In this document: piece by piece, positions 1 to 64,000 of the stretch
Layout: each line of letters begins with the position of its first letter
Position numbering within the stretch: position 1 is the stretch's first letter
DNA from: Candidatus Poribacteria bacterium
Lineage (GTDB): Bacteria; Poribacteria; WGA-4E; WGA-3G
NCBI GenBank assembly: GCA_963665235.2
Contig: CAXXLX010000002.1
Coordinates: 256,001 to 320,000 of the forward strand
Reading direction: 5' to 3'
Length of the DNA stretch: 64,000 nucleotides
Position numbers and translations under genes: made by a program
Notes under the pieces: generated by a model
What the model saw: the letters and a program-made list of their open reading frames with translations, nothing else
What the model was told of the DNA's origin: nothing
Database searches by the model: none

Positions 1-29
1 AATGCTCAGCAGCGAGGAAGTAACGACAA

Positions 30-1493
30 GTTTCAATTCCCTTCAAACGGGAAAGCACATGTGCACTGCTGCAAAATAAGGAGTCAATAAAATGACACGT
101 AAAGTTTCAATTCCCTTCAAACGGGAAAGCACATGTGCACGAAACGATCTCACGCCCGAGGAATCACTAAAGGCTTTAGAGTTTCAATTCCCTTCAAACG
201 GGAAAGCACATGTGCACGGTCGGTTCCGCGGCTGCGTTTTTCCTTTACAGGAAGTGTTTCAATTCCCTTCAAACGGGAAAGCACATGTGCACGAGAAGGC
301 AACGGTTGCCGGACTAAAATCATATCTCCGAGAAGTTTCAATTCCCTTCAAACGGGAAAGCACATGTGCACCTATTGGCTTTCGCTTTCATGGCTTTCGC
401 AGCTCCCAGTTTCAATTCCCTTCAAACGGGAAAGCACATGTGCACGAAAATTCTTATAGACTGCTCGTCCTATGATTATGATGTTTCAATTCCCTTCAAA
501 CGGGAAAGCACATGTGCACAAGGGTATTGGATCTCCGCAACGTTGCTAATGAGAGTTTCAATTCCCTTCAAACGGGAAAGCACATGTGCACGCACGAAGC
601 ACGGAATAATTTCCTCTACGACATGGAGCTCTGTTTCAATTCCCTTCAAACGGGAAAGCACATGTGCACAACAGTTGGTCTATTCGTTGCCTGATTCGTG
701 GGTTAGTTTCAATTCCCTTCAAACGGGAAAGCACATGTGCACAAACAGGCTTCTCAAAAGTTAGAACAAGAAAAGGAGCTGTTTCAATTCCCTTCAAACG
801 GGAAAGCACATGTGCACTAGGAGGAGAAGGAGGTGGAGTATAATGGCGTTAATAGCGTTTCAATTCCCTTCAAACGGGAAAGCACATGTGCACCGACAAC
901 ATGAAGCAGATGGTTGCTTTTTACCGTGACATGTTTCAATTCCCTTCAAACGGGAAAGCACATGTGCACGCTCCTGTATGGACCAGGAAACTGAATCGTT
1001 CTTTCTTGTTTCAATTCCCTTCAAACGGGAAAGCACATGTGCACCAATTAACTAAACTAATGGGGTCTCTGTACCCCGAGGAGTTTCAATTCCCTTCAAA
1101 CGGGAAAGCACATGTGCACGAGGACTTATGTCCAAGTCCAAAACTTATTTCGGCTTGTTTCAATTCCCTTCAAACGGGAAAGCACATGTGCACTGCATCA
1201 GATCCAATGGTTGGTGAACGTGCAAGTAGATGTTTCAATTCCCTTCAAACGGGAAAGCACATGTGCACCAAGACCCTCAAAAAAGGTTTGGAGGCAAAAG
1301 AAGTTTCAATTCCCTTCAAACGGGAAAGCACATGTGCACGTAACTATAAACTTCATAACGCATATGGCTTTAAGGAGGTTAAGTTTCAATTCCCTTCAAA
1401 CGGGAAAGCACATGTGCACACATTACGAGCGTATGGAGTATACCGACAGGTATATTGTTTCAATTCCCTTCAAACGGGAAAGCACATGTGCAC
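30..1493 (-). CRISPR. CRISPR array, 20 identical 37-bp repeats and 19 complete spacers (34-43 bp); continues beyond the window start
   Basis: + strand repeat GTTTCAATTCCCTTCAAACGGGAAAGCACATGTGCAC at 30,104,181,256,335,409,483,555,633,706,781,857,933,1008,1083,1157,1232,1303,1383,1457. On the minus strand it reads GTGCACATGTGCTTTCCCGTTTGAAGGGAATTGAAAC, ending in the ATTGAAAC crRNA handle. Leader and promoter lie to the right. Confidence 0.99.
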
Positions 1494-1760
1494 TTACCCT
1501 ATTTTCGACCCACTCCACGCTTGACTCCGGAACCCCTGATTCAAACGCGAACTGCGCGGGGCTTTTTTTTACTCAAAAATTGGAGCGAAAATCGCCTAAA
1601 CCCTTATGAATACTGACTCAAACGCGATTTTTACCGAAAAACACGAGAGAATTCAGTCACCGTATAGGTTTATGGGCTATTTCATCAAGCGATTCAGCTC
1701 AAGGTCGAATCGCGTTTGTTTTACGTTATTAAGTATACCACAGATTTGCATAAATGTCAA
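1494..1760 (-). promoter_or_regulatory. CRISPR leader with sigma70 promoter
   Basis: Minus strand TTGACA (1760-1755), 17 nt, TATACT (1737-1732), pointing into the array; AT-rich non-coding DNA between the cas1 3' end and the first repeat. Confidence 0.85.
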
Positions 1761-1819
1761 ATTTTTTTTGCGATTTTTTTCAAAAAAACGAAAATTTCGT
1801 AATTTTAGCGGATAAATGC

Positions 1820-2012
1820 GGAGGGGGGTGGAAGAGGGGAAGGGGGAAGGATGGAAGAGGTCATAACATGCAGTCAGATGGATAGCAATCGTGCGCGTGG
1901 GTGGAAGGATGGAAGAGGGGAAAGGAGGCAAGATGGAAAGATGAAAGAAGCATCCAAAACGACATCGCAGCCGGAGATGCAAAAAAGAAGGGGGAAGGAT
2001 GGAAGAGGAGAG
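1820..2012. repeat. Degenerate purine-rich GGAAG(G/A)N(T/G) microsatellite
   Basis: Recurrent GGAAGGAT/GGAAGAGG units; same family at 28837-28937 and 37947-37990. Confidence 0.65.
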
Positions 2013-2062
2013 GTGGGGGACAGATGTCCCCCACGTAGCGGGTCTAAAGTTTCACTAAATCT

Positions 2063-3049
2063 CTAAAGGAGAAACGGTTTGTATGCTGGCTCTTCGCCTG
2101 TAATTACGCGTGCCAGATGACGTGCCTGAAGTTCAATACAACGTAGGTAGGTCGTTTTCTCATTTCGTGCGGTGTCTTGGAAGGTCTGTTGCATCCGCCC
2201 GTAATAACCGACGAGAAAACGATCGAGTGCCTCCTTGGTGAATCGGATCCCTTTGGTTGTCTCTTCAAAGTCCTCCGGTTGCACCCGGTTGTTGTTGACG
2301 AGCGATAGCACATAGCCATCTACGATAATCTGTCGGAACTCCTCCATCAGATCGGAGGCTAATGTGGCATGCCCGTGTTTGGGTTGATGAAAATAACCGC
2401 AGTATGGATCGAATCCGACGACGTTGCTGAAGGCATACACGTGGTTGTATAGGAGCGTGTAGCCGAGTGAGAGCATGGCGTTAATCGGATCGGGGGGTGG
2501 TCGAAACTGCCGTGTTGTAAACTTCCAATCGTTTGAGAGAAATTGTCGGAAGGCACGGTAATATGCGGCGGTGCCTGCGCCTTCATATCCGAGCAGGGAT
2601 TCCAAATTTTGCGCTCCCTCAAGATTTTGGAGCGGCTTCTGAATTCCGCTGATGGCGGATTCGATTTCTGCGTTTTGCGTTCGTTGCCGTTTGCAGAAAC
2701 GGATTGCGTTTTTCAGCTTGCCACGCACAAATCCTTTTGCGAGTTCAAGACACTGCTGCGGATCGGCTGCTACGGTGTATTGACGTTGCCGGATGAGGAC
2801 ATCTCTGGCGTAGCCGGGTTGAAGTCTCCCTTTGTATGTGCCCCGTGAAGAGAGGAACGATACGGGAATGCCTTTGTTGAGTAAGTATCCCATCGTTTGT
2901 GTTGTGAGGTGACCGTTGCCGAAGATGATGACTTCGTCTAGTTGCACAATCGGGATTTCCTGAAGCACTTCGCGATTTTTTTTGACGATGACCTGGTTAC
3001 CAGATTTGTGAAGAACAGCTCCCTGTTGTGTGATGTAAAGAATTGCCAT
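2063..3049 (-). CDS. cas1: CRISPR-associated endonuclease Cas1
   Basis: MAILYITQQGAVL start; LLGYEG, DPINAMLSLGY, GYFH and LASDLMEEFR motifs; adjacent to the leader. Confidence 0.97.
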   Translation of the reverse strand: MAILYITQQGAVLHKSGNQVIVKKNREVLQEIPIVQLDEVIIFGNGHLTTQTMGYLLNKGIPVSFLSSRGTYKGRLQPGYARDVLIRQRQYTVAADPQQCLELAKGFVRGKLKNAIRFCKRQRTQNAEIESAISGIQKPLQNLEGAQNLESLLGYEGAGTAAYYRAFRQFLSNDWKFTTRQFRPPPDPINAMLSLGYTLLYNHVYAFSNVVGFDPYCGYFHQPKHGHATLASDLMEEFRQIIVDGYVLSLVNNNRVQPEDFEETTKGIRFTKEALDRFLVGYYGRMQQTFQDTARNEKTTYLRCIELQARHLARVITGEEPAYKPFLL

Positions 3050-3082
3050 TTTATGCCTCCTATGGCGCGATTTTTGATATTA

Positions 3083-3508
3083 TACCATTTTTATTAATTA
3101 TTCTATCATTACCGGTTGTTAGAAATGAAACGGAGAACGGAAGACACAAACTATAAGTTTATGCTACTACAAAGACGCACAAACTGGAAGTTTATGCTAC
3201 TACAAAGACGCACAAACTGGAAGTTTATGCTACTACAAAGACGCACAAACTGGAAGTTTATGCTACTACAAAGACGCACAAACTATAAGTTTATGCTACT
3301 ACAAAGACGCACAAACTGGAAGTTTATGCTACTACAAAGACGCACAAACTGGAAGTTTATGCTACTACAAAGACGCACAAACTATAAGTTTATGCTACTA
3401 CAAAGACGCACAAACTGGAAGTTTATGCTACTACAAAGACGCACAAACTGGAAGTTTATGCTACTACAAAGACGCACAAACTGGAAGTTTATGCTACTAC
3501 AAAGACGC
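3083..3508 (+). mobile_element. MITE family A copy with 11 x 33-bp tandem REP-like units; right end replaced by a MITE-B copy
   Basis: Begins TACCATTTTTATTAATTATTCTATCATTACCGGTTGTTAGAAATGAAACGGAGAACGGAAGAC, as at 29500, 31467, 58061 and (reverse) 61534. Unit ACAAACT(GG/AT)AAGTTTATGCTACTACAAAGACGC from 3146 to 3508. Confidence 0.85.
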
Positions 3509-3610
3509 AAATTTAACAGGACCATCGTAGGGGCGAGGTCGCCTCGCCCGCTAGGTCTGCCTCTAACTCCCATTAGCATAAGGGTTTATCAAAGCACTGC
3601 GTCCATCCTG
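3506..3610 (-). mobile_element. MITE family B copy (reverse) containing a GTAG-GGGCGAGG/CCTCGCCC REP hairpin
   Basis: Reverse complement resembles 63658-63771 (CAGGA...GATAAACCCTTATGCTAATGGGA.TTAGAGG...AAATTTGCGT). Confidence 0.7.
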
Positions 3611-3714
3611 ATTATAGTAGAGCCTGTAATTATTTGGCACACACGGCGGGATCCGCACGGGCTGGGTGACCCAGCCCCTACGAGTGTGTCGTGTGGGATC
3701 CCGGCCGAGTGCCA

Positions 3715-5151
3715 TTAAGCCTTTGTTTTCTGTGTGTCCCGTTTTTTGAAACGGCCGCCAAGCTGCGTAGCAATATTTTTCCCACGCTGGGCGGCATGTT
3801 GCACGGGCCGCGCGACTTGTGCTGCACCCCGTTTTAAGGCGTGTTGTACCTGGTTCTGCAAGATTTTCGCTTGCGAGTCGGGGACAGGTTGGTAACAACC
3901 ATCCTTGTCGAAGACGTGTCCGAGGAATTCTACGCTGTCATCGAAACGTGCGATTTGCGTCTTTTTAGGGTTCAATCCTAACTTGAGTGTCGCCAGCCGT
4001 TTTTGTGTTTGCTGTAGTGCATGTCGTGCGCGGCGTTCATTTCTGGTTAGGATGAGCAGGTCGTCTGCGTATCGCACAAGCCGTATACCTGCCCGCGTCA
4101 TCGCCTTGTCGAAGGGGTGCAGGTAGATGTTGGCTAACAAGGGTGAAAGCGGTGAACCCTGTATAATGCCGATTTTGCGTGGGCGACTCAGACGCTCCTT
4201 GACGATACCGCCCACAGTAGGTGCGGCAAGTGTTGCTACGACAAGCGGTGCAGCGAAGAGTAGGTGTTTTGCCGTGAGCCCCATCCATATCCGTTTTGAA
4301 TTTGCAAGGAGTAGTAATACCCCGTCTCGTCCTAAGTTTATTAATGCCTCCTTATTTGCATGAGACCAGAGTCCGTTATCTTTTACACGTTCCAGTTCGT
4401 CAATTTCCCAGGAATCTTCGGGCGGTATGGGTTGCATATCGCCGTATTCATCGGCATAATAGACGTTTTCAGGTGGTGTGCTAAGTCCTGAGCCGCGTTG
4501 CAGGATTTGGCTCATGACCCGTTCGACCCCCGCGCCTAAGCAGTGGGCGGTGTTTTCAATATGGGTGCTCCATGTCGGAAGCTTGGGCGGTTGTAAGATG
4601 CCTCCCATATCCAGCCACATCTGAATGAGGCGTAAGATTGCTGGCTCTTTCAGTGATGCCCGCAGAAAACGCATGAGAATTTGTGTGTCCATTCTGTCAA
4701 AGAAGTTCTCAATGTCCGCGTGAACGACCCATTCGTATCCCTCCGCTCGGATGGCGTTTACCTGGGCAACTGCATGGGGTACGCCGCGATTGGGACGGTA
4801 TGCGAAGCTGCACTCCAGGAATTTTGCCTCGTAAATCGGGGTGATGAGGTCGCAAACGGCACGTTGAACAATCCGATCTTTTAATGTCAGCACAGCGAGT
4901 TCGCGTGGGGTGCCGTTTGACTTCTTAATGATGAACTTCCGAAGTGGAAGCGGGTAATACCGTTCTTCAGCCAGCTCACGCGAGAGTTGACGGAGATGTT
5001 TCGCAAGGTTCGCCTCAAACTGTTGAATGGTAACGCCATCGCTACCGGGCCCTCCTTTGTTGCTTCGCACTTTTCGCCACGCGGCATGTAGGGTTTCGGG
5101 TTGACAGAGTTGTGTTGTGAGTGAATTATTTGGTGATGTGTAATCAAACAT
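3715..5151 (-). CDS. CRISPR-associated stand-alone reverse transcriptase (group II intron-like RT core) with a large internal insertion
   Basis: AWRKVRSNKGGPGSDG (RT0), KKSNG-RELAV-DRIVQRA, SFAYRPNRG, VHADIENFFD, QGSPLSPLLANIYL, RYADD, VEFLG. No maturase or endonuclease domain; lies between cas2 and cas1. Confidence 0.93.
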   Translation of the reverse strand: MFDYTSPNNSLTTQLCQPETLHAAWRKVRSNKGGPGSDGVTIQQFEANLAKHLRQLSRELAEERYYPLPLRKFIIKKSNGTPRELAVLTLKDRIVQRAVCDLITPIYEAKFLECSFAYRPNRGVPHAVAQVNAIRAEGYEWVVHADIENFFDRMDTQILMRFLRASLKEPAILRLIQMWLDMGGILQPPKLPTWSTHIENTAHCLGAGVERVMSQILQRGSGLSTPPENVYYADEYGDMQPIPPEDSWEIDELERVKDNGLWSHANKEALINLGRDGVLLLLANSKRIWMGLTAKHLLFAAPLVVATLAAPTVGGIVKERLSRPRKIGIIQGSPLSPLLANIYLHPFDKAMTRAGIRLVRYADDLLILTRNERRARHALQQTQKRLATLKLGLNPKKTQIARFDDSVEFLGHVFDKDGCYQPVPDSQAKILQNQVQHALKRGAAQVARPVQHAAQRGKNIATQLGGRFKKRDTQKTKA

Positions 5152-5265
5152 TTAGAATTCTCCTTTTAGGTGGGTTAAACGATTTGTAGCACAAACCTTT
5201 AGTTTGCGTCTTTTGATGCACAAACTAAATGAAGTTTAAATAACGTGATTTTGAAAAGAAGTTTC

Positions 5266-5430
5266 TTTAGTCCCGTAGGGACGATATCTTTATAGAAGCA
5301 GACGTTCCCCCCCCCCATTCTTAGTCCCATAGGGACGATATCTTTATAGAAGCAGACGTTTCCGCCCCAACTCTTAGTCCCAGTATTCGGGCAAGCAGCC
5401 CGCTCTTTAAGGACGATATCTTTATAGGGG
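5266..5430. repeat. Three tandem copies of the TTAGTCCC-N3-GGGACGATAT-TTTATAGAAGC hairpin repeat
   Basis: Copies near 5266, 5320 and (degenerate) 5373; family also at 29225-29300, 60072-60145 and, reversed, 38100-38175 and 45440-45520. Confidence 0.7.
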
Positions 5431-5557
5431 TTAGTGCAAACCGACATTTATTATCAAGCTCACGTTATAATTACTTGGACACTTTTACAATATTGGAAAC
5501 TATCAGCAGCAAAGTCGTGCTCGGAAGATTGTTCTTACGGAAGAAAATCGTGTTGAA

Positions 5558-5678
5558 ACCGATTGTATAGAGTCTGCAAGCAGTGAAAAGGATAGTAAAA
5601 TTTTTCAGATTTTACCGATCAACCGATTGTATAGAGTCTGCAAGCAATGAAAAGGATAGTAAAATTTTTCAGATTTTT
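5558..5678. repeat. ~57-bp direct duplication upstream of the RT gene
   Basis: AACCGATTGTATAGAGTCTGCAAGCA(G/A)TGAAAAGGATAGTAAAATTTTTCAGATTTT occurs twice (about 5558 and 5621). Confidence 0.85.
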
Positions 5679-5830
5679 TTTGAGGAGGGGGGATATATAG
5701 TAGACTTTAGAATTAATCGGACATTATGTTCGGACACAAGCATTCGGTGTTGATCGGATGCCTATGCTGTAGCACAAACTGGAAGTATGTGGCCGCATCC
5801 GCACAAACTGGAAGTATGTGCTACAATCTG

Positions 5831-7252
5831 CTACGGTGTGCTGAGCCCTGCATCAATTATCTGCAGCAATAACCGCTTACGGGTATGTTGTTCTCGGAGG
5901 TCTGCGAAATAAACACGCCACTGCTCTTCTTGACCAAGGTGCTGATAGAGTGCCCTTAATTCTATTAAATATGCCGAAACTTTCTCGTAAGCTTCACGTT
6001 TTCGGAAAAGCGCGGTCTGTTCAATAAGACTTTGATAGAGCAAAATGGCGGTATCGGGATAGTGTTGACCAAGAAGTGTGAGCAGCCGTTCGGTGAAATC
6101 TGGGATACGTTTGACAATTGGGCCCTGCAAAAGGGACGCGTATTCGGCAACGGATAGGGGGAATTCTTCAACTGCTTTCCATGCTGCATCGTCGCGCTGC
6201 TGTGTGAACAGCGCGTGTATCAACCGATACCCCTCCTTTTCACGTAGGGCAAGCTGGAGGTAATCTTCAGTTCGCTCATCGCGAAAATATAGGGCAAGTA
6301 AAAGTTGAACGTGTGCCTGTCGCTCGGGGCTTTCATCGAGACGTTGTTCAATTGTTGTGTGTAAATCTGATGGATTTTGCATTGCACAGAGCTGTTCAAG
6401 GTGGTGTGTGAGGATAGGTGTGAATACCGGTGCTGCTTCAAAACTGAGTGACAGCAGCAGGCGGCAGTGTTCAGACAAGGTCTCAGGTGTAGCCCCGGTG
6501 TTTTTGAAACCTACTGACATCGGCTCTTGCGTGTTGAGGACAATGCGCGTGAACTGCTTTGTGCATTTTTTAACAAATCGGGGCAATTCATTCCGCTGGA
6601 GCGTGTCAGGATAATGCACAATTGATTGGTGTATGAGAGCATGGAGGAGGGCGAGCGCGAATTCCGTTTCGCCTACCTGTGCAAGTGATTCGGCATGCAT
6701 GAGGAGCTCTTCAAGTTGAGCTAACACCTGTTGAAGTTGATGTTGTTCCAGAAAGCTGTCTCCAAAAATGGTGTTGAGCTGTTCTCGGTAAGCCGTAACG
6801 AGTGGAATCGGGTCAGTTTGAGGGGGTGTATCCGGAATATCTGTCCATCCCTGCACTACACGTGCCAATGCTGGCCTTCGCTTGAGCATCTCCATAATGA
6901 TGTGCAAAAGCTGTTCCTTCGGTTTTTTCGCAAGCGTAGCAAGCAGGGTGTCGACAGAACAGAGCACCTCCGGCGCGTGAATGTAGGTCAACAGCAGTGC
7001 GACGATATGCTTACAATCTCCTTCACCGCCGTAAGGACATGAACAGGACGCGGCGGCAATCCCTGTGGGTATCAATTCCACAGACACCTTATACGGTTTC
7101 GGATATGTCCCGCGGCATGTTGCTGACAACGTATAGCCGTGGAGTACCGGGTTGCCAATTGCGCCATCGTGGAAGTATTCCAGGCCGCGTGTGAAACTCC
7201 GTTCTGTGCAGCGGTGTTTTATCTGAGCGTAGGTAAGGTGAGGACTTTGCAT
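5831..7252 (-). CDS. SWIM zinc-finger domain protein with a helical C-terminal region
   Basis: SFTRGLEYF...YKVSV...CSCPYGGEGDCKHIVALLL (CxC...CxH). Likely ATG at 7252 lies 1 nt after the cas2 stop. Confidence 0.85.
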   Translation of the reverse strand: MQSPHLTYAQIKHRCTERSFTRGLEYFHDGAIGNPVLHGYTLSATCRGTYPKPYKVSVELIPTGIAAASCSCPYGGEGDCKHIVALLLTYIHAPEVLCSVDTLLATLAKKPKEQLLHIIMEMLKRRPALARVVQGWTDIPDTPPQTDPIPLVTAYREQLNTIFGDSFLEQHQLQQVLAQLEELLMHAESLAQVGETEFALALLHALIHQSIVHYPDTLQRNELPRFVKKCTKQFTRIVLNTQEPMSVGFKNTGATPETLSEHCRLLLSLSFEAAPVFTPILTHHLEQLCAMQNPSDLHTTIEQRLDESPERQAHVQLLLALYFRDERTEDYLQLALREKEGYRLIHALFTQQRDDAAWKAVEEFPLSVAEYASLLQGPIVKRIPDFTERLLTLLGQHYPDTAILLYQSLIEQTALFRKREAYEKVSAYLIELRALYQHLGQEEQWRVYFADLREQHTRKRLLLQIIDAGLSTP

Positions 7253-7253
7253 A

Positions 7254-7529
7254 TCAAACCACGATTGTCTTGGGCTCTGATGTGACATCCCCCACAGCAG
7301 GCACTTCGACCCGTCCTACACAAGCATTACAGAGTGCATAGTAGCGAACTGAATCCTTATCAGGGTCTATGATGTTCACAACGGCGCGTTTCATTTGATC
7401 AAATTGGGAATGGGTGAGATGCGCTTCAAAGACGCTGTACTGGACGCGGGTGCCGAACCCTTTGAGTGTTTTGGCGAGTTGGGTGCGCCGCTGGTCGTCC
7501 GGAATGTCGTAAGAGATTACATAGAACAC
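7254..7529 (-). CDS. cas2: CRISPR-associated endoribonuclease Cas2
   Basis: VISYDIPDDQRR...GFGTRVQYSVFE...DSVRYY. Probable GTG start at 7529. Confidence 0.96.
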   Translation of the reverse strand: MFYVISYDIPDDQRRTQLAKTLKGFGTRVQYSVFEAHLTHSQFDQMKRAVVNIIDPDKDSVRYYALCNACVGRVEVPAVGDVTSEPKTIVV

Positions 7530-7610
7530 CGAATTTATCCTCCGTAGTAGCACAAACTTCCTAGTTTATGGCATGTAGCACAAGCTTCCTAGTTTGTGAC
7601 ATAAGGAGAC

Positions 7611-8579
7611 CTAAGGAAACACCCCGACGATGTGGTACTGTCCATATCCGAATGCTGTATGATGCCCGATATGTAGATATTTGCCGAGAACGATTAGCGG
7701 AAGGAAGGGTTTTATGTCCCCCTCAAAACGAATCTTGCCTCTGAATCCACTCATCGGAACTGATGTCTCCTGCCGATAAGAATATCTATCTCGCGGTAAC
7801 CACTGCAAACCGGAGGTATGCCTGACACCGCTGGCTTCCTTGATTAGGGCGGGTGCGTCTACGTCCAAATCCTCGCCGCAGTGACATAAACTCAAGAAAC
7901 GGATACGCCGGAGCAGGTTGCGGATGAGATGTTCAAACGTCAGATTGCTTGTCCAGCGTCCGTTGACCTTTATGCTGGTGGGGGTGAGAAAATCAAGTTC
8001 AAGTTCATCTGTAATGTGAGGTGCAACTCGTCCCACGTCATCAAGTCCGAGCAGGAGTCCATCGTCTGTCAGCATCTGATCCGTTGCGGTGTAGATTGTG
8101 TGACCCGGCTCTTCATCGGACGCGGGTAGGCTTTCGACTGTTTCCAGTAAACACCGCCCGCGCTGGTCTTTAAGTCCGATTCGTTGGATGCCCATCCTGT
8201 GGAAGGTAAATACCATCCATGGGAGTACCGCTATCGCCTCTCCGATGAGGATCAGATTACACTTGAAGGTGTCGCCTGGAGCGTATCGGACTTTGCCGGT
8301 ACGGGGTGGTTCAAGTACGAACGGATGTGGTGCGTACGTCTGTCCTCGGAGGACAGGACTGTCCTGCGGCACTGGCGTTTCAAAGCATCTGGAGTAGACG
8401 CATTGGTCCGGAAAGTGACACTGGTTTTCGCACTGCTGTTCGGTGCCGATGCAGACGGTGTGCCGGAGGACGTATCCAAATCTGCCTCTGAAGATGTTGC
8501 CTTTGTAGGCTGGCATCTTCAGGGGCTCTTGGACGGTGTATGTGAAGCGGTAACGCGCGAAGCGGAAGTTTTTGAGCAT
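7611..8579 (-). CDS. cas6: crRNA-processing endoribonuclease Cas6 (Cys-cluster type)
   Basis: GNIFRGRFG, Cys cluster, F-TPT, C-terminal G-loop HIGHHTAFGYGQY. Probable start MLKNFRF at 8579. Confidence 0.92.
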   Translation of the reverse strand: MLKNFRFARYRFTYTVQEPLKMPAYKGNIFRGRFGYVLRHTVCIGTEQQCENQCHFPDQCVYSRCFETPVPQDSPVLRGQTYAPHPFVLEPPRTGKVRYAPGDTFKCNLILIGEAIAVLPWMVFTFHRMGIQRIGLKDQRGRCLLETVESLPASDEEPGHTIYTATDQMLTDDGLLLGLDDVGRVAPHITDELELDFLTPTSIKVNGRWTSNLTFEHLIRNLLRRIRFLSLCHCGEDLDVDAPALIKEASGVRHTSGLQWLPRDRYSYRQETSVPMSGFRGKIRFEGDIKPFLPLIVLGKYLHIGHHTAFGYGQYHIVGVFP

Positions 8580-8595
8580 GGGGGTTGTTGGTTCA

Positions 8596-9336
8596 TTACG
8601 CATCAGCGTTAGTCTTGGTTGCTTCAGCATCCGCATCCGAGTTAGGACATGTTGTTTCCGCGGGTTCCGACTCTGCACAAAGTAGGTCAGTAGACGGTAT
8701 TAAGGGCGTTTTGTCTGATTTGCGTACGAGTGCCACAAGGGCAGCATCAACAATACCTGCTAAATGGTATTTGGGGTCATAGTCTACTACTTGTTTGAGT
8801 TCTAGCCGTAGGGGCAAGTTCTTTTCTGCCAATTTTACATCCTTCAACGGTGGTATCCAGATTTCTGCTCCTCGGTCTTCTCGCAATTTTACCCAGCGTG
8901 TCTGTGTGCATTTAACGTCGGTACCCCACAAGGCGTGGTATTCTGTTAGAGCCTCTCTCTTTTTCCGAGACTTTTCTGGATTGTCCTGATCGTTTTCATT
9001 ACAACCGATCCAAACGTGCTTTTCGTCTTCGACATCAAATTCCAGCAGGCGTGCATAATGTTTGCCATCCCAATCTCGCCAGACGTGCCATTCGCCTTTC
9101 TCACCGAAAAGACGGAGATCGCTCACCAGTTCCCAATCCGGTTTCCATTTTGATTCTTTTTCCGATTCTGATTCTTTATATGGGGGCCAGCAGATGTCGT
9201 TTGGGGATACTACGCCAAAGCCGATAAACCCTGGTTCTTGCACCAAAACCCATGCTAAATCTTTTTCGGTAACATTGGACAGATGGCCACAAACCCATGA
9301 TTCATTGAGTTCTTCTATATGCGTTTTATTCGGCAT
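8596..9336 (-). CDS. csx19: Type III-D subunit Csx19
   Basis: LRLFGEKGEWHVW and YHALWGT motifs; follows the Cas7-Cas7 gene. Probable start MPNKTH at 9336. Confidence 0.8.
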   Translation of the reverse strand: MPNKTHIEELNESWVCGHLSNVTEKDLAWVLVQEPGFIGFGVVSPNDICWPPYKESESEKESKWKPDWELVSDLRLFGEKGEWHVWRDWDGKHYARLLEFDVEDEKHVWIGCNENDQDNPEKSRKKREALTEYHALWGTDVKCTQTRWVKLREDRGAEIWIPPLKDVKLAEKNLPLRLELKQVVDYDPKYHLAGIVDAALVALVRKSDKTPLIPSTDLLCAESEPAETTCPNSDADAEATKTNADA

Positions 9337-10840
9337 CGGAATCCTCCTTGTCATTCTTCTTAGGTCGCCGTGATCCTTTAGGACGATCGGTATAGCTCTG
9401 CGCTGCATCGACACAGCATTGGAGAAAACCGGCATCACCATTTTCAACCGTCATGCGTTTGTCTTCGTCTTTTTTCAATTTCCATTCCCTTGTATTAGAT
9501 GGATCGGGGTCATCTTTATATATCAATTTTGCTGCGATACCTCGGAGTGTGCCGCGTCCGTTGCTTGTCTCCCCACCGAGAGCGGCATGTCCATACCAGA
9601 AATCCCGCAATGTCAACAGCAGTAAACCGATCTCCGCGTCGCCCGGTTCCTCCAACGTGAGTATTAACCGAAGATTGGATGCCGATTCTTTTTCAGCGAT
9701 TTCATCGAGACTAATCGGATAAACAGGCTTTTCGTTAAATAGGGCACCATCCAAGCTGCCACCAGTAAAGCGATCGATAGCAACACGATCTTGCCACTGA
9801 TATCGCACATTTTTCACTAGCTGCTCCTCAATCCTAACTCGACTTGCACGCGCATCCGGTTCCTGGTTCTTATCACCTTTTTCATAGACGTAACCAAACA
9901 TTTTGTCAACTGATTTCTCTGACCAACCAATAGTTTTCGCGATTAAGGTAGCACGATGGCGGAATGCACCGCCAAAGGAAGTTCCAGGAACAACGGGCTC
10001 TCCATCGGACTGTAGGTGTATCATGTCTGGGTCATCTGGATTTCCAGAGGAACTACGGATTAGCAGGGAGGTACACAGCTCAAAGTTAGCTTCAATACGG
10101 AAGTATCGTCGGTAATCGGATGGCAATGAGCGTATTTCTAAAGAGCTCGGGTCTCGAGACCAAGGATCGTCTCGGAGCCATGACATGACATCCTCCGGGT
10201 TGTTCATTTGCAAATCGCGTATTTGCCAAGTGCCTACTTTACCGCAACCATAACCGCGACGGGTGCGCGCACCTAATCGGATATTCCCATCCTGAAATCC
10301 GTGCAGAAGTGCCAAAAACAGTGCTGTTAAATCATAGTTCTTGTCCCCTTCACGAATCACACATTCCAGATTCAGTTCAAACTCGGTACCACGTTCAACA
10401 ACTTCTACATCAAACTTTGCTTTGTCCGCAGCGGATCCTGATTGTTTGTCCACGCGGACACCGTCTCGAGTTGATGTCGTCGCTTGCATACAGTGAGCAT
10501 CAGCAACTGTCAGAGCACTCATCGGGTCGGACTTCTCCACGGTATCTGCTTTTTCTGACCCACCGAAAAATCTTTTGAATTCTGATGATTCTTTGGTATG
10601 TCCTCCTTGATATTGCTTCCACGGTAAACTCTGGTGAGCGAGAAAGCTCCGTGCAGCACCAGTAATGGAGGCCCCAGGGATAAAAGGTTTCCCGGCTTCA
10701 TCCCTCAAGAGACACATATCTGCTATTCCAGTTTCGTCGCCGCCAAAGTGTGCTACACTCTCTAGTTTCCATGTCCCACGCGCATATAAGCGGCGGACAA
10801 CAGCATCATCCATAGGTTTTATGGTTGTTGTATTTGCCAT
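9326..10840 (-). CDS. cas7: Cas7-Cas7 (double Csm3-like RAMP) fusion
   Basis: Two RAMP units: HFGG..D..KPFIPGASITGA..FFGG..RDGVRVD..LGARTRRGYG and EPVVPGTSFGGAFR..MFG..RVAIDRFTGG..LGGETSNGRG. Confidence 0.92.
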   Translation of the reverse strand: MANTTTIKPMDDAVVRRLYARGTWKLESVAHFGGDETGIADMCLLRDEAGKPFIPGASITGAARSFLAHQSLPWKQYQGGHTKESSEFKRFFGGSEKADTVEKSDPMSALTVADAHCMQATTSTRDGVRVDKQSGSAADKAKFDVEVVERGTEFELNLECVIREGDKNYDLTALFLALLHGFQDGNIRLGARTRRGYGCGKVGTWQIRDLQMNNPEDVMSWLRDDPWSRDPSSLEIRSLPSDYRRYFRIEANFELCTSLLIRSSSGNPDDPDMIHLQSDGEPVVPGTSFGGAFRHRATLIAKTIGWSEKSVDKMFGYVYEKGDKNQEPDARASRVRIEEQLVKNVRYQWQDRVAIDRFTGGSLDGALFNEKPVYPISLDEIAEKESASNLRLILTLEEPGDAEIGLLLLTLRDFWYGHAALGGETSNGRGTLRGIAAKLIYKDDPDPSNTREWKLKKDEDKRMTVENGDAGFLQCCVDAAQSYTDRPKGSRRPKKNDKEDSDAE

Positions 10841-10875
10841 TACATTGTTTCCTATCTTTTTCTTTATTCTTTAGC

Positions 10876-13290
10876 CTATGTTCGTCGCTTACGGTAGAGC
10901 GAGGTTAGCAAATGATTGAGGAATACTTGGCACATTTCCTTACTGTCTCCCTTCAGTTCATCAATCAGGGTTTTTCGCGTGTTTGCATAACTTTCATCAA
11001 CGTCGTCTTCAACGAGTGCTTCTATCTGAGTCCGAATTAATGATTCAGTTAGGGTCTCAGGGGCACTCCAAGCTATCTTGAATAAATCATACAATGTTGT
11101 ACTTCTTGGAAACCACGGCATACCGGATCGAAGGGTTATTCGACAATTCGTCAAACCTTCCTTCGCTTGCCTACGTAGGTCGTTCAGAGTATCAATGGGG
11201 ACATCTTGTTGCAAAAAGAAACGTAGTCTCCCGAGGAGCGCGTTGCTTGGGATTTCTTGTATGGCACCACGGATAGTCGCTATGTTCATCGCTCCCTGCT
11301 GCATTTCTGCCAAACAGCGGGTTCGAGCGATCTCTTTAAGAAGGGCTTGAACACACGCGGGTATCTCTGATCCCCCGGGGACAGGGGGACTATCTTGATT
11401 GTTGGGATCGTCAAGCTGTGTTTCCATTGTATTTGTCAATTTAAAGCGATTGATCGCAATGCGCCCATAGCCTTCACCTTTACGCAGCCCTAAACCATCA
11501 TATTCCAATTCCACCAGACGTTTTTTGTCTATTTCTTTAAGTTCTTGCTTTAATTCAAACACAAAAACACTACCAGCAGCTATAGCGGGCCACTGCTGTC
11601 GGGGCAGACGCAAGTGGGCGTTATAACCACCAACTAATTCCGTACGGGTATAGCTGCGTAAAAGTTTCAAATCGTCCGCATTCAAAGATAGCAATTTTGC
11701 CAATTCCTGTTTGGGGAAACATGAATCTGGATGTCCATTGTCATTGACAACCAGTAACTGAGATAACGTGGTAACAATTAAGCAATTGCCAAGATTAGGA
11801 ACACTATGTCCCAGTTGTCCAATAAATCCATCCCACTCAACACACCCCTTCAATTGTTGGGGCCCCTTAGCATCGACCCATTCAAATGCTGCCTCGCCGT
11901 ACTGTGCACTGCGAGACCGCCCAAGTCTTATTAGGTTTGTCCCTTTCAACCACTTTTGCAAGTCTTTCAAGTCCGACTCTGAACCCAGGACCACTCCTTG
12001 AAATGTTTCGCCTGTCTGGATGGCTTCATATTGAAAGAAGGCTCCGCCAGCTGAAACGTCTGCCCCAAGGGCACGGCCTATGCGGCGATCTTTTGAAACC
12101 CGGGCATGATGATAATTTCGTTCTGTTCTAACCGATTGACTCTCCACGACACCTTTGTCTAGTTTAGCATAGCGACGCTCAAGACGTTTTTTAGGTCTTT
12201 TCTTTGAGTCCTCGTCCTGTGCTTCCACCAAATCTACTAGCGTTAACATTCTGCTGTCCTTGAATTGACGTATGGAATGCGGAATAGGAAGTAGACGTTG
12301 TATGGAATCATGGGCTTCAGGGTAAGCTGTCAGGAACCGTAATTTACCCTCAAGAAATACATTGCGAAACGCTTGATCATCCGGTGTGTGATTCGGCTGA
12401 TGGAGATAGTGCCAAGCAGCAGCCCCCCATACATTGCTACCCGGGATGTCTTGCCGAGTCACAACAGTATTTGAATCTCCTTCTGTCGCTGGAATAACGA
12501 CTGGTGCTGTCAAAGTCAACCGATATCGCAACAAATGTGTGGGAATGCCGCTATGTGAAAGAGAAGTATTGGATGTCTGCTTTCTTGATGTTTTGGGCGA
12601 CTGGCTCACCATGATGGATGGAAGCGAATTTTGGTTCAAAACTTTTTCTGTCAAGTCGCACTCTTGGTTACTCCCGTCACTTTCAATCAGACGACAACAG
12701 ACCTTTCCGAGTCCACGGGTACGTGCAGTGCCCATGTATTGTAAGGCAGCAGCACTGATAGCTAAGGCATTAAGCAATTCTTTATCAGGATGCAGAGTAA
12801 ACTGCACCGGTGCTCGAAATACCAACCCCGGTCGGAGAGTACGGGTAAGACGAAGTGTGTCCTCTTGTGCTACGCCGGTCTGGCGATCTATGGCGGTTTG
12901 GGCGCGCACAGTAGAAAAGTGTTGCACGACATCCTCGCGGAGAATTTTCCGGATATTCTGATGTTGCAGATATTCCAGCCAGGGTTTCAAAGACGATGCT
13001 TCTACCAATTCAGCGTTTCCTACATACAAAGCAACCTCTCTGTCACCAGGGCTTTTTCCGGACTCGCCAAAAATCTTCGATGCTGGCGTAGAAGTCTGGT
13101 AACACGCTCCCCAAGCATCCGTAACATCACGATAGGCCTCACGCCACAAGCCTTTCAGCCTTCTACCAGGGAGAATTGGTAAGCCCAAGTCGTCAGAGGC
13201 TATGTCGCGGTCAACTAAGCCAACACGTCCCTCGCCAGATGCCGATGTTAATGGTGATTGCAATGTAATTTGCAAGACATAATTCATCAT
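10876..13290 (-). CDS. Cas7-Cas5(Csx10)-Cas11 fusion
   Basis: N-terminal Cas7 (LPILPGRRLKG, TAIDRQTG, MGTARTRGLG); Cas5/Csx10 (IPGSNVWGA, RLGRSRSAQYG, GGYN..P, AGSVF, GLGLRKGEGYG); helical C-terminus (PSNALLGRLR) consistent with Cas11. Confidence 0.88.
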   Translation of the reverse strand: MMNYVLQITLQSPLTSASGEGRVGLVDRDIASDDLGLPILPGRRLKGLWREAYRDVTDAWGACYQTSTPASKIFGESGKSPGDREVALYVGNAELVEASSLKPWLEYLQHQNIRKILREDVVQHFSTVRAQTAIDRQTGVAQEDTLRLTRTLRPGLVFRAPVQFTLHPDKELLNALAISAAALQYMGTARTRGLGKVCCRLIESDGSNQECDLTEKVLNQNSLPSIMVSQSPKTSRKQTSNTSLSHSGIPTHLLRYRLTLTAPVVIPATEGDSNTVVTRQDIPGSNVWGAAAWHYLHQPNHTPDDQAFRNVFLEGKLRFLTAYPEAHDSIQRLLPIPHSIRQFKDSRMLTLVDLVEAQDEDSKKRPKKRLERRYAKLDKGVVESQSVRTERNYHHARVSKDRRIGRALGADVSAGGAFFQYEAIQTGETFQGVVLGSESDLKDLQKWLKGTNLIRLGRSRSAQYGEAAFEWVDAKGPQQLKGCVEWDGFIGQLGHSVPNLGNCLIVTTLSQLLVVNDNGHPDSCFPKQELAKLLSLNADDLKLLRSYTRTELVGGYNAHLRLPRQQWPAIAAGSVFVFELKQELKEIDKKRLVELEYDGLGLRKGEGYGRIAINRFKLTNTMETQLDDPNNQDSPPVPGGSEIPACVQALLKEIARTRCLAEMQQGAMNIATIRGAIQEIPSNALLGRLRFFLQQDVPIDTLNDLRRQAKEGLTNCRITLRSGMPWFPRSTTLYDLFKIAWSAPETLTESLIRTQIEALVEDDVDESYANTRKTLIDELKGDSKEMCQVFLNHLLTSLYRKRRT

Positions 13291-14933
13291 TCTTTATTTT
13301 CCTCTCTGTCATCTACATTACCGGTTTCTGGTTGGACTTCTATCCAGAAGTCGAGCACTTCGAGCGGATCGAAGTAGGGCGTGGTCGGGGCATCACCACC
13401 TGTCCATCCGGTGGCCCTTGCATCGCCCCCTACACCGGATGATGGCAACTCCACATTACGCCATTGTGCCCCCTTAATGAAATGTTCACTTGCCACTGGA
13501 CCTTGCGTTAGAGCGTGTAAGAGACCTTTAGCACGATTGCGGGGCCACCCCGACGATTGGAAACCCTTTAAAATTGAGATAAAATTGTTCCAATTGTCCG
13601 AACCTATTGACACCTCATAGGGGCGTTGATGCAGTACTTGTCCTTCAAGGCTGCGATACTGCACTTCTCTTAGAGCTGTAATGGATCGGGTAGCACCTTC
13701 TTGAATAATCTGAAAGTCTAACCAACTACCTTTTGAATCTCCTTCTTCACGACGGTATCGCTTGGCCAGCGCACAAAGTTCATCAGCAAAACCGTAAGCC
13801 CGGGCAAATGGGAACTTCGTTGGCACGATCGTGATGCCCGCGCACGCATCAACAGATTCTTTCTTGCCACAGACTTGAATGTTGCCAGAAGAAAACGCTT
13901 TTAGATAGAACGCGGCAAGATGGAGCCCAACACGACCATCGCAAACAAATGTCAAATCATCACCACCGTACACAATTGGACGCAGCGGGAATACCTCCGG
14001 CGGATTGTGAAGTGCCTCCAGCGGCAAAGTAGCCTTGAAGTGCAGTAATGTTGCCTCTAAGGCCCTATGAGACAGGTCTGTCGTAGAAGCCGAAAACGCG
14101 CGCAGATTATGGAGGAATTCGGCATCTTCTTGAGATTCTTTGTCCACTACTCGGTTGAGCCGCTCTCCCATTCCGTTACCATCTGCATGGACTATAGCAA
14201 TGTGGGATTCACCTTCGCTACCTCCTAATTCCTCTCCAAGTTCAATGGCGAAACGTTGTCCATCTGGCAAGTCATTCCCTGCTGAAAGAACCTTGGAAAA
14301 TTCATTTGCAATAGAGTCCTGAGCAGGCCCGGGAGCCTGTTGAGAGCCAACCTGATTTCGCTTACTCACTGCAGCTAGCGAGATCCACTGTTGGTCTTCT
14401 TTGCTAAGCATACTTGCCGGAAGTTCGGTAGTGGTACAAGAACGAACAATAGGCAAACTATAGAGAGTTGAACCAAACGGAAGTGCTTCCTCACAAGCAG
14501 ACAGATCGTCCAATGCCGTACGATACGCCTCGGCAAATGTGGCATTTACATCTCCATATCCAACGGCGATACGAAGTGCCGGAGCCTTATATAGCAGCTG
14601 GCAGCTCCACGCCGAGACTGCCCGGCGCGCAGTATCTCGGCTACTGCATAACAAGGCAGCGTTTCCACCACCGACATAGAGGAGATTGACATCTGAAGAT
14701 GCTGACAGTGCTTCCGAAAGCGCGGGAATAGACTTGGGTATGCTCTGTTGGTACTTATCCCAGCAGTCTGTGTTAACAGCAAGTCCTGTCCCCTGGATAG
14801 ATTCAATCATACCTTCTTTGAGCCAATATTTTGCCAAATAGGATGCCCCAATATTCTCCTTCAAATGGTTGCTCTGAAAGACATATTTCTGAAGACTAAC
14901 AGTACCGAAAACCAAAATGCACTGAATTGACAT
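13287..14933 (-). CDS. cas10: Cas10 lacking an HD domain, with an intact palm GGDD motif
   Basis: LQKYVFQSNHLKENIGAS, YVGGGNA, IAIVHADGNGMG, PIVYGGDDLTF, KFPFARAY. At 548 aa it has no N-terminal HD domain. Confidence 0.95.
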   Translation of the reverse strand: MSIQCILVFGTVSLQKYVFQSNHLKENIGASYLAKYWLKEGMIESIQGTGLAVNTDCWDKYQQSIPKSIPALSEALSASSDVNLLYVGGGNAALLCSSRDTARRAVSAWSCQLLYKAPALRIAVGYGDVNATFAEAYRTALDDLSACEEALPFGSTLYSLPIVRSCTTTELPASMLSKEDQQWISLAAVSKRNQVGSQQAPGPAQDSIANEFSKVLSAGNDLPDGQRFAIELGEELGGSEGESHIAIVHADGNGMGERLNRVVDKESQEDAEFLHNLRAFSASTTDLSHRALEATLLHFKATLPLEALHNPPEVFPLRPIVYGGDDLTFVCDGRVGLHLAAFYLKAFSSGNIQVCGKKESVDACAGITIVPTKFPFARAYGFADELCALAKRYRREEGDSKGSWLDFQIIQEGATRSITALREVQYRSLEGQVLHQRPYEVSIGSDNWNNFISILKGFQSSGWPRNRAKGLLHALTQGPVASEHFIKGAQWRNVELPSSGVGGDARATGWTGGDAPTTPYFDPLEVLDFWIEVQPETGNVDDREENKE

Positions 14934-14951
14934 CGTATATTCCTCACTTAC

Positions 14952-16043
14952 TTATTTCCAATGCAGATCTCTACGGAGGTATTTATAGAAATGATCTGAT
15001 AGAGACTGCCACTTATGACGTCCCCAGATTTGCAGAGGTAGGTCCGAGCTACCTGTCTCGTCTTGCAATTCTGCTTCAATGTATGGCTGGTCCTGTTGAC
15101 GAACACTACACAATACAATTGCACGTGCTTCATCACCACCAAGTTGTCTGGATCGAAGAATGGCCTCCATACCTTTCGCCTTAACCTCGTCAGCTCCGCC
15201 AGAAACAGTGCATGAAACTACGACAATTTGGTAACCTAACACTGCCACTACGTCCAATTCAAAAGGACGAACCCTTGAAGTAGTTGCATTGGATCGCCGA
15301 ACGTATACGTTATGGAAAAGTTCATAGTTACATCTTTGTGAATTCTGCCTACAAATTTTCTCCAATGCTGCTTTCATAGCTGCATATGCACCGTACTCAA
15401 GCAGGCGAAAATCGTGGATGAATCCATTAAGTGCTGCATTGCCGGCATCTATTTGTTCATCTGTGAGCTGACTGGGCTCCGGACAATCTTCTGTTACCTC
15501 ACGACCAACTTCCCGCTTCCAGTACGTGTGTCGGAAGGGGCCAAGCTCGAATCCATTCAGATCAGCAATGTTCGTAAGACTGGGATTAACATCTATACGG
15601 GTGTCCGTTACAAGCTTGTTGCTGTCCCAATCTACGATAGTCGGACCGTTGGGCGCGCGCGCATCTAAGTAGGAAGTTTTCATATCAATATTACTCGGCA
15701 ACGCAAAATCTTCAATAGCAGCAACAGTTTCAACACCCATAACCTTAGTTCCCCCCGTGTAATGAACGTGGATTTTCTCATCTGTCGGTAAACTTGGAAT
15801 AAGTCTCGTATTGATTTTATCGCGAACCTTTCCTGGATCACCTGCTGATGTTTCGTAAGTTTGGACATCAGGGATGTGTCCACAGTGTTTTTGTAGTCGC
15901 TCCTTTTCGTCACTTGTACCTGCGGTATGGACAAGTCTGGTTGTAACAGAGGCATCCAGTTTATCCTTCAAATGATACCAAGCGACCCAAACAGGGAGCG
16001 GGTTGGTCCCAACTGTCATTATCAGTTGTGTTGCCATAACCAT
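14952..16043 (-). CDS. CARF-domain PD-(D/E)xK nuclease, Can2/Card1-like cyclic-oligoadenylate effector
   Basis: CARF motifs MTVGTNPLP and HYTGGTKVM; C-terminal FELDVVAVLGYQIVVVSCT...EAILRSRQLGGDEAR. Confidence 0.85.
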   Translation of the reverse strand: MVMATQLIMTVGTNPLPVWVAWYHLKDKLDASVTTRLVHTAGTSDEKERLQKHCGHIPDVQTYETSAGDPGKVRDKINTRLIPSLPTDEKIHVHYTGGTKVMGVETVAAIEDFALPSNIDMKTSYLDARAPNGPTIVDWDSNKLVTDTRIDVNPSLTNIADLNGFELGPFRHTYWKREVGREVTEDCPEPSQLTDEQIDAGNAALNGFIHDFRLLEYGAYAAMKAALEKICRQNSQRCNYELFHNVYVRRSNATTSRVRPFELDVVAVLGYQIVVVSCTVSGGADEVKAKGMEAILRSRQLGGDEARAIVLCSVRQQDQPYIEAELQDETGSSDLPLQIWGRHKWQSLSDHFYKYLRRDLHWK

Positions 16044-16081
16044 AATCTCCATCGTATGCATGAATAGCGAACATTTAGGCA

Positions 16082-18499
16082 CTAAAAGTCATAGGGCTCA
16101 TAGGCTAATCCGCTTTCATCAACCCTCGGAAGTGCCTCTCGCCAATTACGTTCGTTCTCTGTAAACCATTGGAAGTTCTCACCTTCTGGAGTCGGTTCAC
16201 GCTTCAGGCGTGGATAATGAATCGGCGAGTCATCCACGGGGCCTTCTAGGATTTGTAAGAAATCCGAGATGAAATAGAGATCGCCAAAACTTGGAGAGGT
16301 ATTATACGCTGCCTCCATACTTGCCTGAAACGCCTGAATACATTGGTTTCGCTGATTGTCATCCAACGTAGCGGGCGGATCGGCATCAAAGGTAGCGTAG
16401 TACTTTTTCCAATCTTCGCTAGTACCGAGTGGCAAAACCCCGTCGTCAACCTCCAGTCTCACACTCCCGAAACCCAGCGGCTTGCCGTATCCGAGTTTGA
16501 AGTAATGTTTTTCAGGAAGCGTTAGCAGCCAAAGTAGTGCACCAATCTCTTCAGGTTGTAGATTTTGAACGTACAGAGATGCCTTAAACTCGGTGCCGGG
16601 CTTAATCCAACTTGTAATCGAACGGTTCTGTGGATCTGTTTGTGGTTTGCCATCTTTATCATCAGGCCGGCGGTATTCTTGATATCGACCTTTACGCTTA
16701 ATCTTCGTTCTGTCCTCAACGGATGGCTGCCAGTAGCACAGTGTTTGTTTGCTCTCCTCCAACTCGGCTTCTAGCCCTGCATGGTGCCAATATTGCTTAC
16801 GGCCCCGTAACCTCTTACTCTGACTTGCGTCATAACCCGCGTCCTGCTTCCTGACACCGTCTTGTGGATCACCTTGATCGTCAGCAACATAGAAACGGCC
16901 CTGCGCCGGTTTTGGTTGTCCTAAAATTGTCAGTGGCAGTTTGCCATTAAATTTCTTAACAATTTCTGGTCGTGCACCATCCTCACAGACAACCCGGAGA
17001 CGGCTCTTGTAACCTGCATCATCTCCTTGTTCCTGAGGCACCCACCCAAACAGACGATCTGCTGGAGACAGCTTATTTCTCTTACTCGCCGGCCGGAGCG
17101 ATGGATCAAGCAGATCTTTCGGGCTGTCGACGTACAATTCGCGGGATATCAGGACAGGAAAAAAATCTTCAATTTCTGTAATCTTTCCGCGCTTGAACTT
17201 ACAGCGGGCATATACCATATCACCCGCTTTTAGTTCAAGCGCGTCATGTACATCTCTACCCCAGCGGTCCTTGTGTTTACCGTCCTCATACAGATGTGGA
17301 GACCAAGCAGTTTGACCAGGGTCTCTGCCAAGTTTTTTCCAAGGTTCATCCTGTGCCCCCTTTCGATTGAAAATATCGTTTTCGGAGTGTGCATCCCGAT
17401 AACTTTGGATACGCATGCGCCAGTCCTCTTTGAGCTCGTCGGTCACAGGCAAAGTGGTTTTCATGGGATTGAAGAAAATACGTTCATCATGTTTGTTGTC
17501 CATGTTTTCATTAGTAATCAAAATATGTCCTTCAACAACGTTCCCTCCAGGCAACGGGTTATTAGGATATCTAGATTTTGGCCAAACTTTTGTCACCTTC
17601 AAATATTGGTAACTCCGGTGCCGGCGGCGATCAATTTCTACCCAAACTTCATCGCGAGTGCGCGGCCCATATCCTCCGATACACACTGAATTCTCCTGCG
17701 AATTTCTATGGTAACATGTTAGCATTGCAGCGTACATAGGACCATTGGGCCCTGTAGGTGTCGGCGTACTAGTTCCTGTATATAAACGCGCTACTAAATT
17801 CCCACCGCCAGCATCTTCAATAACCGCCGGAATGAGATTCAAAGCTTCTTGCGGCCTCATACGATAGGCTAATCGATCTCCGTTACTAAAACACGCGTAG
17901 CGCGAATTCGTCGCTATTTCATAGGCACTACGCAACATACCGCGCAAAGACGATTCCGGTAGAAAGTCAAGCACGTCATAAATTTGATGTTCCTTTGGCT
18001 CTCGTTCCGTGCCATCATTCTTAAGTAACACTAAGGGCGTAACCGTGGTTATCTTGATTGGGATATGTCCTGTCCACAAACCATCTTTGAGAGACGCATG
18101 ATCAAGAGGAGGATTATGTTCCAACGGATCGAAATCACCAGCAAATCCATTTGACGGCCGCGGAGGCGTGGGGACAAAGGTATATGGATTATGGAAATAG
18201 TCGTGTTCATCGTCAGTTGATAGCGTCCCCTCTGAAGGTGGTTGATGTCCAGTAGGTTGATGTTCTTTAATCCTCAATGGTCGTCCCATCATCTCTTGAT
18301 TATCCAATGCTTCTATCGCCCGTTCGCCTTCCTCTCGGTTTTCCATTACAACCGTCCCGGACCCATTAGATTTACCTTGATGGGGTCCACTTTGGTGAAG
18401 GTTAATTGTGACAGTAGTTACCGTTCCATACTGCTCAAAGTGTCTTTTCAAGTCAGTATCGGTAGCACGGTATGGCAAATTATCGACATAGATTTTCAT
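16082..18499 (-). CDS. Type III-D Cas7-insertion RAMP with an N-terminal RRM domain
   Basis: aa 1-80 IYVDNL...FEQYGTV...AIEALDNQEMMGRPLRI (RRM); then FHNPYTFVP, LPESSLRGMLRSAYE, ADRLFGWV, LRGRKQYWH, KLGYGKPLGFGSV. Confidence 0.9.
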   Translation of the reverse strand: MKIYVDNLPYRATDTDLKRHFEQYGTVTTVTINLHQSGPHQGKSNGSGTVVMENREEGERAIEALDNQEMMGRPLRIKEHQPTGHQPPSEGTLSTDDEHDYFHNPYTFVPTPPRPSNGFAGDFDPLEHNPPLDHASLKDGLWTGHIPIKITTVTPLVLLKNDGTEREPKEHQIYDVLDFLPESSLRGMLRSAYEIATNSRYACFSNGDRLAYRMRPQEALNLIPAVIEDAGGGNLVARLYTGTSTPTPTGPNGPMYAAMLTCYHRNSQENSVCIGGYGPRTRDEVWVEIDRRRHRSYQYLKVTKVWPKSRYPNNPLPGGNVVEGHILITNENMDNKHDERIFFNPMKTTLPVTDELKEDWRMRIQSYRDAHSENDIFNRKGAQDEPWKKLGRDPGQTAWSPHLYEDGKHKDRWGRDVHDALELKAGDMVYARCKFKRGKITEIEDFFPVLISRELYVDSPKDLLDPSLRPASKRNKLSPADRLFGWVPQEQGDDAGYKSRLRVVCEDGARPEIVKKFNGKLPLTILGQPKPAQGRFYVADDQGDPQDGVRKQDAGYDASQSKRLRGRKQYWHHAGLEAELEESKQTLCYWQPSVEDRTKIKRKGRYQEYRRPDDKDGKPQTDPQNRSITSWIKPGTEFKASLYVQNLQPEEIGALLWLLTLPEKHYFKLGYGKPLGFGSVRLEVDDGVLPLGTSEDWKKYYATFDADPPATLDDNQRNQCIQAFQASMEAAYNTSPSFGDLYFISDFLQILEGPVDDSPIHYPRLKREPTPEGENFQWFTENERNWREALPRVDESGLAYEPYDF

Positions 18500-18557
18500 C
18501 TCGTTCCTCTATTGAATGTTGAACTTGAAGACTTCCTTCTTTAAGATATTAGATTTT

Positions 18558-19427
18558 CTAAACATGCCTAACTGCGGCACACAAACTATCGTTCAAATTT
18601 GTATGGTCGATGCTGGTAGTCACAAATCCCCAGGTCAATCTCGATAAGGACGCTCGGATGGACCTATCCTGTATGTTGCCTGTTACGCCGCCGCGTCGCA
18701 ACATATGAATTATAAAACGCCTTACAATGCCAAACGCGAAGTGTCCTGGAAGTAAATCAATGAAACGATGTTTCTTTAAAAACCCGTTAACCAAGACTTC
18801 CGCAGTAGCAATGCCTCCAACGCTAACGTGCACAGCCGCGGTACAGGACCAGTGATCAATTCTGTCAGCGTGGAAATCTATTTTTCCCTTCGTTGCAAAA
18901 AATCTGTCTGGCTCCCTGAGAAAACTCCGAAGATGTGGTGCTTCGTTGTGCCGTGCTATATCTAATACGAGTAGGTCCTTAAAGTTAGCTTCTACATTTT
19001 TGAGGAAGAGCCAGAATTCATTTGCTAGCGAAGGGAAATGGGGTCCGGGAACCCCATTCATACGGTCAAGACAAAACTTCTCTATCGGTTTTGCTTCAAA
19101 AAGATAGTTTTCAACAGAATGCCGATGAAGTAAAACAACTTGTGGGCCTAGACTCGGGGGAAACGGCAAAATGTCATAATCCCCATCAAGAATAACAACG
19201 TAACGGCGTTTTTTTACTTTGAGCGCATTTACTAGGGCCATGCATTTTGGTTTTCCACCCGCTGATTTTATTACACAATTAAACCGGTTAAGGAATGGAT
19301 CCCTTGTACAGATTTCGTCGTAGAAAGTCCAATCAGTTTTCCCCTCAACATAGATAACTACATCCTTTTTAGGATGAAAGTGAGGGGTTGCTATTAACCC
19401 AGGGACGGTTCGTGAAAACGTACTCAT
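18558..19427 (-). CDS. DUF4435 TOPRIM-like nuclease, PARIS AriB-like
   Basis: IYVEGKTD..FY, GGK, ILDGDYD and HSVENYL motifs; ATGA overlap with the upstream ATPase. Confidence 0.8.
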   Translation of the reverse strand: MSTFSRTVPGLIATPHFHPKKDVVIYVEGKTDWTFYDEICTRDPFLNRFNCVIKSAGGKPKCMALVNALKVKKRRYVVILDGDYDILPFPPSLGPQVVLLHRHSVENYLFEAKPIEKFCLDRMNGVPGPHFPSLANEFWLFLKNVEANFKDLLVLDIARHNEAPHLRSFLREPDRFFATKGKIDFHADRIDHWSCTAAVHVSVGGIATAEVLVNGFLKKHRFIDLLPGHFAFGIVRRFIIHMLRRGGVTGNIQDRSIRASLSRLTWGFVTTSIDHTNLNDSLCAAVRHV

Positions 19428-20737
19428 TGATTCTCCACCTCCAAATCTATAGCATCATCAGCTTCTAAATTTATAATATTATCCTCGAATTTTCCAACAA
19501 TATCGGGAGAATGGGTTGCGACAATTAGCTGTATTTGCCCACCAAGTGCTACCAGAGACTCTAGAAGTGTTTTTTGCCAAATGAGGTGGAGCGACAACTC
19601 CGGTTCATCTGCGATATAGACCACTGGTTTATCTGATTGAAGTAGGGCTTCGGTAAGTAAAATCAGAATCTGTTTCTCACCCGAGGAGAGGCGGTGCACC
19701 TCTAGGTCAGAGAGTGAAGAAGATCCAATCTTTATCTTTAACTTTCCACTTTCATCTACCTTAATGGATTTGTTACGCAAAAATGAATTGGCAAATTTCT
19801 CATAAAGACGCAATTGAGCCAAAATATCTCCTCTATCTTCTTCAAGTTTTCTTGAATGCTCAACCATGTTTTTGGTTCGACTGATCAGTGGAAAAACAAG
19901 TGTATCTTTGAATTTCAAATCTGCATCTTCAATGTTTCTAATTCGTTCGACTGATTCCTTTGCAGTATCAAAATGTTGATTAATTCTGCTCCGCATCTGT
20001 TCGTCTAGAAGATCGGCAGCACCAAAAGCCCTGATTAATTGTTCTTTCTCAACTTCTGTTGGTAAAGAACGAATTGACTCCAGAATCAAATCAGGTTGAT
20101 CTTGGTCTTTGCTGTAAAGGATCACTGATAGAACTTGACGTGAAAACTCTCTGTACCGTTCAGAAAGGCGTGCACTTAAGCCAGAGCGATACTCAGAAAG
20201 CTTTTCCAATAATCCAGAAAGTCGTGCGTCTACCGATTCCAAAGAATTTGTCCGAGATCTTTCTTCATCACCCTCTGGCACAGTTAAACGACGACTTACG
20301 GGAAGCCAAAGGAGAGGAACTAAGTTGGTCAATCTATTAGAAAATTCCTCTTCATCACTATACATCGATCTTCTGGTGCTTCTACCTATTTCATCCCTAA
20401 ACACTGTTTTTCCAGTAACGATGTTTCGCTCAAGCGACGAATTTTTCTCCCCAGTGAGTTCCAATTTTAAGGACCTGTTATCCTTCTCAACAGTAATAGT
20501 ATTGGGTCCATCATCTTCGCCTTCAAATTTACTTATCCCAATTTTGGCTTGCTCAAAATCAACTTTTCGGAGACTTTCCAAATCTACCGATAAGATCGAA
20601 TGGAGAAGGTTCAAAATAGTGGTTTTACCAGAGGCATTCGGACCTATCAGTATATTTACGTCGTCATAAAAAGTTAGGTGAATGTCTCTATAGTCCCACA
20701 GTTTGGTTATTTCAAAGGACTCAATACGGTACATCAT
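19424..20737 (-). CDS. ABC-type (AAA_15/AAA_21) ATPase, PARIS AriA-like
   Basis: Walker A GPNASGKT, signature LSSGEKQ, Walker B YIADEPE-SLH, ATHSP. Confidence 0.85.
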   Translation of the reverse strand: MMYRIESFEITKLWDYRDIHLTFYDDVNILIGPNASGKTTILNLLHSILSVDLESLRKVDFEQAKIGISKFEGEDDGPNTITVEKDNRSLKLELTGEKNSSLERNIVTGKTVFRDEIGRSTRRSMYSDEEEFSNRLTNLVPLLWLPVSRRLTVPEGDEERSRTNSLESVDARLSGLLEKLSEYRSGLSARLSERYREFSRQVLSVILYSKDQDQPDLILESIRSLPTEVEKEQLIRAFGAADLLDEQMRSRINQHFDTAKESVERIRNIEDADLKFKDTLVFPLISRTKNMVEHSRKLEEDRGDILAQLRLYEKFANSFLRNKSIKVDESGKLKIKIGSSSLSDLEVHRLSSGEKQILILLTEALLQSDKPVVYIADEPELSLHLIWQKTLLESLVALGGQIQLIVATHSPDIVGKFEDNIINLEADDAIDLEVENQ

Positions 20738-20959
20738 TTGTCTCCATCTGCTTGACGATAAGATCGTTAAGGATATGCAAAAAGCACGCTGACAAGCGTT
20801 AAAACGAATTTGTATGTCAACAACTTTTTTGCGATGTGTTCGACGAAAAGCGTTAATTTTCCGTTCGCATACTTTAAAGTATACGATATTTTACGGAAAA
20901 TGTCGAATTAACCCGATAATCCGGCTATTTTCCGCATCGTCTTCGTCAAATACCAATTC

Positions 20960-20989
20960 ATTATACCGTAAAATGGATCTGTATGTCAA
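20960..20989 (-). promoter_or_regulatory. Consensus sigma70 promoter ahead of the PARIS-cas operon
   Basis: Minus strand TTGACA (20989-20984), 18 nt, TATAAT (20965-20960). Confidence 0.75.
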
Positions 20990-21090
20990 CACTTTTTTCG
21001 CAAAAAACACCGAATTTTTACCGAATTCGGTTAATTTGCTTAGATTTTAGCATTTTCTTAAAAATTTGTCAACAATTTTTTTCAAAAAAA

Positions 21091-21297
21091 TCATCCCCCC
21101 TGCACGGCACGAATAATTTCAACCTCACTGTTTTCACGCAATTGCGTTGTCTGCCACGCTGCTTTGGGGATAACCTCCCTATTCACCGCTACAGCAATGC
21201 CCGACTGCACCGGCTCCAGCTCCAAAAGAAGGAGTAATTCATGTAGGCTCAAATCGGAGCGGACCTCTCGCTCTTCTCCGTTAACACGTATCTTCAT
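21091..21297 (-). CDS. thiS: Sulfur carrier protein ThiS
   Basis: MKIRVNGE...IAVAVNREVIP...VEIIRAVQGG with C-terminal GG. Confidence 0.96.
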   Translation of the reverse strand: MKIRVNGEEREVRSDLSLHELLLLLELEPVQSGIAVAVNREVIPKAAWQTTQLRENSEVEIIRAVQGG

Positions 21298-21309
21298 TTT
21301 TTCCCCTAC

Positions 21310-22470
21310 TTACGACACATGACGTGCATCCACTACTTTAAAAAACCGAGCCAGGTTGAATGGGGCGATTGTCTCCGATGTTTCACCTGTCAGAATCAGT
21401 TTGGAGACTTCGTAGGCGGTGATGGGGGTGAGTAAGATGCCGTTACGATAGTGCCCTGTCGCATATATGAGATTGTCAATGGGCGTTTTGCCGAGTATGG
21501 GTGCATTGTCTGTGCTACCAGGACGTAAACCTGTCCACGTTTCAATAAGGGGCAGGTCATAAACACCGGGCACGGCCTCACACGCTCCATGGAGGAGTTC
21601 GTACACACCACCAACGGTCAGATCGGTGTGAAATCCCTTCTCCTCGGTTGTTGCTCCGACGATAAGTCTACCATCGGCTCTCGGCACTAAATATACGGGC
21701 ATCGGATACCTCGCTTTGACGGTCCGGACGACGTTTTTAAGCATAAACCCATCCTGCATTCGCAACGCTAACATCTGTCCCTTCACGGGCCGCACGGGGG
21801 GGATAACAGTGTCCGGTAACCCGCTGAGCTGTCCGGACCAGCAGCCTGCGGCGAGAATAAGCACGTCTGCTGCTTGAAAACCGTCCGCTGTCTGAATGCC
21901 CGTCGCTGTGCCGTTCTCTATGACAACGCTTTCAACATTGGTATTTTGATGCAATACGCCGCCGCGTCCCTGATAAGCACGTTGGAGTGCCTGGGTCATC
22001 AGTCGATTGTCGACCTGATGGTCGGTTTCACAACGAACTGCTGCTGTCACATAAGGGGAGAGGGCTCTTTCAATTTTACGGGCTTCTTGTCCGCTTAACC
22101 ACTCGACATTTAACCCTAAATCTTGTTGTAGGTTATAAGCATGCTCGAGTTGATATGCATCATCAGGCTTCATTCCTATAATGAGGGTGCCTTCTGCTCG
22201 ATACCCGATTGGCATTCCTGTTTCTGTCTCTAACTCATTGACCCATTCTGGATAACGTGCTAAACTTTGATTGCTGAGTTTGAGGAGGTCGAGTTCGTCG
22301 ATATGTGCTTCGGCAATTGGGCCGAGCATACCGGCGGCTGCCCAGGAGGCTCCGCGTCCGGCTTGTCCACGCTCGTAAATGGTAACAGCAGCACCCGCTT
22401 TCGCTAATTGCCACCCGATACCGAGTCCAATTACACCACCACCAATGATGAGAATCTTCCTATTTTCCAT
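21310..22470 (-). CDS. thiO: Glycine oxidase ThiO (copy 1)
   Basis: IIGGGVIG, ASWAAAGML, PVKGQ, GLRPG, ATGHYRNGILL. Confidence 0.93.
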   Translation of the reverse strand: MENRKILIIGGGVIGLGIGWQLAKAGAAVTIYERGQAGRGASWAAAGMLGPIAEAHIDELDLLKLSNQSLARYPEWVNELETETGMPIGYRAEGTLIIGMKPDDAYQLEHAYNLQQDLGLNVEWLSGQEARKIERALSPYVTAAVRCETDHQVDNRLMTQALQRAYQGRGGVLHQNTNVESVVIENGTATGIQTADGFQAADVLILAAGCWSGQLSGLPDTVIPPVRPVKGQMLALRMQDGFMLKNVVRTVKARYPMPVYLVPRADGRLIVGATTEEKGFHTDLTVGGVYELLHGACEAVPGVYDLPLIETWTGLRPGSTDNAPILGKTPIDNLIYATGHYRNGILLTPITAYEVSKLILTGETSETIAPFNLARFFKVVDARHVS

Positions 22471-22575
22471 TATTACTCACCTTTTCTAATTTTTGCTTTG
22501 ATTGTTTTTTAGAGATTATAGCATATTTTCCATTTTTAAGGCAAATTTTGAGGCAATAACGCACTAAACTAGAGC

Positions 22576-22673
22576 TCGCGTGCACAGCACGCTCCTACAG
22601 AAGAGAAGGGTCGCGTGCACAGCACGCTCCTACAGAATATAAGAAAAACATCGCTAACACAGCACGCTCCTAC
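22576..22673 (-). repeat. GTAG-type REP cluster (GTAGGAGCGTGCTGTGCACGCGA)
   Basis: Two full and one partial copy of TCGCGTGCACAGCACGCTCCTAC between the thiO genes; related inverted pair at 29928-30070. Confidence 0.75.
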
Positions 22674-23809
22674 AGAGGAAAAAACCGGTTCAATTGAAAT
22701 GGGGCGATTGTCTCCGAAGTCTCACCGGTCAAAATAAGTTTGGCGATTTGGTAAGCGGTGATGGGGGTGAGTAAGATGCCGTTACGATAATGACCTGTGG
22801 CGTATATCAGATTGTCAATGGGCGTTTTGCCGAGTATGGGAGCGTTGTCTCTGCTACCAGGGCGTAAACCTGCCCATGTCTCCAAAAGAGGCAGTTCATA
22901 AACACCCGGCACCGCCTCACCTGCTCCACGGAGCAATTCAAATATACCGCCTGCTGTTAGACGTGTGTCAAATCCCATCTCCTCGCTGGTTGCACCGACG
23001 ATAAGCCTACCGTTGGTTTTCGGTACCAGATATACGGACATCGGATATCTCGCTCGGACTGTCCGAATGACGTTTTTGATCGTAATCCCGGACTCCATTT
23101 GCAATGCTAACATCTGTCCTTTCACAGGACGGACCGGGGGGATAAGGGTATTCGGTAATCCATCAATCCCGGCAGACCAGCATCCCGCGGCGAGAATAAG
23201 CACGTCTGCTGCTTGAAAACTATCGGCTGTCTGAACCCCAATTGCTGTGCCGTTTTTTATGACAATTTGCTCAATTGGGCTGTTTTCATGTAATATCCCA
23301 CCGCACGCCTGATAGGCACGTTGGAGTGCTTTAACCATTAACCTATTGTCAACCTGATGGTCGGTTTTGCAATGGAGTGCTGCGGTGACGCGAGGTGAGA
23401 GCGTCGTTTCAATGTCGCGTGCCTCGCGTCCACTTAGCCAATTGACATCTAGCTCTAATTGCTGTTGTGCCTCGTAAAGATGGCGGAGCTGGGCGGTGTC
23501 GTCCGGCTCTAATCCGACAATGAGTGTGCCTTCTACCCGATAGCCGACAGACATCTGCGCATCTGCCTCTAATTCACACACCCATTGCGGATAGCACGCC
23601 AAACTTTGACATCCAAGGGTGAGCAGGGCTGCCTCCTCGGTATGCGCCTCGGCGAGGGGGGCGAGCATGCCAGCAGCGGCCCAAGAGGCAGCTCGACCCG
23701 CCCGGTCACGTTCGTGAATGGTGACGGATGCTCCCGCTTTGGCAAGTTGCCACCCGATACCGAGCCCAATTATGCCACCACCAATGATGAGAATGTTTCT
23801 GTTTGACAT
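22670..23809 (-). CDS. thiO: Glycine oxidase ThiO (copy 2)
   Basis: Same motifs; close paralog of the adjacent gene. Confidence 0.93.
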   Translation of the reverse strand: MSNRNILIIGGGIIGLGIGWQLAKAGASVTIHERDRAGRAASWAAAGMLAPLAEAHTEEAALLTLGCQSLACYPQWVCELEADAQMSVGYRVEGTLIVGLEPDDTAQLRHLYEAQQQLELDVNWLSGREARDIETTLSPRVTAALHCKTDHQVDNRLMVKALQRAYQACGGILHENSPIEQIVIKNGTAIGVQTADSFQAADVLILAAGCWSAGIDGLPNTLIPPVRPVKGQMLALQMESGITIKNVIRTVRARYPMSVYLVPKTNGRLIVGATSEEMGFDTRLTAGGIFELLRGAGEAVPGVYELPLLETWAGLRPGSRDNAPILGKTPIDNLIYATGHYRNGILLTPITAYQIAKLILTGETSETIAPFQLNRFFPL

Positions 23810-23826
23810 TAACCCTTGCTGTAAAC

Positions 23827-25389
23827 CTATTTTTTTTCTTTTTCACCTAACAAATTGATGAAAAGGTCTTCTACCTTGACTTTTTTGGTAATCAACCCTT
23901 TTTCAAGGGCAAACTTGGTGAAGGCTTCCCACTTCTCTTTGGATTGCACCTGTGTTGTAGCGAATACCTCTAGCGTGTCCCGAAAAGCGAGTTCTTCCAA
24001 TTCCTTATCGGCTTCAGGGTTGGCCTGGAAGAAGAGTTGCAGTGCTTTGTCAGGATTCTTTTTCGTGAATTTTATCGCCGCCTGAATGGCTTTCATCAGG
24101 TTTATCGCTGTTGCTGAATGTTTTTCCAAATAAGCGTCGCTAGTGATGATAACTAGCTCATAATAGTCGGGAATACCGTGCTTCTCTAGTGCGAAAAAGT
24201 CGGCTTCTTGACCCTTGAGTTTCAACATGTTAATTTCGTAGTTGCGAAACGGGCCGATAACGGCATCAATTTGTCCCCCGACAAGAGGTGCAATAATATT
24301 TGTGCCGATGTCTATCAATTCGTAGTCCTCTTTTGATAGTCCGGCGTTTGCTGCAATTGCATCGAATAGCAGTACGTCTAATGGTGCGACGGTGTATCCG
24401 ATTTTTCGTCCTTTGAAATCGGCGGGGGTTTTTATGCCCGTTTTCTTGAGAAAGGTGATTGTGTTGAGCGGATGCTCGACGAGCAAACCGATGGCTTTGA
24501 CCGGTAAAACCTCTTCGCTTGCGCGGGCAATTGTGACGCTCTGTTGATAACTCACTGCAAAGGGGGCTTTTCCAGCGGCTACTAATTTCAACGGTGCGTT
24601 CGGGTCGCCGCCCCATTGCAATTCAACCGCTAGGCCGTGTTTGGCAAAAATTTTGTTTTCCTGGGCAACATATAGCGGGGCATGGTCGACGTTGGGAAAC
24701 CAGTCAAGCAGGAGCGTGACCTTCTCTAATTCGGGCGGTGGCGGGGCTTTATAGATTGCTTTTACAACGGCATCCACCCCGACAAACATACCCCAATTTC
24801 CCCAAGATTGACTTACCTTCACTAGCAACAAGTTATCCCCCTGTTTTAGGTTAACTTGAAACATGTCTTCATAGCCTCCGGTGCTTCGGTCGATTGGGTT
24901 TTTATGAACCACTTCACCGTTGAGCCAAACCTTGACAGAGTCGTCACTGCCGACGTACATCTTTACGCCATTCTGTGGGCTTGCGGACTCAAGTGTAATC
25001 AAGCCGTAAGCTGAATAGTCAATCATTTCAGCATCTGCCCATCCCAATTTACTGAAGAGATCTGTTAGGTTATCAATCTCACCGACGAAATTATAGGTGT
25101 TCTCAATGTTCCTAAAGCGAAGTTCACTGAGTGTCCATGCATAATCGCCGACGAAGTCTCCGCCGTTTGCTCCGTTAGTTGCGACATCTATCTCTGTGGT
25201 GTCGCCATTACTGGCAACCGCGAGTGAATCCACATCGGTAGAATTCGCGCCACCCAGTCCCGGTTCGGTTGGGGCAATCATCCAGAGCCATGGCCCGGCT
25301 ATATACTCTTGGGCGATGCAAGGAGATAGATAGAGCGTTGAAATCAGAAACAGTGTAAAGAGAAGAGTAGAACATAAATTCGTTTTCAT
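23827..25389 (-). CDS. ThiY/NMT1-family substrate-binding protein with an extra N-terminal beta-sandwich domain
   Basis: Signal peptide; N-domain GPWLWMIAP...SDDSVKVWLNG...LKQGDNLLLVKV; Pro linker; LLLDWFPNVDHAPLYVA, AVSYQ, GIPDYYELV. Confidence 0.85.
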   Translation of the reverse strand: MKTNLCSTLLFTLFLISTLYLSPCIAQEYIAGPWLWMIAPTEPGLGGANSTDVDSLAVASNGDTTEIDVATNGANGGDFVGDYAWTLSELRFRNIENTYNFVGEIDNLTDLFSKLGWADAEMIDYSAYGLITLESASPQNGVKMYVGSDDSVKVWLNGEVVHKNPIDRSTGGYEDMFQVNLKQGDNLLLVKVSQSWGNWGMFVGVDAVVKAIYKAPPPPELEKVTLLLDWFPNVDHAPLYVAQENKIFAKHGLAVELQWGGDPNAPLKLVAAGKAPFAVSYQQSVTIARASEEVLPVKAIGLLVEHPLNTITFLKKTGIKTPADFKGRKIGYTVAPLDVLLFDAIAANAGLSKEDYELIDIGTNIIAPLVGGQIDAVIGPFRNYEINMLKLKGQEADFFALEKHGIPDYYELVIITSDAYLEKHSATAINLMKAIQAAIKFTKKNPDKALQLFFQANPEADKELEELAFRDTLEVFATTQVQSKEKWEAFTKFALEKGLITKKVKVEDLFINLLGEKEKK

Positions 25390-25414
25390 TGGAATTCCTC
25401 CTAAATGAATAGAC

Positions 25415-26188
25415 TTATCGGATATCCGATATGTTTTTTTGATGCCGTCGCCACGGCATTGCGTATCGTTCTAATAATGTCATTAGGGCAAAGAGTGCTA
25501 AGCCTAATAGTGTTAGACAGAAAATAGCTGCGAATACGACTGAAGTCTGGAGTTGCGCATTTGCGTACAACATGAGATAGCCGAGTCCAGCACTTGAACC
25601 GACCCATTCGCCTATTACTGCTCCGATTGTGGAGATGGATATGCCGATTTTCGCGCCGGAGAAGATAAATGGCAATGCTGATGGGATGTACACTTTCCAG
25701 AGAATCTGCCATCGCGTTGCCCGCAGGATGCGAAAAAGGTTTACCGTATCGGTATCGGCGGATTTCAAACCGTCTAATGTGTTCATGACAATTGCGAAAA
25801 ATACGATTATCGCGGCCATGACAACTTTTGAGGAAATCCCGAAACCGAACCACATCACTAATAAAGGTGCAATCGCAAATACTGGCACCGTTTGTGACCC
25901 AATGACATAAGGATAGAAGGCTTTCTCCAAGAGTGGAAACTCGAACATCAGCACGGATAGCGGAATGCCGATGCTAACTGCAAGTGCAAATCCGAGTAGC
26001 ATCTCCTGTAGCGTGACGAGCGAATGTTTCAGCAGGAGTTCGTGTTTTACGAAGAGTGTCACCACAATTTTTGAGGGGGCTGGCAGGATATAACGCGGTA
26101 TATCTTTAAAATACACGGCTGCTTCCCATATCCCCAACACAGTCAATAGGATGGCCACTGGCAGCACGAGTCTGCTGAAGGTTCGCAT
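25415..26188 (-). CDS. ABC transporter permease (ThiX/SsuC-like)
   Basis: YILPAPS, QTVP..AIAPL..WFGFG, ALPFIFSG, GAVIGEW..GLGY; hydrophobic. Confidence 0.92.
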   Translation of the reverse strand: MRTFSRLVLPVAILLTVLGIWEAAVYFKDIPRYILPAPSKIVVTLFVKHELLLKHSLVTLQEMLLGFALAVSIGIPLSVLMFEFPLLEKAFYPYVIGSQTVPVFAIAPLLVMWFGFGISSKVVMAAIIVFFAIVMNTLDGLKSADTDTVNLFRILRATRWQILWKVYIPSALPFIFSGAKIGISISTIGAVIGEWVGSSAGLGYLMLYANAQLQTSVVFAAIFCLTLLGLALFALMTLLERYAMPWRRHQKNISDIR

Positions 26189-26354
26189 CTGCTTTTCATA
26201 ACAGCAAAAAAGCCGTCTTCCATTTTCGGTATAGGGGACATGTCAGCACCAAAAAGGAAGCGGCTCGATACCTCATCAATAGAAGGTGTGCAATCGGGGC
26301 GTGCTCCGATTGTTTTAAAGTCGCTTAGAGGACCGATTTTTATCGCGGTTCTCT

Positions 26355-26430
26355 GTGTTTCCCTACGCTGGCATGACCCAGATCAGGTTCAAAGGGTGTT
26401 TTCTCAGCTCTTAAATAAGAGCACCCCATA
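26355..26430 (-). ncRNA. TPP riboswitch
   Basis: Minus strand GGGGTGC...GCTGAGAAAACACCCTTTGAACCTGATCTGGGTCATGCCAGCGTAGGGAA, upstream of the thiamine genes. Confidence 0.95.
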
Positions 26431-26484
26431 ATATACTACGAATTTTATTATACCATATTTTCAAAACGGTTGCAAAATTTTTCG

Positions 26485-27588
26485 TTAATCCACGGGCATC
26501 GCGGGGGCTGGAATTTCCACGGCTTGCTCACTCCAGAATTTGTACGCGCCAGTGTGAAGCGGTATTACAAACACCTTCGAGGCGTTTTCTATTGTCATAT
26601 CCGCTGCAGAACCGCCAGTAGCGGCTATCATCGCTTCCAACCCTTCAGCGGTATAAAGTCGTTTTAAGATAGCGTAGACAGCATCGGCGGGGACATCCTT
26701 GTGAGCAATAAGCAGTGATGGCATCAAAATCGTGTTCACCGGTGCTACTTTACCATCGTAAGCTCCCGCTGGTAACGTGCCCGATAGGTAAAACGGATAC
26801 TGTTCATAGAAACCGGATTCTTGTGCGGGCGCGTCCATGTCAAGCATCCTGATTTCATGGGATGCGGCGAGTTGCGCCATGGCATCGTTTGGAACGCTAA
26901 CTAACCATTGAAAAACGTCTACTTCACCACTTACGAGTGCTTCTACACCATCGTCTCCGCCTTTGAAGACCGGTGTGATTTCGTCCCAGATGCCGAGCGA
27001 TCTGGTCAGACGTTCCATGGTTTTTGCTGAACCGGACCCCATTGCACCGTTGGCAATTTTTCTGCCTGCCACGTCGGCAAAGTTTTGAATATCACTATCG
27101 GCGAGGACTGCTGCCTGGGCGTAGCCGATATAGAGCAGCGTTACCACCCGGATATTGGTTTTAGCTCCCTCCTCAGCGAAAACTTCTTGACCGTGGTACC
27201 CCAGATAGGCTTCCGATTTAAAGGTAACACCGAGGTAATTCGGATTATCGTTGACGCGACGCGTATTTTCAACGGCCCCGGGGGAGGCTTCAACTGTGAA
27301 CATCAAATGGGGTTCATGCTGCCTGACGATGTTGCTCACGGCATTGGCAAAGGGTGAAAACGTGCCTCCGGGGGCACCTCCGGCGATTGTCAGGGAAACT
27401 GTTTGTGAGTCGTCTACTGGCATGAGGGTTTCCTGAACACGGTCACAACTACTAAGCATAATAGCGAACGATAGAACGATGCACATCATCCCGACATTCA
27501 GATAAGATAACGTTTTGTAAAATGCTCCTGCGCGGCATATCTGAAGCTGTCTTAAATTAAACTGCATTTTTAGCTTTCCTTTTTTCAT
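26485..27588 (-). CDS. TAXI-family TRAP solute receptor (lipoprotein)
   Basis: IAGGAPGGTF, SPGAVEN, GAMGSGS, IPLHTGAYKFW. Confidence 0.9.
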   Translation of the reverse strand: MKKGKLKMQFNLRQLQICRAGAFYKTLSYLNVGMMCIVLSFAIMLSSCDRVQETLMPVDDSQTVSLTIAGGAPGGTFSPFANAVSNIVRQHEPHLMFTVEASPGAVENTRRVNDNPNYLGVTFKSEAYLGYHGQEVFAEEGAKTNIRVVTLLYIGYAQAAVLADSDIQNFADVAGRKIANGAMGSGSAKTMERLTRSLGIWDEITPVFKGGDDGVEALVSGEVDVFQWLVSVPNDAMAQLAASHEIRMLDMDAPAQESGFYEQYPFYLSGTLPAGAYDGKVAPVNTILMPSLLIAHKDVPADAVYAILKRLYTAEGLEAMIAATGGSAADMTIENASKVFVIPLHTGAYKFWSEQAVEIPAPAMPVD

Positions 27589-27692
27589 TAATAAACTTTG
27601 GATAGTTTTTAGAATTCCGCTTTTGATTGATTGATTGTTAATATGCTAACACGTTCGAAAAACAGAGTCAAGGATATATGCGATGAATTCCG

Positions 27693-28730
27693 TTAATCGA
27701 CGGGCATTGCTTGTTCAGGAATTTCTACGCCTTGCTCGCTCCAGAATTTGTACGCACCAGCATGAAGCGGTATAACGAACGCCTTCGGGGCATTTTCTAC
27801 GGTCATATCCGCTGCAGCTCGCGTCACTCGCAGCATGTTTTGATGCCCTTCGGGGGCGTAAACGTGCTTTAACATGGCATAGACAGTCTCCGCCCGCACG
27901 TCTTTGTGGGAAATTAGCAGAGTCGGCATGACAATGGTTTTCACGGATTCAACTTTTCCATCATAAGCTCCCTCAGGTAAGGTTCCCGGGAGGTAGAACG
28001 GATATTTTTCATAGAAACCGTATTTCTTTGCAGGCGTGTCAAGGTCAAGCATGCGGATGGACTTAATGGTTGTGAGCTGGATGATGGCACTGTTGGGAAC
28101 GCTGACGAGCCATTGGAACGCTTCAACTTGCCCATCTTGGAGTGCTTCAGCGGCGGCCGTGCCGCCTTTGTAAATTGGGGTAAATTGTCCCCAGATGCCT
28201 GCTAATTTTGCTAACCGTTCTAGCGTTTTAGCGGTGCCGGAGCCGCTTGCCCCGCAAGCAATCTTTTTCCCGACAATGTCCTCGAATTGATGCACATCGC
28301 TGTTCTGTGGAGTTGAGAATTGGTCGTACGCCATAAAGAGGAGTGTCACAGCGCGGAGATTGGTTTGGGGGCCGTCTTTTTCAAAAATTTCTTTCCCATA
28401 ATACCCCAGATAGGCTTCGGATGCGAAGAGGACACCGAGGGTTTCCGAATCTTTGTTGATACGACGGGTGTTTTCAATTGAACCGGCGGATGCTGTGACG
28501 GCTATCTTAAGATGCGGTTCATGTTTGGTGACAATACTTCTGATGCCCCCAGCGAATTGGGAGAAACTACCGCCTATGCTGCCTCCCATAATGGAGAGCC
28601 ACTCCTTTTTTGGGGTGACTGTGTTTTCTGTGGTACTTTTATCGCTCTGTTTACTGTTATCGCTGCATCCGCAGAAAACGGTCAGCGCAACTATAACGAG
28701 GCATATCCCTAGCTGAAACTTTTTTAACAT
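27693..28730 (-). CDS. TAXI-family TRAP solute receptor (paralog)
   Basis: Probable start MLKKFQLG (28730), lipobox FCGC, SAGSIEN, GASGSGT, IPLHAGAYKFW. Confidence 0.9.
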   Translation of the reverse strand: MLKKFQLGICLVIVALTVFCGCSDNSKQSDKSTTENTVTPKKEWLSIMGGSIGGSFSQFAGGIRSIVTKHEPHLKIAVTASAGSIENTRRINKDSETLGVLFASEAYLGYYGKEIFEKDGPQTNLRAVTLLFMAYDQFSTPQNSDVHQFEDIVGKKIACGASGSGTAKTLERLAKLAGIWGQFTPIYKGGTAAAEALQDGQVEAFQWLVSVPNSAIIQLTTIKSIRMLDLDTPAKKYGFYEKYPFYLPGTLPEGAYDGKVESVKTIVMPTLLISHKDVRAETVYAMLKHVYAPEGHQNMLRVTRAAADMTVENAPKAFVIPLHAGAYKFWSEQGVEIPEQAMPVD

Positions 28731-28836
28731 TACGCGTCCTTTCTGTGATAGATATAGCAAAATAATACCACAGTGCCGATGATATTTCAAGTTAATTACG
28801 GTTGGGTGTGTAAAGTTTTCGTCATAATGATAGAGG

Positions 28837-29000
28837 GAAGGATGGAAGGGTGGAAGGATGGAAGGGTGGAAGGGTGGAAGGGTGGAAAGGTGGAAGGATG
28901 GAAGGGTGGAAAGGTGGAAGGATGGAAGGATGGAAGAGGGGATTTCGCTTGTGTTGTCTGAATCGCGGATTAGCACGGAGAACGCGGAGAACACGGAGTT
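28837..29000. repeat. Octamer microsatellite (GGAAGG[A/G]T)n followed by a GAATCGCGGATTAGC.CGGAGAAC.CGGAG module
   Basis: About 12 octamers at 28837-28937; the same composite occurs at 37947-38050, partial at 38185-38235 and 41372-41420. Confidence 0.85.
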
Positions 29001-29079
29001 TAAGATGTGTAACAATCAAAGTTTTGGGATTATAGATGGCTATCGTCTAATACCGAATTAAAAAAATTAATTTTCATTA

Positions 29080-29194
29080 CAGGACCTACGCAGCGCGTTG
29101 ATAAATCCTTATGATGGTGGGATTTAGAGGGAAACCTAGCGGGCGGGGGGACCCCGCCCCTACGAGCTTCTGTTCTAAATTTGCGTAAGTCCTG
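29080..29194 (+). mobile_element. MITE family B copy
   Basis: CAGGACCTACGCA ... TGCGTAAGTCCTG terminal inverted repeats around a GGGCGGGG/CCCCGCCC-CTAC REP. Confidence 0.8.
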
Positions 29195-29499
29195 TGTACA
29201 AGTTGTTCAGTATTAGCTCAGTATGGGCGATATGTTTATAGAAGCCGAGACCGTCCGCACACCTTAGTCCCATCGGGACGATATGTTTATAGAAGCCGAG
29301 ACCGCTCCGCTAGTACATTTCTGGTAGCAAGAAGTCTCTAACGCGTGTCAAAAATCTGCTTAGCATCACAAACTCCTGCCAATCGCCAGGATAATGAACG
29401 CAGTTCATTAAATCCTCCGAAATAGCCAATCGCTAATCGCCAATAAGCTAATTGCCAATACTATTTTTTATGAAGAAAAATGAAACAGTTCGCAACTAA

Positions 29500-29723
29500 T
29501 ACCATTTTTATTAATTATTCTATCATTACCGGTTGTTAGAAATGAAACGGAGAACGGAAGACCCAAACTAAAAGTTTATGCTACTAGAAAGCACGCAAAC
29601 TGGAAGTTTATGCTACTGGAAGTTTATGCTACAACAAAGCACAAACTGGAAGTTTATGCTACTACAAAGCACAAACTGGAAGTTTATGCTACTACAAAGA
29701 GACATTTTCAATTAGGAATGGTA
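29500..29723 (+). mobile_element. MITE family A copy
   Basis: TACCATT...AATGGTA ends, TAA on both flanks, several internal AAACTGGAAGTTTATGCTAC units. Confidence 0.88.
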
Positions 29724-30203
29724 TAACATAACAGAAACCCAAAACATTTTTCGGAGGCAAGCGGTGCGTTTGCAACCCACCTGACCAGCCACCGATAGCG
29801 TGTGCCAAAAAGTGTAACTTATGCACCGGTTTTGTACAAAAACTTTACACACCCTGAACAACAGACAATTTTCCTCAGGGCCATTTAGTTTTACAGATTC
29901 ACTTTATATCTGTGTATATGTTCCTCTGTAGGAGCGTGCTTCGCACGCGATAGAGGACATCACATATTCCCATACAAACTCGCTGGGGCACAATAGAGCA
30001 AACCCATTAGCACCCGTATTTGGGAGACCAGCAGCCCACCCCCTAATATCGCGAGCACAGCTCGCTCCTACATAAGAGCAGTCTTCAAAAACCGGCGAAA
30101 AATATCGAAAACTAAATGGCCCTGCAATTTTCCTTGATAAATGTTCTAAAAATTGGTAAAATAGTAGATATAGATAGAATTATTTTAGGAAGGAGAGAAA
30201 AAA

Positions 30204-31466
30204 ATGAAACGTTTCTGCACGTATCTGTTGTTGATAGGTTTGTGCTTCTGTATCAGGATAGGTGTTATTTCTACAAGTGATGCGGCAACCTCGGAGGAGG
30301 CGGCAACCTCGGCGGAGGCAAAGCCTTCCACAAAACGGATAGCTGTCCTGTATTTTGAGGACCATAGCGGATTTGATTCTTCAACTGGATGTGGATGTGT
30401 TCCGGGCTTTGTCGGGAAAATTTTCGGTACTAAGAAACACTGGGACTTGGCGGAGGGGTTTGAAACGATGCTAAATCGGAGGCTCGCTGAAACGACTGTG
30501 TATGAACCGGTGTCACAAACTGAAATGCTGGATGCAATGGCAGAGATGACGCTCTCACGCCACGGTCTGAAAAAACTGGATAAGGCACAACGCGCAACGT
30601 TTGCTAAACATCTGAACGCGGATGTGCTTGTTATCGGGGATATCCGCGAGTTCAAGCAACCTCGGATGAAGGCGAATGCTTCGCGGAGTTTGGCAGAAAG
30701 CGGTAGAGAATCGGCAAATTTAGATACCACTGCCAGCTATAAAGTTCCGCTTGAGGTGTTGGGATATCGCTATGTTGCTAAGGTGAAGCTGAACATGAAA
30801 TTTTATAATTCGGTTGGCAATGAAATTGAAGTGCCGCAGATTTCGATTTCCCTAAATCACCTCTACGCGGGTACACGTCTTGCTGCGCTACAAGCTAGCA
30901 TAACAGAAGATGGAACGAACTTACAGCTTGGACAATCAACAGACAGAAACCGGCGGAATGCCCGGCCGATTGTCAAACCTCAAGCACTGGATAAAATCAA
31001 ATTCGCAACCCCGATGTATGATAAAACACTGCTCGGCATGGCAACAAACAGAGCACTCATTAAGGTGGTCTTGGCACTTCGGGACAACTTCGGACCGAAT
31101 TTTATAACGCCCTGGGAAAGTGCTGCGGCGGATGAGGCGGCGAAGAAAAACGCAATGAAAAACGCAGATAACCGCCCTATTAAAATTACATATATTGATA
31201 GTGAAAATCCTGAGCTGATTTATATCAATGCGGGTTCAGGACGCGGCTTGGCGATAAATCAACAGTTCGCAGTTTACACGGATAGTGAGCCGATTCGCGA
31301 CATCGATACCGGCGAGATTCTGGATTACGCGAAAAAGAGAATAGCGACTGTGACTATTACGGAAATTCGCAATGATAGACTTGCTATCGTGAAAATTGTT
31401 GATAAGAAAGAGGACCTGAAAAGAGGGGATGTTCTTAAGGATATACCGGCTCATGAAAGCAACTAA
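30204..31466 (+). CDS. Secreted CsgG/FlgT-like protein
   Basis: Signal peptide; KRIAVLYFED...LNADVLVIGDIREF (CsgG/TolB-N-like); C-terminal IYINAGSGRGL..F.VY..IRDIDTGEIL (FlgT C-terminal-like). Confidence 0.65.
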   Translation: MKRFCTYLLLIGLCFCIRIGVISTSDAATSEEAATSAEAKPSTKRIAVLYFEDHSGFDSSTGCGCVPGFVGKIFGTKKHWDLAEGFETMLNRRLAETTVYEPVSQTEMLDAMAEMTLSRHGLKKLDKAQRATFAKHLNADVLVIGDIREFKQPRMKANASRSLAESGRESANLDTTASYKVPLEVLGYRYVAKVKLNMKFYNSVGNEIEVPQISISLNHLYAGTRLAALQASITEDGTNLQLGQSTDRNRRNARPIVKPQALDKIKFATPMYDKTLLGMATNRALIKVVLALRDNFGPNFITPWESAAADEAAKKNAMKNADNRPIKITYIDSENPELIYINAGSGRGLAINQQFAVYTDSEPIRDIDTGEILDYAKKRIATVTITEIRNDRLAIVKIVDKKEDLKRGDVLKDIPAHESN

Positions 31467-31582
31467 TACCATTTTTATTAATTATTCTATCATTACCGGT
31501 TGTTAGAAATGAAACGGAGAACGGAAGACCCAAACTGGAAGTTTATGCTACAATAAAGAGACATTTCCAATTAGAAATGGTA
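31467..31582 (+). mobile_element. MITE family A minimal copy (116 bp, one internal unit)
   Basis: TACCATT...AATGGTA with TAA on both flanks; the left TAA is the stop codon of the upstream gene. Confidence 0.88.
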
Positions 31583-31620
31583 TAACAACAGTAATTTCGG
31601 AATAGGCATATAGCCAACTT

Positions 31621-32778
31621 GTGCCTGCAACTTTAAAAATAGTGGAGGGTTTATCAATGATTCGCAGGAACGGTCAATGCATGTATAAAAATGGAGGCGG
31701 CGTGCTCGGCGCGCGGCTCTCTTTTCTCCTTGTTGTGGTGTGTGCGGTTGTGATGCTGTTCAGCTGCGCTGACCCATCTAATCAGAAGAAATCTGATACA
31801 ACGACACCCAACGAACAGGTGACCCCATCAGAGAAGAAAATTAAGATTGGGTTGTCTATGGATTCACTACGGGTTGAGCGGTGGCAGAAGGACCGGGATA
31901 TTTTCATCGCAGAGGCGGAAAAATTAGGGGCTGAAGTCATCGTCCAATCCGCCGATGGGGATGAACGGAAACAGAACGAACAAGCGGAAAATATGATTAC
32001 GCAGGGTGTGGATGTCCTCGTTGTGATTCCCAAGGATAGTGTGGCTTCATCTCAAATTGTGAAAGCAGCACATGCGGAGGGGATTAAGGTTATCGCTTAT
32101 GACCGGTTAATTCGCGAGAGCGCACCTGATCTTTACATCTCTTTTGATAACGAACAGGTTGGGTATTTGCAGGCGGAATATCTTCTTCGGCAGAAACCGA
32201 AGGGCAATTATTTTCTGCTTGGCGGCGCGCCGACCGATAATAACGCCCAACTTTTACGTCAGGGGCAACTTCGTGCGTTGCAACCGGCTATTGATAAGGG
32301 GGATATTCGATTGGTGGCAGATGGTAAACATTGGGCGGTCAATTGGGCACCACGGGATGCGCTTCAAAAGACGGAGCAGGTCTTGACACGGACAAATAAT
32401 CAGGTAGATGCTGTTGTTGCGTCTAATGATGGGACAGCAGGTGGGGTTATTCAGGCACTTGAGGAACAAAACCTCGCTGGAACGGTTATAGTCTCTGGGC
32501 AGGATGCGGAGCTTGCTGCATGTCAACGGATTGTCAAAGGCACGCAAACGGTGACGGTTTACAAGCCGATTCGTCTTATTGCAACGAAGGCGGCGCAAGC
32601 AGCTGTTGCCCTTGCAAAGGGTGAACCCGTTGGAGATGCGATTCAGAAGGTTAACAATGGCAAAATTGATGTACCGTCCGTTCTTCTCACGCCTATTCAG
32701 GTAGATAAGGATAATCTTGATGATGTCGTTATTAAGGATGGGTTTCATACTCGTGAGGCGGTCTACCAAACGGAGTAG
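31621..32778 (+). CDS. xylF: D-xylose ABC transporter substrate-binding protein (start uncertain)
   Basis: IGLSMDSLRVERWQKDRDIF, KVIAYDRLI, YISFDNEQVG, GGAPTDNNA, ASNDGTAGG, SGQDAELAA, TVYKPI. Confidence 0.88.
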   Translation: MPATLKIVEGLSMIRRNGQCMYKNGGGVLGARLSFLLVVVCAVVMLFSCADPSNQKKSDTTTPNEQVTPSEKKIKIGLSMDSLRVERWQKDRDIFIAEAEKLGAEVIVQSADGDERKQNEQAENMITQGVDVLVVIPKDSVASSQIVKAAHAEGIKVIAYDRLIRESAPDLYISFDNEQVGYLQAEYLLRQKPKGNYFLLGGAPTDNNAQLLRQGQLRALQPAIDKGDIRLVADGKHWAVNWAPRDALQKTEQVLTRTNNQVDAVVASNDGTAGGVIQALEEQNLAGTVIVSGQDAELAACQRIVKGTQTVTVYKPIRLIATKAAQAAVALAKGEPVGDAIQKVNNGKIDVPSVLLTPIQVDKDNLDDVVIKDGFHTREAVYQTE

Positions 32779-32822
32779 AGTGTTCAGGGTGTGTAAGGGT
32801 AGACGAATAGGGGTGGACCAAA

Positions 32823-33107
32823 ATGTCAGTATCACAAATCATTTGTGAAATAGATGAGGTGATTAGAGATACGCATATACCGCGAGGAAATAGGATTAAA
32901 AATCTACAAAACCTTGCAATGGCATGCTGGCAAGAAGTTGTTCCAGAATACGAAAATCCAGAAATCTTTAGCAAACTTGCAACGGATGAAATACAGAGAC
33001 GTTGGGCAAGTGTCCGTAATGAAGTTGAGAAATATGAGACAAAATCCCAGATTTTGTATGTGCTCGACTGGCCGGCTTCCAGTGGTGATTTCTATTGGGT
33101 GAAGTGA
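32823..33107 (+). CDS. Small hypothetical protein
   Basis: 94-aa ORF, co-oriented after xylF, with a plausible RBS; no motif recognised. Confidence 0.5.
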   Translation: MSVSQIICEIDEVIRDTHIPRGNRIKNLQNLAMACWQEVVPEYENPEIFSKLATDEIQRRWASVRNEVEKYETKSQILYVLDWPASSGDFYWVK

Positions 33108-33337
33108 ACCCTTAGCGGAATAGCCCCAAACGTCAGAAAAGCGTTGTAGGTGCCCGAATGTCTTATAGTGAAACCAAAAATATTGCGGCACTTTTTGGCA
33201 CGACGGGCAATGAATTGCCCTACTACGAACGGCACAACGGGCAATGAATGGTTCCCCTACTAGAGGAGCGGGCTTGTTTGCCCGAATACTGAGTTTATGT
33301 TCTAAATTTGCGTAAGTCCTGATGGTGTAACTTGGGT

Positions 33338-33475
33338 CAGGACTTACGCAGCGCATTGATAGGTCCTTATGATAATGATATTTAAGAGGGGATAGCGGGC
33401 GAGGGGACCTCGCCTTAGAGGAGCGGGCTTGTTGCCCGAATACTGAGTTTATGTTCTAAATTTGCGTAAGTCCTG
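33338..33475 (+). mobile_element. MITE family B copy with a 6-bp target duplication
   Basis: CAGGACTTACGCA...TGCGTAAGTCCTG flanked by TTGGGT on both sides; another right half ends at 33321. Confidence 0.88.
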
Positions 33476-33494
33476 TTGGGTTATAGTATCCTGT

Positions 33495-34937
33495 TTAGAG
33501 CGACATTAAAAACGCAATAAGCGCGTCGCGTTCTGTTTTTGACATCTGTAAGGTTGCTTGGCGTGATGCTTCCGCTTCGCCGCCGTGCCAGAGAATTGCT
33601 TCCATCAGGTTGCGTGCTCTGCCATCGTGAAGGAAGTTGGTATGCCCATTTACTGTTTCCACTAAGCCGATACCCCACAAGGGGGGTGTCCGCCATTCTG
33701 TACCGGTTGCATGAAAATCGGGACGGTTATCTGCTAAACCGGGCCCCATGTCGTGCAACAATAGGTCTGTATATGGATGAATTGTCTGATTGCTGACTGA
33801 GGGTACACCGATTAGAACCCCGGTTCTTAATGTCGGAATATGACAGGTTGCACATTGTGCTTGTGCAAAAAGCTGTTCGCCGTGGTTGACCTGTGGGTCG
33901 TTATGCCTTCGGCGCGCAGGCACGGCTAACGTTTGCACATAGAACGTTACGACGTCTAAAATATCGTCGCTGACTTCCGGTGTTGTGCTATGTTGAGTGT
34001 GCTGCGGTTGTCCCGCAGAATTTTCAGTGAGGAAGAGCGAAGTGGTTATCCCCATATCATCATGATAGGCGGAGGCAACCTGCTGTAGTAGCGTGGGCTG
34101 GTTCGCTTTCCATCCGAACCGGCCAAGGACATACTGTTTTCTGACCACATCCCACACAAAATTGGGTTTCCCCGAAATACCATCGCCGTTCACATCCATT
34201 TCATCGGCATAAGCGAGGATGGTTTTTTCAGGAATTGCCTCTAATAAGCCGAGCCCAAAGACAACGGGTGCCACACGTGGCGATACCTCCACATTCTTTG
34301 GCAGCGGTTGATATGTTTCGGTGAGGGTGTAGTTTGGATAACGCAGGTGTACACGGGTGCCATCCGATGCTGTCAAGGTCTGCTCGGTATAGTCAATTTT
34401 GACTGTTCCCTCTGGACTTTTTCCGTAGATAGCCCGGTTATTCAGTTGTGTGCCGAAGCCCGGGACTGGGGTTGGCGGTTGTGCGGTTTGCCCTCCGTTA
34501 GGCTGCTGCGATTCGGTATCAGCCCCTTCTTCCGCAGTCGGTTTGGGTAGGCTGAGTCTGAAGAGGAGCGATGTGAGTTTCTCGTTAGGGCCCGGTGGCC
34601 GTCCTCGACCATCGCGGGTGTGACAGTTGATACACGAAATATTGTTGTAGATGGGCCCGAGACCGGGATTGACTACGGCGGGGGCAGTGACAAAAACGGC
34701 TTCAAATTCTACATCCCCCTCGAGATGCTTTTCAAGTGCTGCCGCGGATAGATTGGGGGCGGGGGTTGAGAACGCATGGCTTGACGCATCAAATACAGTG
34801 GTCTCGCCGCCAGAAAGGGCACTCGTGGAAGATATGGGCATCGATTCTCCGTCTACTGGTGACTTCGAATCACATGCGATTAGGAGAATGGATACGAGAA
34901 ACGTTAGCAGATAAGGTAAACTACGAAAATGTTTCAT
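33495..34937 (-). CDS. Di-heme oxidoreductase (DHOR) family lipoprotein
   Basis: GLGPIYN..SCINCH, GLGLLEAI, GRFGWKA, CATCH, TDLLLHDMG, WRTPPLWGIG, LHDGRAR...WHGGEA. Confidence 0.92.
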   Translation of the reverse strand: MKHFRSLPYLLTFLVSILLIACDSKSPVDGESMPISSTSALSGGETTVFDASSHAFSTPAPNLSAAALEKHLEGDVEFEAVFVTAPAVVNPGLGPIYNNISCINCHTRDGRGRPPGPNEKLTSLLFRLSLPKPTAEEGADTESQQPNGGQTAQPPTPVPGFGTQLNNRAIYGKSPEGTVKIDYTEQTLTASDGTRVHLRYPNYTLTETYQPLPKNVEVSPRVAPVVFGLGLLEAIPEKTILAYADEMDVNGDGISGKPNFVWDVVRKQYVLGRFGWKANQPTLLQQVASAYHDDMGITTSLFLTENSAGQPQHTQHSTTPEVSDDILDVVTFYVQTLAVPARRRHNDPQVNHGEQLFAQAQCATCHIPTLRTGVLIGVPSVSNQTIHPYTDLLLHDMGPGLADNRPDFHATGTEWRTPPLWGIGLVETVNGHTNFLHDGRARNLMEAILWHGGEAEASRQATLQMSKTERDALIAFLMSL

Positions 34938-35275
34938 TGTTATTGGCTCACTGGCTATTGGCTATTGGCTATTGGCTATTGGCAAGAGGTTTGTGATTCT
35001 AAGAACATATCTGAAGCGCGTCAGAGACCTCTTTCTCTTGCTAAAGGTTTCGGCTTATGTAAAAAATATAGTGAAATCTATGCAGGAAACGCACGGGCTG
35101 GGGGACCCTGCCCCTACGAACAACGGACACACACGGACTGGGAAACCTAGGGGAAACACCCCAGCAAAAACACCCCTACGAACAACGCATTGTTTAAGAT
35201 GGGGAACAGCCTTACGACTGTTCCCGACGAAACGAAATAGTCTGTACATACTTACAAAGCATGCTGACCTTATTC

Positions 35276-36406
35276 TTAATTAAATTCGCTCTTTTCAACG
35301 AGCGGGAGTATATCTTGCCGAATCGTTTGCTGGACCTTGAGCACAGCGTCAATCGCTGCTTGGACAGATGGCCGGCCGGTGGTAATTGCATCACGGAACG
35401 GGTTTGGAATAGCACCGATGGCATCAATTGCTGCCTGAACTTCTGTTTGGAAACGGGTGTCCAATTCAGCGTCTTTACTGCTGACAAATTCGTTGAGGCC
35501 TACGCCATCTTGGACGAATTTGCCCATGTAAACGTTCTGAATTCCGCGGATGTTGTCTTGGAAGTCAGCGATGGAGTTAAAGCTGAATTGGGATTCAACG
35601 AGTGTGGTGTCCTTTTCTTTGTAAGGGTCGGCGATTTTGCCGGTGCCAACTTCATCGGCGATAACGTCCATGCCGTTGATTATTTCTTGTACCCCGGCAC
35701 TCTGTGATGTATAGACAGAATTTCCTTCCTTCCCAGCTGTAGCGACAGTGTTGCTGAAATTTTCACCCGTTGGTGCCCACGCGAGTTTCAACTGTTCGGT
35801 ACTCGCCTTGAGGTTTTCTGTTGCGGAAACGAGGTATTCCAATTCTCGTTCGGTTATGTCTGATGCTTTGCGCTGATTTCCCTCACGGAACAGCAGAAAT
35901 TCGATGGTATGGAATCCTTTTTTTTCATCGTCCAATCTACCGACATAATCCACGGTTAAGTCATCCTTTCCATCTAAAATAGCTTGTAGGTCGACCTGAT
36001 TGACGGGCCAGGTGTCTAAAGCGGGGTCTAGGCCTTGTGTGTCAACGGGCCCGAATAGAAAGGCTTCGCTCTTTTCCCACGGTGTTCGTGTTGCCTTCCA
36101 AGCTTGTTGTGCTTTCTCAAGGTTTGCCTGGGTTGGAGCGGTTTCCAACGTCTTGACAGCAGCTAACAGTGCGCCCGCTTTGCTATCCAAATCGGTGTAG
36201 GTTGCTAAGACGACAGTATTTGCGAAATCGCTGAGCATCGGGCTTGCGTCGAAAGCTTCACCCGTTGCGGGTTCATCTGTGTCATCGTTGTTATCGCATC
36301 CCACAATAAGGGACAATGTGAGTAGCGCACAGCATAAGCCGATTGTAAGTGTTGAAAACCCATGAGCTGGATTTCTGAAAAGTGTCCAAATATTAGAGTC
36401 CTTCAT
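35276..36406 (-). CDS. Imelysin-family (IrpA-like) iron-regulated lipoprotein
   Basis: Lipobox IVGC, WEKSEAFLFGP, DTWP, GFHTIEFLLF (GxHxxE), ESQFSFNS..DF.DNI. Confidence 0.9.
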   Translation of the reverse strand: MKDSNIWTLFRNPAHGFSTLTIGLCCALLTLSLIVGCDNNDDTDEPATGEAFDASPMLSDFANTVVLATYTDLDSKAGALLAAVKTLETAPTQANLEKAQQAWKATRTPWEKSEAFLFGPVDTQGLDPALDTWPVNQVDLQAILDGKDDLTVDYVGRLDDEKKGFHTIEFLLFREGNQRKASDITERELEYLVSATENLKASTEQLKLAWAPTGENFSNTVATAGKEGNSVYTSQSAGVQEIINGMDVIADEVGTGKIADPYKEKDTTLVESQFSFNSIADFQDNIRGIQNVYMGKFVQDGVGLNEFVSSKDAELDTRFQTEVQAAIDAIGAIPNPFRDAITTGRPSVQAAIDAVLKVQQTIRQDILPLVEKSEFN

Positions 36407-36441
36407 AAAAACCTCCGTTTTTTACCGATAACTAATAATCA

Positions 36442-37665
36442 TTAATATTGAAATCCGATGCCAAGTGCAAAGGTATTTTCTCGATTTTTTTCAGCTGCAG
36501 CTAACCGCCGCAGTGCGTAATGACTTTTGAAAACTAGCTGTGGGTGGATGTGGTAGTTAATCCCAAAGGTCCACACACTTCTTTCCCACCGGGGATTGTC
36601 AGAGACAGGCGCTTCAACGCTTGCCATGGTGTCGTAAAAATCGTAACGTGCGAACACATCTAATCTATCGGCAGACGCGTTTTGTCCGAATGATAGAACG
36701 TCGTACCCTGCCTCAAGATACCAGCCGAGGGCAGAACTGCCCACCGGTGTCCGCTTCACATTGAGATTATTGGAAAGGGACCGGTTGATTTTAGACAACT
36801 GTGCGGCGTTTTCAAGCGTCCCGTAGAGGAACATCCCTCGGACTTTCACAGCAGTCACCTCGTAAAACCCGTGAAGGCTCACAATGCCAACGTGTGCATC
36901 AAAATCGGCATCCGGTTTGGGACGGTTCGCTGCTGCATCGCCGTAATAGCCTGAGAGCCCGACGGTTGCGTTCTCATGAAACACATAATCGAGTCGGCCG
37001 ACGAATGCTGGGGCTTCAGCGTTGACTGTCTCAAATCGGAGTTGATGCCCGGGAACTATCCAGTGCCGTGAGCTAAAGCCGGTAGAGTCCAATCCGTTGA
37101 CAATTTGCGCTTGATAGTTTAAAGCACCGACCGCGCCGAAAATTTCAACCCCTGTCTCATGCCAGATGGTCGGAATGAGATGTGTCTCTGCTTCAGGACG
37201 GGTTGTGGTAAAGTAGTGGTGCGGTCGATGTCGTTTCGCAACAAGTCCGACGGGAACAATAATATGTCCGATGCGAAGATTGAATGCCGATTGAATTGAG
37301 AAAACGACGGCAAGTTTTTCGACGATAACTTCGCCGCCTTTTTCTACCTCTAACTCAAATTCACCGAACTCTTCAAATTTGTCAAATTCCATTGTGCTAC
37401 CGGTACCACCGTGCTCAAATTCCAATTCTGCCTCAAGCCGGATGGTGTCGTTGATACGGTATTTCGGTGCGACGACGAGACGTTCCACGTCAATTGCGGA
37501 GGGCCTTTTCGGTTCAAAGTCCCAATCGAAATTGGCGTAGTGGATTACACCGTATCCGGAGACCGAGAATGGGTTTGACTCCGCAATAGCAGTGTTGCAA
37601 TTAGGAATCGCTCCTACCAAGATAAACATTCCCCAAACGATGAGGAAAAGCGGTATTTCTTTCAT
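36442..37665 (-). CDS. Outer-membrane porin associated with imelysin iron-uptake loci
   Basis: Signal peptide, SGYGVIHY, AELEFEHGG, IPTIWHETG, C-terminal GIGFQY. Probable start MKEIPLF at 37665. Confidence 0.8.
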   Translation of the reverse strand: MKEIPLFLIVWGMFILVGAIPNCNTAIAESNPFSVSGYGVIHYANFDWDFEPKRPSAIDVERLVVAPKYRINDTIRLEAELEFEHGGTGSTMEFDKFEEFGEFELEVEKGGEVIVEKLAVVFSIQSAFNLRIGHIIVPVGLVAKRHRPHHYFTTTRPEAETHLIPTIWHETGVEIFGAVGALNYQAQIVNGLDSTGFSSRHWIVPGHQLRFETVNAEAPAFVGRLDYVFHENATVGLSGYYGDAAANRPKPDADFDAHVGIVSLHGFYEVTAVKVRGMFLYGTLENAAQLSKINRSLSNNLNVKRTPVGSSALGWYLEAGYDVLSFGQNASADRLDVFARYDFYDTMASVEAPVSDNPRWERSVWTFGINYHIHPQLVFKSHYALRRLAAAEKNRENTFALGIGFQY

Positions 37666-37680
37666 AAATCTCTCTTTTTT

Positions 37681-37781
37681 GATATTGAGATTCATTATCA
37701 TATAAAGATATGTGTAAGAATGGGATTTTGACCTTTTGTCAAATGTCCCATGTTCGAAAAAAGATAACGAATCTCATTATC
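37681..37781. promoter_or_regulatory. Two Fur-box-like operators
   Basis: GATAATGAATCTCAATATC (minus, 37681-37699) and GATAACGAATCTCATTATC (37763-37781); each matches GATAATGATAATCATTATC at 15 of 19 positions. Both lie upstream of porin-imelysin-DHOR. Confidence 0.8.
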
Positions 37782-38345
37782 TTTAAAATCCTATTCCCTT
37801 AATTATACACGCGATTTTTATGAATGTCAAGAAAAAATCAAGAAAATTTTGAAAAAAATCCAAATTTCCTAAAAAATCTGCACAAAATCGCATTTTTTTA
37901 AACTTTGGACAATTTTACGGGTGTAACGTTCTTGTCAAAGGGATAGGCGGAAGGGTGGAAGGGTGGAAGATTGGAAGGATGGAAGGGGGGATTTGGCGTT
38001 TGTGTTGTCAGAATCGCGGATTAGCGCGGAGGACACGGAGAACGCGGAAAAAGAGGGTTGTTGCTAACATCTACGCATTTTTTGAATGGAAACTGATTGT
38101 CTACACATATCGCCCCGCTGGGGCTAGGTTGTGTTTTGTTTGGGTTTTCTATAAACATATCGCCCCGCTGGGGCTGCGCTGCGTTTGTGTTGTCAGAATC
38201 GCGGAAGGCGCGGAAGACGCGGAGAACGCGGAAAGAAGAGGTTTTTTGGTAACATCTCCGCATTTGTGAAGGGAATGTGAGAAAGGGTGCGAAAAATCAG
38301 AGATGCTTTGCAAATCGGGCCTCAGGCTCACAGATAGTGTCCAAA

Positions 38346-39350
38346 CTATAGTAGCTCTTCATGATAGGCGAACAAGGCGGGAGTGCCGCCGGTGTGGAGA
38401 AAGATAACTGTCTCATCACGGCGGAATCGGCCCTGTTGGATATGCTCAATTAAACCAGCCATCGCCTTAGCTGTGTAAACAGGGTCGAGGAAGATGCCTT
38501 CCGTGTTTGCAACTAACTTGAGGGCGGCTATGCATTCTGGGGTAAGGTATCCGTAGGCTTTTCCGATGTAATCATCTGTGTTCTGTATATCCTCATCGGT
38601 GATAGGGGTGTCAAGTTCTAGGAGGGTTGCGGCGGAATTGGCGGCGGTGCGTATCCGTTCAATTTTACCGGGCCAGTGAATAGGTGCGAAGCCGAAAGGT
38701 TTCAACTTCATGTCGAGTGCCTTGGTGCCGAGGACCAAACCTGCCTGTGTGCCGCCGACAGATGCGGTGTAAATCCAATCTGCATCAATTCCGATATGTG
38801 CCTGCTGTTCATGAATTTCGGCGATGCACCAGACGAAGGCGACCGCGGCAAGGGCAGTTGAACGGGGAGAGGCAACAACATAAGGTTTCAACCCGTCTGC
38901 TTTCAGTTTATTGGCAAGTTCGTATTTGATAGCGTCTAGTTCTGGCCCGAACGGGACATCGACAACTTCTACATCCGCGCCTGTTAAGTGGTCTAGCAAC
39001 AGATTGCCTTGGTGGATGCTTTTGTGGTCTTCGGCGAGTCGGAGGTAGCAGTTTAGTCCGAGTTTGCCGCAAGCGGCGGCGGCTTGTCTGCAATGATTAG
39101 ATTGTGAGGCGGCCCCGTGCACAATTGTATCCGCCCCTTGGCTAACGGCTTCGCCGATAGTGAAGGTTAGCTGTCGGACCTTGTTTCCGCCGAATCCGAG
39201 TCCGGAGCAATCTTCGCGTTTGATGAAGATGCGGGGGCCGCCGAGTGCGTCAGAGAGGCGTGGGCATTCCTCAAGCGGTGTGGGGAAATGCCCGATATCT
39301 ACGATTGGCATTTGTGCAATCTTCTGAATGAGATGGTCTGGTGTTATCAC
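38346..39350 (-). CDS. D-cysteine desulfhydrase / ACC deaminase family PLP enzyme
   Basis: FPTPL, IKREDCSGLGFGGNKVR, QSNHCR, EGIFLDPVYTAKA, FLHTGG. Confidence 0.92.
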   Translation of the reverse strand: MITPDHLIQKIAQMPIVDIGHFPTPLEECPRLSDALGGPRIFIKREDCSGLGFGGNKVRQLTFTIGEAVSQGADTIVHGAASQSNHCRQAAAACGKLGLNCYLRLAEDHKSIHQGNLLLDHLTGADVEVVDVPFGPELDAIKYELANKLKADGLKPYVVASPRSTALAAVAFVWCIAEIHEQQAHIGIDADWIYTASVGGTQAGLVLGTKALDMKLKPFGFAPIHWPGKIERIRTAANSAATLLELDTPITDEDIQNTDDYIGKAYGYLTPECIAALKLVANTEGIFLDPVYTAKAMAGLIEHIQQGRFRRDETVIFLHTGGTPALFAYHEELL

Positions 39351-39353
39351 AAG

Positions 39354-40832
39354 CTACTCCGCTAGTGTAACGAGGGCGGTCCGGATAATCCGTTTTCCAT
39401 CTTTGGATTGCAGTCCGGGTGAAATGACTTCAACGATTGTGTCGGTTTCAAAGTGGCTATCGTGTTTATCCTTAGCTTGGTGATGCTCGGGCGAGAACTT
39501 TGTTTTTCCTGGTTCGATTGGCATGAGTTCATAATCGATGAGTCCGAGGAACCAATTCAATCGCTCTTGCTCTGCGCTTGACAGGTTATGCTTGACGACA
39601 TTTTCGTAGAGTTTTTCCTGAACAAATTTGACCAAGAACTTTTTGAAAGGCAGGACATCAACTTTTTCGGCATGTTCCTGTTCAAGGCCTGCCAATTTTT
39701 CCGAAAAACGTTGGAGGTAACGTTCACAGTCCTTCTGGATTGCCATCAACTCCTGTTCAGTTTTCGCGTCCTTGTTGGGACAGAGTGTAGGGGGTGGTGC
39801 GTTAACCCCGCGGGTCTGTCTGAGGACTGCTTGTAGTTTTTTCTCAAGGGTTTCAAGGGTTTCAGATAGTGGGTTGCTATTTTCGTCTTTTGGCTTAATA
39901 GCCTTCTTCCAATCAGTCAATTCATTGACCATAAGATTCAGGAGGAGCACTGCGGTCTGCTTTTCGTTAAGCATTTCAGGTTCCCAGCTGTTGAGAGGAA
40001 GTCCGCGTCCCTTGTTGTAGCTATTCTCGAGTTTCGCCAGTTTTGCCTGAAACTCTTCCTGTATGCGTCGGTTTTGTTGAAAATAATAGGTCTTATTGCG
40101 TTTTGACCCGGTGAATACGTGCCAGGCACCACGCATTTTGCCAAAAAGTCCTTTGTCCTCTTTAAAGGCTTCAGCACGGGGCGGTATGAAAGTGATTTGC
40201 TGCATCTGCTCTGTGCCGCTTTTCGGGAGGGTTGGTACCTTGATTTCAAATTTCGGTGTCATATCCAACGCTGGTTCGCTGCTTTCAGATTTGGGCTGTT
40301 CAATCGGTTTCGCTACAGGTTGGGTGTGTGTATCCGGTAGTTGTCCATTCTGTTTTATCTGCGAAACTTCCGGTACGGTGTCCTGCGCTTCTGTTTGAAC
40401 CGCTGCCGTTGCGTTTTGTTCAGGCTGCAGCGTTGAGTCGCTTCGGTTTACTATCGCTTGTTGCGCGTTCGGTGCCGTTTCTGGCACAATTGTAGAGGTA
40501 TCAGGTTCACTCGCCTGTGGCGATTCTTCCCGAATTCTCTCTAAGTCCTCTAATATTTTCTCAGTATAGGTCGAAATCGGTTGATGGTCATCGACGTAAA
40601 ATGTCAACCGGTGGGACTGCATGACTTCGGCAGGCACGACCTTAGACTGTTCTTCACCAGCTAGTTGAAAGGCTGTCCAGTTGACACGCCCACTCAACGG
40701 TTGCCGTTGGTACATGACCCGCAGCCGTCTTTCTTCAACCGCCTGGTTTGCAACGGTCATAATGATTTTGGGCCCGTTGTAGGTGAAACTCACCTTAATA
40801 TCTCGGAAACTCCCAGTTACACTGCTCATCAC
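39354..40832 (-). CDS. Hypothetical protein with a C-terminal GrpE-like domain
   Basis: Low-complexity linker and coiled coils, then PIEPGKTKFSPEHHQA...TIVEVISPGL...IIRTALVTL. Confidence 0.65.
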   Translation of the reverse strand: MMSSVTGSFRDIKVSFTYNGPKIIMTVANQAVEERRLRVMYQRQPLSGRVNWTAFQLAGEEQSKVVPAEVMQSHRLTFYVDDHQPISTYTEKILEDLERIREESPQASEPDTSTIVPETAPNAQQAIVNRSDSTLQPEQNATAAVQTEAQDTVPEVSQIKQNGQLPDTHTQPVAKPIEQPKSESSEPALDMTPKFEIKVPTLPKSGTEQMQQITFIPPRAEAFKEDKGLFGKMRGAWHVFTGSKRNKTYYFQQNRRIQEEFQAKLAKLENSYNKGRGLPLNSWEPEMLNEKQTAVLLLNLMVNELTDWKKAIKPKDENSNPLSETLETLEKKLQAVLRQTRGVNAPPPTLCPNKDAKTEQELMAIQKDCERYLQRFSEKLAGLEQEHAEKVDVLPFKKFLVKFVQEKLYENVVKHNLSSAEQERLNWFLGLIDYELMPIEPGKTKFSPEHHQAKDKHDSHFETDTIVEVISPGLQSKDGKRIIRTALVTLAE

Positions 40833-41135
40833 TAACCTTTCCGCTCCTTTCAGATTGGCTGAAAAAACAGAGATTTTTCATAATTCTTCGGCTATTCCTA
40901 TCAACCCGCCTGCAATAACGGCCGCAGGCGGTGCAGAAGTCGCCACGATTCAAAATTGTTGAAAGGGGCCCGAACGGGATAACTAACCTACCCAGTTACG
41001 AACCTACCCGTGTTCGTTGCGTAAAATAAGATAAATTCATTCGGGCTTCCCTTTCATGCGTGCCTTTAAGGCGCGCACTTGAAATTACACGCACCTATCC
41101 TATTTATAGACGATATGTATGGTACGTGCTATCCT

Positions 41136-41240
41136 TATTCTCTACATTTAACGTCTCATAATAATTTGGGTTACAGATACGCGTGCTTTAAGGCGCACTA
41201 TTCTCTACATTTAACGTCTCATAATAATTTGGGTTACAGA
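41136..41240. repeat. ~42-bp direct duplication
   Basis: TATTCTCTACATTTAACGTCTCATAATAATTTGGGTTACAGA occurs twice. Confidence 0.8.
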
Positions 41241-41259
41241 AAAAATTGATGTTTCCTTA

Positions 41260-41625
41260 TTGACTATTGGCAAGAGGTTGTGATTCTAAGCAGGTTTTTG
41301 ACGCGCGTTAGAGATTTCTGGTTGCTAACAGCCGTGTGTGTAAAGTTTTTGTATGTATGTTCCATCTTATTTGTCTGAATCGCGGATTATCATGGATTTA
41401 TCGGATTTCGCGGATTTTAAATTGGCAATTGGCAATTAGCGATTGGCAATTAGCAAGGGGTTTGTGATTCTCAGAACATATCTGAAGCGCGTCAGGGTGC
41501 TCCACGACGGGCGATGAGTTGCCCTACTACTCATTAGCAATTAGCAATTAGCAATTAGCAATTGGCAAGAGATGAAATAAAAATCCTCTGACGCGCGTCA
41601 AGAGATATTACTCTTGCCAACGGCT
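41260..41625. repeat. Heptamer (ATT[A/G]GC[A/T])n tracts attached to a GCAAGAGG..TGTGATTCT...GCGCGT..GAG...TTGC element
   Basis: Copies near 41266, 41449 and 41561; also 34945-35045, 47283-47380, reversed at 29325-29460; heptamer tracts at 45583 and 60155. Confidence 0.7.
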
Positions 41626-41752
41626 TCCAACTGCCAGCGATGCGGTTCGTTGAGGACATAAGTAAGAAATAGGGTTTCTTCCCCGTCATCTTTGGATGAG
41701 CATGTTCCCAAATGGAATGGTCAAGCTTTTTCATCGTCCCGTTTCTTCCCCG

Positions 41753-44700
41753 TCATCTTTGGATGAGCATTTTTCGGGTTGCAGTAAAATTTGGGGTGGA
41801 AAGCTGATAAAAATAGATACCGTTGGCAACGTGTTCGCCTATTGCGTTGCGTCCATCCCAATACGCGATATGTGCTCCCGCTTTTTGATGACCAAGCTGG
41901 TGCTGGTAAACACAACGCCCATGCACATCGTAGATGGATAGTGTGACAGGGGCCGCTTGGGAGAGTGAATACGGAATCCATGTTTCCGGGTTAAACGGAT
42001 TCGGGAAGTTTTGCGATAAGCGATTTTCATGTTGCCGCCACGCCGTGGAAAGCACATCCCCATTTTTCTGCATGGAAATTACGGATTGCTCAACGGCAAG
42101 GTTGGTTGCCTGTGAATGGGTGCGAAAGCTGCGAAGTTCATACAGGTCGGAAACGTAAACATCGGAATTCCCTAACGCTAAAGCGAATGGAAAGCGGAGC
42201 TGAGAAAAACGGGAAAGACGTTGCAGTGTGTCTGTATCAATTAGCTGAAGACTCTCACTATCAAGCAGGTAGAGAACGTTGCCATGGACAGCCGCATCAA
42301 TAGGGAGATGTGTATCAACATATTCCGCGCCCGGTATCGGTTCATGTGGATTGCTGATGTCATAGGTCAAAACAGTGTTGCGGAGGCCATCCAGAACGTA
42401 AGCCCGCTCGTTAGCGAGTGTAATGTTGGTAGCGATGCTTTCTGTTGCAAAATTATTGCCAATCGGTTGCGGCGTGGCAGGCTCCGTAATATCAAAGGGA
42501 TGAATGCCCCCCGCCAGTGCTGCAACATAGGCGTGTGAATCGTTGATTGCGATTCGGTAAGCACTTCCCCGTACGCTGCGTTGTGAGACGATTCCGTAGT
42601 TCTGTCCGGTGTCGACAACAATCAATCGGGTTGCACATAGATAGGCGTATCTGTCAATAAGTGCAATGTCGGAGACAGGGGTTGCTGTGGGAACATAGGC
42701 AATGGTGTCGCCTGTCAGTAGGTTAATGACGTGCATACCGCTTTCTGTCCCGACATATCCGATGTTATTTTCACCTCGGACACTCAGGGCATTGGGGGGA
42801 CTATTTTTGGAGACCCCCGTCAAGGGGATGTGCTGTGTCACGCTGCTTTTGGCAGGTTCGACTAAATTGAATTCAACGATTTTGAGTCCGGCGGTTCCGT
42901 TTGCGACCGCGACAGTTGTTTTATCGGCGGAATCGGTGAGGATATCAAGTCCATAAGGCGTGTCGCCTGCGTCATATCGGTGTATCCAATCGGGGGTGTG
43001 AGGTGTTGTAACATCAATTGTCTGAATGCCGCTGGTACCTGCGGCGAGATACACGTAAGTTGCGGTGTCCAAAGGTTTATAGAGTGCTACATCGGTAGCG
43101 TGCCCTGCGGTAAACTGTGAGGCGAGGAGGCGTGGGGTGTAGGGGGTTTGCACATCCACAATGTGGAGTCCCGCCTGCTCGTCAGCGAGATAGACTAGTC
43201 CCCTATCGAACAGTACGCCTGACACGCGGCCTGGCGTATTCAGCCGTGAAATAGTGTCCGGTGCCGAGGGGTCACGGACATCCACAATTTGGAACTCGCC
43301 AGTTGCGACGTAGGCGTAACGGGGCCCGATTTGAAAATCGAGTGAGACGACGGGGACGTTGCCATTCGGGTCAAATCCGCCAAGCGGATTGGTAGTCAAG
43401 ATTCGAAACCCGTGGCTGTTATCACTGATATAGACAATATCGTCTTTAACAGCAAGATGCTGTGGGGTGCCCGCGAGTGTCCAGATTCGACGGGGACGTG
43501 GGGTTTGCATTTGGTGTGCGTCCTTCTCGTCAAAGACCCAAAGTCCGCGCTGTGTACCGAGTGTGTAGAGTTTACCGTTGTTGACCTGTACGCGGCGGAC
43601 ATCCTGAAACCCCCCGAGCGTTTTGAGGAGACGCGGTTGCATCGGTAAATTCACATCGATGAGATGTACACCTGCCTCGCCATCTGCTACGTATACTGTC
43701 CCATCACGAAATGCGACCGCTTGGGCGTTTCCGGGGGTTGCGATTTCACCGACGCGTCTCGGTACGGGGGTTAGCGCGAAAATTTCTAAACCCCAGTCGC
43801 TTGCTGTATAAGCTATGTCTCCATGGATGACGATATCCTGATAGTTGCTACAGAGGTGGATTTGTGTGAGCGGCTCTAACCTAGTCCCCCCAGGGGGAAT
43901 CATACCCTGTTGAAAATCATTGGAAACCGCTGCGCTATTAGGGGCATAGGTTACCGTCTCCGGTAGTAGTTTTTCCAACGTCATCACATCAGGTGGCAGG
44001 AGTGTCGGCCCTTCGTTCTCCCCTTCATCGGTCCCCCGCTTTGCGACATAACTGAACGTTTGTGCATGGGGACTCGTGACGATTAAGACGATTTTGCCGG
44101 CACGGTTTAATCCTTCGGTTGAACCGATGGAAACCCGATAGGTGTAGATTTGCTCTGGCAAAGGCACTTCCCCTTCGTTTGCAAGGAGAATATCGAGAAT
44201 ATCGAGGGGGGACACACGCGGAACCGCTGTGAGGGTGGCAGGCGACCTATTCGGTGGCAAATATGCAATTTTGGCATGGAGTGGCAGCGGCGTAGATGTG
44301 TGCAGCGTAAGTTCCAACGTCTCGGGAAGATTTTCAAAAAGTATGTAGTGTGTTTCCCAATTGGCGATAGGGACACGAGTGCCTGTTTTCGGATAATTGA
44401 CAACGCGTTGGTAGCCTGTACCTCACTTTTCGGTTGGGTAAATTCTGATAGGACAGGTGCTGCCCATGGAGCGGATTGTTTAGGTAGTTTGCAAGCCCCC
44501 AGTCGAGAAAGACATCGGTGAACCTTCTGTTTTCGCCGAGTGTGATGTCAATGGCATGCTGTCCGAGCATATCTTCCGCTGCAAGTGCGCGAATAAACTG
44601 GACCCCGCCGTAGTTTTCATAGAGGTAGAGGATGAGCATAAATGCAGCACCGTAGTAGACATCGAGCGTATTGGCGGTTGTGAGGGATACGTTCGGGTTT

Positions 44701-45431
44701 TTGAGGTAGTTGTCAACGAATAAGGTGTGGACAGTGCCGTATACACCCCATTCAACGAAGGAGGCAATTCCTTCCTCTAACCACCGTTGGTCAACTGTGC
44801 CGCCATTTTGGTACCAGTTAACGAGGTGTGCAAATTCGTGCGCGAGGCTGCTATAGAAGGTTTGCCGGGCACGTTCCCGGAACTGAAAGATGTCCATAAA
44901 GAGTATATCGCGCCGATTACTGTTGGGAAGGGTTGGCTGTAGGTCAACAGGTGCAAAATAACCGCCGTAGTCGCGTCCAGAGGCATTCATACCGACATCA
45001 TGCATTAAAATAGTTATCCGATTGTCGCGGTCGAGGCCGGGTTGCGTTTCAGCCCCCATCCAATGCCGAACGCTTGGATATATCCGCGTGTCAAACGTTT
45101 TTGCAATAGCTGCCGCTTCAGCGTCGGTTATCATAGCACGTAGCGAATTTTCGACATAGATGTAGCAGTGTTGCCCGATGGCGATGCAAGTGGCTGTGAT
45201 AGACGTTTCCGGGATGTGAATAAAAAATCGGTCTATTTGTCCTAATAACGCAGGTGCTGCTGGTGCAAGAGGGGGTATGTCAACGTCTGCTTCGTTATTA
45301 TGATGCTCGTGTGCAATGAGCAGCGGGGTGCCGCACTGCCACGGTTCCGCGTGAAGGAGCGGGGCAGTCGTGAAAAGGATTAAACTGATTGTTAGTAGTA
45401 CTAAACTTTGGACAATTTTATGAGTTTGCAT
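41753..45431 (-). CDS. Secreted zinc metallopeptidase plus LVIVD repeats plus C-terminal FlgD/Por-secretion-like domain, split by a frameshift near 44420
   Basis: ORF 44334-45431 has a signal peptide, LAHEFAHLV and WLEEG. The frame of ORF 41753-44317 is open back to about 44422. It contains YVADG..G..IVDV..P repeats and NFPNPFNPETWIPY...WDGRN..GE.VANGIYFY. Confidence 0.8.
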
Positions 45432-45612
45432 TTGCGTTGTTTTCTATAAACATATCGCCTGTCTGGGGCTAGTTTGCGTTTTGTTTGCGTTTTCTATAAA
45501 CATAACGCCCATACTGGGCTAATACCAAATTAACGTTCTCTATATTAACCTAATCAGAAACCTATTTAGAATCTGAAACTCTTGCCAATTGCTAATTGCT
45601 AATCGCCATTTG

Positions 45613-47262
45613 CTACTCTACGATTTGGATTACCTGATTCGGTTTGACATTCGTACGTTTGTCCACAATACCGCTCGGCCAAACGACCTCAATTTTTTGA
45701 ATTATGCTGTCCTGTTTTATGCCGAAGGTGGGGTTCAATTCACTCTGTGAGCAGTAGCTTGAACCGGTTCTGACAGTGCGTGTCTGTGTGCCACTGGCGG
45801 TTGTCACTTGTATGCGTGCGCCGATGCCGTCGCGATTGCTTTTTTGTCCGAGAAGTTGGATTTTTATATAATTGTTTCGATTTCCGCCATCGTTTCGGAA
45901 GAGATGCGCTGGCCCGCCCGATGTTGTAAGCAGCAGGTCCAAATCGCCATCGTTGTCAATATCGCCGTAAGCTGCGCCTCTACCCACAAATTGTTTTGCC
46001 ATGTCTGGGCCCATCTTATCGAGAATGTCGGTGAATGTGCCGTTTGAATTGTTATGAAATAGGTGCGGCTGTTGTGCATAGGTGACTTCGTTTTGAATGG
46101 CGTTGATGTCAGTTTCAACGTGTCCGTTGGCGGTAAAGATGTCAAGTTTGCTGTCTAGGTCTACGTCAAAGAAGAAGCAAGCGAAAGTGAGTGTCAAAAG
46201 CGTTACGTTTCCTATTTGTGCGGCGGGTGCGTCGTCAATAAAGAAGTCGCCTTCGTTGTGATAGAGGTTGAGCATCTCATTTGAAAAGTTGCCGATAATT
46301 AGGCTCTCCCTGCCGCTGTGGTCGTAGTCGGCGGCATCGACCCCCATGGCACCGGTAGCGATGCCGCTTTCATTATAGGCAACGCCTGTTATCATTCCCA
46401 CCTCAATGAAAGTGCCATCGCCGTTGTTCTGATAGAGTTTATTTGGTTGCGTATCGTTCGCTTCAAAGATGTCCAGTAAACCGTCCATATTGTAATCTAG
46501 GATGCAAACCCCGAGGGATTTACTGGTGGGGTCACTGATGCCTGCTATCCGTGAGACATCGACAAAGGTGCCATTTCCACGATTTTTAAAGAGTTTACTC
46601 GCTTGCCCGGTATAAGATTCGGGGGTACAGTAGGATTTATTTATGCCATCGAGGGTGCAGAAGATGTCTGTCTCTCTGTGCCATTCGACGTAGTTGGCGA
46701 CGTATAGGTCGAGGTATCCGTCGGTGTCGTAATCGAACCATGCACAACTGGTGCCGAACCCGGTATTGTCAATGCCAGCTATTTCCGTAACGTCGGTGAA
46801 TCCATCCTCTCCGTTGTTTTGAAAGAGTCTATCAGCGTTGAGGCAGGTGATATAGATGTCGGTATCGCCATCGTTATCGTAATCTGCGACTGCGGTGCCC
46901 ATGCCGTAAAGCGGGACAGCAAGCCCTACTGCTTCGGTTACATCGGTGAAGGTGCCATCTTTGTTGTTGTGGTAGAGTGCCATGGTTTGTCGTTTTCCTG
47001 TTGGGTGCTCTGGCCAATCCTGTCCGTTGACGATAAGAATGTCCAACCAGCCATCTGTGTTATAGTCAATGAAGGCACAGCCTGAGCCCATCGTTTCAGG
47101 CAGATATTTTTTTCCATAAGCCCCTGTGTTATGGACAAAGTCTATCCCCGCTTGTTGGGTGATTTCGGTAAATTGGAGGTGGACTTGCCCTATGGACGTA
47201 TTCGCTGTCAGTAGGCAGTGTAGACAAAAGATGGTAAAAAAGCTAGATAGATGCGGTCTCAT
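45613..47262 (-). CDS. CRTAC1 / ASPIC-UnbV family FG-GAP repeat protein
   Basis: ETMGSGCAFIDYNTDG, several DYDNDGD repeats, GRGAAYGDIDNDGDLD, SNRDGIGARI...FG...WPSG. Confidence 0.92.
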   Translation of the reverse strand: MRPHLSSFFTIFCLHCLLTANTSIGQVHLQFTEITQQAGIDFVHNTGAYGKKYLPETMGSGCAFIDYNTDGWLDILIVNGQDWPEHPTGKRQTMALYHNNKDGTFTDVTEAVGLAVPLYGMGTAVADYDNDGDTDIYITCLNADRLFQNNGEDGFTDVTEIAGIDNTGFGTSCAWFDYDTDGYLDLYVANYVEWHRETDIFCTLDGINKSYCTPESYTGQASKLFKNRGNGTFVDVSRIAGISDPTSKSLGVCILDYNMDGLLDIFEANDTQPNKLYQNNGDGTFIEVGMITGVAYNESGIATGAMGVDAADYDHSGRESLIIGNFSNEMLNLYHNEGDFFIDDAPAAQIGNVTLLTLTFACFFFDVDLDSKLDIFTANGHVETDINAIQNEVTYAQQPHLFHNNSNGTFTDILDKMGPDMAKQFVGRGAAYGDIDNDGDLDLLLTTSGGPAHLFRNDGGNRNNYIKIQLLGQKSNRDGIGARIQVTTASGTQTRTVRTGSSYCSQSELNPTFGIKQDSIIQKIEVVWPSGIVDKRTNVKPNQVIQIVE

Positions 47263-47428
47263 AGTTATTAGCGATTTGGCTCATTGGCAATTAGCAATTA
47301 GCAATTAGCAAGATGTTGTGATTATAACACACAATATGACGAGCGTTAGAGGGTTTAAAATACCTCTCTTGCCAATAACCAATAGCCAGCGAAGCTATAG
47401 GTTTCCAACGGTTTCCAACATTCTACTA

Positions 47429-48124
47429 TTACCTTGCCTTGAGTGTTCCCCAGGTTGTTGTGAGTTTGTTTCGTGGCATGACGGGTCGCGCTTTTCCGGG
47501 CCCCCCGTTTGGGATATTTTCGCCTTTGATTGCTACGTCATCAAATCGGGCTTGTGCATTTTGAACAACAAGTCCGGCGAGTCCGCCTTTTAGCGGGTCA
47601 TCATCAATAACCGTGAAGACCTCCTCGTCAATCTGAAATAACAGGGTACCATCTTCCTGAACCGCGGCGGTCAGTTCGTACCATGTATCAAATTCTGATT
47701 CGAACCAGTATTTCCTAGAAGACCACCCGGCGGCCTGTGATTTGACAATTTCGACTGTATTCTCTACGTAATGAATAAAAAACAGGTATCGGTTATCTTC
47801 ATGTCCCCTATCGTGGAGCGTGAGTCCGATGCTTGGTTCGTCCTGCCTTTGTTCAACGAGTTTTGCTCGGCAGGAAAGGGTGTAATTTTCCCAAGTGAGT
47901 TCGCCTGTCATCCAGAGGCTCATAAACCCGGGGAGGAAGATTTCGCCGACAGCTTCGTTATTGTTAATCCACCATTTTTCGACCTGGCGGTCTAGGTTAA
48001 AGATTTCCCATTCTTGGGTGTTGTTGTCTTCGAAGTCGTCACGCCAGGTTCCTGCTAGGACACACGGATTGAGAATTGTGGCCATAAGGAGCGTTATGGC
48101 TATAAAAATTGTAAGGACTTTCAT
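47429..48124 (-). CDS. Secreted ConA/DUF1080-like beta-sandwich protein with a lineage-specific C-terminal motif
   Basis: Signal peptide, WRDDFED, GLAGL...ARFDDV, C-terminal PVMPRNKLTTTWGTLK. Confidence 0.7.
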   Translation of the reverse strand: MKVLTIFIAITLLMATILNPCVLAGTWRDDFEDNNTQEWEIFNLDRQVEKWWINNNEAVGEIFLPGFMSLWMTGELTWENYTLSCRAKLVEQRQDEPSIGLTLHDRGHEDNRYLFFIHYVENTVEIVKSQAAGWSSRKYWFESEFDTWYELTAAVQEDGTLLFQIDEEVFTVIDDDPLKGGLAGLVVQNAQARFDDVAIKGENIPNGGPGKARPVMPRNKLTTTWGTLKAR

Positions 48125-48147
48125 GGGTTTTCCTTTCTTTGCACAAT

Positions 48148-51100
48148 CTAACAGATTATGCCATTGGAGTGAATTAAACAGTTTTGTGTCTCATCAGCAT
48201 AAGGGCAGAAAGGGCAGTGTTGTAGGTTTTTCTCGAGCTGCTGTTGCTGTAAGTCAGCGATGCGTTTCTGCCAACGTTGTGCGAGTTCCGCCATCTCCTG
48301 TAGGTGAAAAGAGGTGGTAAAACAGGTTTTTGTGCTGGTAAAAAAGAGATGGACGGTTACGGTTTTTTGTTTCGGATAAAGTTTGTGAAGTAGGATGCCG
48401 TAGAGTTCCATGAGGGGTCTATCCGCATTACCTTCTTCCACCCGGTGTTCCGTTTTGTAATTGATAATCTGCCAGTGTCCAGCTGCATCCTTAAAAAGCC
48501 TCGGAAGGTTTCCGGTGAGGATGTGTTCTCCTATTTGGACGTGAACTGTCCGTTCGGTATAGGTTTCCGCAGCAGCGAGTGCAGTTTTTCCGAGTTCAGA
48601 GATGAGGAAGTTATCCGCATGGGTGCGGAGAACAGTGCCATTGGGCAATTGATACTCTTGAGAGACCTTGCGAATAACTGCGTCGAGATTGCGTATAGCG
48701 GCAGGCGTTTTTATTTCTCGCAGGACGCGACGTACGACAAAATCCATGTCTATTTGATAGGGCAATTGGTCATTGGCAAATGGCTGTGTATCGGTCCCCT
48801 CGGTTTCAGCGGTTATCTCTTCGTCCGCGGGGACGTGCGGCGGGAGGCGCAGGACATGTTCCAAGTAGTATCGTAGTGAGCATTGAACATAGCTAGCAAG
48901 TTCATCAACAGAGAGGGACGTACCAATTACGGTGGGTTGCAAAACGTCTTTCGGTGCTGCAGGGAATTCAACTTCGGGTGAAAGAGATTCTTCAGAGTCA
49001 ATATCCTGTAGGGCTCGGTGTACCGGAATAGGAAGTTCAAACCTGTGGCTGCTTGTTTGGTTATTATGGAAGACCTCTAATTCGACATCGAAGTTCCGCG
49101 TCTGGTCGGTTTCATCGATGCCGAGGTGTGTATGGAGCCACTCAAATAGGTTTTGCGGTTTTCCGCTATGAGAGAGGGCCCCGGATAAGATAAGCCTATC
49201 CCGTGCGCGGGTTGCTCCGACGTAGAACAGCCTTTTAGTTTCGGCTTCCTCTTTGGCACTCTGACGATTTTTCATTTCAGCAACGACGTAGGGTTCATTT
49301 TTATCGTAATTCTCTGCGGGTTTATGTGTGCTGAAACCGATGCCGAATGTTTCATCGATGAAAGGGGGCTGCGTGTTTCTCGAGCCCCGGTCAAGGCATG
49401 GCAGGACGACGATGGGGAATTGTTTCCCTTTGGCAGCATGAATCGTCATAATTTGAACTGTCCCCCTGTCTGCATCAACGGGTGCCTCACTCTCGCGAAG
49501 CTCGTCCGTAATTAAGATGTCCAGAAATTTAATAAAATCTGATAGGGTTCGTGTGTTTTCATCTCTGTCGAAATTTCTGGCAATATCTAGGAGTTTTTGG
49601 TAGTTCGCCCAACGTTGCTGTCCCTTTTTGCCCGTTTTCAAGGTTGCAATCATGCCTGTTTCATTAACTACGGTTAGGATGAGTTGGTTTATTGGGATGT
49701 GTTGTGCAACCTGCATGTGGCGTTCTAGCGTGTCTATGGCGTTTTGGAGGTGCGTTGAGCGGGGGTGATAGTTCTGTGCTTTGTCCCAGAAATTGTTTGC
49801 TCCCTTCTCCTGTGAAATCTCGTAGAGTTCGTCGTCGGAAATACCGAAGGCGGGTCCGCGGAGGATTCCGATGAGCGATACGTGAGGGGTTGTTTCCACA
49901 CCGTGTGAAATTTCTTGTGCAGTATCAGAAATATCGTCTGACGTGTCTTTTCTGATTTGGACGAGGCGGTCTTTGTGTTTTGTCTGCGCGTCAAGGAACG
50001 TGAGATAGTTCATGATGTCATAGATTTCCTGACGTTGATAGAATCCGATGCCGCCCGTGGTGAGATACGGGATGTCTGCCTCATGAAGAGCGTTCTCAAT
50101 ATCAGGGAGATGCCTTCTGCTCCGGATGAGGATGGCGATGTCTCCGTACTGAATGTTCTGGGGGACTTCATTTCCATTTTCATCAGGTAGCCACACCTTC
50201 TCTTCTGCCGTTACCATTTTCTGGATTTTTCGTGCAATAAGCGTGTATTCGTTGGCTGTCTCGTCGTCCTTTGTTCCACAGAGGATTTCTACAGCACCGT
50301 TTGATTCGGCAGGTCGCGCTTTGGTAAGTGATTCGTAGGGGACCGCAAATTCAGTTTCGCTTCCCTCCCCCATTAGGCTTCCGAAGAAGTGGTTGACGAA
50401 TCCGAGCGTCCCGCGCAGTGAACGGAAATTCTCTTTGAGGGAGATAATTTCGCCGTCCTGCCGCTTTCAACCTTCTGTTTCGTTTTTTCGAACACGCGGA
50501 CATCGGCATTGCGAAACCCGTAAATGCTCTGTTTCGGGTCACCTACGATAAATAGATTTGCGGCTTTGAGGTTATCTGTAAGCAGCATTACTAACTCAAA
50601 CTGCAATTCGTTTGTATCCTGATATTCGTCTATCATGTAGTATTTGTATCGGTTTATCAATTTCTGTCGGATGTCTTCGTTTTGGGAGAGCAGGTCGCGC
50701 GTTTTCACCTGCAAGTCAGTGAAGTCGAGGTGTCCGGTGGAGAGTTTGGCAATTTGGTAAGCGTCGAAGATTCGGGTGTAAAGTGCCAACAGGTCTCGGG
50801 TGGTGCTGAGCAGCAATTCGTCATCTGCCCCTGTCCCTTCGATGTCCTTTATATTGCCTGCGGCGGTTTGTAGAAACTTGATTTCGGTTTCAAGATGCTC
50901 TGCTTTGGTCCGTGTGCCGAGGAAATTCGGTTTCGCAATGGTACCGCCTTTGGTTGTGATTAAAATTGCAATCTCTTTAAGTAGATTAAGCATCTCTGTC
51001 CGGTTGGGTTGCATCACCAGTTTTTGGGTTAAGGTGTTAACCTCTGCTGCATTTTTACCTGTAGCGACCTGCAAAACTGCTTTCAAACACGTTATCCATT

Positions 51101-51710
51101 CGTCAACGGGGTGCTGATTCCACAATGCATATATGTTTTCGTCGTTTTGTGTGTCATAAATTTCTCTGCTGAGTTTCGCGACGATGTCACGCCTTTCTAG
51201 GAGCGTGATAAAGAGCTCATCGAGTTTTTGACGGTTGCCGTAGTGTTGGAGTGCGCGGCGGAGTGTGTCGTGGTGGCTGTCCTGCGGGTCGGTTGCGATA
51301 TCCTTCAGGGTTTTCTGAAAGGTTTGTTGTAATAGGAGCCGCTTGTCTATGCCTTGCAATATGCTGAAGTTGGCGGGCACTTTGGCGAAAAAAGCGAATT
51401 CTCTCAAGATGCGCGAACAGAAGGCGTGAATCGTGGAAATGGGGGCTGTGTTCATCTCTTGTAGGAACTTTTCACGTTGTGCTGTATTTTCAATTTGACT
51501 GAGTCTTTCAATTACGCGTTCCTTCATCTCCGCTGCAGCTTTCTCTGTGAAGGTGATAGCGACAATCTGCTGGGGCTTAACGTTCCCCACTTGTAAAATT
51601 TTGAGGTAACGTTCGACCAGTACGGTGGTTTTTCCGGAGCCTGCACCTGCGGTAACGCTGATATGGCGATTAATATCGAGAGCCTGTTTTTGTTTCGGTG
51701 TAAGTTGCAT
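48148..51710 (-). CDS. AddA/UvrD-family helicase-nuclease, split by a frameshift near 50460
   Basis: AGAGSGKT, ITFTEKAAAEM, STIHAFC, IDEYQDTN, VGDPKQSIYGFR; after the shift LKENFRS, IAILIRSR, MTIHAAKGKQF, YVGATRARD; C-terminal Cys-containing nuclease-like domain. Confidence 0.9.
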
Positions 51711-51742
51711 TTTGATTATTCCTACAAATTAACAAGTTTGTG

Positions 51743-52813
51743 CTATATTTCTGTTGGCAACGGGACAACGGCTTTCGGGGATACGGAAATACTAACGGTG
51801 TCGCCGGGTTTCTTTGTTTGTGTGCCGGGGTTATGGAGGACAGCTTTGAGTTTGAGCGTGTCGGCAATTCTGAGTTCGTATTCTTCGACCCGGCCTAAAT
51901 AGGTGACCGCATCGACTTTTGCTGTGAACTGATTCGGTGCTGGACTTTCGTTGAAGTGAATTGTCTCGGGGCGGATGGAACAGCGGACAGCTTGCCCAGG
52001 GGCGAATTCGTGATAGACGTTTTCGGACTGAAGGGTACCGATAGGCGTTTCAATTGTCACGCCGTTTTCGAGTGTTTTGATGTTGCCTTCGATAAAGTTC
52101 GTTTCGCCAACAAAGCCTGCAACAAAAGGGTCAGCGGGGTATTGATAAATCTCTCTGGGTGTGCCAACCTGAACGAAAACGCCATCTTTCATGATTGCCA
52201 TTCGGTCTGCCATGGAGATGGCTTCGCGTTGGTCGTGGGTTACATAGAGTGTTGTAATTTGGGTTCGGTTGTGTATGTCTTTGATTTCGTCTCGTAGGCT
52301 TTGTCGGAGTGCTGCGTCTAAATTGCTGAGCGGTTCGTCAAGGAGGAGGACGCTCGGTTCAATGACTAATGCGCGGGCAAGCGCGATACGCTGCTGCTGC
52401 CCACCAGAGAGGGTGTTGACGGGCCGGTCCCAGTATTCGGCCATCTGCACCATCTCAAGGACGGTGTTGATTTTTTGGTGACGCGTCGGTTTGTCAAGTT
52501 TGCGGAGTACGAGTCCGTACTCAACGTTTTCGGCGACGGTCATGTGTGGCCATAAGGCGTAGTTTTGAAAAACCATGCCGGTGTTACGCTGATGCGGGGG
52601 AACGTTGTTCATGACGGTATCGTCAAATCGGAGTTGCCCTGCATCGGGCCGATAAAATCCGGCTAGCACGCGGAGCAGGGTCGATTTTCCGCAGCCAGAG
52701 GGGCCAAGTAGGAAAAATAGCTCCCCAGGTGCGATTGATAAAGAGACATCATTAACTGCGACAGTGGTATCAAACGCTTTTGTAATTTGTGTTAATTCAA
52801 CCCCTACAGACAT
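51743..52813 (-). CDS. ABC transporter ATP-binding protein (PotA/FbpC family)
   Basis: GPSGCGKS, VFQNYALWPH, LSGGQQQR, LLLDEPLSNLD, TOBE-like tail. Confidence 0.95.
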   Translation of the reverse strand: MSVGVELTQITKAFDTTVAVNDVSLSIAPGELFFLLGPSGCGKSTLLRVLAGFYRPDAGQLRFDDTVMNNVPPHQRNTGMVFQNYALWPHMTVAENVEYGLVLRKLDKPTRHQKINTVLEMVQMAEYWDRPVNTLSGGQQQRIALARALVIEPSVLLLDEPLSNLDAALRQSLRDEIKDIHNRTQITTLYVTHDQREAISMADRMAIMKDGVFVQVGTPREIYQYPADPFVAGFVGETNFIEGNIKTLENGVTIETPIGTLQSENVYHEFAPGQAVRCSIRPETIHFNESPAPNQFTAKVDAVTYLGRVEEYELRIADTLKLKAVLHNPGTQTKKPGDTVSISVSPKAVVPLPTEI

Positions 52814-52832
52814 GAATCATTGCCTCCCCGTC

Positions 52833-53633
52833 TCAAAGATTTTTGGCACATCGAAATCCGATAGTGCTGCCTGAAGTTAGATGGTACCAGCGGTCGGCGA
52901 CGCGTAGGTCTTCAGGACTTCCGCCCCATCCGCCGCCGCGCAAGATGCGAAAGTTTTCATTAGAGGGTGCCGAGTCTCTGCCGAAACGCGGGTTGTTCTG
53001 TGGGCTCACTTCATAAAATTGCCCGTTGTATTCGTCAAAACACCATTCCCAAACATTGCCAGCCATATCGTAAAGTTGGTATGCGTTGGGTGGAAAACTG
53101 CCGACCGGTGCTGTCCATCTCCATCCATCTAAGTCCCCGCCGAAGTTGGCATCGGCATGTGTTATGATGTCGCCGGTGGGGTATTTTTTTCCGTTGAGAT
53201 TTCCACGTGCGGCGTATTCCCATTCGGCTTCAGTGGGCAGTCGTTTGTTTGCCCAATTTGCGTAAGCCATCGCATCACGCCATGTTACATGTACGACGGG
53301 GGCCTCTGGCCGGTTGAATTTTGGGTCGTGCCACAGGGGTGGTTCGGGATATCCTGTTGCTGCGACGAATTGTTGATATCGGGCATTTGTTACCTCGTGA
53401 ATGTCTATGTAAAACGCGTCAATAAAGACGGTGTGAACGGGCCGCTCGTCAGCATCTCCTGTTTTTTCATCCGGATTTCCCATAAGAAAAGTGCCAGCGG
53501 GGATGAGTCGCATGTGTGCGCCATCTGTTAAGGAGATGTGTGTTTCTGCCGGTTTTGTGGGTGCAACGGTATCTTGTGAGGTGTCGGTGCACGCGCAAAG
53601 GAGGCAGGTGAGTAGGAGCATAAGACACTTCAT
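52833..53633 (-). CDS. Formylglycine-generating enzyme (SUMF1/FGE-sulfatase) domain lipoprotein
   Basis: IPAGTFLMG, EVTN, RLPTEAEWEYAARG, LYDMAGNVWEW, GFRC. Confidence 0.93.
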   Translation of the reverse strand: MKCLMLLLTCLLCACTDTSQDTVAPTKPAETHISLTDGAHMRLIPAGTFLMGNPDEKTGDADERPVHTVFIDAFYIDIHEVTNARYQQFVAATGYPEPPLWHDPKFNRPEAPVVHVTWRDAMAYANWANKRLPTEAEWEYAARGNLNGKKYPTGDIITHADANFGGDLDGWRWTAPVGSFPPNAYQLYDMAGNVWEWCFDEYNGQFYEVSPQNNPRFGRDSAPSNENFRILRGGGWGGSPEDLRVADRWYHLTSGSTIGFRCAKNL

Positions 53634-55063
53634 ATCAATTTTTCGGCGACCTCCGCTGCAGTTTCAAACAGCTGTTTCTGTTCTTTTTCGTAGAGTGTGC
53701 GTACATCAAACCATACCTGTTCCTCCTGTAATCGGCCGATGATAGCGGTGCTGCCTTGTCTGAAGTAGGCTGCTATTTTTTCTGCGGAGCCTACCTGCGG
53801 TGTGAGGACGACAGCGACGCTCGGCAATGTCTCGACAGGTAGTGAACCGCTCCCAATTTGTGATTGTGTGTCGGCGATAGTGATTGTGACGGTTTCTCCT
53901 AGAATTTCGGTGAGTTTATCTGTAATGTGTGCGGCTGTTTCGCGCAGTTCCTCTACGGGCCGTGTGTAACGCTGCAGCATCGGAAATTGTGAAACCGATA
54001 GTGCATCGTGATTGAGATAGGCTTGCAAGGTTGCCCCGAGTGCGGCGATAGTGAGTTTATCTACGCGTACTGCACGCATCAGTGGGTTTTTCCGGATTTT
54101 CTGAATCCATTCCGCTTTTCCGACGATGATGCCTGCTTGCGGTCCGCCGAGCAGCTTGTCGCCGCTAAAGGTGACAATGTCTACGCCACTCTCGATGCGG
54201 TCAGCGACGACCGGTTCATGCGGTAGTCCGTAAGTGGTAAGGTCAACGAGGGCACCGCTTCCTAAATCCTCCATCGTTGGAATGCCGTGTTGGGCACCGA
54301 GTGCTGTCAATTCGGACATCTCGGGGGCTGTTGTGAAACCGACCAATTTATAGTTGCTCGGATGCACCTTGAGGAGAAGTGCTGTGTTTTCGTTAATGGC
54401 TTCGGCATAGTCCCGGAGATGCGTTCTATTTGTAGTGCCAACCTCTCGTAGGATTGCTCCGCTTGCGGTCATGATATCCGGGATGCGGAAAGACCCGCCA
54501 ATTTCTATTAATTCCCCGCGTGAAACGATAACTTCTCTCCCACGTGCTACAGTTTGCAAGGCAATCAGGACGGCGGCAGCATTGTTATTGACCACGGTTG
54601 ATGCCTCCGCGCCTGTCAATTGCTGCAGGAGGGGTTCGGTGATTCGGTCTCGATGGCCCCGTTTTCCTGTCTCTACGTCGTATTCTAAGTTGACGTAATT
54701 CTGTGCGGCGTTCTGAAGGTTTTGACATGCAGCGGTGCCTAGCAATGCACGGCCAAGGTTTGTATGTGTGACTGTACCTGTGGCGTTGACGACAGGCCGT
54801 AGCTGGGGTCGCGTTTTTTCCTCAAGCCGTTGGCGAGCTAGTGCGACATATTCTTCTACTTCGGGCAGTCGTGGCAGGGCATCTCCCTTCAGAATTTGGG
54901 TTCGGATATCAGCGACGATTGCACGGAGGACTTCTGTGACAAGCGGCCGGGCGTAGGTTAATTGGATGTCCTGTATCTCCGGTAACGCTAGGAGTTTTTC
55001 AATTGCCGGGAGCTGACGCAGTAGGTTTTTATTTTCGTTTTGTTTACACGTTTTAGGGGTCAA
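53630..55063 (-). CDS. selA: L-seryl-tRNA(Sec) selenium transferase
   Basis: VVNATGTVTHTNLGRA, VNNNAAAV, SRGELIEIGGSFRIP, EVGTTNRTH, DLGSG, FSGDKLLGGPQAG. Confidence 0.97.
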   Translation of the reverse strand: MTPKTCKQNENKNLLRQLPAIEKLLALPEIQDIQLTYARPLVTEVLRAIVADIRTQILKGDALPRLPEVEEYVALARQRLEEKTRPQLRPVVNATGTVTHTNLGRALLGTAACQNLQNAAQNYVNLEYDVETGKRGHRDRITEPLLQQLTGAEASTVVNNNAAAVLIALQTVARGREVIVSRGELIEIGGSFRIPDIMTASGAILREVGTTNRTHLRDYAEAINENTALLLKVHPSNYKLVGFTTAPEMSELTALGAQHGIPTMEDLGSGALVDLTTYGLPHEPVVADRIESGVDIVTFSGDKLLGGPQAGIIVGKAEWIQKIRKNPLMRAVRVDKLTIAALGATLQAYLNHDALSVSQFPMLQRYTRPVEELRETAAHITDKLTEILGETVTITIADTQSQIGSGSLPVETLPSVAVVLTPQVGSAEKIAAYFRQGSTAIIGRLQEEQVWFDVRTLYEKEQKQLFETAAEVAEKLI

Positions 55064-55196
55064 CTTCTTTTTCCATGTGAAATTTATGGGCGATATCGGA
55101 GAAAAACCGAAGATTTTTCACTTTTTTCTCACACAACATCGGCTGCGTATAATCGCACGCTAGGAATTTGGGGCTTTTTAGGGCCATATTTGATGC

Positions 55197-56111
55197 TTAT
55201 TGATTGCTATTTCCGTTGAAATCAATATCCTCAAAGGTTTTAGCGGTGAGTATCTGATCGAAAAGTGTATCAAGTCGCGAGAATTCCTTGATCTCTCGGA
55301 TTTCCTCTACAACAGTATCAGAGGTTTCAGGGAATTGGTGCGTCAGCAACTTGATAACATCATCTTGTTTGGTGCGGAACTCACCTTGTGTGATGCCGCG
55401 TTGATAACCTTGTTCATCGCCTTGGGCGATGCCGCGTTGCATTACCTGTTCGTAAAAAGGAGATTCTTGCATGATTGCCTCCAATCTAGGGTCTTGAAAA
55501 AGCTCTTTTGGATGGACTAAACTCCCGAAAAGGGAGAGTGCGAATAAAAGGTTCGCCCGCATCTCTCGACTGACATCTGCCGCCTGGGTCGTCTCTATAC
55601 ACTTCTCAACCCACGCTTTCGGTGTCATATCAGCGGGCGGTTCCATCAAAGCGGTGAAAGGGAGTAAACCTACAGCTGCAGGGTCTAAAAACGCTTCCCC
55701 CGGCAACTCATAAACACGGATGACGTTATACTGGAACGTCACACCGCCCCGCTGTTCGTTTCCATACCTATAGACACCGGTGTCATTTTTCCCCGCAGGG
55801 GGACGGAGATAGAACACCGTTGAATAGACGTTTTTGCCGTGTTCAAGGGCAAGGAGACTTGAATACGCCAGCATCCGGAGGTGCATCGGTTTATGTGTGC
55901 TGTCGTCGGTTTGTGCCTCTATATGTAGGATAGCCTCCTCATCAGGCAATTGGACGTGAAACGTCATATCGCTATGATGCATCCGAAGCGTGACGTGCTC
56001 GGTGTTCAGCTTCCCTAAGATTTTTACTTTTGAGGTCCCCAGTGCTAGCCCTGCTAACGAATCCGGGAAAATCCCCGTAATGAATTTAAAGATTTTATCA
56101 AAAAATGCCAT
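55197..56111 (-). CDS. Rpn/YhgA-like PD-(D/E)xK protein (putative transposase family)
   Basis: FDKIFK, SD...LHIEAQT, MHLRMLAY, GLLPFTAL, MQESPFY and a G..QG tail. Probable start at 56111. Confidence 0.8.
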   Translation of the reverse strand: MAFFDKIFKFITGIFPDSLAGLALGTSKVKILGKLNTEHVTLRMHHSDMTFHVQLPDEEAILHIEAQTDDSTHKPMHLRMLAYSSLLALEHGKNVYSTVFYLRPPAGKNDTGVYRYGNEQRGGVTFQYNVIRVYELPGEAFLDPAAVGLLPFTALMEPPADMTPKAWVEKCIETTQAADVSREMRANLLFALSLFGSLVHPKELFQDPRLEAIMQESPFYEQVMQRGIAQGDEQGYQRGITQGEFRTKQDDVIKLLTHQFPETSDTVVEEIREIKEFSRLDTLFDQILTAKTFEDIDFNGNSNQ

Positions 56112-56264
56112 AATGATTATTATACCTATATTGTAGAGATATGTCAATATGTTTATCGAGTGTGTAAAGTTTCGGTACACTAGTTCAGTATTCGGGCAAG
56201 TAGTCCGCTCTTCATACAAGGGGAAAACTTTTTCCAAACTCACGTTAAATTAAGGTTAAATACA

Positions 56265-56379
56265 CAGGACTTACGTAGCGCGTTGCTAAGTCCTTATGAT
56301 AATGGGATTTAGAGGGGGACTTAGCGGGCTGGGGGACCCAGCCCCTACGAGCTTATGTTCTAAATTTGCGTAAGTCCTA
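56265..56379 (+). mobile_element. MITE family B copy
   Basis: CAGGACTTACG...TGCGTAAGTCCT with (A)ATACA on both flanks. Confidence 0.82.
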
Positions 56380-56460
56380 ATACAAAAATTTCATTCTATC
56401 GTAATTTTATCATGTTCCGATGAAAATGTCAAACTTTTTGATGTTTCGATCTTTCGAACA

Positions 56461-57345
56461 CTACTGCAACGTTATGGTGAGGGTTGTCAAAAATTCGTTT
56501 TGTAGGCGGCGGTTATAGACACGGGCGGCGATTGCGGAGCCGTAGATGTTGCCGATATAGAAGATGCTACTGATGGTGCCGAGTGTCCACCCTTTTGCCG
56601 ATGAGAGCCCGTCTCGGTGAAAACCGTCATAGGCTTGCCAGCCTGTTACGCTAACGATGAGGAGGGAGCTAAGCACGTCGTTGATGCTGCTGCCAGCGTA
56701 GAGTCGTCCAGCCCCCGGTAGGATGGTGGAGAGAAAGCCCGCTATAAAAGGGCTGCGGGTGGGGAGGTTCGCCCCGGCTTTGGCATAATTGTGATACATG
56801 GATGCCTTTTCCCTGACCTCTATTGCTTCTGATTCCTGCAAGTCGTTGAAAACTTCGCTCGCTTCGGACCACCGCTTTTGCATCAGATAGGAGAGGCCGA
56901 TGAGCTGTTGCGATTCAGCACGGTGCCGCGCATCTGTTATGTGTGGTAGGGTTTGATGTAGAAATTTTACCGATTGCTCAAACTGCTCGGCGAGAAAATA
57001 GGAGGCCCCGATTTGATAGTAAACCTCGTTTGCAAATGGGCTGCCAGGGTGCGTCTGTAAGAGTTTTTCAAAGGTGCGAATTGCTTGCTCGGTTTTGCCG
57101 CCTAAGCGGTAACATAAGCCGATTTTATAAAGAATCTGCGGGGTGTCTACTGGGCTATAGAAGAGATAACGTTGGTATTCGCCTGCGGCTCGGAGGTAGT
57201 CGTTTTCGGTGTATAGCAGAAAATCGGCGAACTTTCGGATGTTTTCGGGACTATGATAGTCAGCACGTTCTTGGGTCGCGCTTACGGATAGGCAGGCGAT
57301 GTTAAGGAGAATTATGAAGGCTAATGTTTGTAACAGATTTACCAT
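56461..57345 (-). CDS. Exported TPR protein with a C-terminal TM2-like hydrophobic region
   Basis: Signal peptide, TPR repeats, SPFIAGFLSTILPGAGRLY, FYIGNIYGS. Confidence 0.75.
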   Translation of the reverse strand: MVNLLQTLAFIILLNIACLSVSATQERADYHSPENIRKFADFLLYTENDYLRAAGEYQRYLFYSPVDTPQILYKIGLCYRLGGKTEQAIRTFEKLLQTHPGSPFANEVYYQIGASYFLAEQFEQSVKFLHQTLPHITDARHRAESQQLIGLSYLMQKRWSEASEVFNDLQESEAIEVREKASMYHNYAKAGANLPTRSPFIAGFLSTILPGAGRLYAGSSINDVLSSLLIVSVTGWQAYDGFHRDGLSSAKGWTLGTISSIFYIGNIYGSAIAARVYNRRLQNEFLTTLTITLQ

Positions 57346-58058
57346 TTGATTTCCTTGACGGCTACAGATTTGGGTATTGTGAAATGTAGTATGGGCTTAG
57401 CGGGTTCCATGTTGACCTGCGGATTGCTATAGATAATCTGTTCATGTTGAAGGATTTCGGACTTTTCGCTATAGGTGCTGGCGGTAACAGTCATCGGGAT
57501 ATAGTTGAGTCCGATTGGACGATGCGCTTCATACCGTGTCCTTGCGATAATGTGTCCTTTAGGGCTCTTAACTTCGGCAGAGATAAGCTTGTCGTTGCGC
57601 ATTCCTAAGATGACGGGGCCGTGCTGCGCTTTCGCTTTTTTAGGGGGTGCCCAATAGGTATAAAGCACGCCGTCGACGACATCGTGTTTGTCTAGGGCAT
57701 AACCAACGGCAGTCAATCCGTATTCGGGTTGTGTGGTCTGGAGGATGGCTTCAATGAATGGTAACGGGATGCGTGCTTCGGAGATGAAACGGAAGGCTTG
57801 TTGCTCTGAAGGATAATAGATTTCTAAGACGTTTTTCTTGACGACCATTATCTGCTTAATCGGTTTGGTGACTTCAACGACAACCCGCGCAGCTTTTGCA
57901 TCGTAGTGGAGTGTGCCGACCGTTCGCTCGGTTTTTCTGTTTTCGGTTAATTCGCGCGTGAAATCTAGGGAGAGGGTTTTCAACGGCGCGGCGTGGAGAA
58001 CAGAGGTAAGGAGAAATCCTATGAGAAGCGGGGCAATACGTGCAATCCTTTTGAACAT
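57339..58058 (-). CDS. LolA-like periplasmic protein
   Basis: Probable start MFKRIAR (58058), signal peptide, LKTLSLDF...GTLHY...P.KQIMV...IYYP, C-terminal FTIP..V. Confidence 0.6.
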   Translation of the reverse strand: MFKRIARIAPLLIGFLLTSVLHAAPLKTLSLDFTRELTENRKTERTVGTLHYDAKAARVVVEVTKPIKQIMVVKKNVLEIYYPSEQQAFRFISEARIPLPFIEAILQTTQPEYGLTAVGYALDKHDVVDGVLYTYWAPPKKAKAQHGPVILGMRNDKLISAEVKSPKGHIIARTRYEAHRPIGLNYIPMTVTASTYSEKSEILQHEQIIYSNPQVNMEPAKPILHFTIPKSVAVKEIKW

Positions 58059-58060
58059 AA

Positions 58061-58504
58061 TACCATTTTTATTAATTATTCTATCATTACCGGTTGTTAG
58101 AAATGAAACGGAGAACGGAAGACCCAAACTAAAAGTTTATGCTACAAGAAAGAACACAAACTGGAAGTTTATGCTACAAGAAAGAACACAAACTGGAAGT
58201 TTATGCTACAATGCTACAACAAAGAACACAAACTGGAAGTTTATGCTACAAGAAAGAACACAAACTGGAAGTTTATGCTACAAGAAAGAACACAAACTGG
58301 AAGTTTATGCTACAAGAAAGAACACAAACTGGAAGTTTATGCTACAAGAAAGAACACAAACTGGAAGTTTATGCTACAAGAAAGAACACAAACTGGAAGT
58401 TTATGCTACAAGAAAGAACACAAACTGGAAGTTTATGCTACAAGAAAGAACACAAACTGGAAGTTTATGCTACAACAAAGAGACATTTTCAATTAGAAAT
58501 GGTA
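58061..58504 (+). mobile_element. MITE family A copy with about ten 32-bp tandem units
   Basis: TACCATT...AATGGTA, flanks TAA/TAG; unit ACAAACTGGAAGTTTATGCTACAAGAAAGAAC. Confidence 0.88.
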
Positions 58505-58605
58505 TAGCTTTTAGGCGTGGCAGTGAGTTTTTAGTATAGCGGACGAGGCAACCTCGCCCCTACGATGTGCTAAATTTGCGTCTGTCCTGCTACTGTTTTT
58601 GCACC

Positions 58606-59103
58606 TCAATCGGTGTACCTGTTAATGAGAATACTTGCCAAACATCCATCTACTAAGCTGCCAACAATACATCCTCCCAATGCCCAAGTGAATCGGAGTT
58701 TTTTCATTTCAATTTTATATGCATCCGTGTAAAAAGCGACATATTGTGGTGATTTTCCCAAAGTTCGAGCAGTCGGGACAGAACGTTGTGTCCGCTGTGA
58801 AAAGATGGGGCCGAATGCAAGCAAAAAACAACCTGAACTGAACCACAAAGTTTTATTGAGGTGTGCCTTTGCATCGCGTTTTGCATCGGCGATGGCTTGC
58901 TTCTCCTCCGCCTGGGAAGCCTCTTCTGCTTGTACCGTTTTCTTTCGGACGATGATTTCAATGGCACCCAAAAACTGTCCCAGCTGTTTATCAATTGCTG
59001 CCGTGGAGGGATTTTGTGCACTTATGTGAGTCAGCAAAGGTGATGTAAACATTAGTACAGCCATAGAAAATAACACTAATTTGAAATTAGAATTTAGCCG
59101 CAT
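58606..59103 (-). CDS. Hypothetical exported/membrane protein
   Basis: Signal peptide; AIADAKRDA...W...GC...LGKSPQYVAFYTDAY; two hydrophobic segments. Confidence 0.7.
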   Translation of the reverse strand: MRLNSNFKLVLFSMAVLMFTSPLLTHISAQNPSTAAIDKQLGQFLGAIEIIVRKKTVQAEEASQAEEKQAIADAKRDAKAHLNKTLWFSSGCFLLAFGPIFSQRTQRSVPTARTLGKSPQYVAFYTDAYKIEMKKLRFTWALGGCIVGSLVDGCLASILINRYTD

Positions 59104-59174
59104 CAGCTTGTTCTCTTGAGGAGCGGGAAACTTTGGGTTTGCCTATCGTTTATAACAGGCGAAAACAACGAATT

Positions 59175-59894
59175 TTAACGCTTTTTATCGTAAACATGCC
59201 CGGTAAAAGTGTCGGGCCAAAAAATTACTAACAGCTTACCATCCCATGTATACGTACTAACAGATGGCGCGAGTGTTCCTTCAGAAAACCAATGAATAGT
59301 TCCTTTTTTCTCGTCAAACGGTTCAATGAGTTCGTAAGAGCCGAAGAAAAATTGTTCATCATCTTCATATTGTCGTGTAAAAGTTGTAGTGGTAAGCCGC
59401 AGTGTTCCGCCTAATGAATCCACAGTTTTTCCATTGACTTGAGAACGGACCAGGTCATAATCCCCACTAAGTGCGTTAGCGACCTTGTATGCTTTTGAAA
59501 AAACTGTAACTGATGCTGTCTCTGACACCTCTTCGTCACCACCGTCTCGTATGGAAACACGCACCGTAACCTTTTCCGGGGGGACAACCTCTTCGTCTTC
59601 TAATGGTGGGGCGGTCCATTGTGCTTTACTCTCGGTTTCATTCTTTAAAGTTCCAGCCGATACATCCCACAGGTAGGTTAAGGTATCATCTTCCGGGTCG
59701 AAAGTGGTAACTTTCAATTCAACAGTTTCGCCATAATGAACCTCTTCTGGGACAGTAAAGCTGGTAATTTCGGGTGTATCGTTCGTCCAATTCTCAAATT
59801 GCTCACAACCGCTGAGAATAATCAGTTGGCAGGCAAGAAGTATAAACACCCCAAGGCGAATGGCGATAAATGGCGATTTTAACGTGATTTTCAC
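59175..59894 (-). CDS. Lipoprotein with Ig/PKD-like and lipocalin-like domains
   Basis: Lipobox LSGC, N.TPEI...DPEDDTLTYLW..SAGTL...WTAP, then LSGDYDLV beta-barrel-like region. Confidence 0.7.
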   Translation of the reverse strand: MKITLKSPFIAIRLGVFILLACQLIILSGCEQFENWTNDTPEITSFTVPEEVHYGETVELKVTTFDPEDDTLTYLWDVSAGTLKNETESKAQWTAPPLEDEEVVPPEKVTVRVSIRDGGDEEVSETASVTVFSKAYKVANALSGDYDLVRSQVNGKTVDSLGGTLRLTTTTFTRQYEDDEQFFFGSYELIEPFDEKKGTIHWFSEGTLAPSVSTYTWDGKLLVIFWPDTFTGHVYDKKR

Positions 59895-60195
59895 TGAACA
59901 ACTCCTTATACGATCTTTAGATATATTGTATTATACCTTAAATTTTAGCAGATGTCAACGGGTGTGTAAAGTTTTCGTACACCTGTTTAGTATTCGGGTA
60001 AACGGTTTCCCGCTCCTATGGGCAATTCATTGTCCGTCGTGTCAGTATCCGGACAAACAGTTCCCCGCTTTCAGGACGATATGTTTATAGAAGCACACAA
60101 CCCCACACCTCTTAGTCCCATCGGGACGATATGTTTATAGAAGCACAAACCTCTTGCTAATTGCCAATCGCTAATCGCTAATTGCCAACGGTAAA

Positions 60196-60588
60196 TTAAT
60201 CGCCTGTGATAGATTTTACGGATACCTCGGGGCGCTCTGCCAAGACGCTGTCGAAGAGGGCGCGTCGCTCTGCTGCCAAATCTTCACACACTATCCTGGC
60301 GATGTCGGGCCCGACTGCCTGGAGTTTATCCTCCAAACCCGCCTCCTGGATTGGAACAGTGGCGATGAAGGCACCCTTATCCAGATCAAGCGGAAACCCC
60401 TCCTCCTGTTTAACACCATCTATGGCATATCGAACACGGCCCATGAAAAGCGGACCATATCCCTCATGGTACTGGAGCTCTACGCTGAGGAGTTCTATAG
60501 AATCAGTGAAGGGCACACGGCCGGCCAAGTCAAGCGTCCTAATCGTGATTTTGAGCCTATTAACGTTATCAACAATATGTTTTTTCAT
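60196..60588 (-). CDS. Small hypothetical protein, possible partner/immunity protein of the upstream ART
   Basis: 130-aa ORF with an AAGGA RBS, starting 36 nt after the ART stop codon. Confidence 0.6.
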   Translation of the reverse strand: MKKHIVDNVNRLKITIRTLDLAGRVPFTDSIELLSVELQYHEGYGPLFMGRVRYAIDGVKQEEGFPLDLDKGAFIATVPIQEAGLEDKLQAVGPDIARIVCEDLAAERRALFDSVLAERPEVSVKSITGD

Positions 60589-60624
60589 CAGAGTTTTCCT
60601 TTTTATTGTGAAAGTTAAGATTAT

Positions 60625-61203
60625 CTATAAATAAACATCGAAACTATTCTTTACACAAGTTGCCGGAATGGCACCATGTACAAGAATTTCGGCATCCCGT
60701 AATGCTCGAACAAGTGTCTCTAATTCAATGGTTAGATTCGGCGGGCGCTGTGCCTTCGCTTCCAGGCGGCTGCAGCGAAGGCTGCCTCAAAAAATGCCCC
60801 ATATTTCTAGAATCAACAACCCCTATCAAAAAATTAGGCACTCCATCGTGTTGGTAGGGCGGCCCTGGGCTTGCCGGAGACGGTAACAGGGCCGCAACCT
60901 CCTTGACTGGATCAAGGAGATGGAGGCCAGGCAGCAGCGGCTCCTGAATCTCAATTTCGTGGACATAAGCCGGATCGCTCGGGGTAGGAAACCGCATACT
61001 ACTTGATATTGCATAGTGCAAAGCCACTCCGTACGAACGCGTTATAGAAATGAAAGGACTGTTGATAGTGCTTCTCGCAATATGAAGCATCAACCGATTT
61101 GTAGTAGATTCCATCCCGGGGGCCCTGGCAATAAACCACTTTCTATTGGATTATTTCGATACCAATAAGTATTAATGCCTGCCCCTCTATAAAATATCGC
61201 CAT
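60625..61203 (-). pseudogene. Cholera/pertussis-type (R-S-E) ADP-ribosyltransferase-like gene with two frameshifts
   Basis: GAGG RBS, then MAIFYRG...ESG[F] / ...HIARSTINSPFISITRSYGVALHYA... / ...VRALRDAEILVHGAIP...*. Shifts near 61134 and 60745. Confidence 0.65.
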
Positions 61204-61316
61204 AGTTCCTCTTTTTAGTTAGGGGCAGTAAGACTTGGAACAGCCCAAGCATCTCCGTTGAGGATGTCCTCGGTGGGACCTCGGAAAATGTTCTTTACGT
61301 CTGAAAACCACAATCT

Positions 61317-61534
61317 TTATTGTAGCATAACGCGTAGCGTGCCTCTTTATAAAAGCATAAACTTCCAGTTTGTGCCTCTTTATCGTAGCATAATCTTCCA
61401 GATTGTGCCTCTTTATTGTAGCATAATCTTCCAGTTTGTGCACTTTATCGTAGCATAAACTTCCAGTTTGGGTCTTCCGTTCTCTGTTTCATTGCTAACA
61501 ACCGGTAATGATAGAATAATTAATAAAAATGGTA
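61317..61534 (-). mobile_element. MITE family A copy (reverse, one end missing)
   Basis: Reverse complement of the family-A left end at 61534 with TTA flank; about 5 GTAGCATAA..TTCCAG.TTGTG units. Confidence 0.8.
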
Positions 61535-61617
61535 TAACATGGAATATTTACACTTTCTTTATAGTTTACCATGCACTATGGCTCTGTGTCAAAAGGTTAA
61601 AATTTTTCTCAATGGCT

Positions 61618-62064
61618 TCATTTGAACGAGGCGTAATCTGAGACGGGGTCTATGTATTTACCGTTTGAATCATCTTTAGGGTAGTGTGCGGCTTGTGTTC
61701 CGTTGCACCGGAGCAACCGGTCAGCGGTGAGCAGGAAACCGCGCAGGAGCCCGTATTCTTGGATACACGCCATGCCGAAATGGGAACAACTTGGCGTGAA
61801 ATTACAGGACGGTTTGTCCTGGCTTGAGATGAATTTCTGATACAATCGTATTAAGCCTGTGGCTGCGAGTTTCAATTCGGAGGTTTCTTGCGGATTGAAG
61901 CGGATACGCTTCTGCGGTTTTGTAGGTGTAATTGGGTTGACGTGTCGGATGAAGGCAAGGTCAGCGGCTTCGCCTGCAAACGTGGATGGGACAGCAATAA
62001 TAGCGGATAAACAGAGTATATAGAGGCACATAAGTAGGGGATACATTGGTGAATGATTTAGCAT
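61618..62064 (-). CDS. YidD-like protein with an N-terminal signal peptide
   Basis: LIRLYQKFIS...SCNFTPSCS...AIQEYG-like segment...DRLLRCN...DPV. Confidence 0.8.
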   Translation of the reverse strand: MLNHSPMYPLLMCLYILCLSAIIAVPSTFAGEAADLAFIRHVNPITPTKPQKRIRFNPQETSELKLAATGLIRLYQKFISSQDKPSCNFTPSCSHFGMACIQEYGLLRGFLLTADRLLRCNGTQAAHYPKDDSNGKYIDPVSDYASFK

Positions 62065-62127
62065 GGGATTTCCTTGACCTCTACGGATTTGGGAGCGTTT
62101 TTTTGGGGGTACCCCCTTGTGGTCTCC

Positions 62128-63105
62128 TTACGGAAAGCATCCGGATGGGACATAATGTCGCGAGAAGAAGATTCCGAGGGTTACAGGCATCATGTCGTTG
62201 TTCGGGAGTGAGAAGAAGGGTCTATCCACTCGCAATTCGAGTTTGAGGCGACTTCTAGTCAAACGGAGCATCTCTACTCCACCGACAACATAAGCCCCTA
62301 GACCGCTGTCGTCCTCTGTATTAGACTCTTCGTAGTACTCCCACTCATCCCTAAACCAATGTTTTTGTTTTTTTTCAGTTATGGTTGTGTAACTACCTCC
62401 GAATATAGAGAATCCGCCTCCGATATAGGGCGTGATGTTCTTATTATTCAAAAAGTAGCGTCCCCCAATTGACCATGCGGCGAACATAAAGTTGTCGTCC
62501 CCGCTGTGTCGGAACTCTGTGCCTACAGCATACTTCGATGTCTCATAAGACCAACCGAATTCATAACCGGGTTCAGCAGTTACATCTGCTCCTGGTATAA
62601 AAGTTCCAAAGATTCCGACATTCCAAAGGGATTCACCTGCTATTTTTTTGGCTTCCGAGCCCTCATGTTCGGTAACGCTCTCGATGTCCACTGTATCTTC
62701 AATCGGTTTGTCATGAACGATTGCGTCAACCAATCTGGGGGCAACTTTAATCATTTCCTCTATGTTCGCTATCCAAAGTTGTCGTTCAACAACGGTGGTG
62801 CCGCGGGGTGTCTCTTTAGTAAGGTGTACGAGTACTTTTTCTCCCAGACGGCGGAAGGTTACGCGATAGAATTCGGCTGTTATCTGTGCCTCGTAAACGG
62901 GGTCGCTCACATCAATACCGAGTTTCCGGAATTCGGTAGCTATCAGTAGGACTGCGCTTTGTGCATCCACTTCATCTACACCGGGATGGTCGCCGATTAG
63001 TAGGGTAATGTGTTCGGCTGCGGTGTCTTGTTGGGCATGGGCTGATAGGAGCGCGAGGCCCGTTAGTAGCAATATGAAAACGTTTCGCATCAAGTTGATT
63101 TTCAT
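62128..63105 (-). CDS. Exported protein with a probable C-terminal outer-membrane beta-barrel
   Basis: Signal peptide; IGGRYF..TPYIGGG...GLGAYVVGGVE amphipathic strands. Confidence 0.65.
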   Translation of the reverse strand: MKINLMRNVFILLLTGLALLSAHAQQDTAAEHITLLIGDHPGVDEVDAQSAVLLIATEFRKLGIDVSDPVYEAQITAEFYRVTFRRLGEKVLVHLTKETPRGTTVVERQLWIANIEEMIKVAPRLVDAIVHDKPIEDTVDIESVTEHEGSEAKKIAGESLWNVGIFGTFIPGADVTAEPGYEFGWSYETSKYAVGTEFRHSGDDNFMFAAWSIGGRYFLNNKNITPYIGGGFSIFGGSYTTITEKKQKHWFRDEWEYYEESNTEDDSGLGAYVVGGVEMLRLTRSRLKLELRVDRPFFSLPNNDMMPVTLGIFFSRHYVPSGCFP

Positions 63106-63160
63106 TTTTTTCTCCTTCTAGAAAGAGGGTGACTAAGTTAAGATATAGGTGTGATATTTT

Positions 63161-63561
63161 GTCAAGGCACCCACCGCCTAAAGGCGGGGGAAACCTGTGC
63201 TTCGTAAACAACAGCACCTCCGAAGAAGTGTCTGACATCGTCTCCACAGGGAGATCCAAGCAGCCTCCTCAACATGAAAGTTGACTTTTATATACAATCC
63301 ATTTTGACAGTGCTTTTATCAGACCCACGCTTTTACCTATGGCAATCCAAGACACTCAAGTATCTCTGCAGCGTCCATCTGTTCTTTTCCGTGAAGTGCT
63401 GTCCCTTTACACAAGTCACACACGGGGGGAGCGAACAGGAACCTAACTCACAACCGGACACTACAAGAATATTATAACATCATGGATTGTATTTGTCAAG
63501 GAAAAAAGGAGCGGGCATTTCTCCCCGCGCTAAAGCGTCGGGGTCTCCTGCCCGAAGATTG
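63161..63561 (-). mobile_element. Non-autonomous IS200/IS605-family element (no tnpA or tnpB)
   Basis: Minus strand: TTAC|CAATCTTCGGGCAGGAGACCCCGACGCTTTAGCGCGGGG left-end hairpin; right end CCTGTGGAGA...GAAGCACAGG..CCCCCGCCTTTAGGCGGTGGG..TTGAC. Confidence 0.75.
63471..63499 (-). promoter_or_regulatory. Perfect sigma70 promoter inside the IS605-like element
   Basis: TTGACA, 17 nt, TATAAT, with extended -10 (TGT-TATAAT). Confidence 0.8.
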
Positions 63562-63657
63562 GTAAAGTTTTTGTCAGTTGCGGTGCGGGGTTATTTAGTT
63601 CTCCATATTTTTCGCAGTTTTTTCAACAAACCTCATACTAGAAGAATATACACATAT

Positions 63658-63771
63658 CAAGACTTACGCAGAGCGTTGATAAACCCTTATGCTAATGGGA
63701 TTTAGAGGGAGCCCTAACGGGCGAGGCGACCTCGCCCCTACGATGCTCCTGCCAAATTTGCGTCTGTCCTG
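63658..63771 (+). mobile_element. MITE family B copy with a 7-bp target duplication
   Basis: CAAGACTTACGCA...TGCGTCTGTCCTG flanked by CACATAT on both sides. Confidence 0.85.
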
Positions 63772-64000
63772 CACATATATAAAGTGAATCTGTCCAACTA
63801 AATGAATTAGAAATAGTATAAGTAGACAGAGTCATTCAGTTTTCCATATTTCTGACGTGCAATAAATTGCGCGTCTACGAATGCACCCTGCTTGAAAAGA
63901 CGATAGCAGGCGGATACGGATGTCACTCGTTTGTAATGCCCCACATCCGCACCTTCTGCCACCACGACCCGCTCTGGAACAATTCACGCTCGTCGTAATC

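Follow-up and report, generated by a model that had tools for sequence, protein, structure and literature searches.

The DNA analysed here, a 64,000-nt stretch from a Poribacteria bacterium (hereafter the window), likely carries two separate defence units side by side on its minus strand: a PARIS-like gene pair and a complete, probably active, type III-Dv-like CRISPR-Cas system of a sponge-symbiont Poribacteria lineage. As listed in Table 1, the 13 co-oriented ORFs are all present where the initial annotation had placed them, and family scans agree with its gene names throughout: the III-Dv subunit set, the RRM fusion, the Can2-like nuclease, the SWIM gene and the insert in the reverse transcriptase (RT) all hold. 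The grouping of these genes is another matter.

Table 1. Features of the defence region, with positions in the window
Feature	Positions	Strand	Main evidence
CRISPR array	1-1493	-	20 copies of a 37-nt repeat in the window, 30-66 ... 1457-1493
Leader	1494-2062	-	promoter-like site 1760-1732; G/A-rich short repeats 1826-2017
cas1, stand-alone, 328 aa	2063-3049	-	Pfam Cas_Cas1 8.4e-94; TIGR00287 311 bits (cut-off 71.7)
Tandem 33-nt hairpin repeat in RT-cas1 gap	3177-3500	.	dispersed genome-wide family, no system component
RT, group-II-intron-like, YADD, 478 aa	3715-5151	-	family profiles
SWIM-RT gap	5152-5830	.	several short direct/inverted repeats, incl. a unit of the 33-nt repeat
SWIM zinc-finger + alpha-solenoid protein	5831-7288	-	Pfam SWIM 28.3 bits (cut-off 19.6); AF2 model
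cas2	7254-7553	-	Pfam CRISPR_Cas2 9.9e-25
cas6	7611-8678	-	PADLOC Cas6 2e-90
csx19	8596-9447	-	TIGR03984 63.2 bits (cut-off 35)
cas7-2x, two Cas7 domains	9326-10840	-	TIGR02581 122.8 bits (cut-off 108); PADLOC Cas7_IIId 1.3e-114; best PDB 8s9t_D (Cas7-2x)
cas7-cas5(-cas11) fusion, 804 aa	10876-13290	-	PADLOC Cas5_IIId 3.3e-104, residues 6-697; best PDB 8s9t_A
cas10, HD-less, GGDD (VYGGDDLTF), 548 aa	13287-14933	-	PADLOC Cas10d 1.4e-107; best PDB 8s9t_C
Can2-like CARF + PD-(D/E)xK nuclease	14952-16082	-	PADLOC CARF4--CARF_PDDEXK 2.8e-45
cas7-insertion, 805 aa, N-terminal RRM_1	16082-18499	-	TIGR03986 303.9 bits (cut-off 161)
RRM_1 domain of cas7-insertion, residues about 1-85	18245-18499	-	54.1 bits (cut-off 20.7)
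AriB-like DUF4435/TOPRIM	18558-19427	-	AriB profile 3.7e-11; Pfam DUF4435
AriA-like ATPase	19424-20737	-	AriA profile 5.9e-38; Pfam AAA_15/AAA_21
Intergenic region after thiS-like ORF	20740-21092	-	promoter-like sites 21072-21044, 20989-20960, 20906-20878

The PARIS-like pair and transcription units

The initial annotation had joined the PARIS pair, the type III effector, Can2 and the RT-containing adaptation genes into one integrated, co-transcribed, multi-layer abortive-infection system. Beyond the common orientation, this reading can call on the close packing of the genes from AriA through the SWIM gene (overlaps, or gaps of at most 58 nt; the AriA and AriB genes overlap by 4 nt) and on the site at 20989-20960 upstream of AriA, a TTGACA-18-TATAAT sequence with 12/12 consensus matches; this promoter-like site is real. 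Region-wide, promoter-like sites are not in excess (18 versus 25.8 ± 6.3 in shuffles). In favour of the integrated reading there are also RNA data, limited to contigs of two metatranscriptome libraries that come from a single study and may contain DNA: on one contig, AriB-like sequence (~87% identity) runs into the first 23 nt of cas7-insertion, which suggests that a near strain may share the PARIS adjacency.

Comparison with related genomes nevertheless makes an integrated system highly improbable. AriA and AriB were found at none of 11 related III-Dv loci. Of 176 genomes, 30 contain an AriB homologue, and in three having both such a homologue and a III-Dv locus (G137, G100 and G101) more than 1 Mb separates the two. 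In the window the pair is bordered on one side by the conserved thiO/thiS flank and on the other by the CRISPR locus; in the relative G144 the same flank is followed directly by cas7-insertion, with no PARIS. Its G+C content is also lower (0.40 versus about 0.47). These observations support an insertion of the pair beside the CRISPR locus; since it is unlinked in relatives, 'multi-layer' would describe co-location in this lineage and not an integrated system, and the PARIS-like pair would work, if at all, on its own.

The single operon is likewise unconfirmed. The array leader has its own promoter-like site (TTGACA-17-TATACT, TG-extended, 11/12 matches), and the row of adaptation genes is broken by two stretches without genes, 679 and 665 nt long, that dispersed hairpin repeats occupy, 10 terminator-like hairpins being listed at the tandem 33-nt repeat. 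The region is probably transcribed as several units rather than one.

The effector genes

By its protein families, the core of the system is type III-Dv-like. The Synechocystis III-Dv complex (8s9t) is the best solved relative of four subunits, Cas7-insertion (chain E), Cas7-Cas5-Cas11 (A), Cas10 (C) and Cas7-2x (D). For Cas7-insertion the match (1e-117) is confined to residues 100-796. Residues 1-688 of the Cas7-Cas5(-Cas11) fusion are colinear with the Synechocystis protein. Two points speak against III-Dv membership: the last ~115 residues of this fusion have no alignment to the Synechocystis protein, its Cas11 part being putative, and Csx19 gave no pairwise similarity to Synechocystis Csx19. 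Csx19 also gave no PDB match by sequence. As presented in the structural report (PMC11026444), a Cas10 that has kept GGDD and has no HD domain is the III-Dv state. Homologues of Cas6 align from residue 34 of the query, and the true start is probably near that residue.

The effector row, led by cas7-insertion and the Can2-like nuclease gene, has an identical order in 11/11 related loci. Taken with the Cas2-SWIM-RT-Cas1 order, seen in 18 of the 27 RT-bearing genomes of the phylum that could be assessed (see below), this shows that the arrangement of the CRISPR genes is conserved among related genomes and no one-off, a point on which the initial annotation is supported. The Can2-like nuclease, whose likely start at 16037 gives 361 aa, has TbrCan2 (8q3y) as best PDB match (2.5e-23, both domains covered); from the E-ExD-SxTTS-K motif of Can2 it retains ExD, SxTxS and K.

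Homology with Can2 and with the III-Dv complex of Synechocystis allows the following mode of action to be proposed. The array transcript would be cut by Cas6, and a single crRNA would assemble with Cas7-Cas5(-Cas11), Cas7-2x, Csx19, Cas10 and Cas7-insertion, each present once. A foreign transcript would begin to pair at the crRNA 3' end, held by Cas7-insertion; the Cas7 domains would cleave the RNA, and Cas10, which has no HD domain, would use its GGDD palm to make cyclic oligoadenylate, which would switch on the Can2-like CARF nuclease.

An exchangeable N-terminal module on Cas7-insertion

RRM_1 and the cold-shock domain (CSD) are general single-stranded-RNA binders. Of the 120 best-matching homologues of Cas7-insertion, 61 begin with RRM_1, 51 with a CSD and 8 with neither. 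On a tree of the protein body alone, at least 14 switches are required, against an average of 36.4 in shuffles (0/500 as low); this tree was made with FastTree only, and recombination within the body could inflate the switch count. A pair of homologues illustrates the exchange: over most of the body P0036 (RRM) and P0042 (CSD) share 87-100% identity, and upstream of the FHNPYTFVP motif they are unrelated. As judged from such sequence comparisons, RRM_1 and CSD are exchanged like a cassette on the N-terminus of Cas7-insertion. No description of an RRM/CSD fusion to Cas7-insertion was found in the literature searched, and to that extent the claim of an undescribed variant stands; one element of the locus already appears in the 2023 literature (PMC10910872) and is therefore not wholly undescribed.

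According to the Synechocystis structural description (PMC11026444), Cas7-insertion exposes the crRNA seed and holds the crRNA 3' end, and its N-terminal 112 residues are uncharacterised and absent from the map. We suggest that the RRM/CSD head may be a tethered RNA capture or chaperone module that would feed transcripts to the seed. A different job, namely binding of the crRNA 3' end or of pre-crRNA during assembly, regulation of the complex, or service as a surface exchanged under pressure from phage inhibitors, is unlikely, though by no means negligible. An arms race would also yield frequent switching between near-identical bodies; the body of P0036 and P0042 itself contains a mosaic, poorly conserved stretch; Cas7-insertion is the subunit that holds the crRNA 3' end; and in the window's RRM the RNP1 motif reads NGSGTVVM instead of KGFGFVEM, with both aromatic residues lost. 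This loss, common to about 7-8 of the 61 RRM forms, means that canonical RNA binding may be weakened in exactly this locus. On the other hand, both of the alternating modules bind single-stranded RNA, and canonical fused RRMs are still 81-85% identical to the free RRM protein of the same genome, a pattern better explained by retained RNA binding than by a decoy. No inhibitor is known.

The adaptation genes

The RT is matched by family profiles over two stretches, about residues 13-183 and 322-413. Between them, and between RT motifs 3 and 4, lies an insert of ~140 aa (about residues 184-322), which is kept in 7/7 aligned relatives and spanned by ~25 of the 150 best representatives. Cas1-Cas2 and the separate RT would take up new spacers, including from RNA, by analogy with RT-Cas1 systems.

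The SWIM protein has an invariant CxCxnCxH motif among aligned homologues. Its start may be ATG 7288, giving a 35-nt overlap with cas2, or ATG 7252, one base past the cas2 stop. Phylum-wide, 31 genomes have a full-length RT of the window's clade, and 27 could be assessed for SWIM: 18 have Cas2-SWIM-RT-Cas1, one has a rearranged SWIM gene and 8 have none. Four loci with at least 5 kb downstream have SWIM with no nearby RT. The tie of SWIM to the RT is thus loose, and one has to weigh the alternative that SWIM is not an adaptation factor but a passenger, or a gene with a defence or regulatory role of its own that has settled among the adaptation genes. This alternative would agree with the match of the SWIM N-terminus to the PADLOC defence-candidate family PDC-S62 (2.2e-14), with stand-alone paralogues at 10 loci elsewhere in Poribacteria and also in Chloroflexota (the nearest paralogues and the Chloroflexota relatives have unrelated neighbourhoods), and with the lack of a specific fold match, the best Foldseek result being ZSWIM8 (E 1.1e-3, TM 0.15). 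We hold it to be unlikely nonetheless: cas2 is directly upstream of the full-length SWIM gene in 23/24 loci, an 11-nt overlap with cas2 is retained in 5/5 mapped relatives whose proteins are 50-61% identical, and the gene has a fixed place after cas2 and before the RT gene. We favour a role as a subunit of the adaptation module, most likely a scaffold, or an adaptor binding nucleic acid, that would join the unfused RT to Cas1-Cas2.

The array, and signs of activity

The array extends past the left edge of the window by 24 more repeats. Genome-wide there are 44 perfect repeat copies in one array (G000:C2:254257-257493), which read on the minus strand have the 3' end ATTGAAAC. The 43 spacers are 34-43 nt long and all different, and none of them is self-targeting. 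A 101-aa ORF in the leader is of low complexity and has no family match; nor has the 82-aa ORF (5199-5447) in the SWIM-RT gap. The 33-nt repeat has 73 matches in the window's own genome, and in relatives the RT-Cas1 gap is only about 15-220 nt.

It could be argued that the locus is in decay and has lost its function, in view of the dispersed repeats that have spread into two intergenic gaps, the degenerate RNP1 motif in the RRM, and the transposases or broken genes in the locus of several relatives. Decay is quite improbable, since all ORFs are intact, including the 11 that are cas-related, the repeats are identical (44/44) beside spacers that all differ, and the catalytic motifs GGDD, YADD and ExD...K are retained. 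The identical repeats and intact ORFs are also what points to activity.

Comparison with known systems

The PARIS-like pair resembles PARIS as modelled in PADLOC in that both the AriA and AriB profiles are matched by overlapping genes; it differs in that its AriB matches only the first ~100 of 236 profile positions, and the pair has no conserved CRISPR link. The Can2-like protein is built like TbrCan2 (PDB 8Q3Y; Jungfer et al. 2023, PMC10783487), with a CARF domain joined to a restriction-endonuclease-like one and with ExD, SxTxS and K of the nuclease motif aligned, but compared with Can2/Card1 TbrCan2 it is ~80 residues shorter and the first Glu of the motif has no alignment. Types III-D2 and III-E (Cas7x3, Cas7-11) likewise contain a Cas7 domain with an insertion domain, and weaker matches to 9wxh_D and to Cas7-11 chains were obtained. 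They fuse more Cas7 domains, whereas the window has neither such fusions nor CorA, for which III-D2 produces SAM-AMP (PMC13294483); III-E, unlike the window, is without Cas10.

Regarding adaptation, the type III RT-Cas1 modules described for Marinomonas mediterranea and for Vibrio vulnificus III-D (PMC6821258, PMC11014452) also have a group-II-intron-like RT beside Cas1 and Cas2, and an RT adjoining cas1 unfused is among the states described by Silas et al. (2017, PMC5513706). With respect to these modules, the window stands apart by its separate RT with an insert between motifs 3 and 4, and by a SWIM/alpha-solenoid gene upstream, coupled to cas2.

The closest system is III-Dv of Synechocystis sp. 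PCC 6803 plasmid pSYSA, as presented by Schwartz et al. (2024, PMC11026444; PDB 8S9T-8S9X). Its effector is made of the same five subunits (HD-less GGDD Cas10, Cas7-Cas5(-Cas11), Cas7-2x, Csx19 and TIGR03986 Cas7-insertion), and the system also has Cas6, a CARF accessory gene beside cas7-insertion, Cas1/Cas2 and an array. Identity is low (25% for Cas7-Cas5-Cas11, about 39% for Cas7-insertion) and the gene order differs: Synechocystis runs from cas10 to csx19 and cas7-insertion, whereas the window has cas7-insertion and the CARF gene first. The CARF partner is of the Cas_APE2256 family in Synechocystis and Nostoc but Can2-like in the window. Finally, the N-termini of the Synechocystis and Nostoc Cas7-insertion proteins match neither RRM_1 nor CSD, and RT and SWIM genes are absent from both III-Dv systems; the window has the RRM_1 head, the RT and the SWIM gene.

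Composition of the locus

Between positions 2063 and 20737 lie 13 open reading frames, all co-oriented on the minus strand, followed downstream by a CRISPR array with a 37-nt repeat, 20 copies of which are inside the window. ORF calls and a repeat search thus confirmed the gene row and array described in the initial annotation, and the naming given by Pfam, NCBIfam and PADLOC scans was the same as the earlier one for every gene, so that all its identifications were upheld (see the table; Cas6, Cas2 and Cas1 were also identified in these scans). CRISPR repeats of this kind finish at their 3' end with a ATTGAAAC-type sequence. The minus-strand reading of the repeat does so with ATTGAAAC, and the array therefore has the same orientation as the genes. 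It extends beyond the left edge of the window: the genome contains 44 identical repeat copies, all of them in this array, which holds 43 spacers of 34 to 43 nt. Compared with the rest of the window's own genome, the 43 spacers gave no match longer than 20 nt, save for two neighbours left of the window (G000:C2:254882-254995, G000 being that genome), which have 25 nt in common in the same orientation, as if they derived from overlapping parts of one target. An Rfam search of window positions 1-21400 gave nothing at E <= 0.1.

Features of the locus, with window coordinates and the matches that identify them
Feature	Position	Strand	Evidence or remark
Small ORF resembling thiS, and two oxidoreductase genes of the DAO family (thiO-like)	21093-23809		flank of the locus; same flank in G144 (another Poribacteria genome)
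Promoter-like units after an A-run (AAAAA..TTGACA)	20780-21090		three or four, upstream of AriA
Consensus promoter	20989-20960		TTGACA-18-TATAAT, perfect match
AriA	19424-20737	minus	PADLOC AriA 5.9e-38
AriB	18558-19427	minus	PADLOC AriB 3.7e-11
cas7-insertion	16082-18499	minus	TIGR03986 303.9 bits (cut-off 161.35); 8s9t_E match 1e-117
CARF-PD-(D/E)xK protein (Can2-like)		minus	best solved relative TbrCan2 (PDB 8q3y), 2.5e-23
cas10		minus	548 aa; GGDD present as VYGGDDLTF; PADLOC Cas10d 1.4e-107
cas7-cas5(-cas11) fusion		minus	Cas7 and Cas5 (Csx10) parts matched; PADLOC Cas5_IIId 3.3e-104; PDB match 8s9t_A
cas7-2x		minus	TIGR02581 above cut-off, four stretches; best PDB match 8s9t_D
csx19		minus	TIGR03984 63.2 bits (cut-off 35)
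RT		minus	RVT_1 2.3e-35; TIGR04416 275 bits, below cut-off (300); YADD present
Tandem arrays of a 33-nt hairpin unit	3177-3500 and 5184-5826		in both long intergenic gaps
Promoter-like unit after an A-run, array leader	1732-1775		one unit

Effector subunits

The subunit set proposed for the effector, that of type III-Dv, was recovered except at one point. An HD-less, GGDD-bearing Cas10, Cas7-2x, Csx19 and the TIGR03986 protein (Cas7-insertion) are all present; the Cas11 part of the fusion is what could not be aligned, the fusion being colinear with Synechocystis Cas7-Cas5-Cas11 over residues 1-688 and its C-terminal ~115 residues, the expected Cas11, remaining outside. For Cas10, the family scan gave palm-domain matches only and no HD family match, and the best PDB match was chain C of the solved Synechocystis complex (8s9t_C), aligned from residue 8. 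The Synechocystis Cas10 is likewise reported to have GGDD and no HD (PMC11026444). For Csx19, neither a PDB sequence match nor a pairwise match was found.

The Can2-like nuclease was borne out, in that its CARF and PD-(D/E)xK domains both align to TbrCan2. The Can2 REase motif is given as E-ExD-SxTTS-K in PMC10783487; here E275-x-D277, S290-x-T292-x-S294 and K303 are aligned and the first Glu is not.

Related loci

A search of 176 genomes of the phylum gave a match to the body of Cas7-insertion (the part from the FHNPY motif on) in twelve genomes besides the window's, and 20-kb neighbourhoods were compared for 11 of them, G133 being left out because of its 6.5-kb contig. All 11 loci contain the row cas7-insertion, can2-like, cas10, cas7-cas5-cas11, cas7-2x and csx19, then cas6 where the contig permits. 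The leading position of cas7-insertion, seen at first in one genome, is thus a recurring arrangement, with the CARF gene also at the front of the effector row in the window and in 11/11 relatives. Every homologue with a source name is labelled 'Candidatus Poribacteria bacterium'.

Variations were seen within these loci. Two (L021:6865-8001 and L025:14081-15220) have a second CARF gene between csx19 and cas6; as with the Synechocystis partner, it belongs to the Cas_APE2256 family. Five genomes (G101, G021, G134, G091 and G170; loci L027, L028, L029, L030 and L031) have a short Cas7-insertion of about 570-640 aa, in which the RRM head is kept and much of the insertion domain, corresponding to window residues ~218-455, is absent.

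The PARIS pair

The AriA and AriB genes overlap by 4 nt and the family tests are positive (see table; Pfam DUF4435, 35.3 bits for a cut-off of 27). The initial annotation had proposed that they may form one system with the CRISPR genes, a view that the comparison did not sustain. The pair is absent from the 11 related loci (0/11). AriB homologues (39-46% identity) occur in 30 of the 176 genomes, and in the three genomes with both, AriB is far from the III-Dv locus. In G144, the thiO/thiS flank (L026 448-1827, aligned to window 22472-21095 at 73% identity) runs directly into cas7-insertion, and the G+C content over PARIS falls to 0.40. In one RNA-library contig from another study, an AriB-like sequence (~87% identity) is joined with the first 23 nt of cas7-insertion, so a close strain may share the PARIS neighbourhood. 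We conclude that the PARIS pair is an unrelated neighbour of the CRISPR system; the result is a caution, since defence genes tightly co-oriented in a single genome did not here amount to a shared system.

Transcription

The consensus promoter reported upstream of AriA was found (see table). Co-transcription from AriA to the SWIM gene is possible, since the gaps there are at most 58 nt. Further down, the SWIM-RT gap is of 679 nt and the RT-cas1 gap of 665 nt, and both are filled by repeats of a family with 73 matches across the window's own genome, ten hairpins of which score as terminator-like. The gaps of relatives at these places are much shorter, or hold other insertions, and the array leader has its own promoter-like site. 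These three features (repeat-filled gaps, shorter gaps in relatives, leader site) argue, at the level of sequence, against a single transcription unit beyond the SWIM gene. In metagenome runs, the depth of contigs with the hairpin family is, besides, very high.

Pieces of cas7-insertion (about 96% identity) were present among the assembled contigs of two metatranscriptome libraries of one study, and one contig spans the cas7-insertion/can2 junction (15967-16683). Stretches such as cas10 to cas7-2x had no contig over them, a gap that is uninformative.

An exchangeable head on Cas7-insertion

The fusion of an RRM to Cas7-insertion was confirmed: RRM_1 (PF00076) matches residues 3-76 with 54.1 bits (cut-off 20.7), and the alignment with PDB chain 8s9t_E begins only at residue 100. 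No RRM_1 match was found in Synechocystis and Nostoc Cas7-insertion, and a profile comparison of the cyanobacterial N-terminus with the cold-shock (CSD) heads aligned only the common FHNPY motif. In the structural report on this subunit, the N-terminal 112 residues of Synechocystis Cas7-insertion are uncharacterised and missing from the map, and the protein grips the crRNA at its 3' end and leaves the seed exposed (PMC11026444).

Among the best 120 Cas7-insertion homologues in a large protein collection, PF00076 was found in 61, PF00313 (cold-shock domain) in 51 and neither in 8, some of these last being truncated gene calls. Classing by phmmer gave 61 RRM, 51 CSD and 8 unclassed, with one Pfam-CSD protein among the 8. 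For a FastTree tree, the sequences were trimmed at the FHNPY motif so that just the body was used (115 rows, the 5 rows without the motif being dropped). At least 14 RRM/CSD switches are needed on it, versus a mean of 36.4 with shuffled labels, none of the 500 shuffles being as low. Head switching is confirmed by direct pairs that share the body and differ in the head, such as P0036 (RRM) and P0042 (CSD): after FHNPY, most 40-column windows show 87-100% identity, and before it the two are unrelated. Within the body of this pair, about alignment columns 240-520, identity is just 17-70%, which suggests a second mosaic segment.

The fused canonical RRMs are 81-85% identical to the free RRM protein of the window's own genome, versus 58% for the window's fused RRM. 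The RNP1 of an RRM carries aromatic residues by consensus; of the 61 RRM forms, most have KGFGFVEM there and the window's subclade has NGSGTVVM, the RNP1 aromatics thus being absent in the window. That an RRM head would also be common on Can2 was ruled out: none of the best 120 Can2 homologues has a Pfam match, so that RRM on Can2 looks rare. The Can2-like nuclease of G134 (L029:4343-5851) itself has an N-terminal RRM_1.

RRM and cold-shock domains are general single-stranded-RNA binders, and in cyanobacteria RRM proteins induced by cold take the place of cold-shock proteins. Because both domain types bind single-stranded RNA and Cas7-insertion grips the crRNA 3' end with the seed left exposed, the simplest reading is that the head would be a tethered RNA capture or chaperone module. 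In the literature searched, we found no paper tying a cold-shock domain to a type III Cas7, and the 2025 CRISPR classification (PMC12669027) uses none of the words SWIM, RRM or cold shock in its main text. In the solved III-Dv complex, only the N-terminal domain of Cas7-insertion was left both unseen and unexplained (PMC11026444). Alternating textbook single-stranded-RNA-binding domains at that position in this lineage lead to a testable idea, that a type III complex is helped to find or open its RNA target; head swapping would also be a natural case in which an RNA-guided effector is tuned by modules, a matter of relevance to RNA-targeting tools.

The adaptation module

The SWIM gene reported between cas2 and the RT gene was confirmed. 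Its product gives a Pfam SWIM match above cut-off, and C82, C84, C92 and H94 of the CxCxnCxH motif are invariant in 12/12 sequences. The cas2/SWIM overlap is of 11 nt in 5/5 mapped relatives; in the window, the SWIM gene starts either with a 35-nt overlap with cas2 or one base after the cas2 stop. Scanning one genome per species with the SWIM alignment returned 80 loci. Full-length matches were found in 24, with cas2 directly upstream in 23 (the contig of the 24th being too short) and the RT gene then cas1 downstream in 15. A census centred on the RT found it in 33 of the 176 genomes, 31 full-length and 27 with enough upstream sequence: the order Cas2-SWIM-RT-Cas1 recurs in 18 of these 27, SWIM is rearranged in 1 and absent in 8, which mostly carry more distant RTs.

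SWIM homologues also exist outside this setting. A shorter paralogue (~330 aa) stands alone in ten Poribacteria loci (L052-L057, L059-L061 and L063), where cas genes are mostly absent; in L052 it has a TGT-like gene and a DNA methylase nearby. About 40 loci from many Chloroflexota (within L072-L113) match only the N-terminal ~200 residues, away from any cas genes.

In the AF2 model of the SWIM protein (mean pLDDT 72.5), the C-terminal 320 residues are predicted with confidence as an alpha-solenoid, the SWIM part being of low confidence. Foldseek with this model gave nothing at E <= 1e-3, just generic TPR/ARM/PPR solenoids and ZSWIM8 (E 1.1e-3, TM 0.15), and the ESM Atlas look-up gave generic 'SWIM zinc finger family' clusters only. 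A predicted complex of two Cas2 copies with SWIM scored 0.03 against a mark of 0.32, which bears neither way. SWIM is named in the Fig. 6B legend of Altae-Tran et al. 2023 (PMC10910872) among new associations of adaptation modules.

The RT adjoins Cas1 and is not fused to it, with Cas2 in the same module. It matches profiles in two stretches set apart, and this split match, the YADD and the alignments confirm both the stand-alone RT beside Cas1 and the insertion noted in it. In the alignment of relatives the insert is conserved; within it, a conserved RxxALxRLGRDG stretch precedes a hydrophobic one. Since ~25 of the best 150 RT representatives at 50% identity have it (35-46% identity), the insert defines a wider RT subfamily; the clusters of these relatives are named 'retron-type reverse transcriptase' and 'RNA-directed DNA polymerase' only. 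The AF2 fold predicted for the RT from a 7-row alignment had a mean pLDDT of 32.2.

In three relatives the module is interrupted, each time at a different position, by an opposite-strand gene of ~545 aa that resembles PLP-dependent decarboxylases (Pfam Pyridoxal_deC; L024:2644-4278, L026:15631-17307 and L031:14425-16056). The same gene may lie in the SWIM-RT gaps of about 1.4-2.5 kb that occur in L037, L038, L050 and L064-L066.

A lineage-specific variant of type III-Dv

A joint reading that we consider possible, if still short of probable, is that the Poribacteria III-Dv system has a plug-in head and an undescribed adaptation subunit. The head would be drawn from the cell's RNA chaperones (RRM-type Rbp or CSD) and be exchanged repeatedly through recombination; placed at that end of the complex from which pairing with the target starts, it would capture or unfold transcripts for the crRNA seed. 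The SWIM/alpha-solenoid protein would be translationally coupled to Cas2 and would link the stand-alone, insert-bearing RT to Cas1-Cas2 for RNA-derived spacers; the SWIM gene is a candidate for how an RT unfused to Cas1 reaches the integrase.

The CRISPR part, i.e. from cas7-insertion down to the array, is a type III-Dv variant that is real, conserved and specific to this lineage. Its three additions are noteworthy: the swappable RRM/CSD head, the adaptation-linked SWIM gene and the stand-alone insert-bearing RT; how they would act is what we infer. The order cas10, cas7-cas5-cas11, cas7-2x, csx19, cas7-insertion is not the one found here: in Synechocystis and Nostoc, unlike in the window, cas7-insertion and the CARF gene are placed last. 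As 11/11 loci keep the window's order, its rearrangement with respect to these two is a fixed feature of the lineage. The CARF genes differ as well, that of Synechocystis and Nostoc belonging to the Cas_APE2256 family and that of the window being Can2-like.

Follow-up and report, generated by a model that had tools for sequence, protein, structure and literature searches.

In the prevailing view, type III effectors locate their targets by the crRNA alone. The closest described relative of the system analysed here is the type III-Dv effector of Synechocystis sp. PCC 6803, whose Cas7-insertion subunit (8s9t chain E) belongs to the family TIGR03986. According to the available part of PMC11026444, the insertion domain of this subunit holds the crRNA 3' seed, the subunit begins with a flexibly joined domain of about 112 residues that was unseen in the map and is called 'uncharacterized', and cas7-insertion is the last gene of its operon. 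The same part of that source states that truncation of the insertion region in type III-E left activity unaffected, which means that accessory parts at that end can be dispensable. The type III-E protein Cas7-11 (gRAMP) and the III-D2 protein Cas7x3 share a C-terminal Cas7-insertion module with the gene studied here, although both are single chains of multiple Cas7 units. A further comparison is offered by the 'CSD domain-containing protein Cmr6' of type III-B (9arw chain H and related entries), in which a cold-shock domain (CSD) stands at the N-terminus of a RAMP subunit. That protein, whose structure has been solved, sets a precedent for placing an RNA-binding head on a backbone or cap subunit of type III, although it belongs to another subunit family (Cmr6, 376 amino acids) and another subtype; no publication on the CSD-bearing Cmr6 or on 9arw was found in the literature searched. 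In the available part of PMC13294483 the term 'RRM' denotes only the core folds of Cas7, Cas5 and palm, with no RRM or CSD accessory head described, and in that of PMC3936711 TIGR03986 is mentioned merely as a neighbour gene. In the openly accessible main texts searched, we came across no description of Cas7-insertion bearing an RRM or CSD head.

Here we analysed a stretch of 64,000 nucleotides from a Candidatus Poribacteria bacterium (the window), in which an open reading frame at 16082..18499 (minus strand, as for the other genes of the window named below) encodes a protein of 805 amino acids with an N-terminal RRM head, the Cas7-insertion subunit of a CRISPR effector resembling type III-Dv. 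The NCBIfam model TIGR03986 matches residues 105-751 over profile positions 1-566 of 568, with 303.9 bits against a cut-off of 161.35, and residues 100-796 align to residues 112-787 of the Synechocystis chain (8s9t_E; E 1e-117), the identity between the two being low, at roughly 35-40% by eye. The Cas7 core with its insertion domain occupies residues 102-805 (16085..18196) and opens with FHNPYTFVP. Because the alignment to 8s9t_E is unbroken through residues 215-452 or thereabouts, the insertion domain between the two halves of the core is present; it is exactly this part that is missing from the relatives L022-L025 and L055. The core motifs are nearly invariant across homologues (alignment A1), and residues 611-702 are also matched by the gRAMP models of NCBIfam, with PDB matches that include 9wxh_D and 7zol_B. 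Translation probably starts at the ATG at 18499, which is preceded at a distance of 6 nt by GAGG, a Shine-Dalgarno-like ribosome-binding site (18506..18509); an in-frame TAG at 18509-18511 precludes any start farther upstream in this frame. A promoter and terminator scan near the start gave no signal, its one promoter-like site lying inside the linker described below and falling under the shuffle mean of 2.6.

Together with this subunit, Cas10, the Cas7-Cas5 fusion, Cas7-2x and Csx19 supply the five genes of the III-Dv set, all identified by PADLOC, NCBIfam or Pfam, and the window shares with Synechocystis all of the partners Cas10, Cas7-Cas5 fusion, Cas7-2x, Csx19 and Cas6. In operon order, the Cas7-insertion gene is followed by a CARF and PD-(D/E)xK nuclease effector of 376 amino acids (14952..16082; PADLOC Csx1 9.5e-51, CARF4--CARF_PDDEXK 2.8e-45), Cas10 (13287..14933, 548 amino acids; PADLOC Cas10d 1.4e-107, Pfam Cas10 palm2), the Cas7-Cas5 (Csx10) fusion (10876..13290, 804 amino acids; PADLOC Cas5_IIId 3.3e-104, NCBIfam Csx10), the double Cas7 or Cas7-2x (9326..10840, 504 amino acids; PADLOC Cas7_IIId 1.3e-114, two stretches of Pfam RAMPs), Csx19 (8596..9447; NCBIfam TIGR03984, 63.2 bits, cut-off 35) and Cas6 (7611..8678; PADLOC Cas6 2e-90, Pfam CRISPR_Cas6). 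The Cas10 carries GGDD (VYGGDDLTF), and no HD domain was detected in its 548 residues. Profile searches (PADLOC, NCBIfam and Pfam) identified a reverse transcriptase (3715-5151) and Cas1 (2063-3049) as adaptation genes, and Tandem Repeats Finder a CRISPR array without assigned strand at 334..1268, whose 37-nt repeat recurs about every 72-75 nt. Two features set this operon apart from that of Synechocystis. It contains the CARF-PD-(D/E)xK nuclease, and its Cas7-insertion gene is the first of the cas genes and not the last. The latter order, which the sequence-only reading had pointed out, extends to 13 of 13 loci of named relatives (L013-L025) and is shared by the whole clade, whose named members are metagenome-assembled genomes (MAGs) of Poribacteria, Latescibacterota and Binatia; of 25 more remote loci, 17 have Cas10 upstream of Cas7-insertion.

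The first 80 residues of the subunit (18260..18499) belong to the RRM fold. Pfam RRM_1 (PF00076) matches residues 3-76 over the full profile (1-70 of 70) with E 1.5e-14 and 54.1 bits, the cut-off being 20.7. The AlphaFold2 model of residues 1-100 has the order β-α-β-β-α-β (strands 2-8, 27-33, 46-52 and 76-79, helices 14-22 and 55-65), with pLDDT of about 90 across the head except in the β2-β3 loop (about 67). When this model was submitted to Foldseek the best matches were all RRMs, led by the bacterial RRM proteins 7qzp (E 6e-8; 5.6e-8) and 7jly (E 1e-7). These small stand-alone proteins (Rbp) resemble the head in fold, length, the M-x-I-Y-V-x-N-L start and the AIEALD...GRPL end; the NCBIfam model for Rbp_regulator (NF058537) reached 61.8 bits, short of the 100 that its cut-off demands. 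Three features distinguish the head from Rbp, namely Asn, Ser and Thr at RNP1 positions 1, 3 and 5, a longer β2-β3 loop and its covalent joining to a Cas7. The RNP2 hexamer IYVDNL (I3-Y4-V5-D6-N7-L8; 18476..18493) is intact and keeps the aromatic Tyr4. In contrast, the RNP1 octamer (N45-G46-S47-G48-T49-V50-V51-M52; 18344..18367) reads NGSGTVVM where canonical fused heads and the stand-alone Rbp of the same genome read KGFGFVEM or KGYGFVEM, and therefore has Asn45 for Lys, Ser47 for Phe or Tyr and Thr49 for Phe. Canonical RRMs stack bases on two RNP1 aromatic platforms. The window head has neither the aromatic residues at positions 3 and 5 nor the basic one at position 1 and thus is without the canonical RNA-stacking surface, so that, judged by textbook standards, RNA binding by this head would be weakened or re-routed. 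The β2-β3 loop (residues 34-44, LHQSGPHQGKS; 18368..18400) is rich in His, Gln and Lys and is three residues longer than in canonical heads (alignment A2). Head and core are joined by a flexible linker of about 20 residues (the HQPTGHQPPSEGTLSTDDEHDY region, residues 81-101; 18197..18259), pLDDT being below 50 from residue 84. What the sequence-only reading had proposed here, namely a stand-alone-type RRM recognizable by KIYVDNL, FEQYGTV, AIEALD and MMGRPLRI, fused in frame by a flexible linker to the front of a Cas7-insertion subunit of III-Dv type and stripped of both RNP1 aromatics, was borne out by profile, predicted fold and translation alike.

The same reading had implied that such a fusion is rare, and this part did not hold. 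Examination of the best 120 homologue clusters, with heads called from precomputed Pfam matches and from N-termini inspected by eye, identified an RRM_1 head at the same N-terminal position in 61 of them and a CSD head in about 52 (51 by Pfam and one by eye), so that the fusion is already common in sequence databases and the window copy belongs to a sizeable undescribed group. Eight of the 120 clusters are without a Pfam head; one of these is the CSD seen by eye, and four are cut open reading frames, two of which retain a remnant of the head while the other two have no N-terminus at all. The family also includes members without any head (P0026, P0082, P0095 and L029), from which it follows that the core can work without one. 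CSD heads occur in distant members from Chloroflexota (L035 and L039) as well, and that of the homologue P0012 matches 9arw_H (E 3.3e-4). RRM and CSD are unrelated folds that have their biochemical activity in common and occupy one position, and they have replaced each other repeatedly: on the Cas7 core tree, built with FastTree only and subject to long-branch warnings, we counted 15 changes between RRM and CSD, 14 of them forced by starred branches (at least 14-15). The identities of heads and cores to the window copy are likewise discordant, P0060 being 91% identical in the head and 62% in the core while P0006 shows 56% and 82%, respectively, which indicates that heads behave as recombining cassettes. 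As judged from these alignments, the N-terminus in this clade appears to be a socket for three interchangeable heads, a canonical RRM, a CSD and a variant RRM of the kind found in the window.

The canonical fused heads are 49-95% identical (median 81%, n = 50) to the stand-alone Rbp of the window's own genome (gene at L001:1495-1770), with the maximum in P0083, while the window head is only 55% identical to it in alignment A2 and 60% over 78 residues in the genome search. The variant head is found in 10 of the 61 RRM-bearing clusters, all ten sharing the loop insertion and the motif G(S/T)G(T/I/M)VV, and further related heads are present in loci L024 and L055. Across the ten clusters head identity ranges over 58-96% and core identity over 62-82%, and in six of them (P0002, P0003, P0004, P0007, P0025 and P0060) the head, at 85-96%, is more conserved than the core. 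Variant heads are also less acidic than canonical ones (median net charge -1 versus -5) and richer in His (median count 3 versus 0), and their linkers are of 17-28 residues, acidic and His-rich (E, D, H, P, T), those of canonical heads being of 22-44 residues and Arg-rich, a difference in composition that points to different behaviour. By these comparisons the window head is a conserved variant, probably derived, and not a case of one-off decay. No stand-alone form of it was found with the query used, the only shorter carriers being two cut RRM-RAMP fragments. A protein search with residues 1-95 was dominated by multi-RRM proteins (9740 matches at E <= 0.001), long sequences matched in 3-12 places making up most of the best 150, and did not reveal the distribution of the variant; a search of metagenome contigs with the 80-residue head gave a single locus, L053, at 38% identity.

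What the heads contribute to the effector can be considered in the light of the subunit that bears them. The most likely role, to which we give about an even chance, is that of a tethered head for the capture or chaperoning of single-stranded RNA beside the crRNA 3' seed. Such a head would contact RNA independently of the guide. It might catch transcripts, keep hold of the protospacer flank or open up local structure, and RNA would in this way be delivered to the exposed seed, which the insertion domain of the same subunit holds at the crRNA 3' end. In proposing this we infer RNA binding by the heads, their placement next to the seed and an effect on targeting, the placement being deduced by analogy from the paper on the Synechocystis homologue, in which the matching domain is invisible. 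Against this role speak the missing RNP1 aromatics, the contrasting composition of the variant linker and the dispensability of the insertion region in type III-E. As for the window head, its RNP2 Tyr4, long loop and more basic helix 1 suggest that most likely it still handles RNA in a non-canonical manner, with a changed affinity or preference. If this role is true, type III effectors would possess, beside the seed, a tethered and exchangeable accessory device for target access, and the N-terminal 112 residues of the Synechocystis subunit would have a candidate identity and role. Heads of this kind could also offer RNA-targeting tools based on III-D or III-E a natural means of better access to structured RNAs.

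A wider extension of the socket is conceivable, although we regard it as doubtful. Throughout the III-Dv family, Cas7-insertion may offer at its N-terminus a hot-swappable socket for heads that handle RNA independently of the guide, these (canonical RRM, RNP1-less RRM, CSD and, in cyanobacteria including Synechocystis, a CSD/OB-like barrel) being captured from host RNA chaperones, exchanged by recombination and setting which RNAs or structures are surveyed, with the window head specialised for a particular RNA feature or for a partner such as the RRM-bearing CARF nuclease of L024. In sequence, the head of Synechocystis type shows no relation to RRM or CSD, no alignment extending before chain residue 112; Pfam gave no match for the homologous head of Leptolyngbya, Foldseek gave none in the PDB at E <= 0.001 for the cyanobacterial type, and VIA-align yielded only middling Z values for it. 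Were this socket reading true, type III immunity would gain a second layer of specificity. The closeness of canonical heads to the host Rbp, together with the repeated exchange of RRM and CSD, suggests in any case that defence systems can recruit domains of housekeeping RNA chaperones.

Other explanations of the heads have to be weighed against that of an RNA-capturing head. The variant head could be a module for protein-protein interaction instead of an RNA binder, one that links the effector with either the CARF nuclease or a different RRM protein, or that serves dimerisation. This we consider unlikely, yet the replacement of both RNP1 aromatics and of the RNP1 lysine is what such a module might show, the variant was found in fused form only with the query used, and in L024, where the Cas7-insertion head is variant-like (NGTGFVRM), the adjoining CARF nuclease has an N-terminal degenerate-RNP1 RRM of its own (RRM_1 E 5.2e-7, residues 25-95). 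That second fusion was seen in one locus only, however, and the CARF nuclease of the window bears no such head. In RRMs of the protein-binding UHM type, degenerate RNPs go together with an acidic helix 1 and an Arg-x-Phe that follows helix 2. In the window head RNP1 is degenerate but RNP2 is intact, the sequence behind helix 2 reads GRPLRI with no R-x-F visible, and helix 1 is more basic than in canonical heads. A single common role is also suggested by the fact that the variant occupies the same socket as canonical RRM and CSD heads, in which the nucleic-acid-binding motifs are retained. Less probable still is the idea that the heads are decoys or sensors, that is, copies of the host RNA chaperones Rbp or Csp that bait phage factors directed against these chaperones or escape anti-CRISPR proteins directed at the head, their swapping reflecting an arms race. 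The high identity of some canonical heads to the host Rbp, the frequency of changes in head type with its discordance between head and core, and the coexistence in the same metagenome runs of strain variants differing in the linker would all be expected in such a scenario; but a recently captured gene with no decoy role would be just as similar to Rbp, co-resident loci can recombine without diversifying selection, and the analysis revealed no such phage factor, nor is any known.

Decay and error are two further explanations, and we regard both as improbable. A functionless remnant of a canonical RRM, for which there is very little room, would account for the lost RNP1 residues, and the existence of headless members is compatible with it. 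The same substitutions and the three-residue loop insertion are nevertheless kept in ten clusters and in L055, heads in six of these clusters are better conserved than cores, the reading frame is unbroken and the fold is predicted with confidence. That the fusion is an artefact of misassembly or a missed frameshift, or that translation begins after the RRM, is the least credible of all these explanations. The window comes from an assembly, Met70 and Met71 are possible internal starts, and Logan contigs near the gene are fragmented, some running into unlike sequence at the linker. Against this, head and core lie in one uninterrupted frame with the GAGG site and the upstream in-frame stop, and named MAGs, as well as 61 independent clusters, show the same architecture. 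The junction, which the sequence-only reading had wished to see confirmed in reads, is supported at the level of contigs and not of raw reads: contigs from four runs of two studies, three of which runs may be the source sample, cover it with zero inserted or deleted letters, and one of them (X2 record 15, 18177-18355, one mismatch) bridges RRM and linker. Strain variants in the metagenomes break or skip at the linker (a joint 18190>18272, and loose ends at 18155-18196 and 18282-18302), and those with differing linkers co-occur in the same runs. Small shares of the window were also found in further runs, some labelled sponge metagenome, a label that we do not take as evidence of habitat.

The RRM-Cas7-insertion gene of the window (16082..18499, minus strand, ORF translation) encodes P0001, a protein of 805 aa. 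The sequence-only reading had proposed an RRM fused to the N-terminus of this subunit, and Pfam upheld this with a full-profile match of RRM_1 at aa 3-76 (profile 1-70 of 70; E = 1.5e-14; 54.1 bits, cut-off 20.7), the RAMP family being recognized from aa 149 on; in NCBIfam the Cas7-insertion family TIGR03986 matched at aa 105-751 (303.9 bits, cut-off 161.35) and the small Rbp_regulator model remained sub-threshold at aa 2-82 (61.8 bits, cut-off 100). Alignment with the Synechocystis III-Dv Cas7-insertion subunit (PDB 8s9t chain E) began at query aa 100, opposite chain residue 112. P0001 belongs to the III-Dv Cas7-insertion family and would work as its members do. Its start codon is sound: the ATG follows a GAGG site at 6-nt spacing, and four codons upstream the frame is closed by a TAG. 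Translation and alignment also bore out the motifs that had been listed, namely RNP2 (IYVDNL), a degenerate RNP1 (NGSGTVVM), a linker (aa 81-101) and the FHNPYTFVP start typical of the family. An AlphaFold2 model of aa 1-100, with 20 aligned heads as input, gave the order β-α-β-β-α-β with pLDDT near 90 save for the β2-β3 loop, the tail being disordered from aa 84, and the closest structures found by Foldseek were RRMs, with the bacterial RRM proteins 7qzp and 7jly at the top. The modelling shows the N-terminus as a predicted folded RRM on a disordered tether; the head belongs to the RRM fold, with an RNP1 that departs from the canonical form.

The implied rarity of the RRM fusion did not survive the homologue search, in which 5.8 billion clustered proteins yielded 8000 scored candidates and 505 matches. 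Among the best 120 of these 505 clusters, 61 carried an RRM (PF00076), which is thus common in the clade, 51 a cold-shock domain (CSD; PF00313) and 8 neither. Reading the N-termini of these eight showed a CSD overlooked by Pfam (P0115), ORFs cut within the head (P0035, P0058) or further in (P0077, P0089), and three headless proteins (P0026, P0082, P0095). On sequence evidence, two unrelated folds of the ssRNA-binding kind can be seen to alternate at the same N-terminal position, with their canonical motifs intact. In named genomes the headed clade comprised 13 loci, at 49-69% identity, from MAGs of Candidatus Poribacteria, Latescibacterota and Binatia, whose heads were CSD in seven, canonical RRM in four, variant-like RRM in one and cut by the contig end in one. 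Two Chloroflexota loci (L035, L039) carry CSD heads in canonical gene order, and the head is therefore not confined to the clade with rearranged order. Of 176 genomes of the window's phylum, 158 had a stand-alone Rbp-like gene or another RRM match. An RRM in an open frame of at least 570 aa occurred in 8 of its genomes among the matches listed (30 further matches are unlisted), and 2 of the 41 close relatives gave a TIGR03986 score over the cut-off, a patchiness that fits horizontal spread of the system. Headed "Cas7-insertion" genes without an insertion domain were also observed at L022, L023, L024, L025 and L055:1501-3216, with an RRM or CSD head and the clade gene order kept; the missing part corresponds to query aa about 215-452, and the proteins measure about 570-650 aa.

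RRM_1 matched exactly twice in the window genome, in the fused head and in a stand-alone Rbp (L001:1495-1770; RNP1 KGYGFVEM). Canonical fused heads (n = 50) were 49-95% identical to this Rbp over 80 residues (median 81%; best P0083, 95%) and variant heads (n = 10) 54-64% (median 58%). Canonical linkers (22-44 aa) are rich in Arg/Ser/Pro/Gln and resemble the stand-alone Rbp tail, whereas variant linkers (17-28 aa) are rich in Glu/Asp/His/Pro/Thr. The simplest reading would be that the host housekeeping Rbp gene was captured and that one head lineage later diverged. The only Pfam CSD match of the same genome (G000:C1:3118196-3118384; L066) falls within a 392-aa open frame, not one of small Csp size.

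On a tree of the Cas7 core only, with heads and linkers removed (FastTree only, with long-branch warnings; 118 rows from the best 120 clusters, omitting P0077 and P0089, in which the motif used for cutting is absent), 15 changes between RRM and CSD were needed, 14 of them forced by starred branches, against a mean of about 39 for shuffled labels, and the variant RRM appeared in 6 separate places. Tree-free pairwise identities pointed the same way: P0060 is 91% identical to the window protein in the head and only 62% in the core, and P0006, with the most similar core (82%), has a canonical head (56%). The heads, as these comparisons indicate, recombine against the core. Contigs of the metagenome runs that contain the gene broke off at 18155-18196 and 18282-18302 and continued with unlike sequence, and one contig joint (18190>18272) omits 81 nt of linker; coexisting strains with different head and linker combinations would produce such a pattern, of which the contigs are no proof.

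The variant head was found in 10 of the 61 RRM heads (P0001-P0005, P0007, P0025, P0060, P0073 and P0104). Its β2-β3 loop is 3 residues longer (…NLHQSG-x-H-x-GKS…), and its RNP1 has Asn/Asp at position 1, the two aromatics being replaced by Ser/Thr and Thr/Ile/Met. Variant heads are less acidic than canonical ones (median net charge -1 vs -5) and richer in histidine (median 3 vs 0 per head). An intermediate form of the head (RNP1 NGTGFVRM), with one aromatic kept, is carried by the Cas7-insertion subunit of a Candidatus Poribacteria MAG locus (L024), and a related head sits on the insertion-less core of L055, a locus of a different family within the same order. In six of the ten proteins the head is 85-96% identical to that of the window with cores at 62-82%, which argues for purifying selection, as read from these identities, and makes a decay remnant unlikely. 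It is also unlikely that the fusion is an artefact. Among shorter proteins the variant head appeared only in two cut RRM-RAMP fragments, P0275 (280 aa, head 98% identical) and P0276 (274 aa, 82%), in which the RAMP core is limited to its first part, perhaps through a frameshift, a split gene or a contig end. A word-limited query of shorter proteins (43 candidates) returned no stand-alone variant head, the next matches being canonical Rbps at 45% or less.

According to the Synechocystis report (PMC11026444), Cas7-insertion draws out the crRNA 3' end, exposing a 6-nt seed, and its N-terminal 112 residues are flexible and not resolved in the structure. The head would most likely contact RNA guide-independently and so raise the chance of a transcript meeting the seed. 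Cold-shock proteins and small Rbps melt local RNA structure, and the head might alternatively act in this manner. For the variant head of the window we favour RNA handling that would be retained in non-canonical form. A head that has turned to protein binding is a serious alternative, favoured by L024, where the adjoining CARF + PD-(D/E)xK nuclease (L024:11793-13301) also has an N-terminal RRM with degenerate RNP1 (RRM_1 at aa 25-95, E = 5.2e-7; Pfam), so that a single type III locus encodes two proteins with non-canonical RRM heads. Possibly the heads act instead as decoy or sensor, in keeping with two observations: canonical heads are nearly identical to the host Rbp, and heads are frequently swapped.

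A solved precedent for a head on a type III subunit is the CSD-bearing Cmr6 of PDB 9arw. Because its alignment with the Synechocystis chain starts at residue 40 of both, a Leptolyngbya homologue (L027) evidently shares the "uncharacterized" N-terminal domain of that chain (residues 1-112; L027:9695-10063), in which Pfam found no match. Its AlphaFold2 model, from only 4 sequences, has the order β-β-β-α-β-β (pLDDT about 80 over aa 1-88, with a mean of 69) and gave no Foldseek match at E<=0.001; VIA-align against 48,161 chains ranked cold-shock and OB domains first, with Z scores in the range that the tool calls common (Unr CSDs 6.4-5.8, EF-P OB domain 6.1, RNase R CSD 5.7). That the cyanobacterial head may also be a CSD/OB-like β-barrel is a lead and not a finding. 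In the literature searched, with supplements and subscription journals outside its range, we found no text on RRM or CSD heads of Cas7-insertion, on exchange between them or on heads of the RNP1-less type. Their interest is mainly that of a family-wide feature, of which the window copy is a good representative for the least canonical head type.

All genes of the window cas locus lie on the minus strand, in the order RRM-Cas7-insertion, CARF + PD-(D/E)xK nuclease, Cas10, Cas7-Cas5 (Csx10) fusion, double Cas7, Csx19, Cas6, SWIM zinc-finger protein, reverse transcriptase and Cas1, followed by the CRISPR array (334-1268; 37-nt repeat). The gene set is that of type III-Dv; Cas10 (548 aa) has GGDD, and no HD domain was detected in it. 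As the sequence-only reading had noticed, Cas7-insertion comes first in this operon, whereas it is listed last for Synechocystis III-Dv (PMC11026444). The window order was common to all 13 headed-clade loci in named genomes. Among the 25 usable loci at greater distance (23-40% identity), which come from Streptomyces, Leptolyngbya, Chloroflexota and others, Cas10 lay upstream of Cas7-insertion in 17; the remaining eight had only Cas7 fusions upstream (2), Cas7 fusions downstream (4) or no detected neighbours (2).

Directly upstream of the operon, an AriA-like (AAA_15) ATPase of 437 aa and an overlapping AriB-like DUF4435/OLD-TOPRIM protein of 289 aa (18558-20737, minus strand) form a PARIS-like defence pair, and the region is therefore a defence island. 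The SWIM zinc-finger protein (485 aa; 5831-7288, minus strand; PADLOC PDC-S62, 2.2e-14), downstream of Cas6, may belong to the CRISPR system because a homologue sits at the equivalent position in L013, L021 and L022. The adaptation module (2063-5151, minus strand) consists of a stand-alone group-II-intron-like reverse transcriptase adjoining Cas1, unfused, and RT and Cas1 pairs also flank the loci of many distant relatives. Interspersed tandem repeats of 28-33 nt share the core ACTGGAAGTTTATGCTAC and occur on both strands in intergenic arrays with as many as 11 copies (3145-3509, 7547-7602, 29572-29699, 58125-58481 and 61339-61470). The family overlaps a listed ORF (3116-3718), and a similar pattern of repeat-derived ORFs adjoins the stand-alone Rbp gene in L001.
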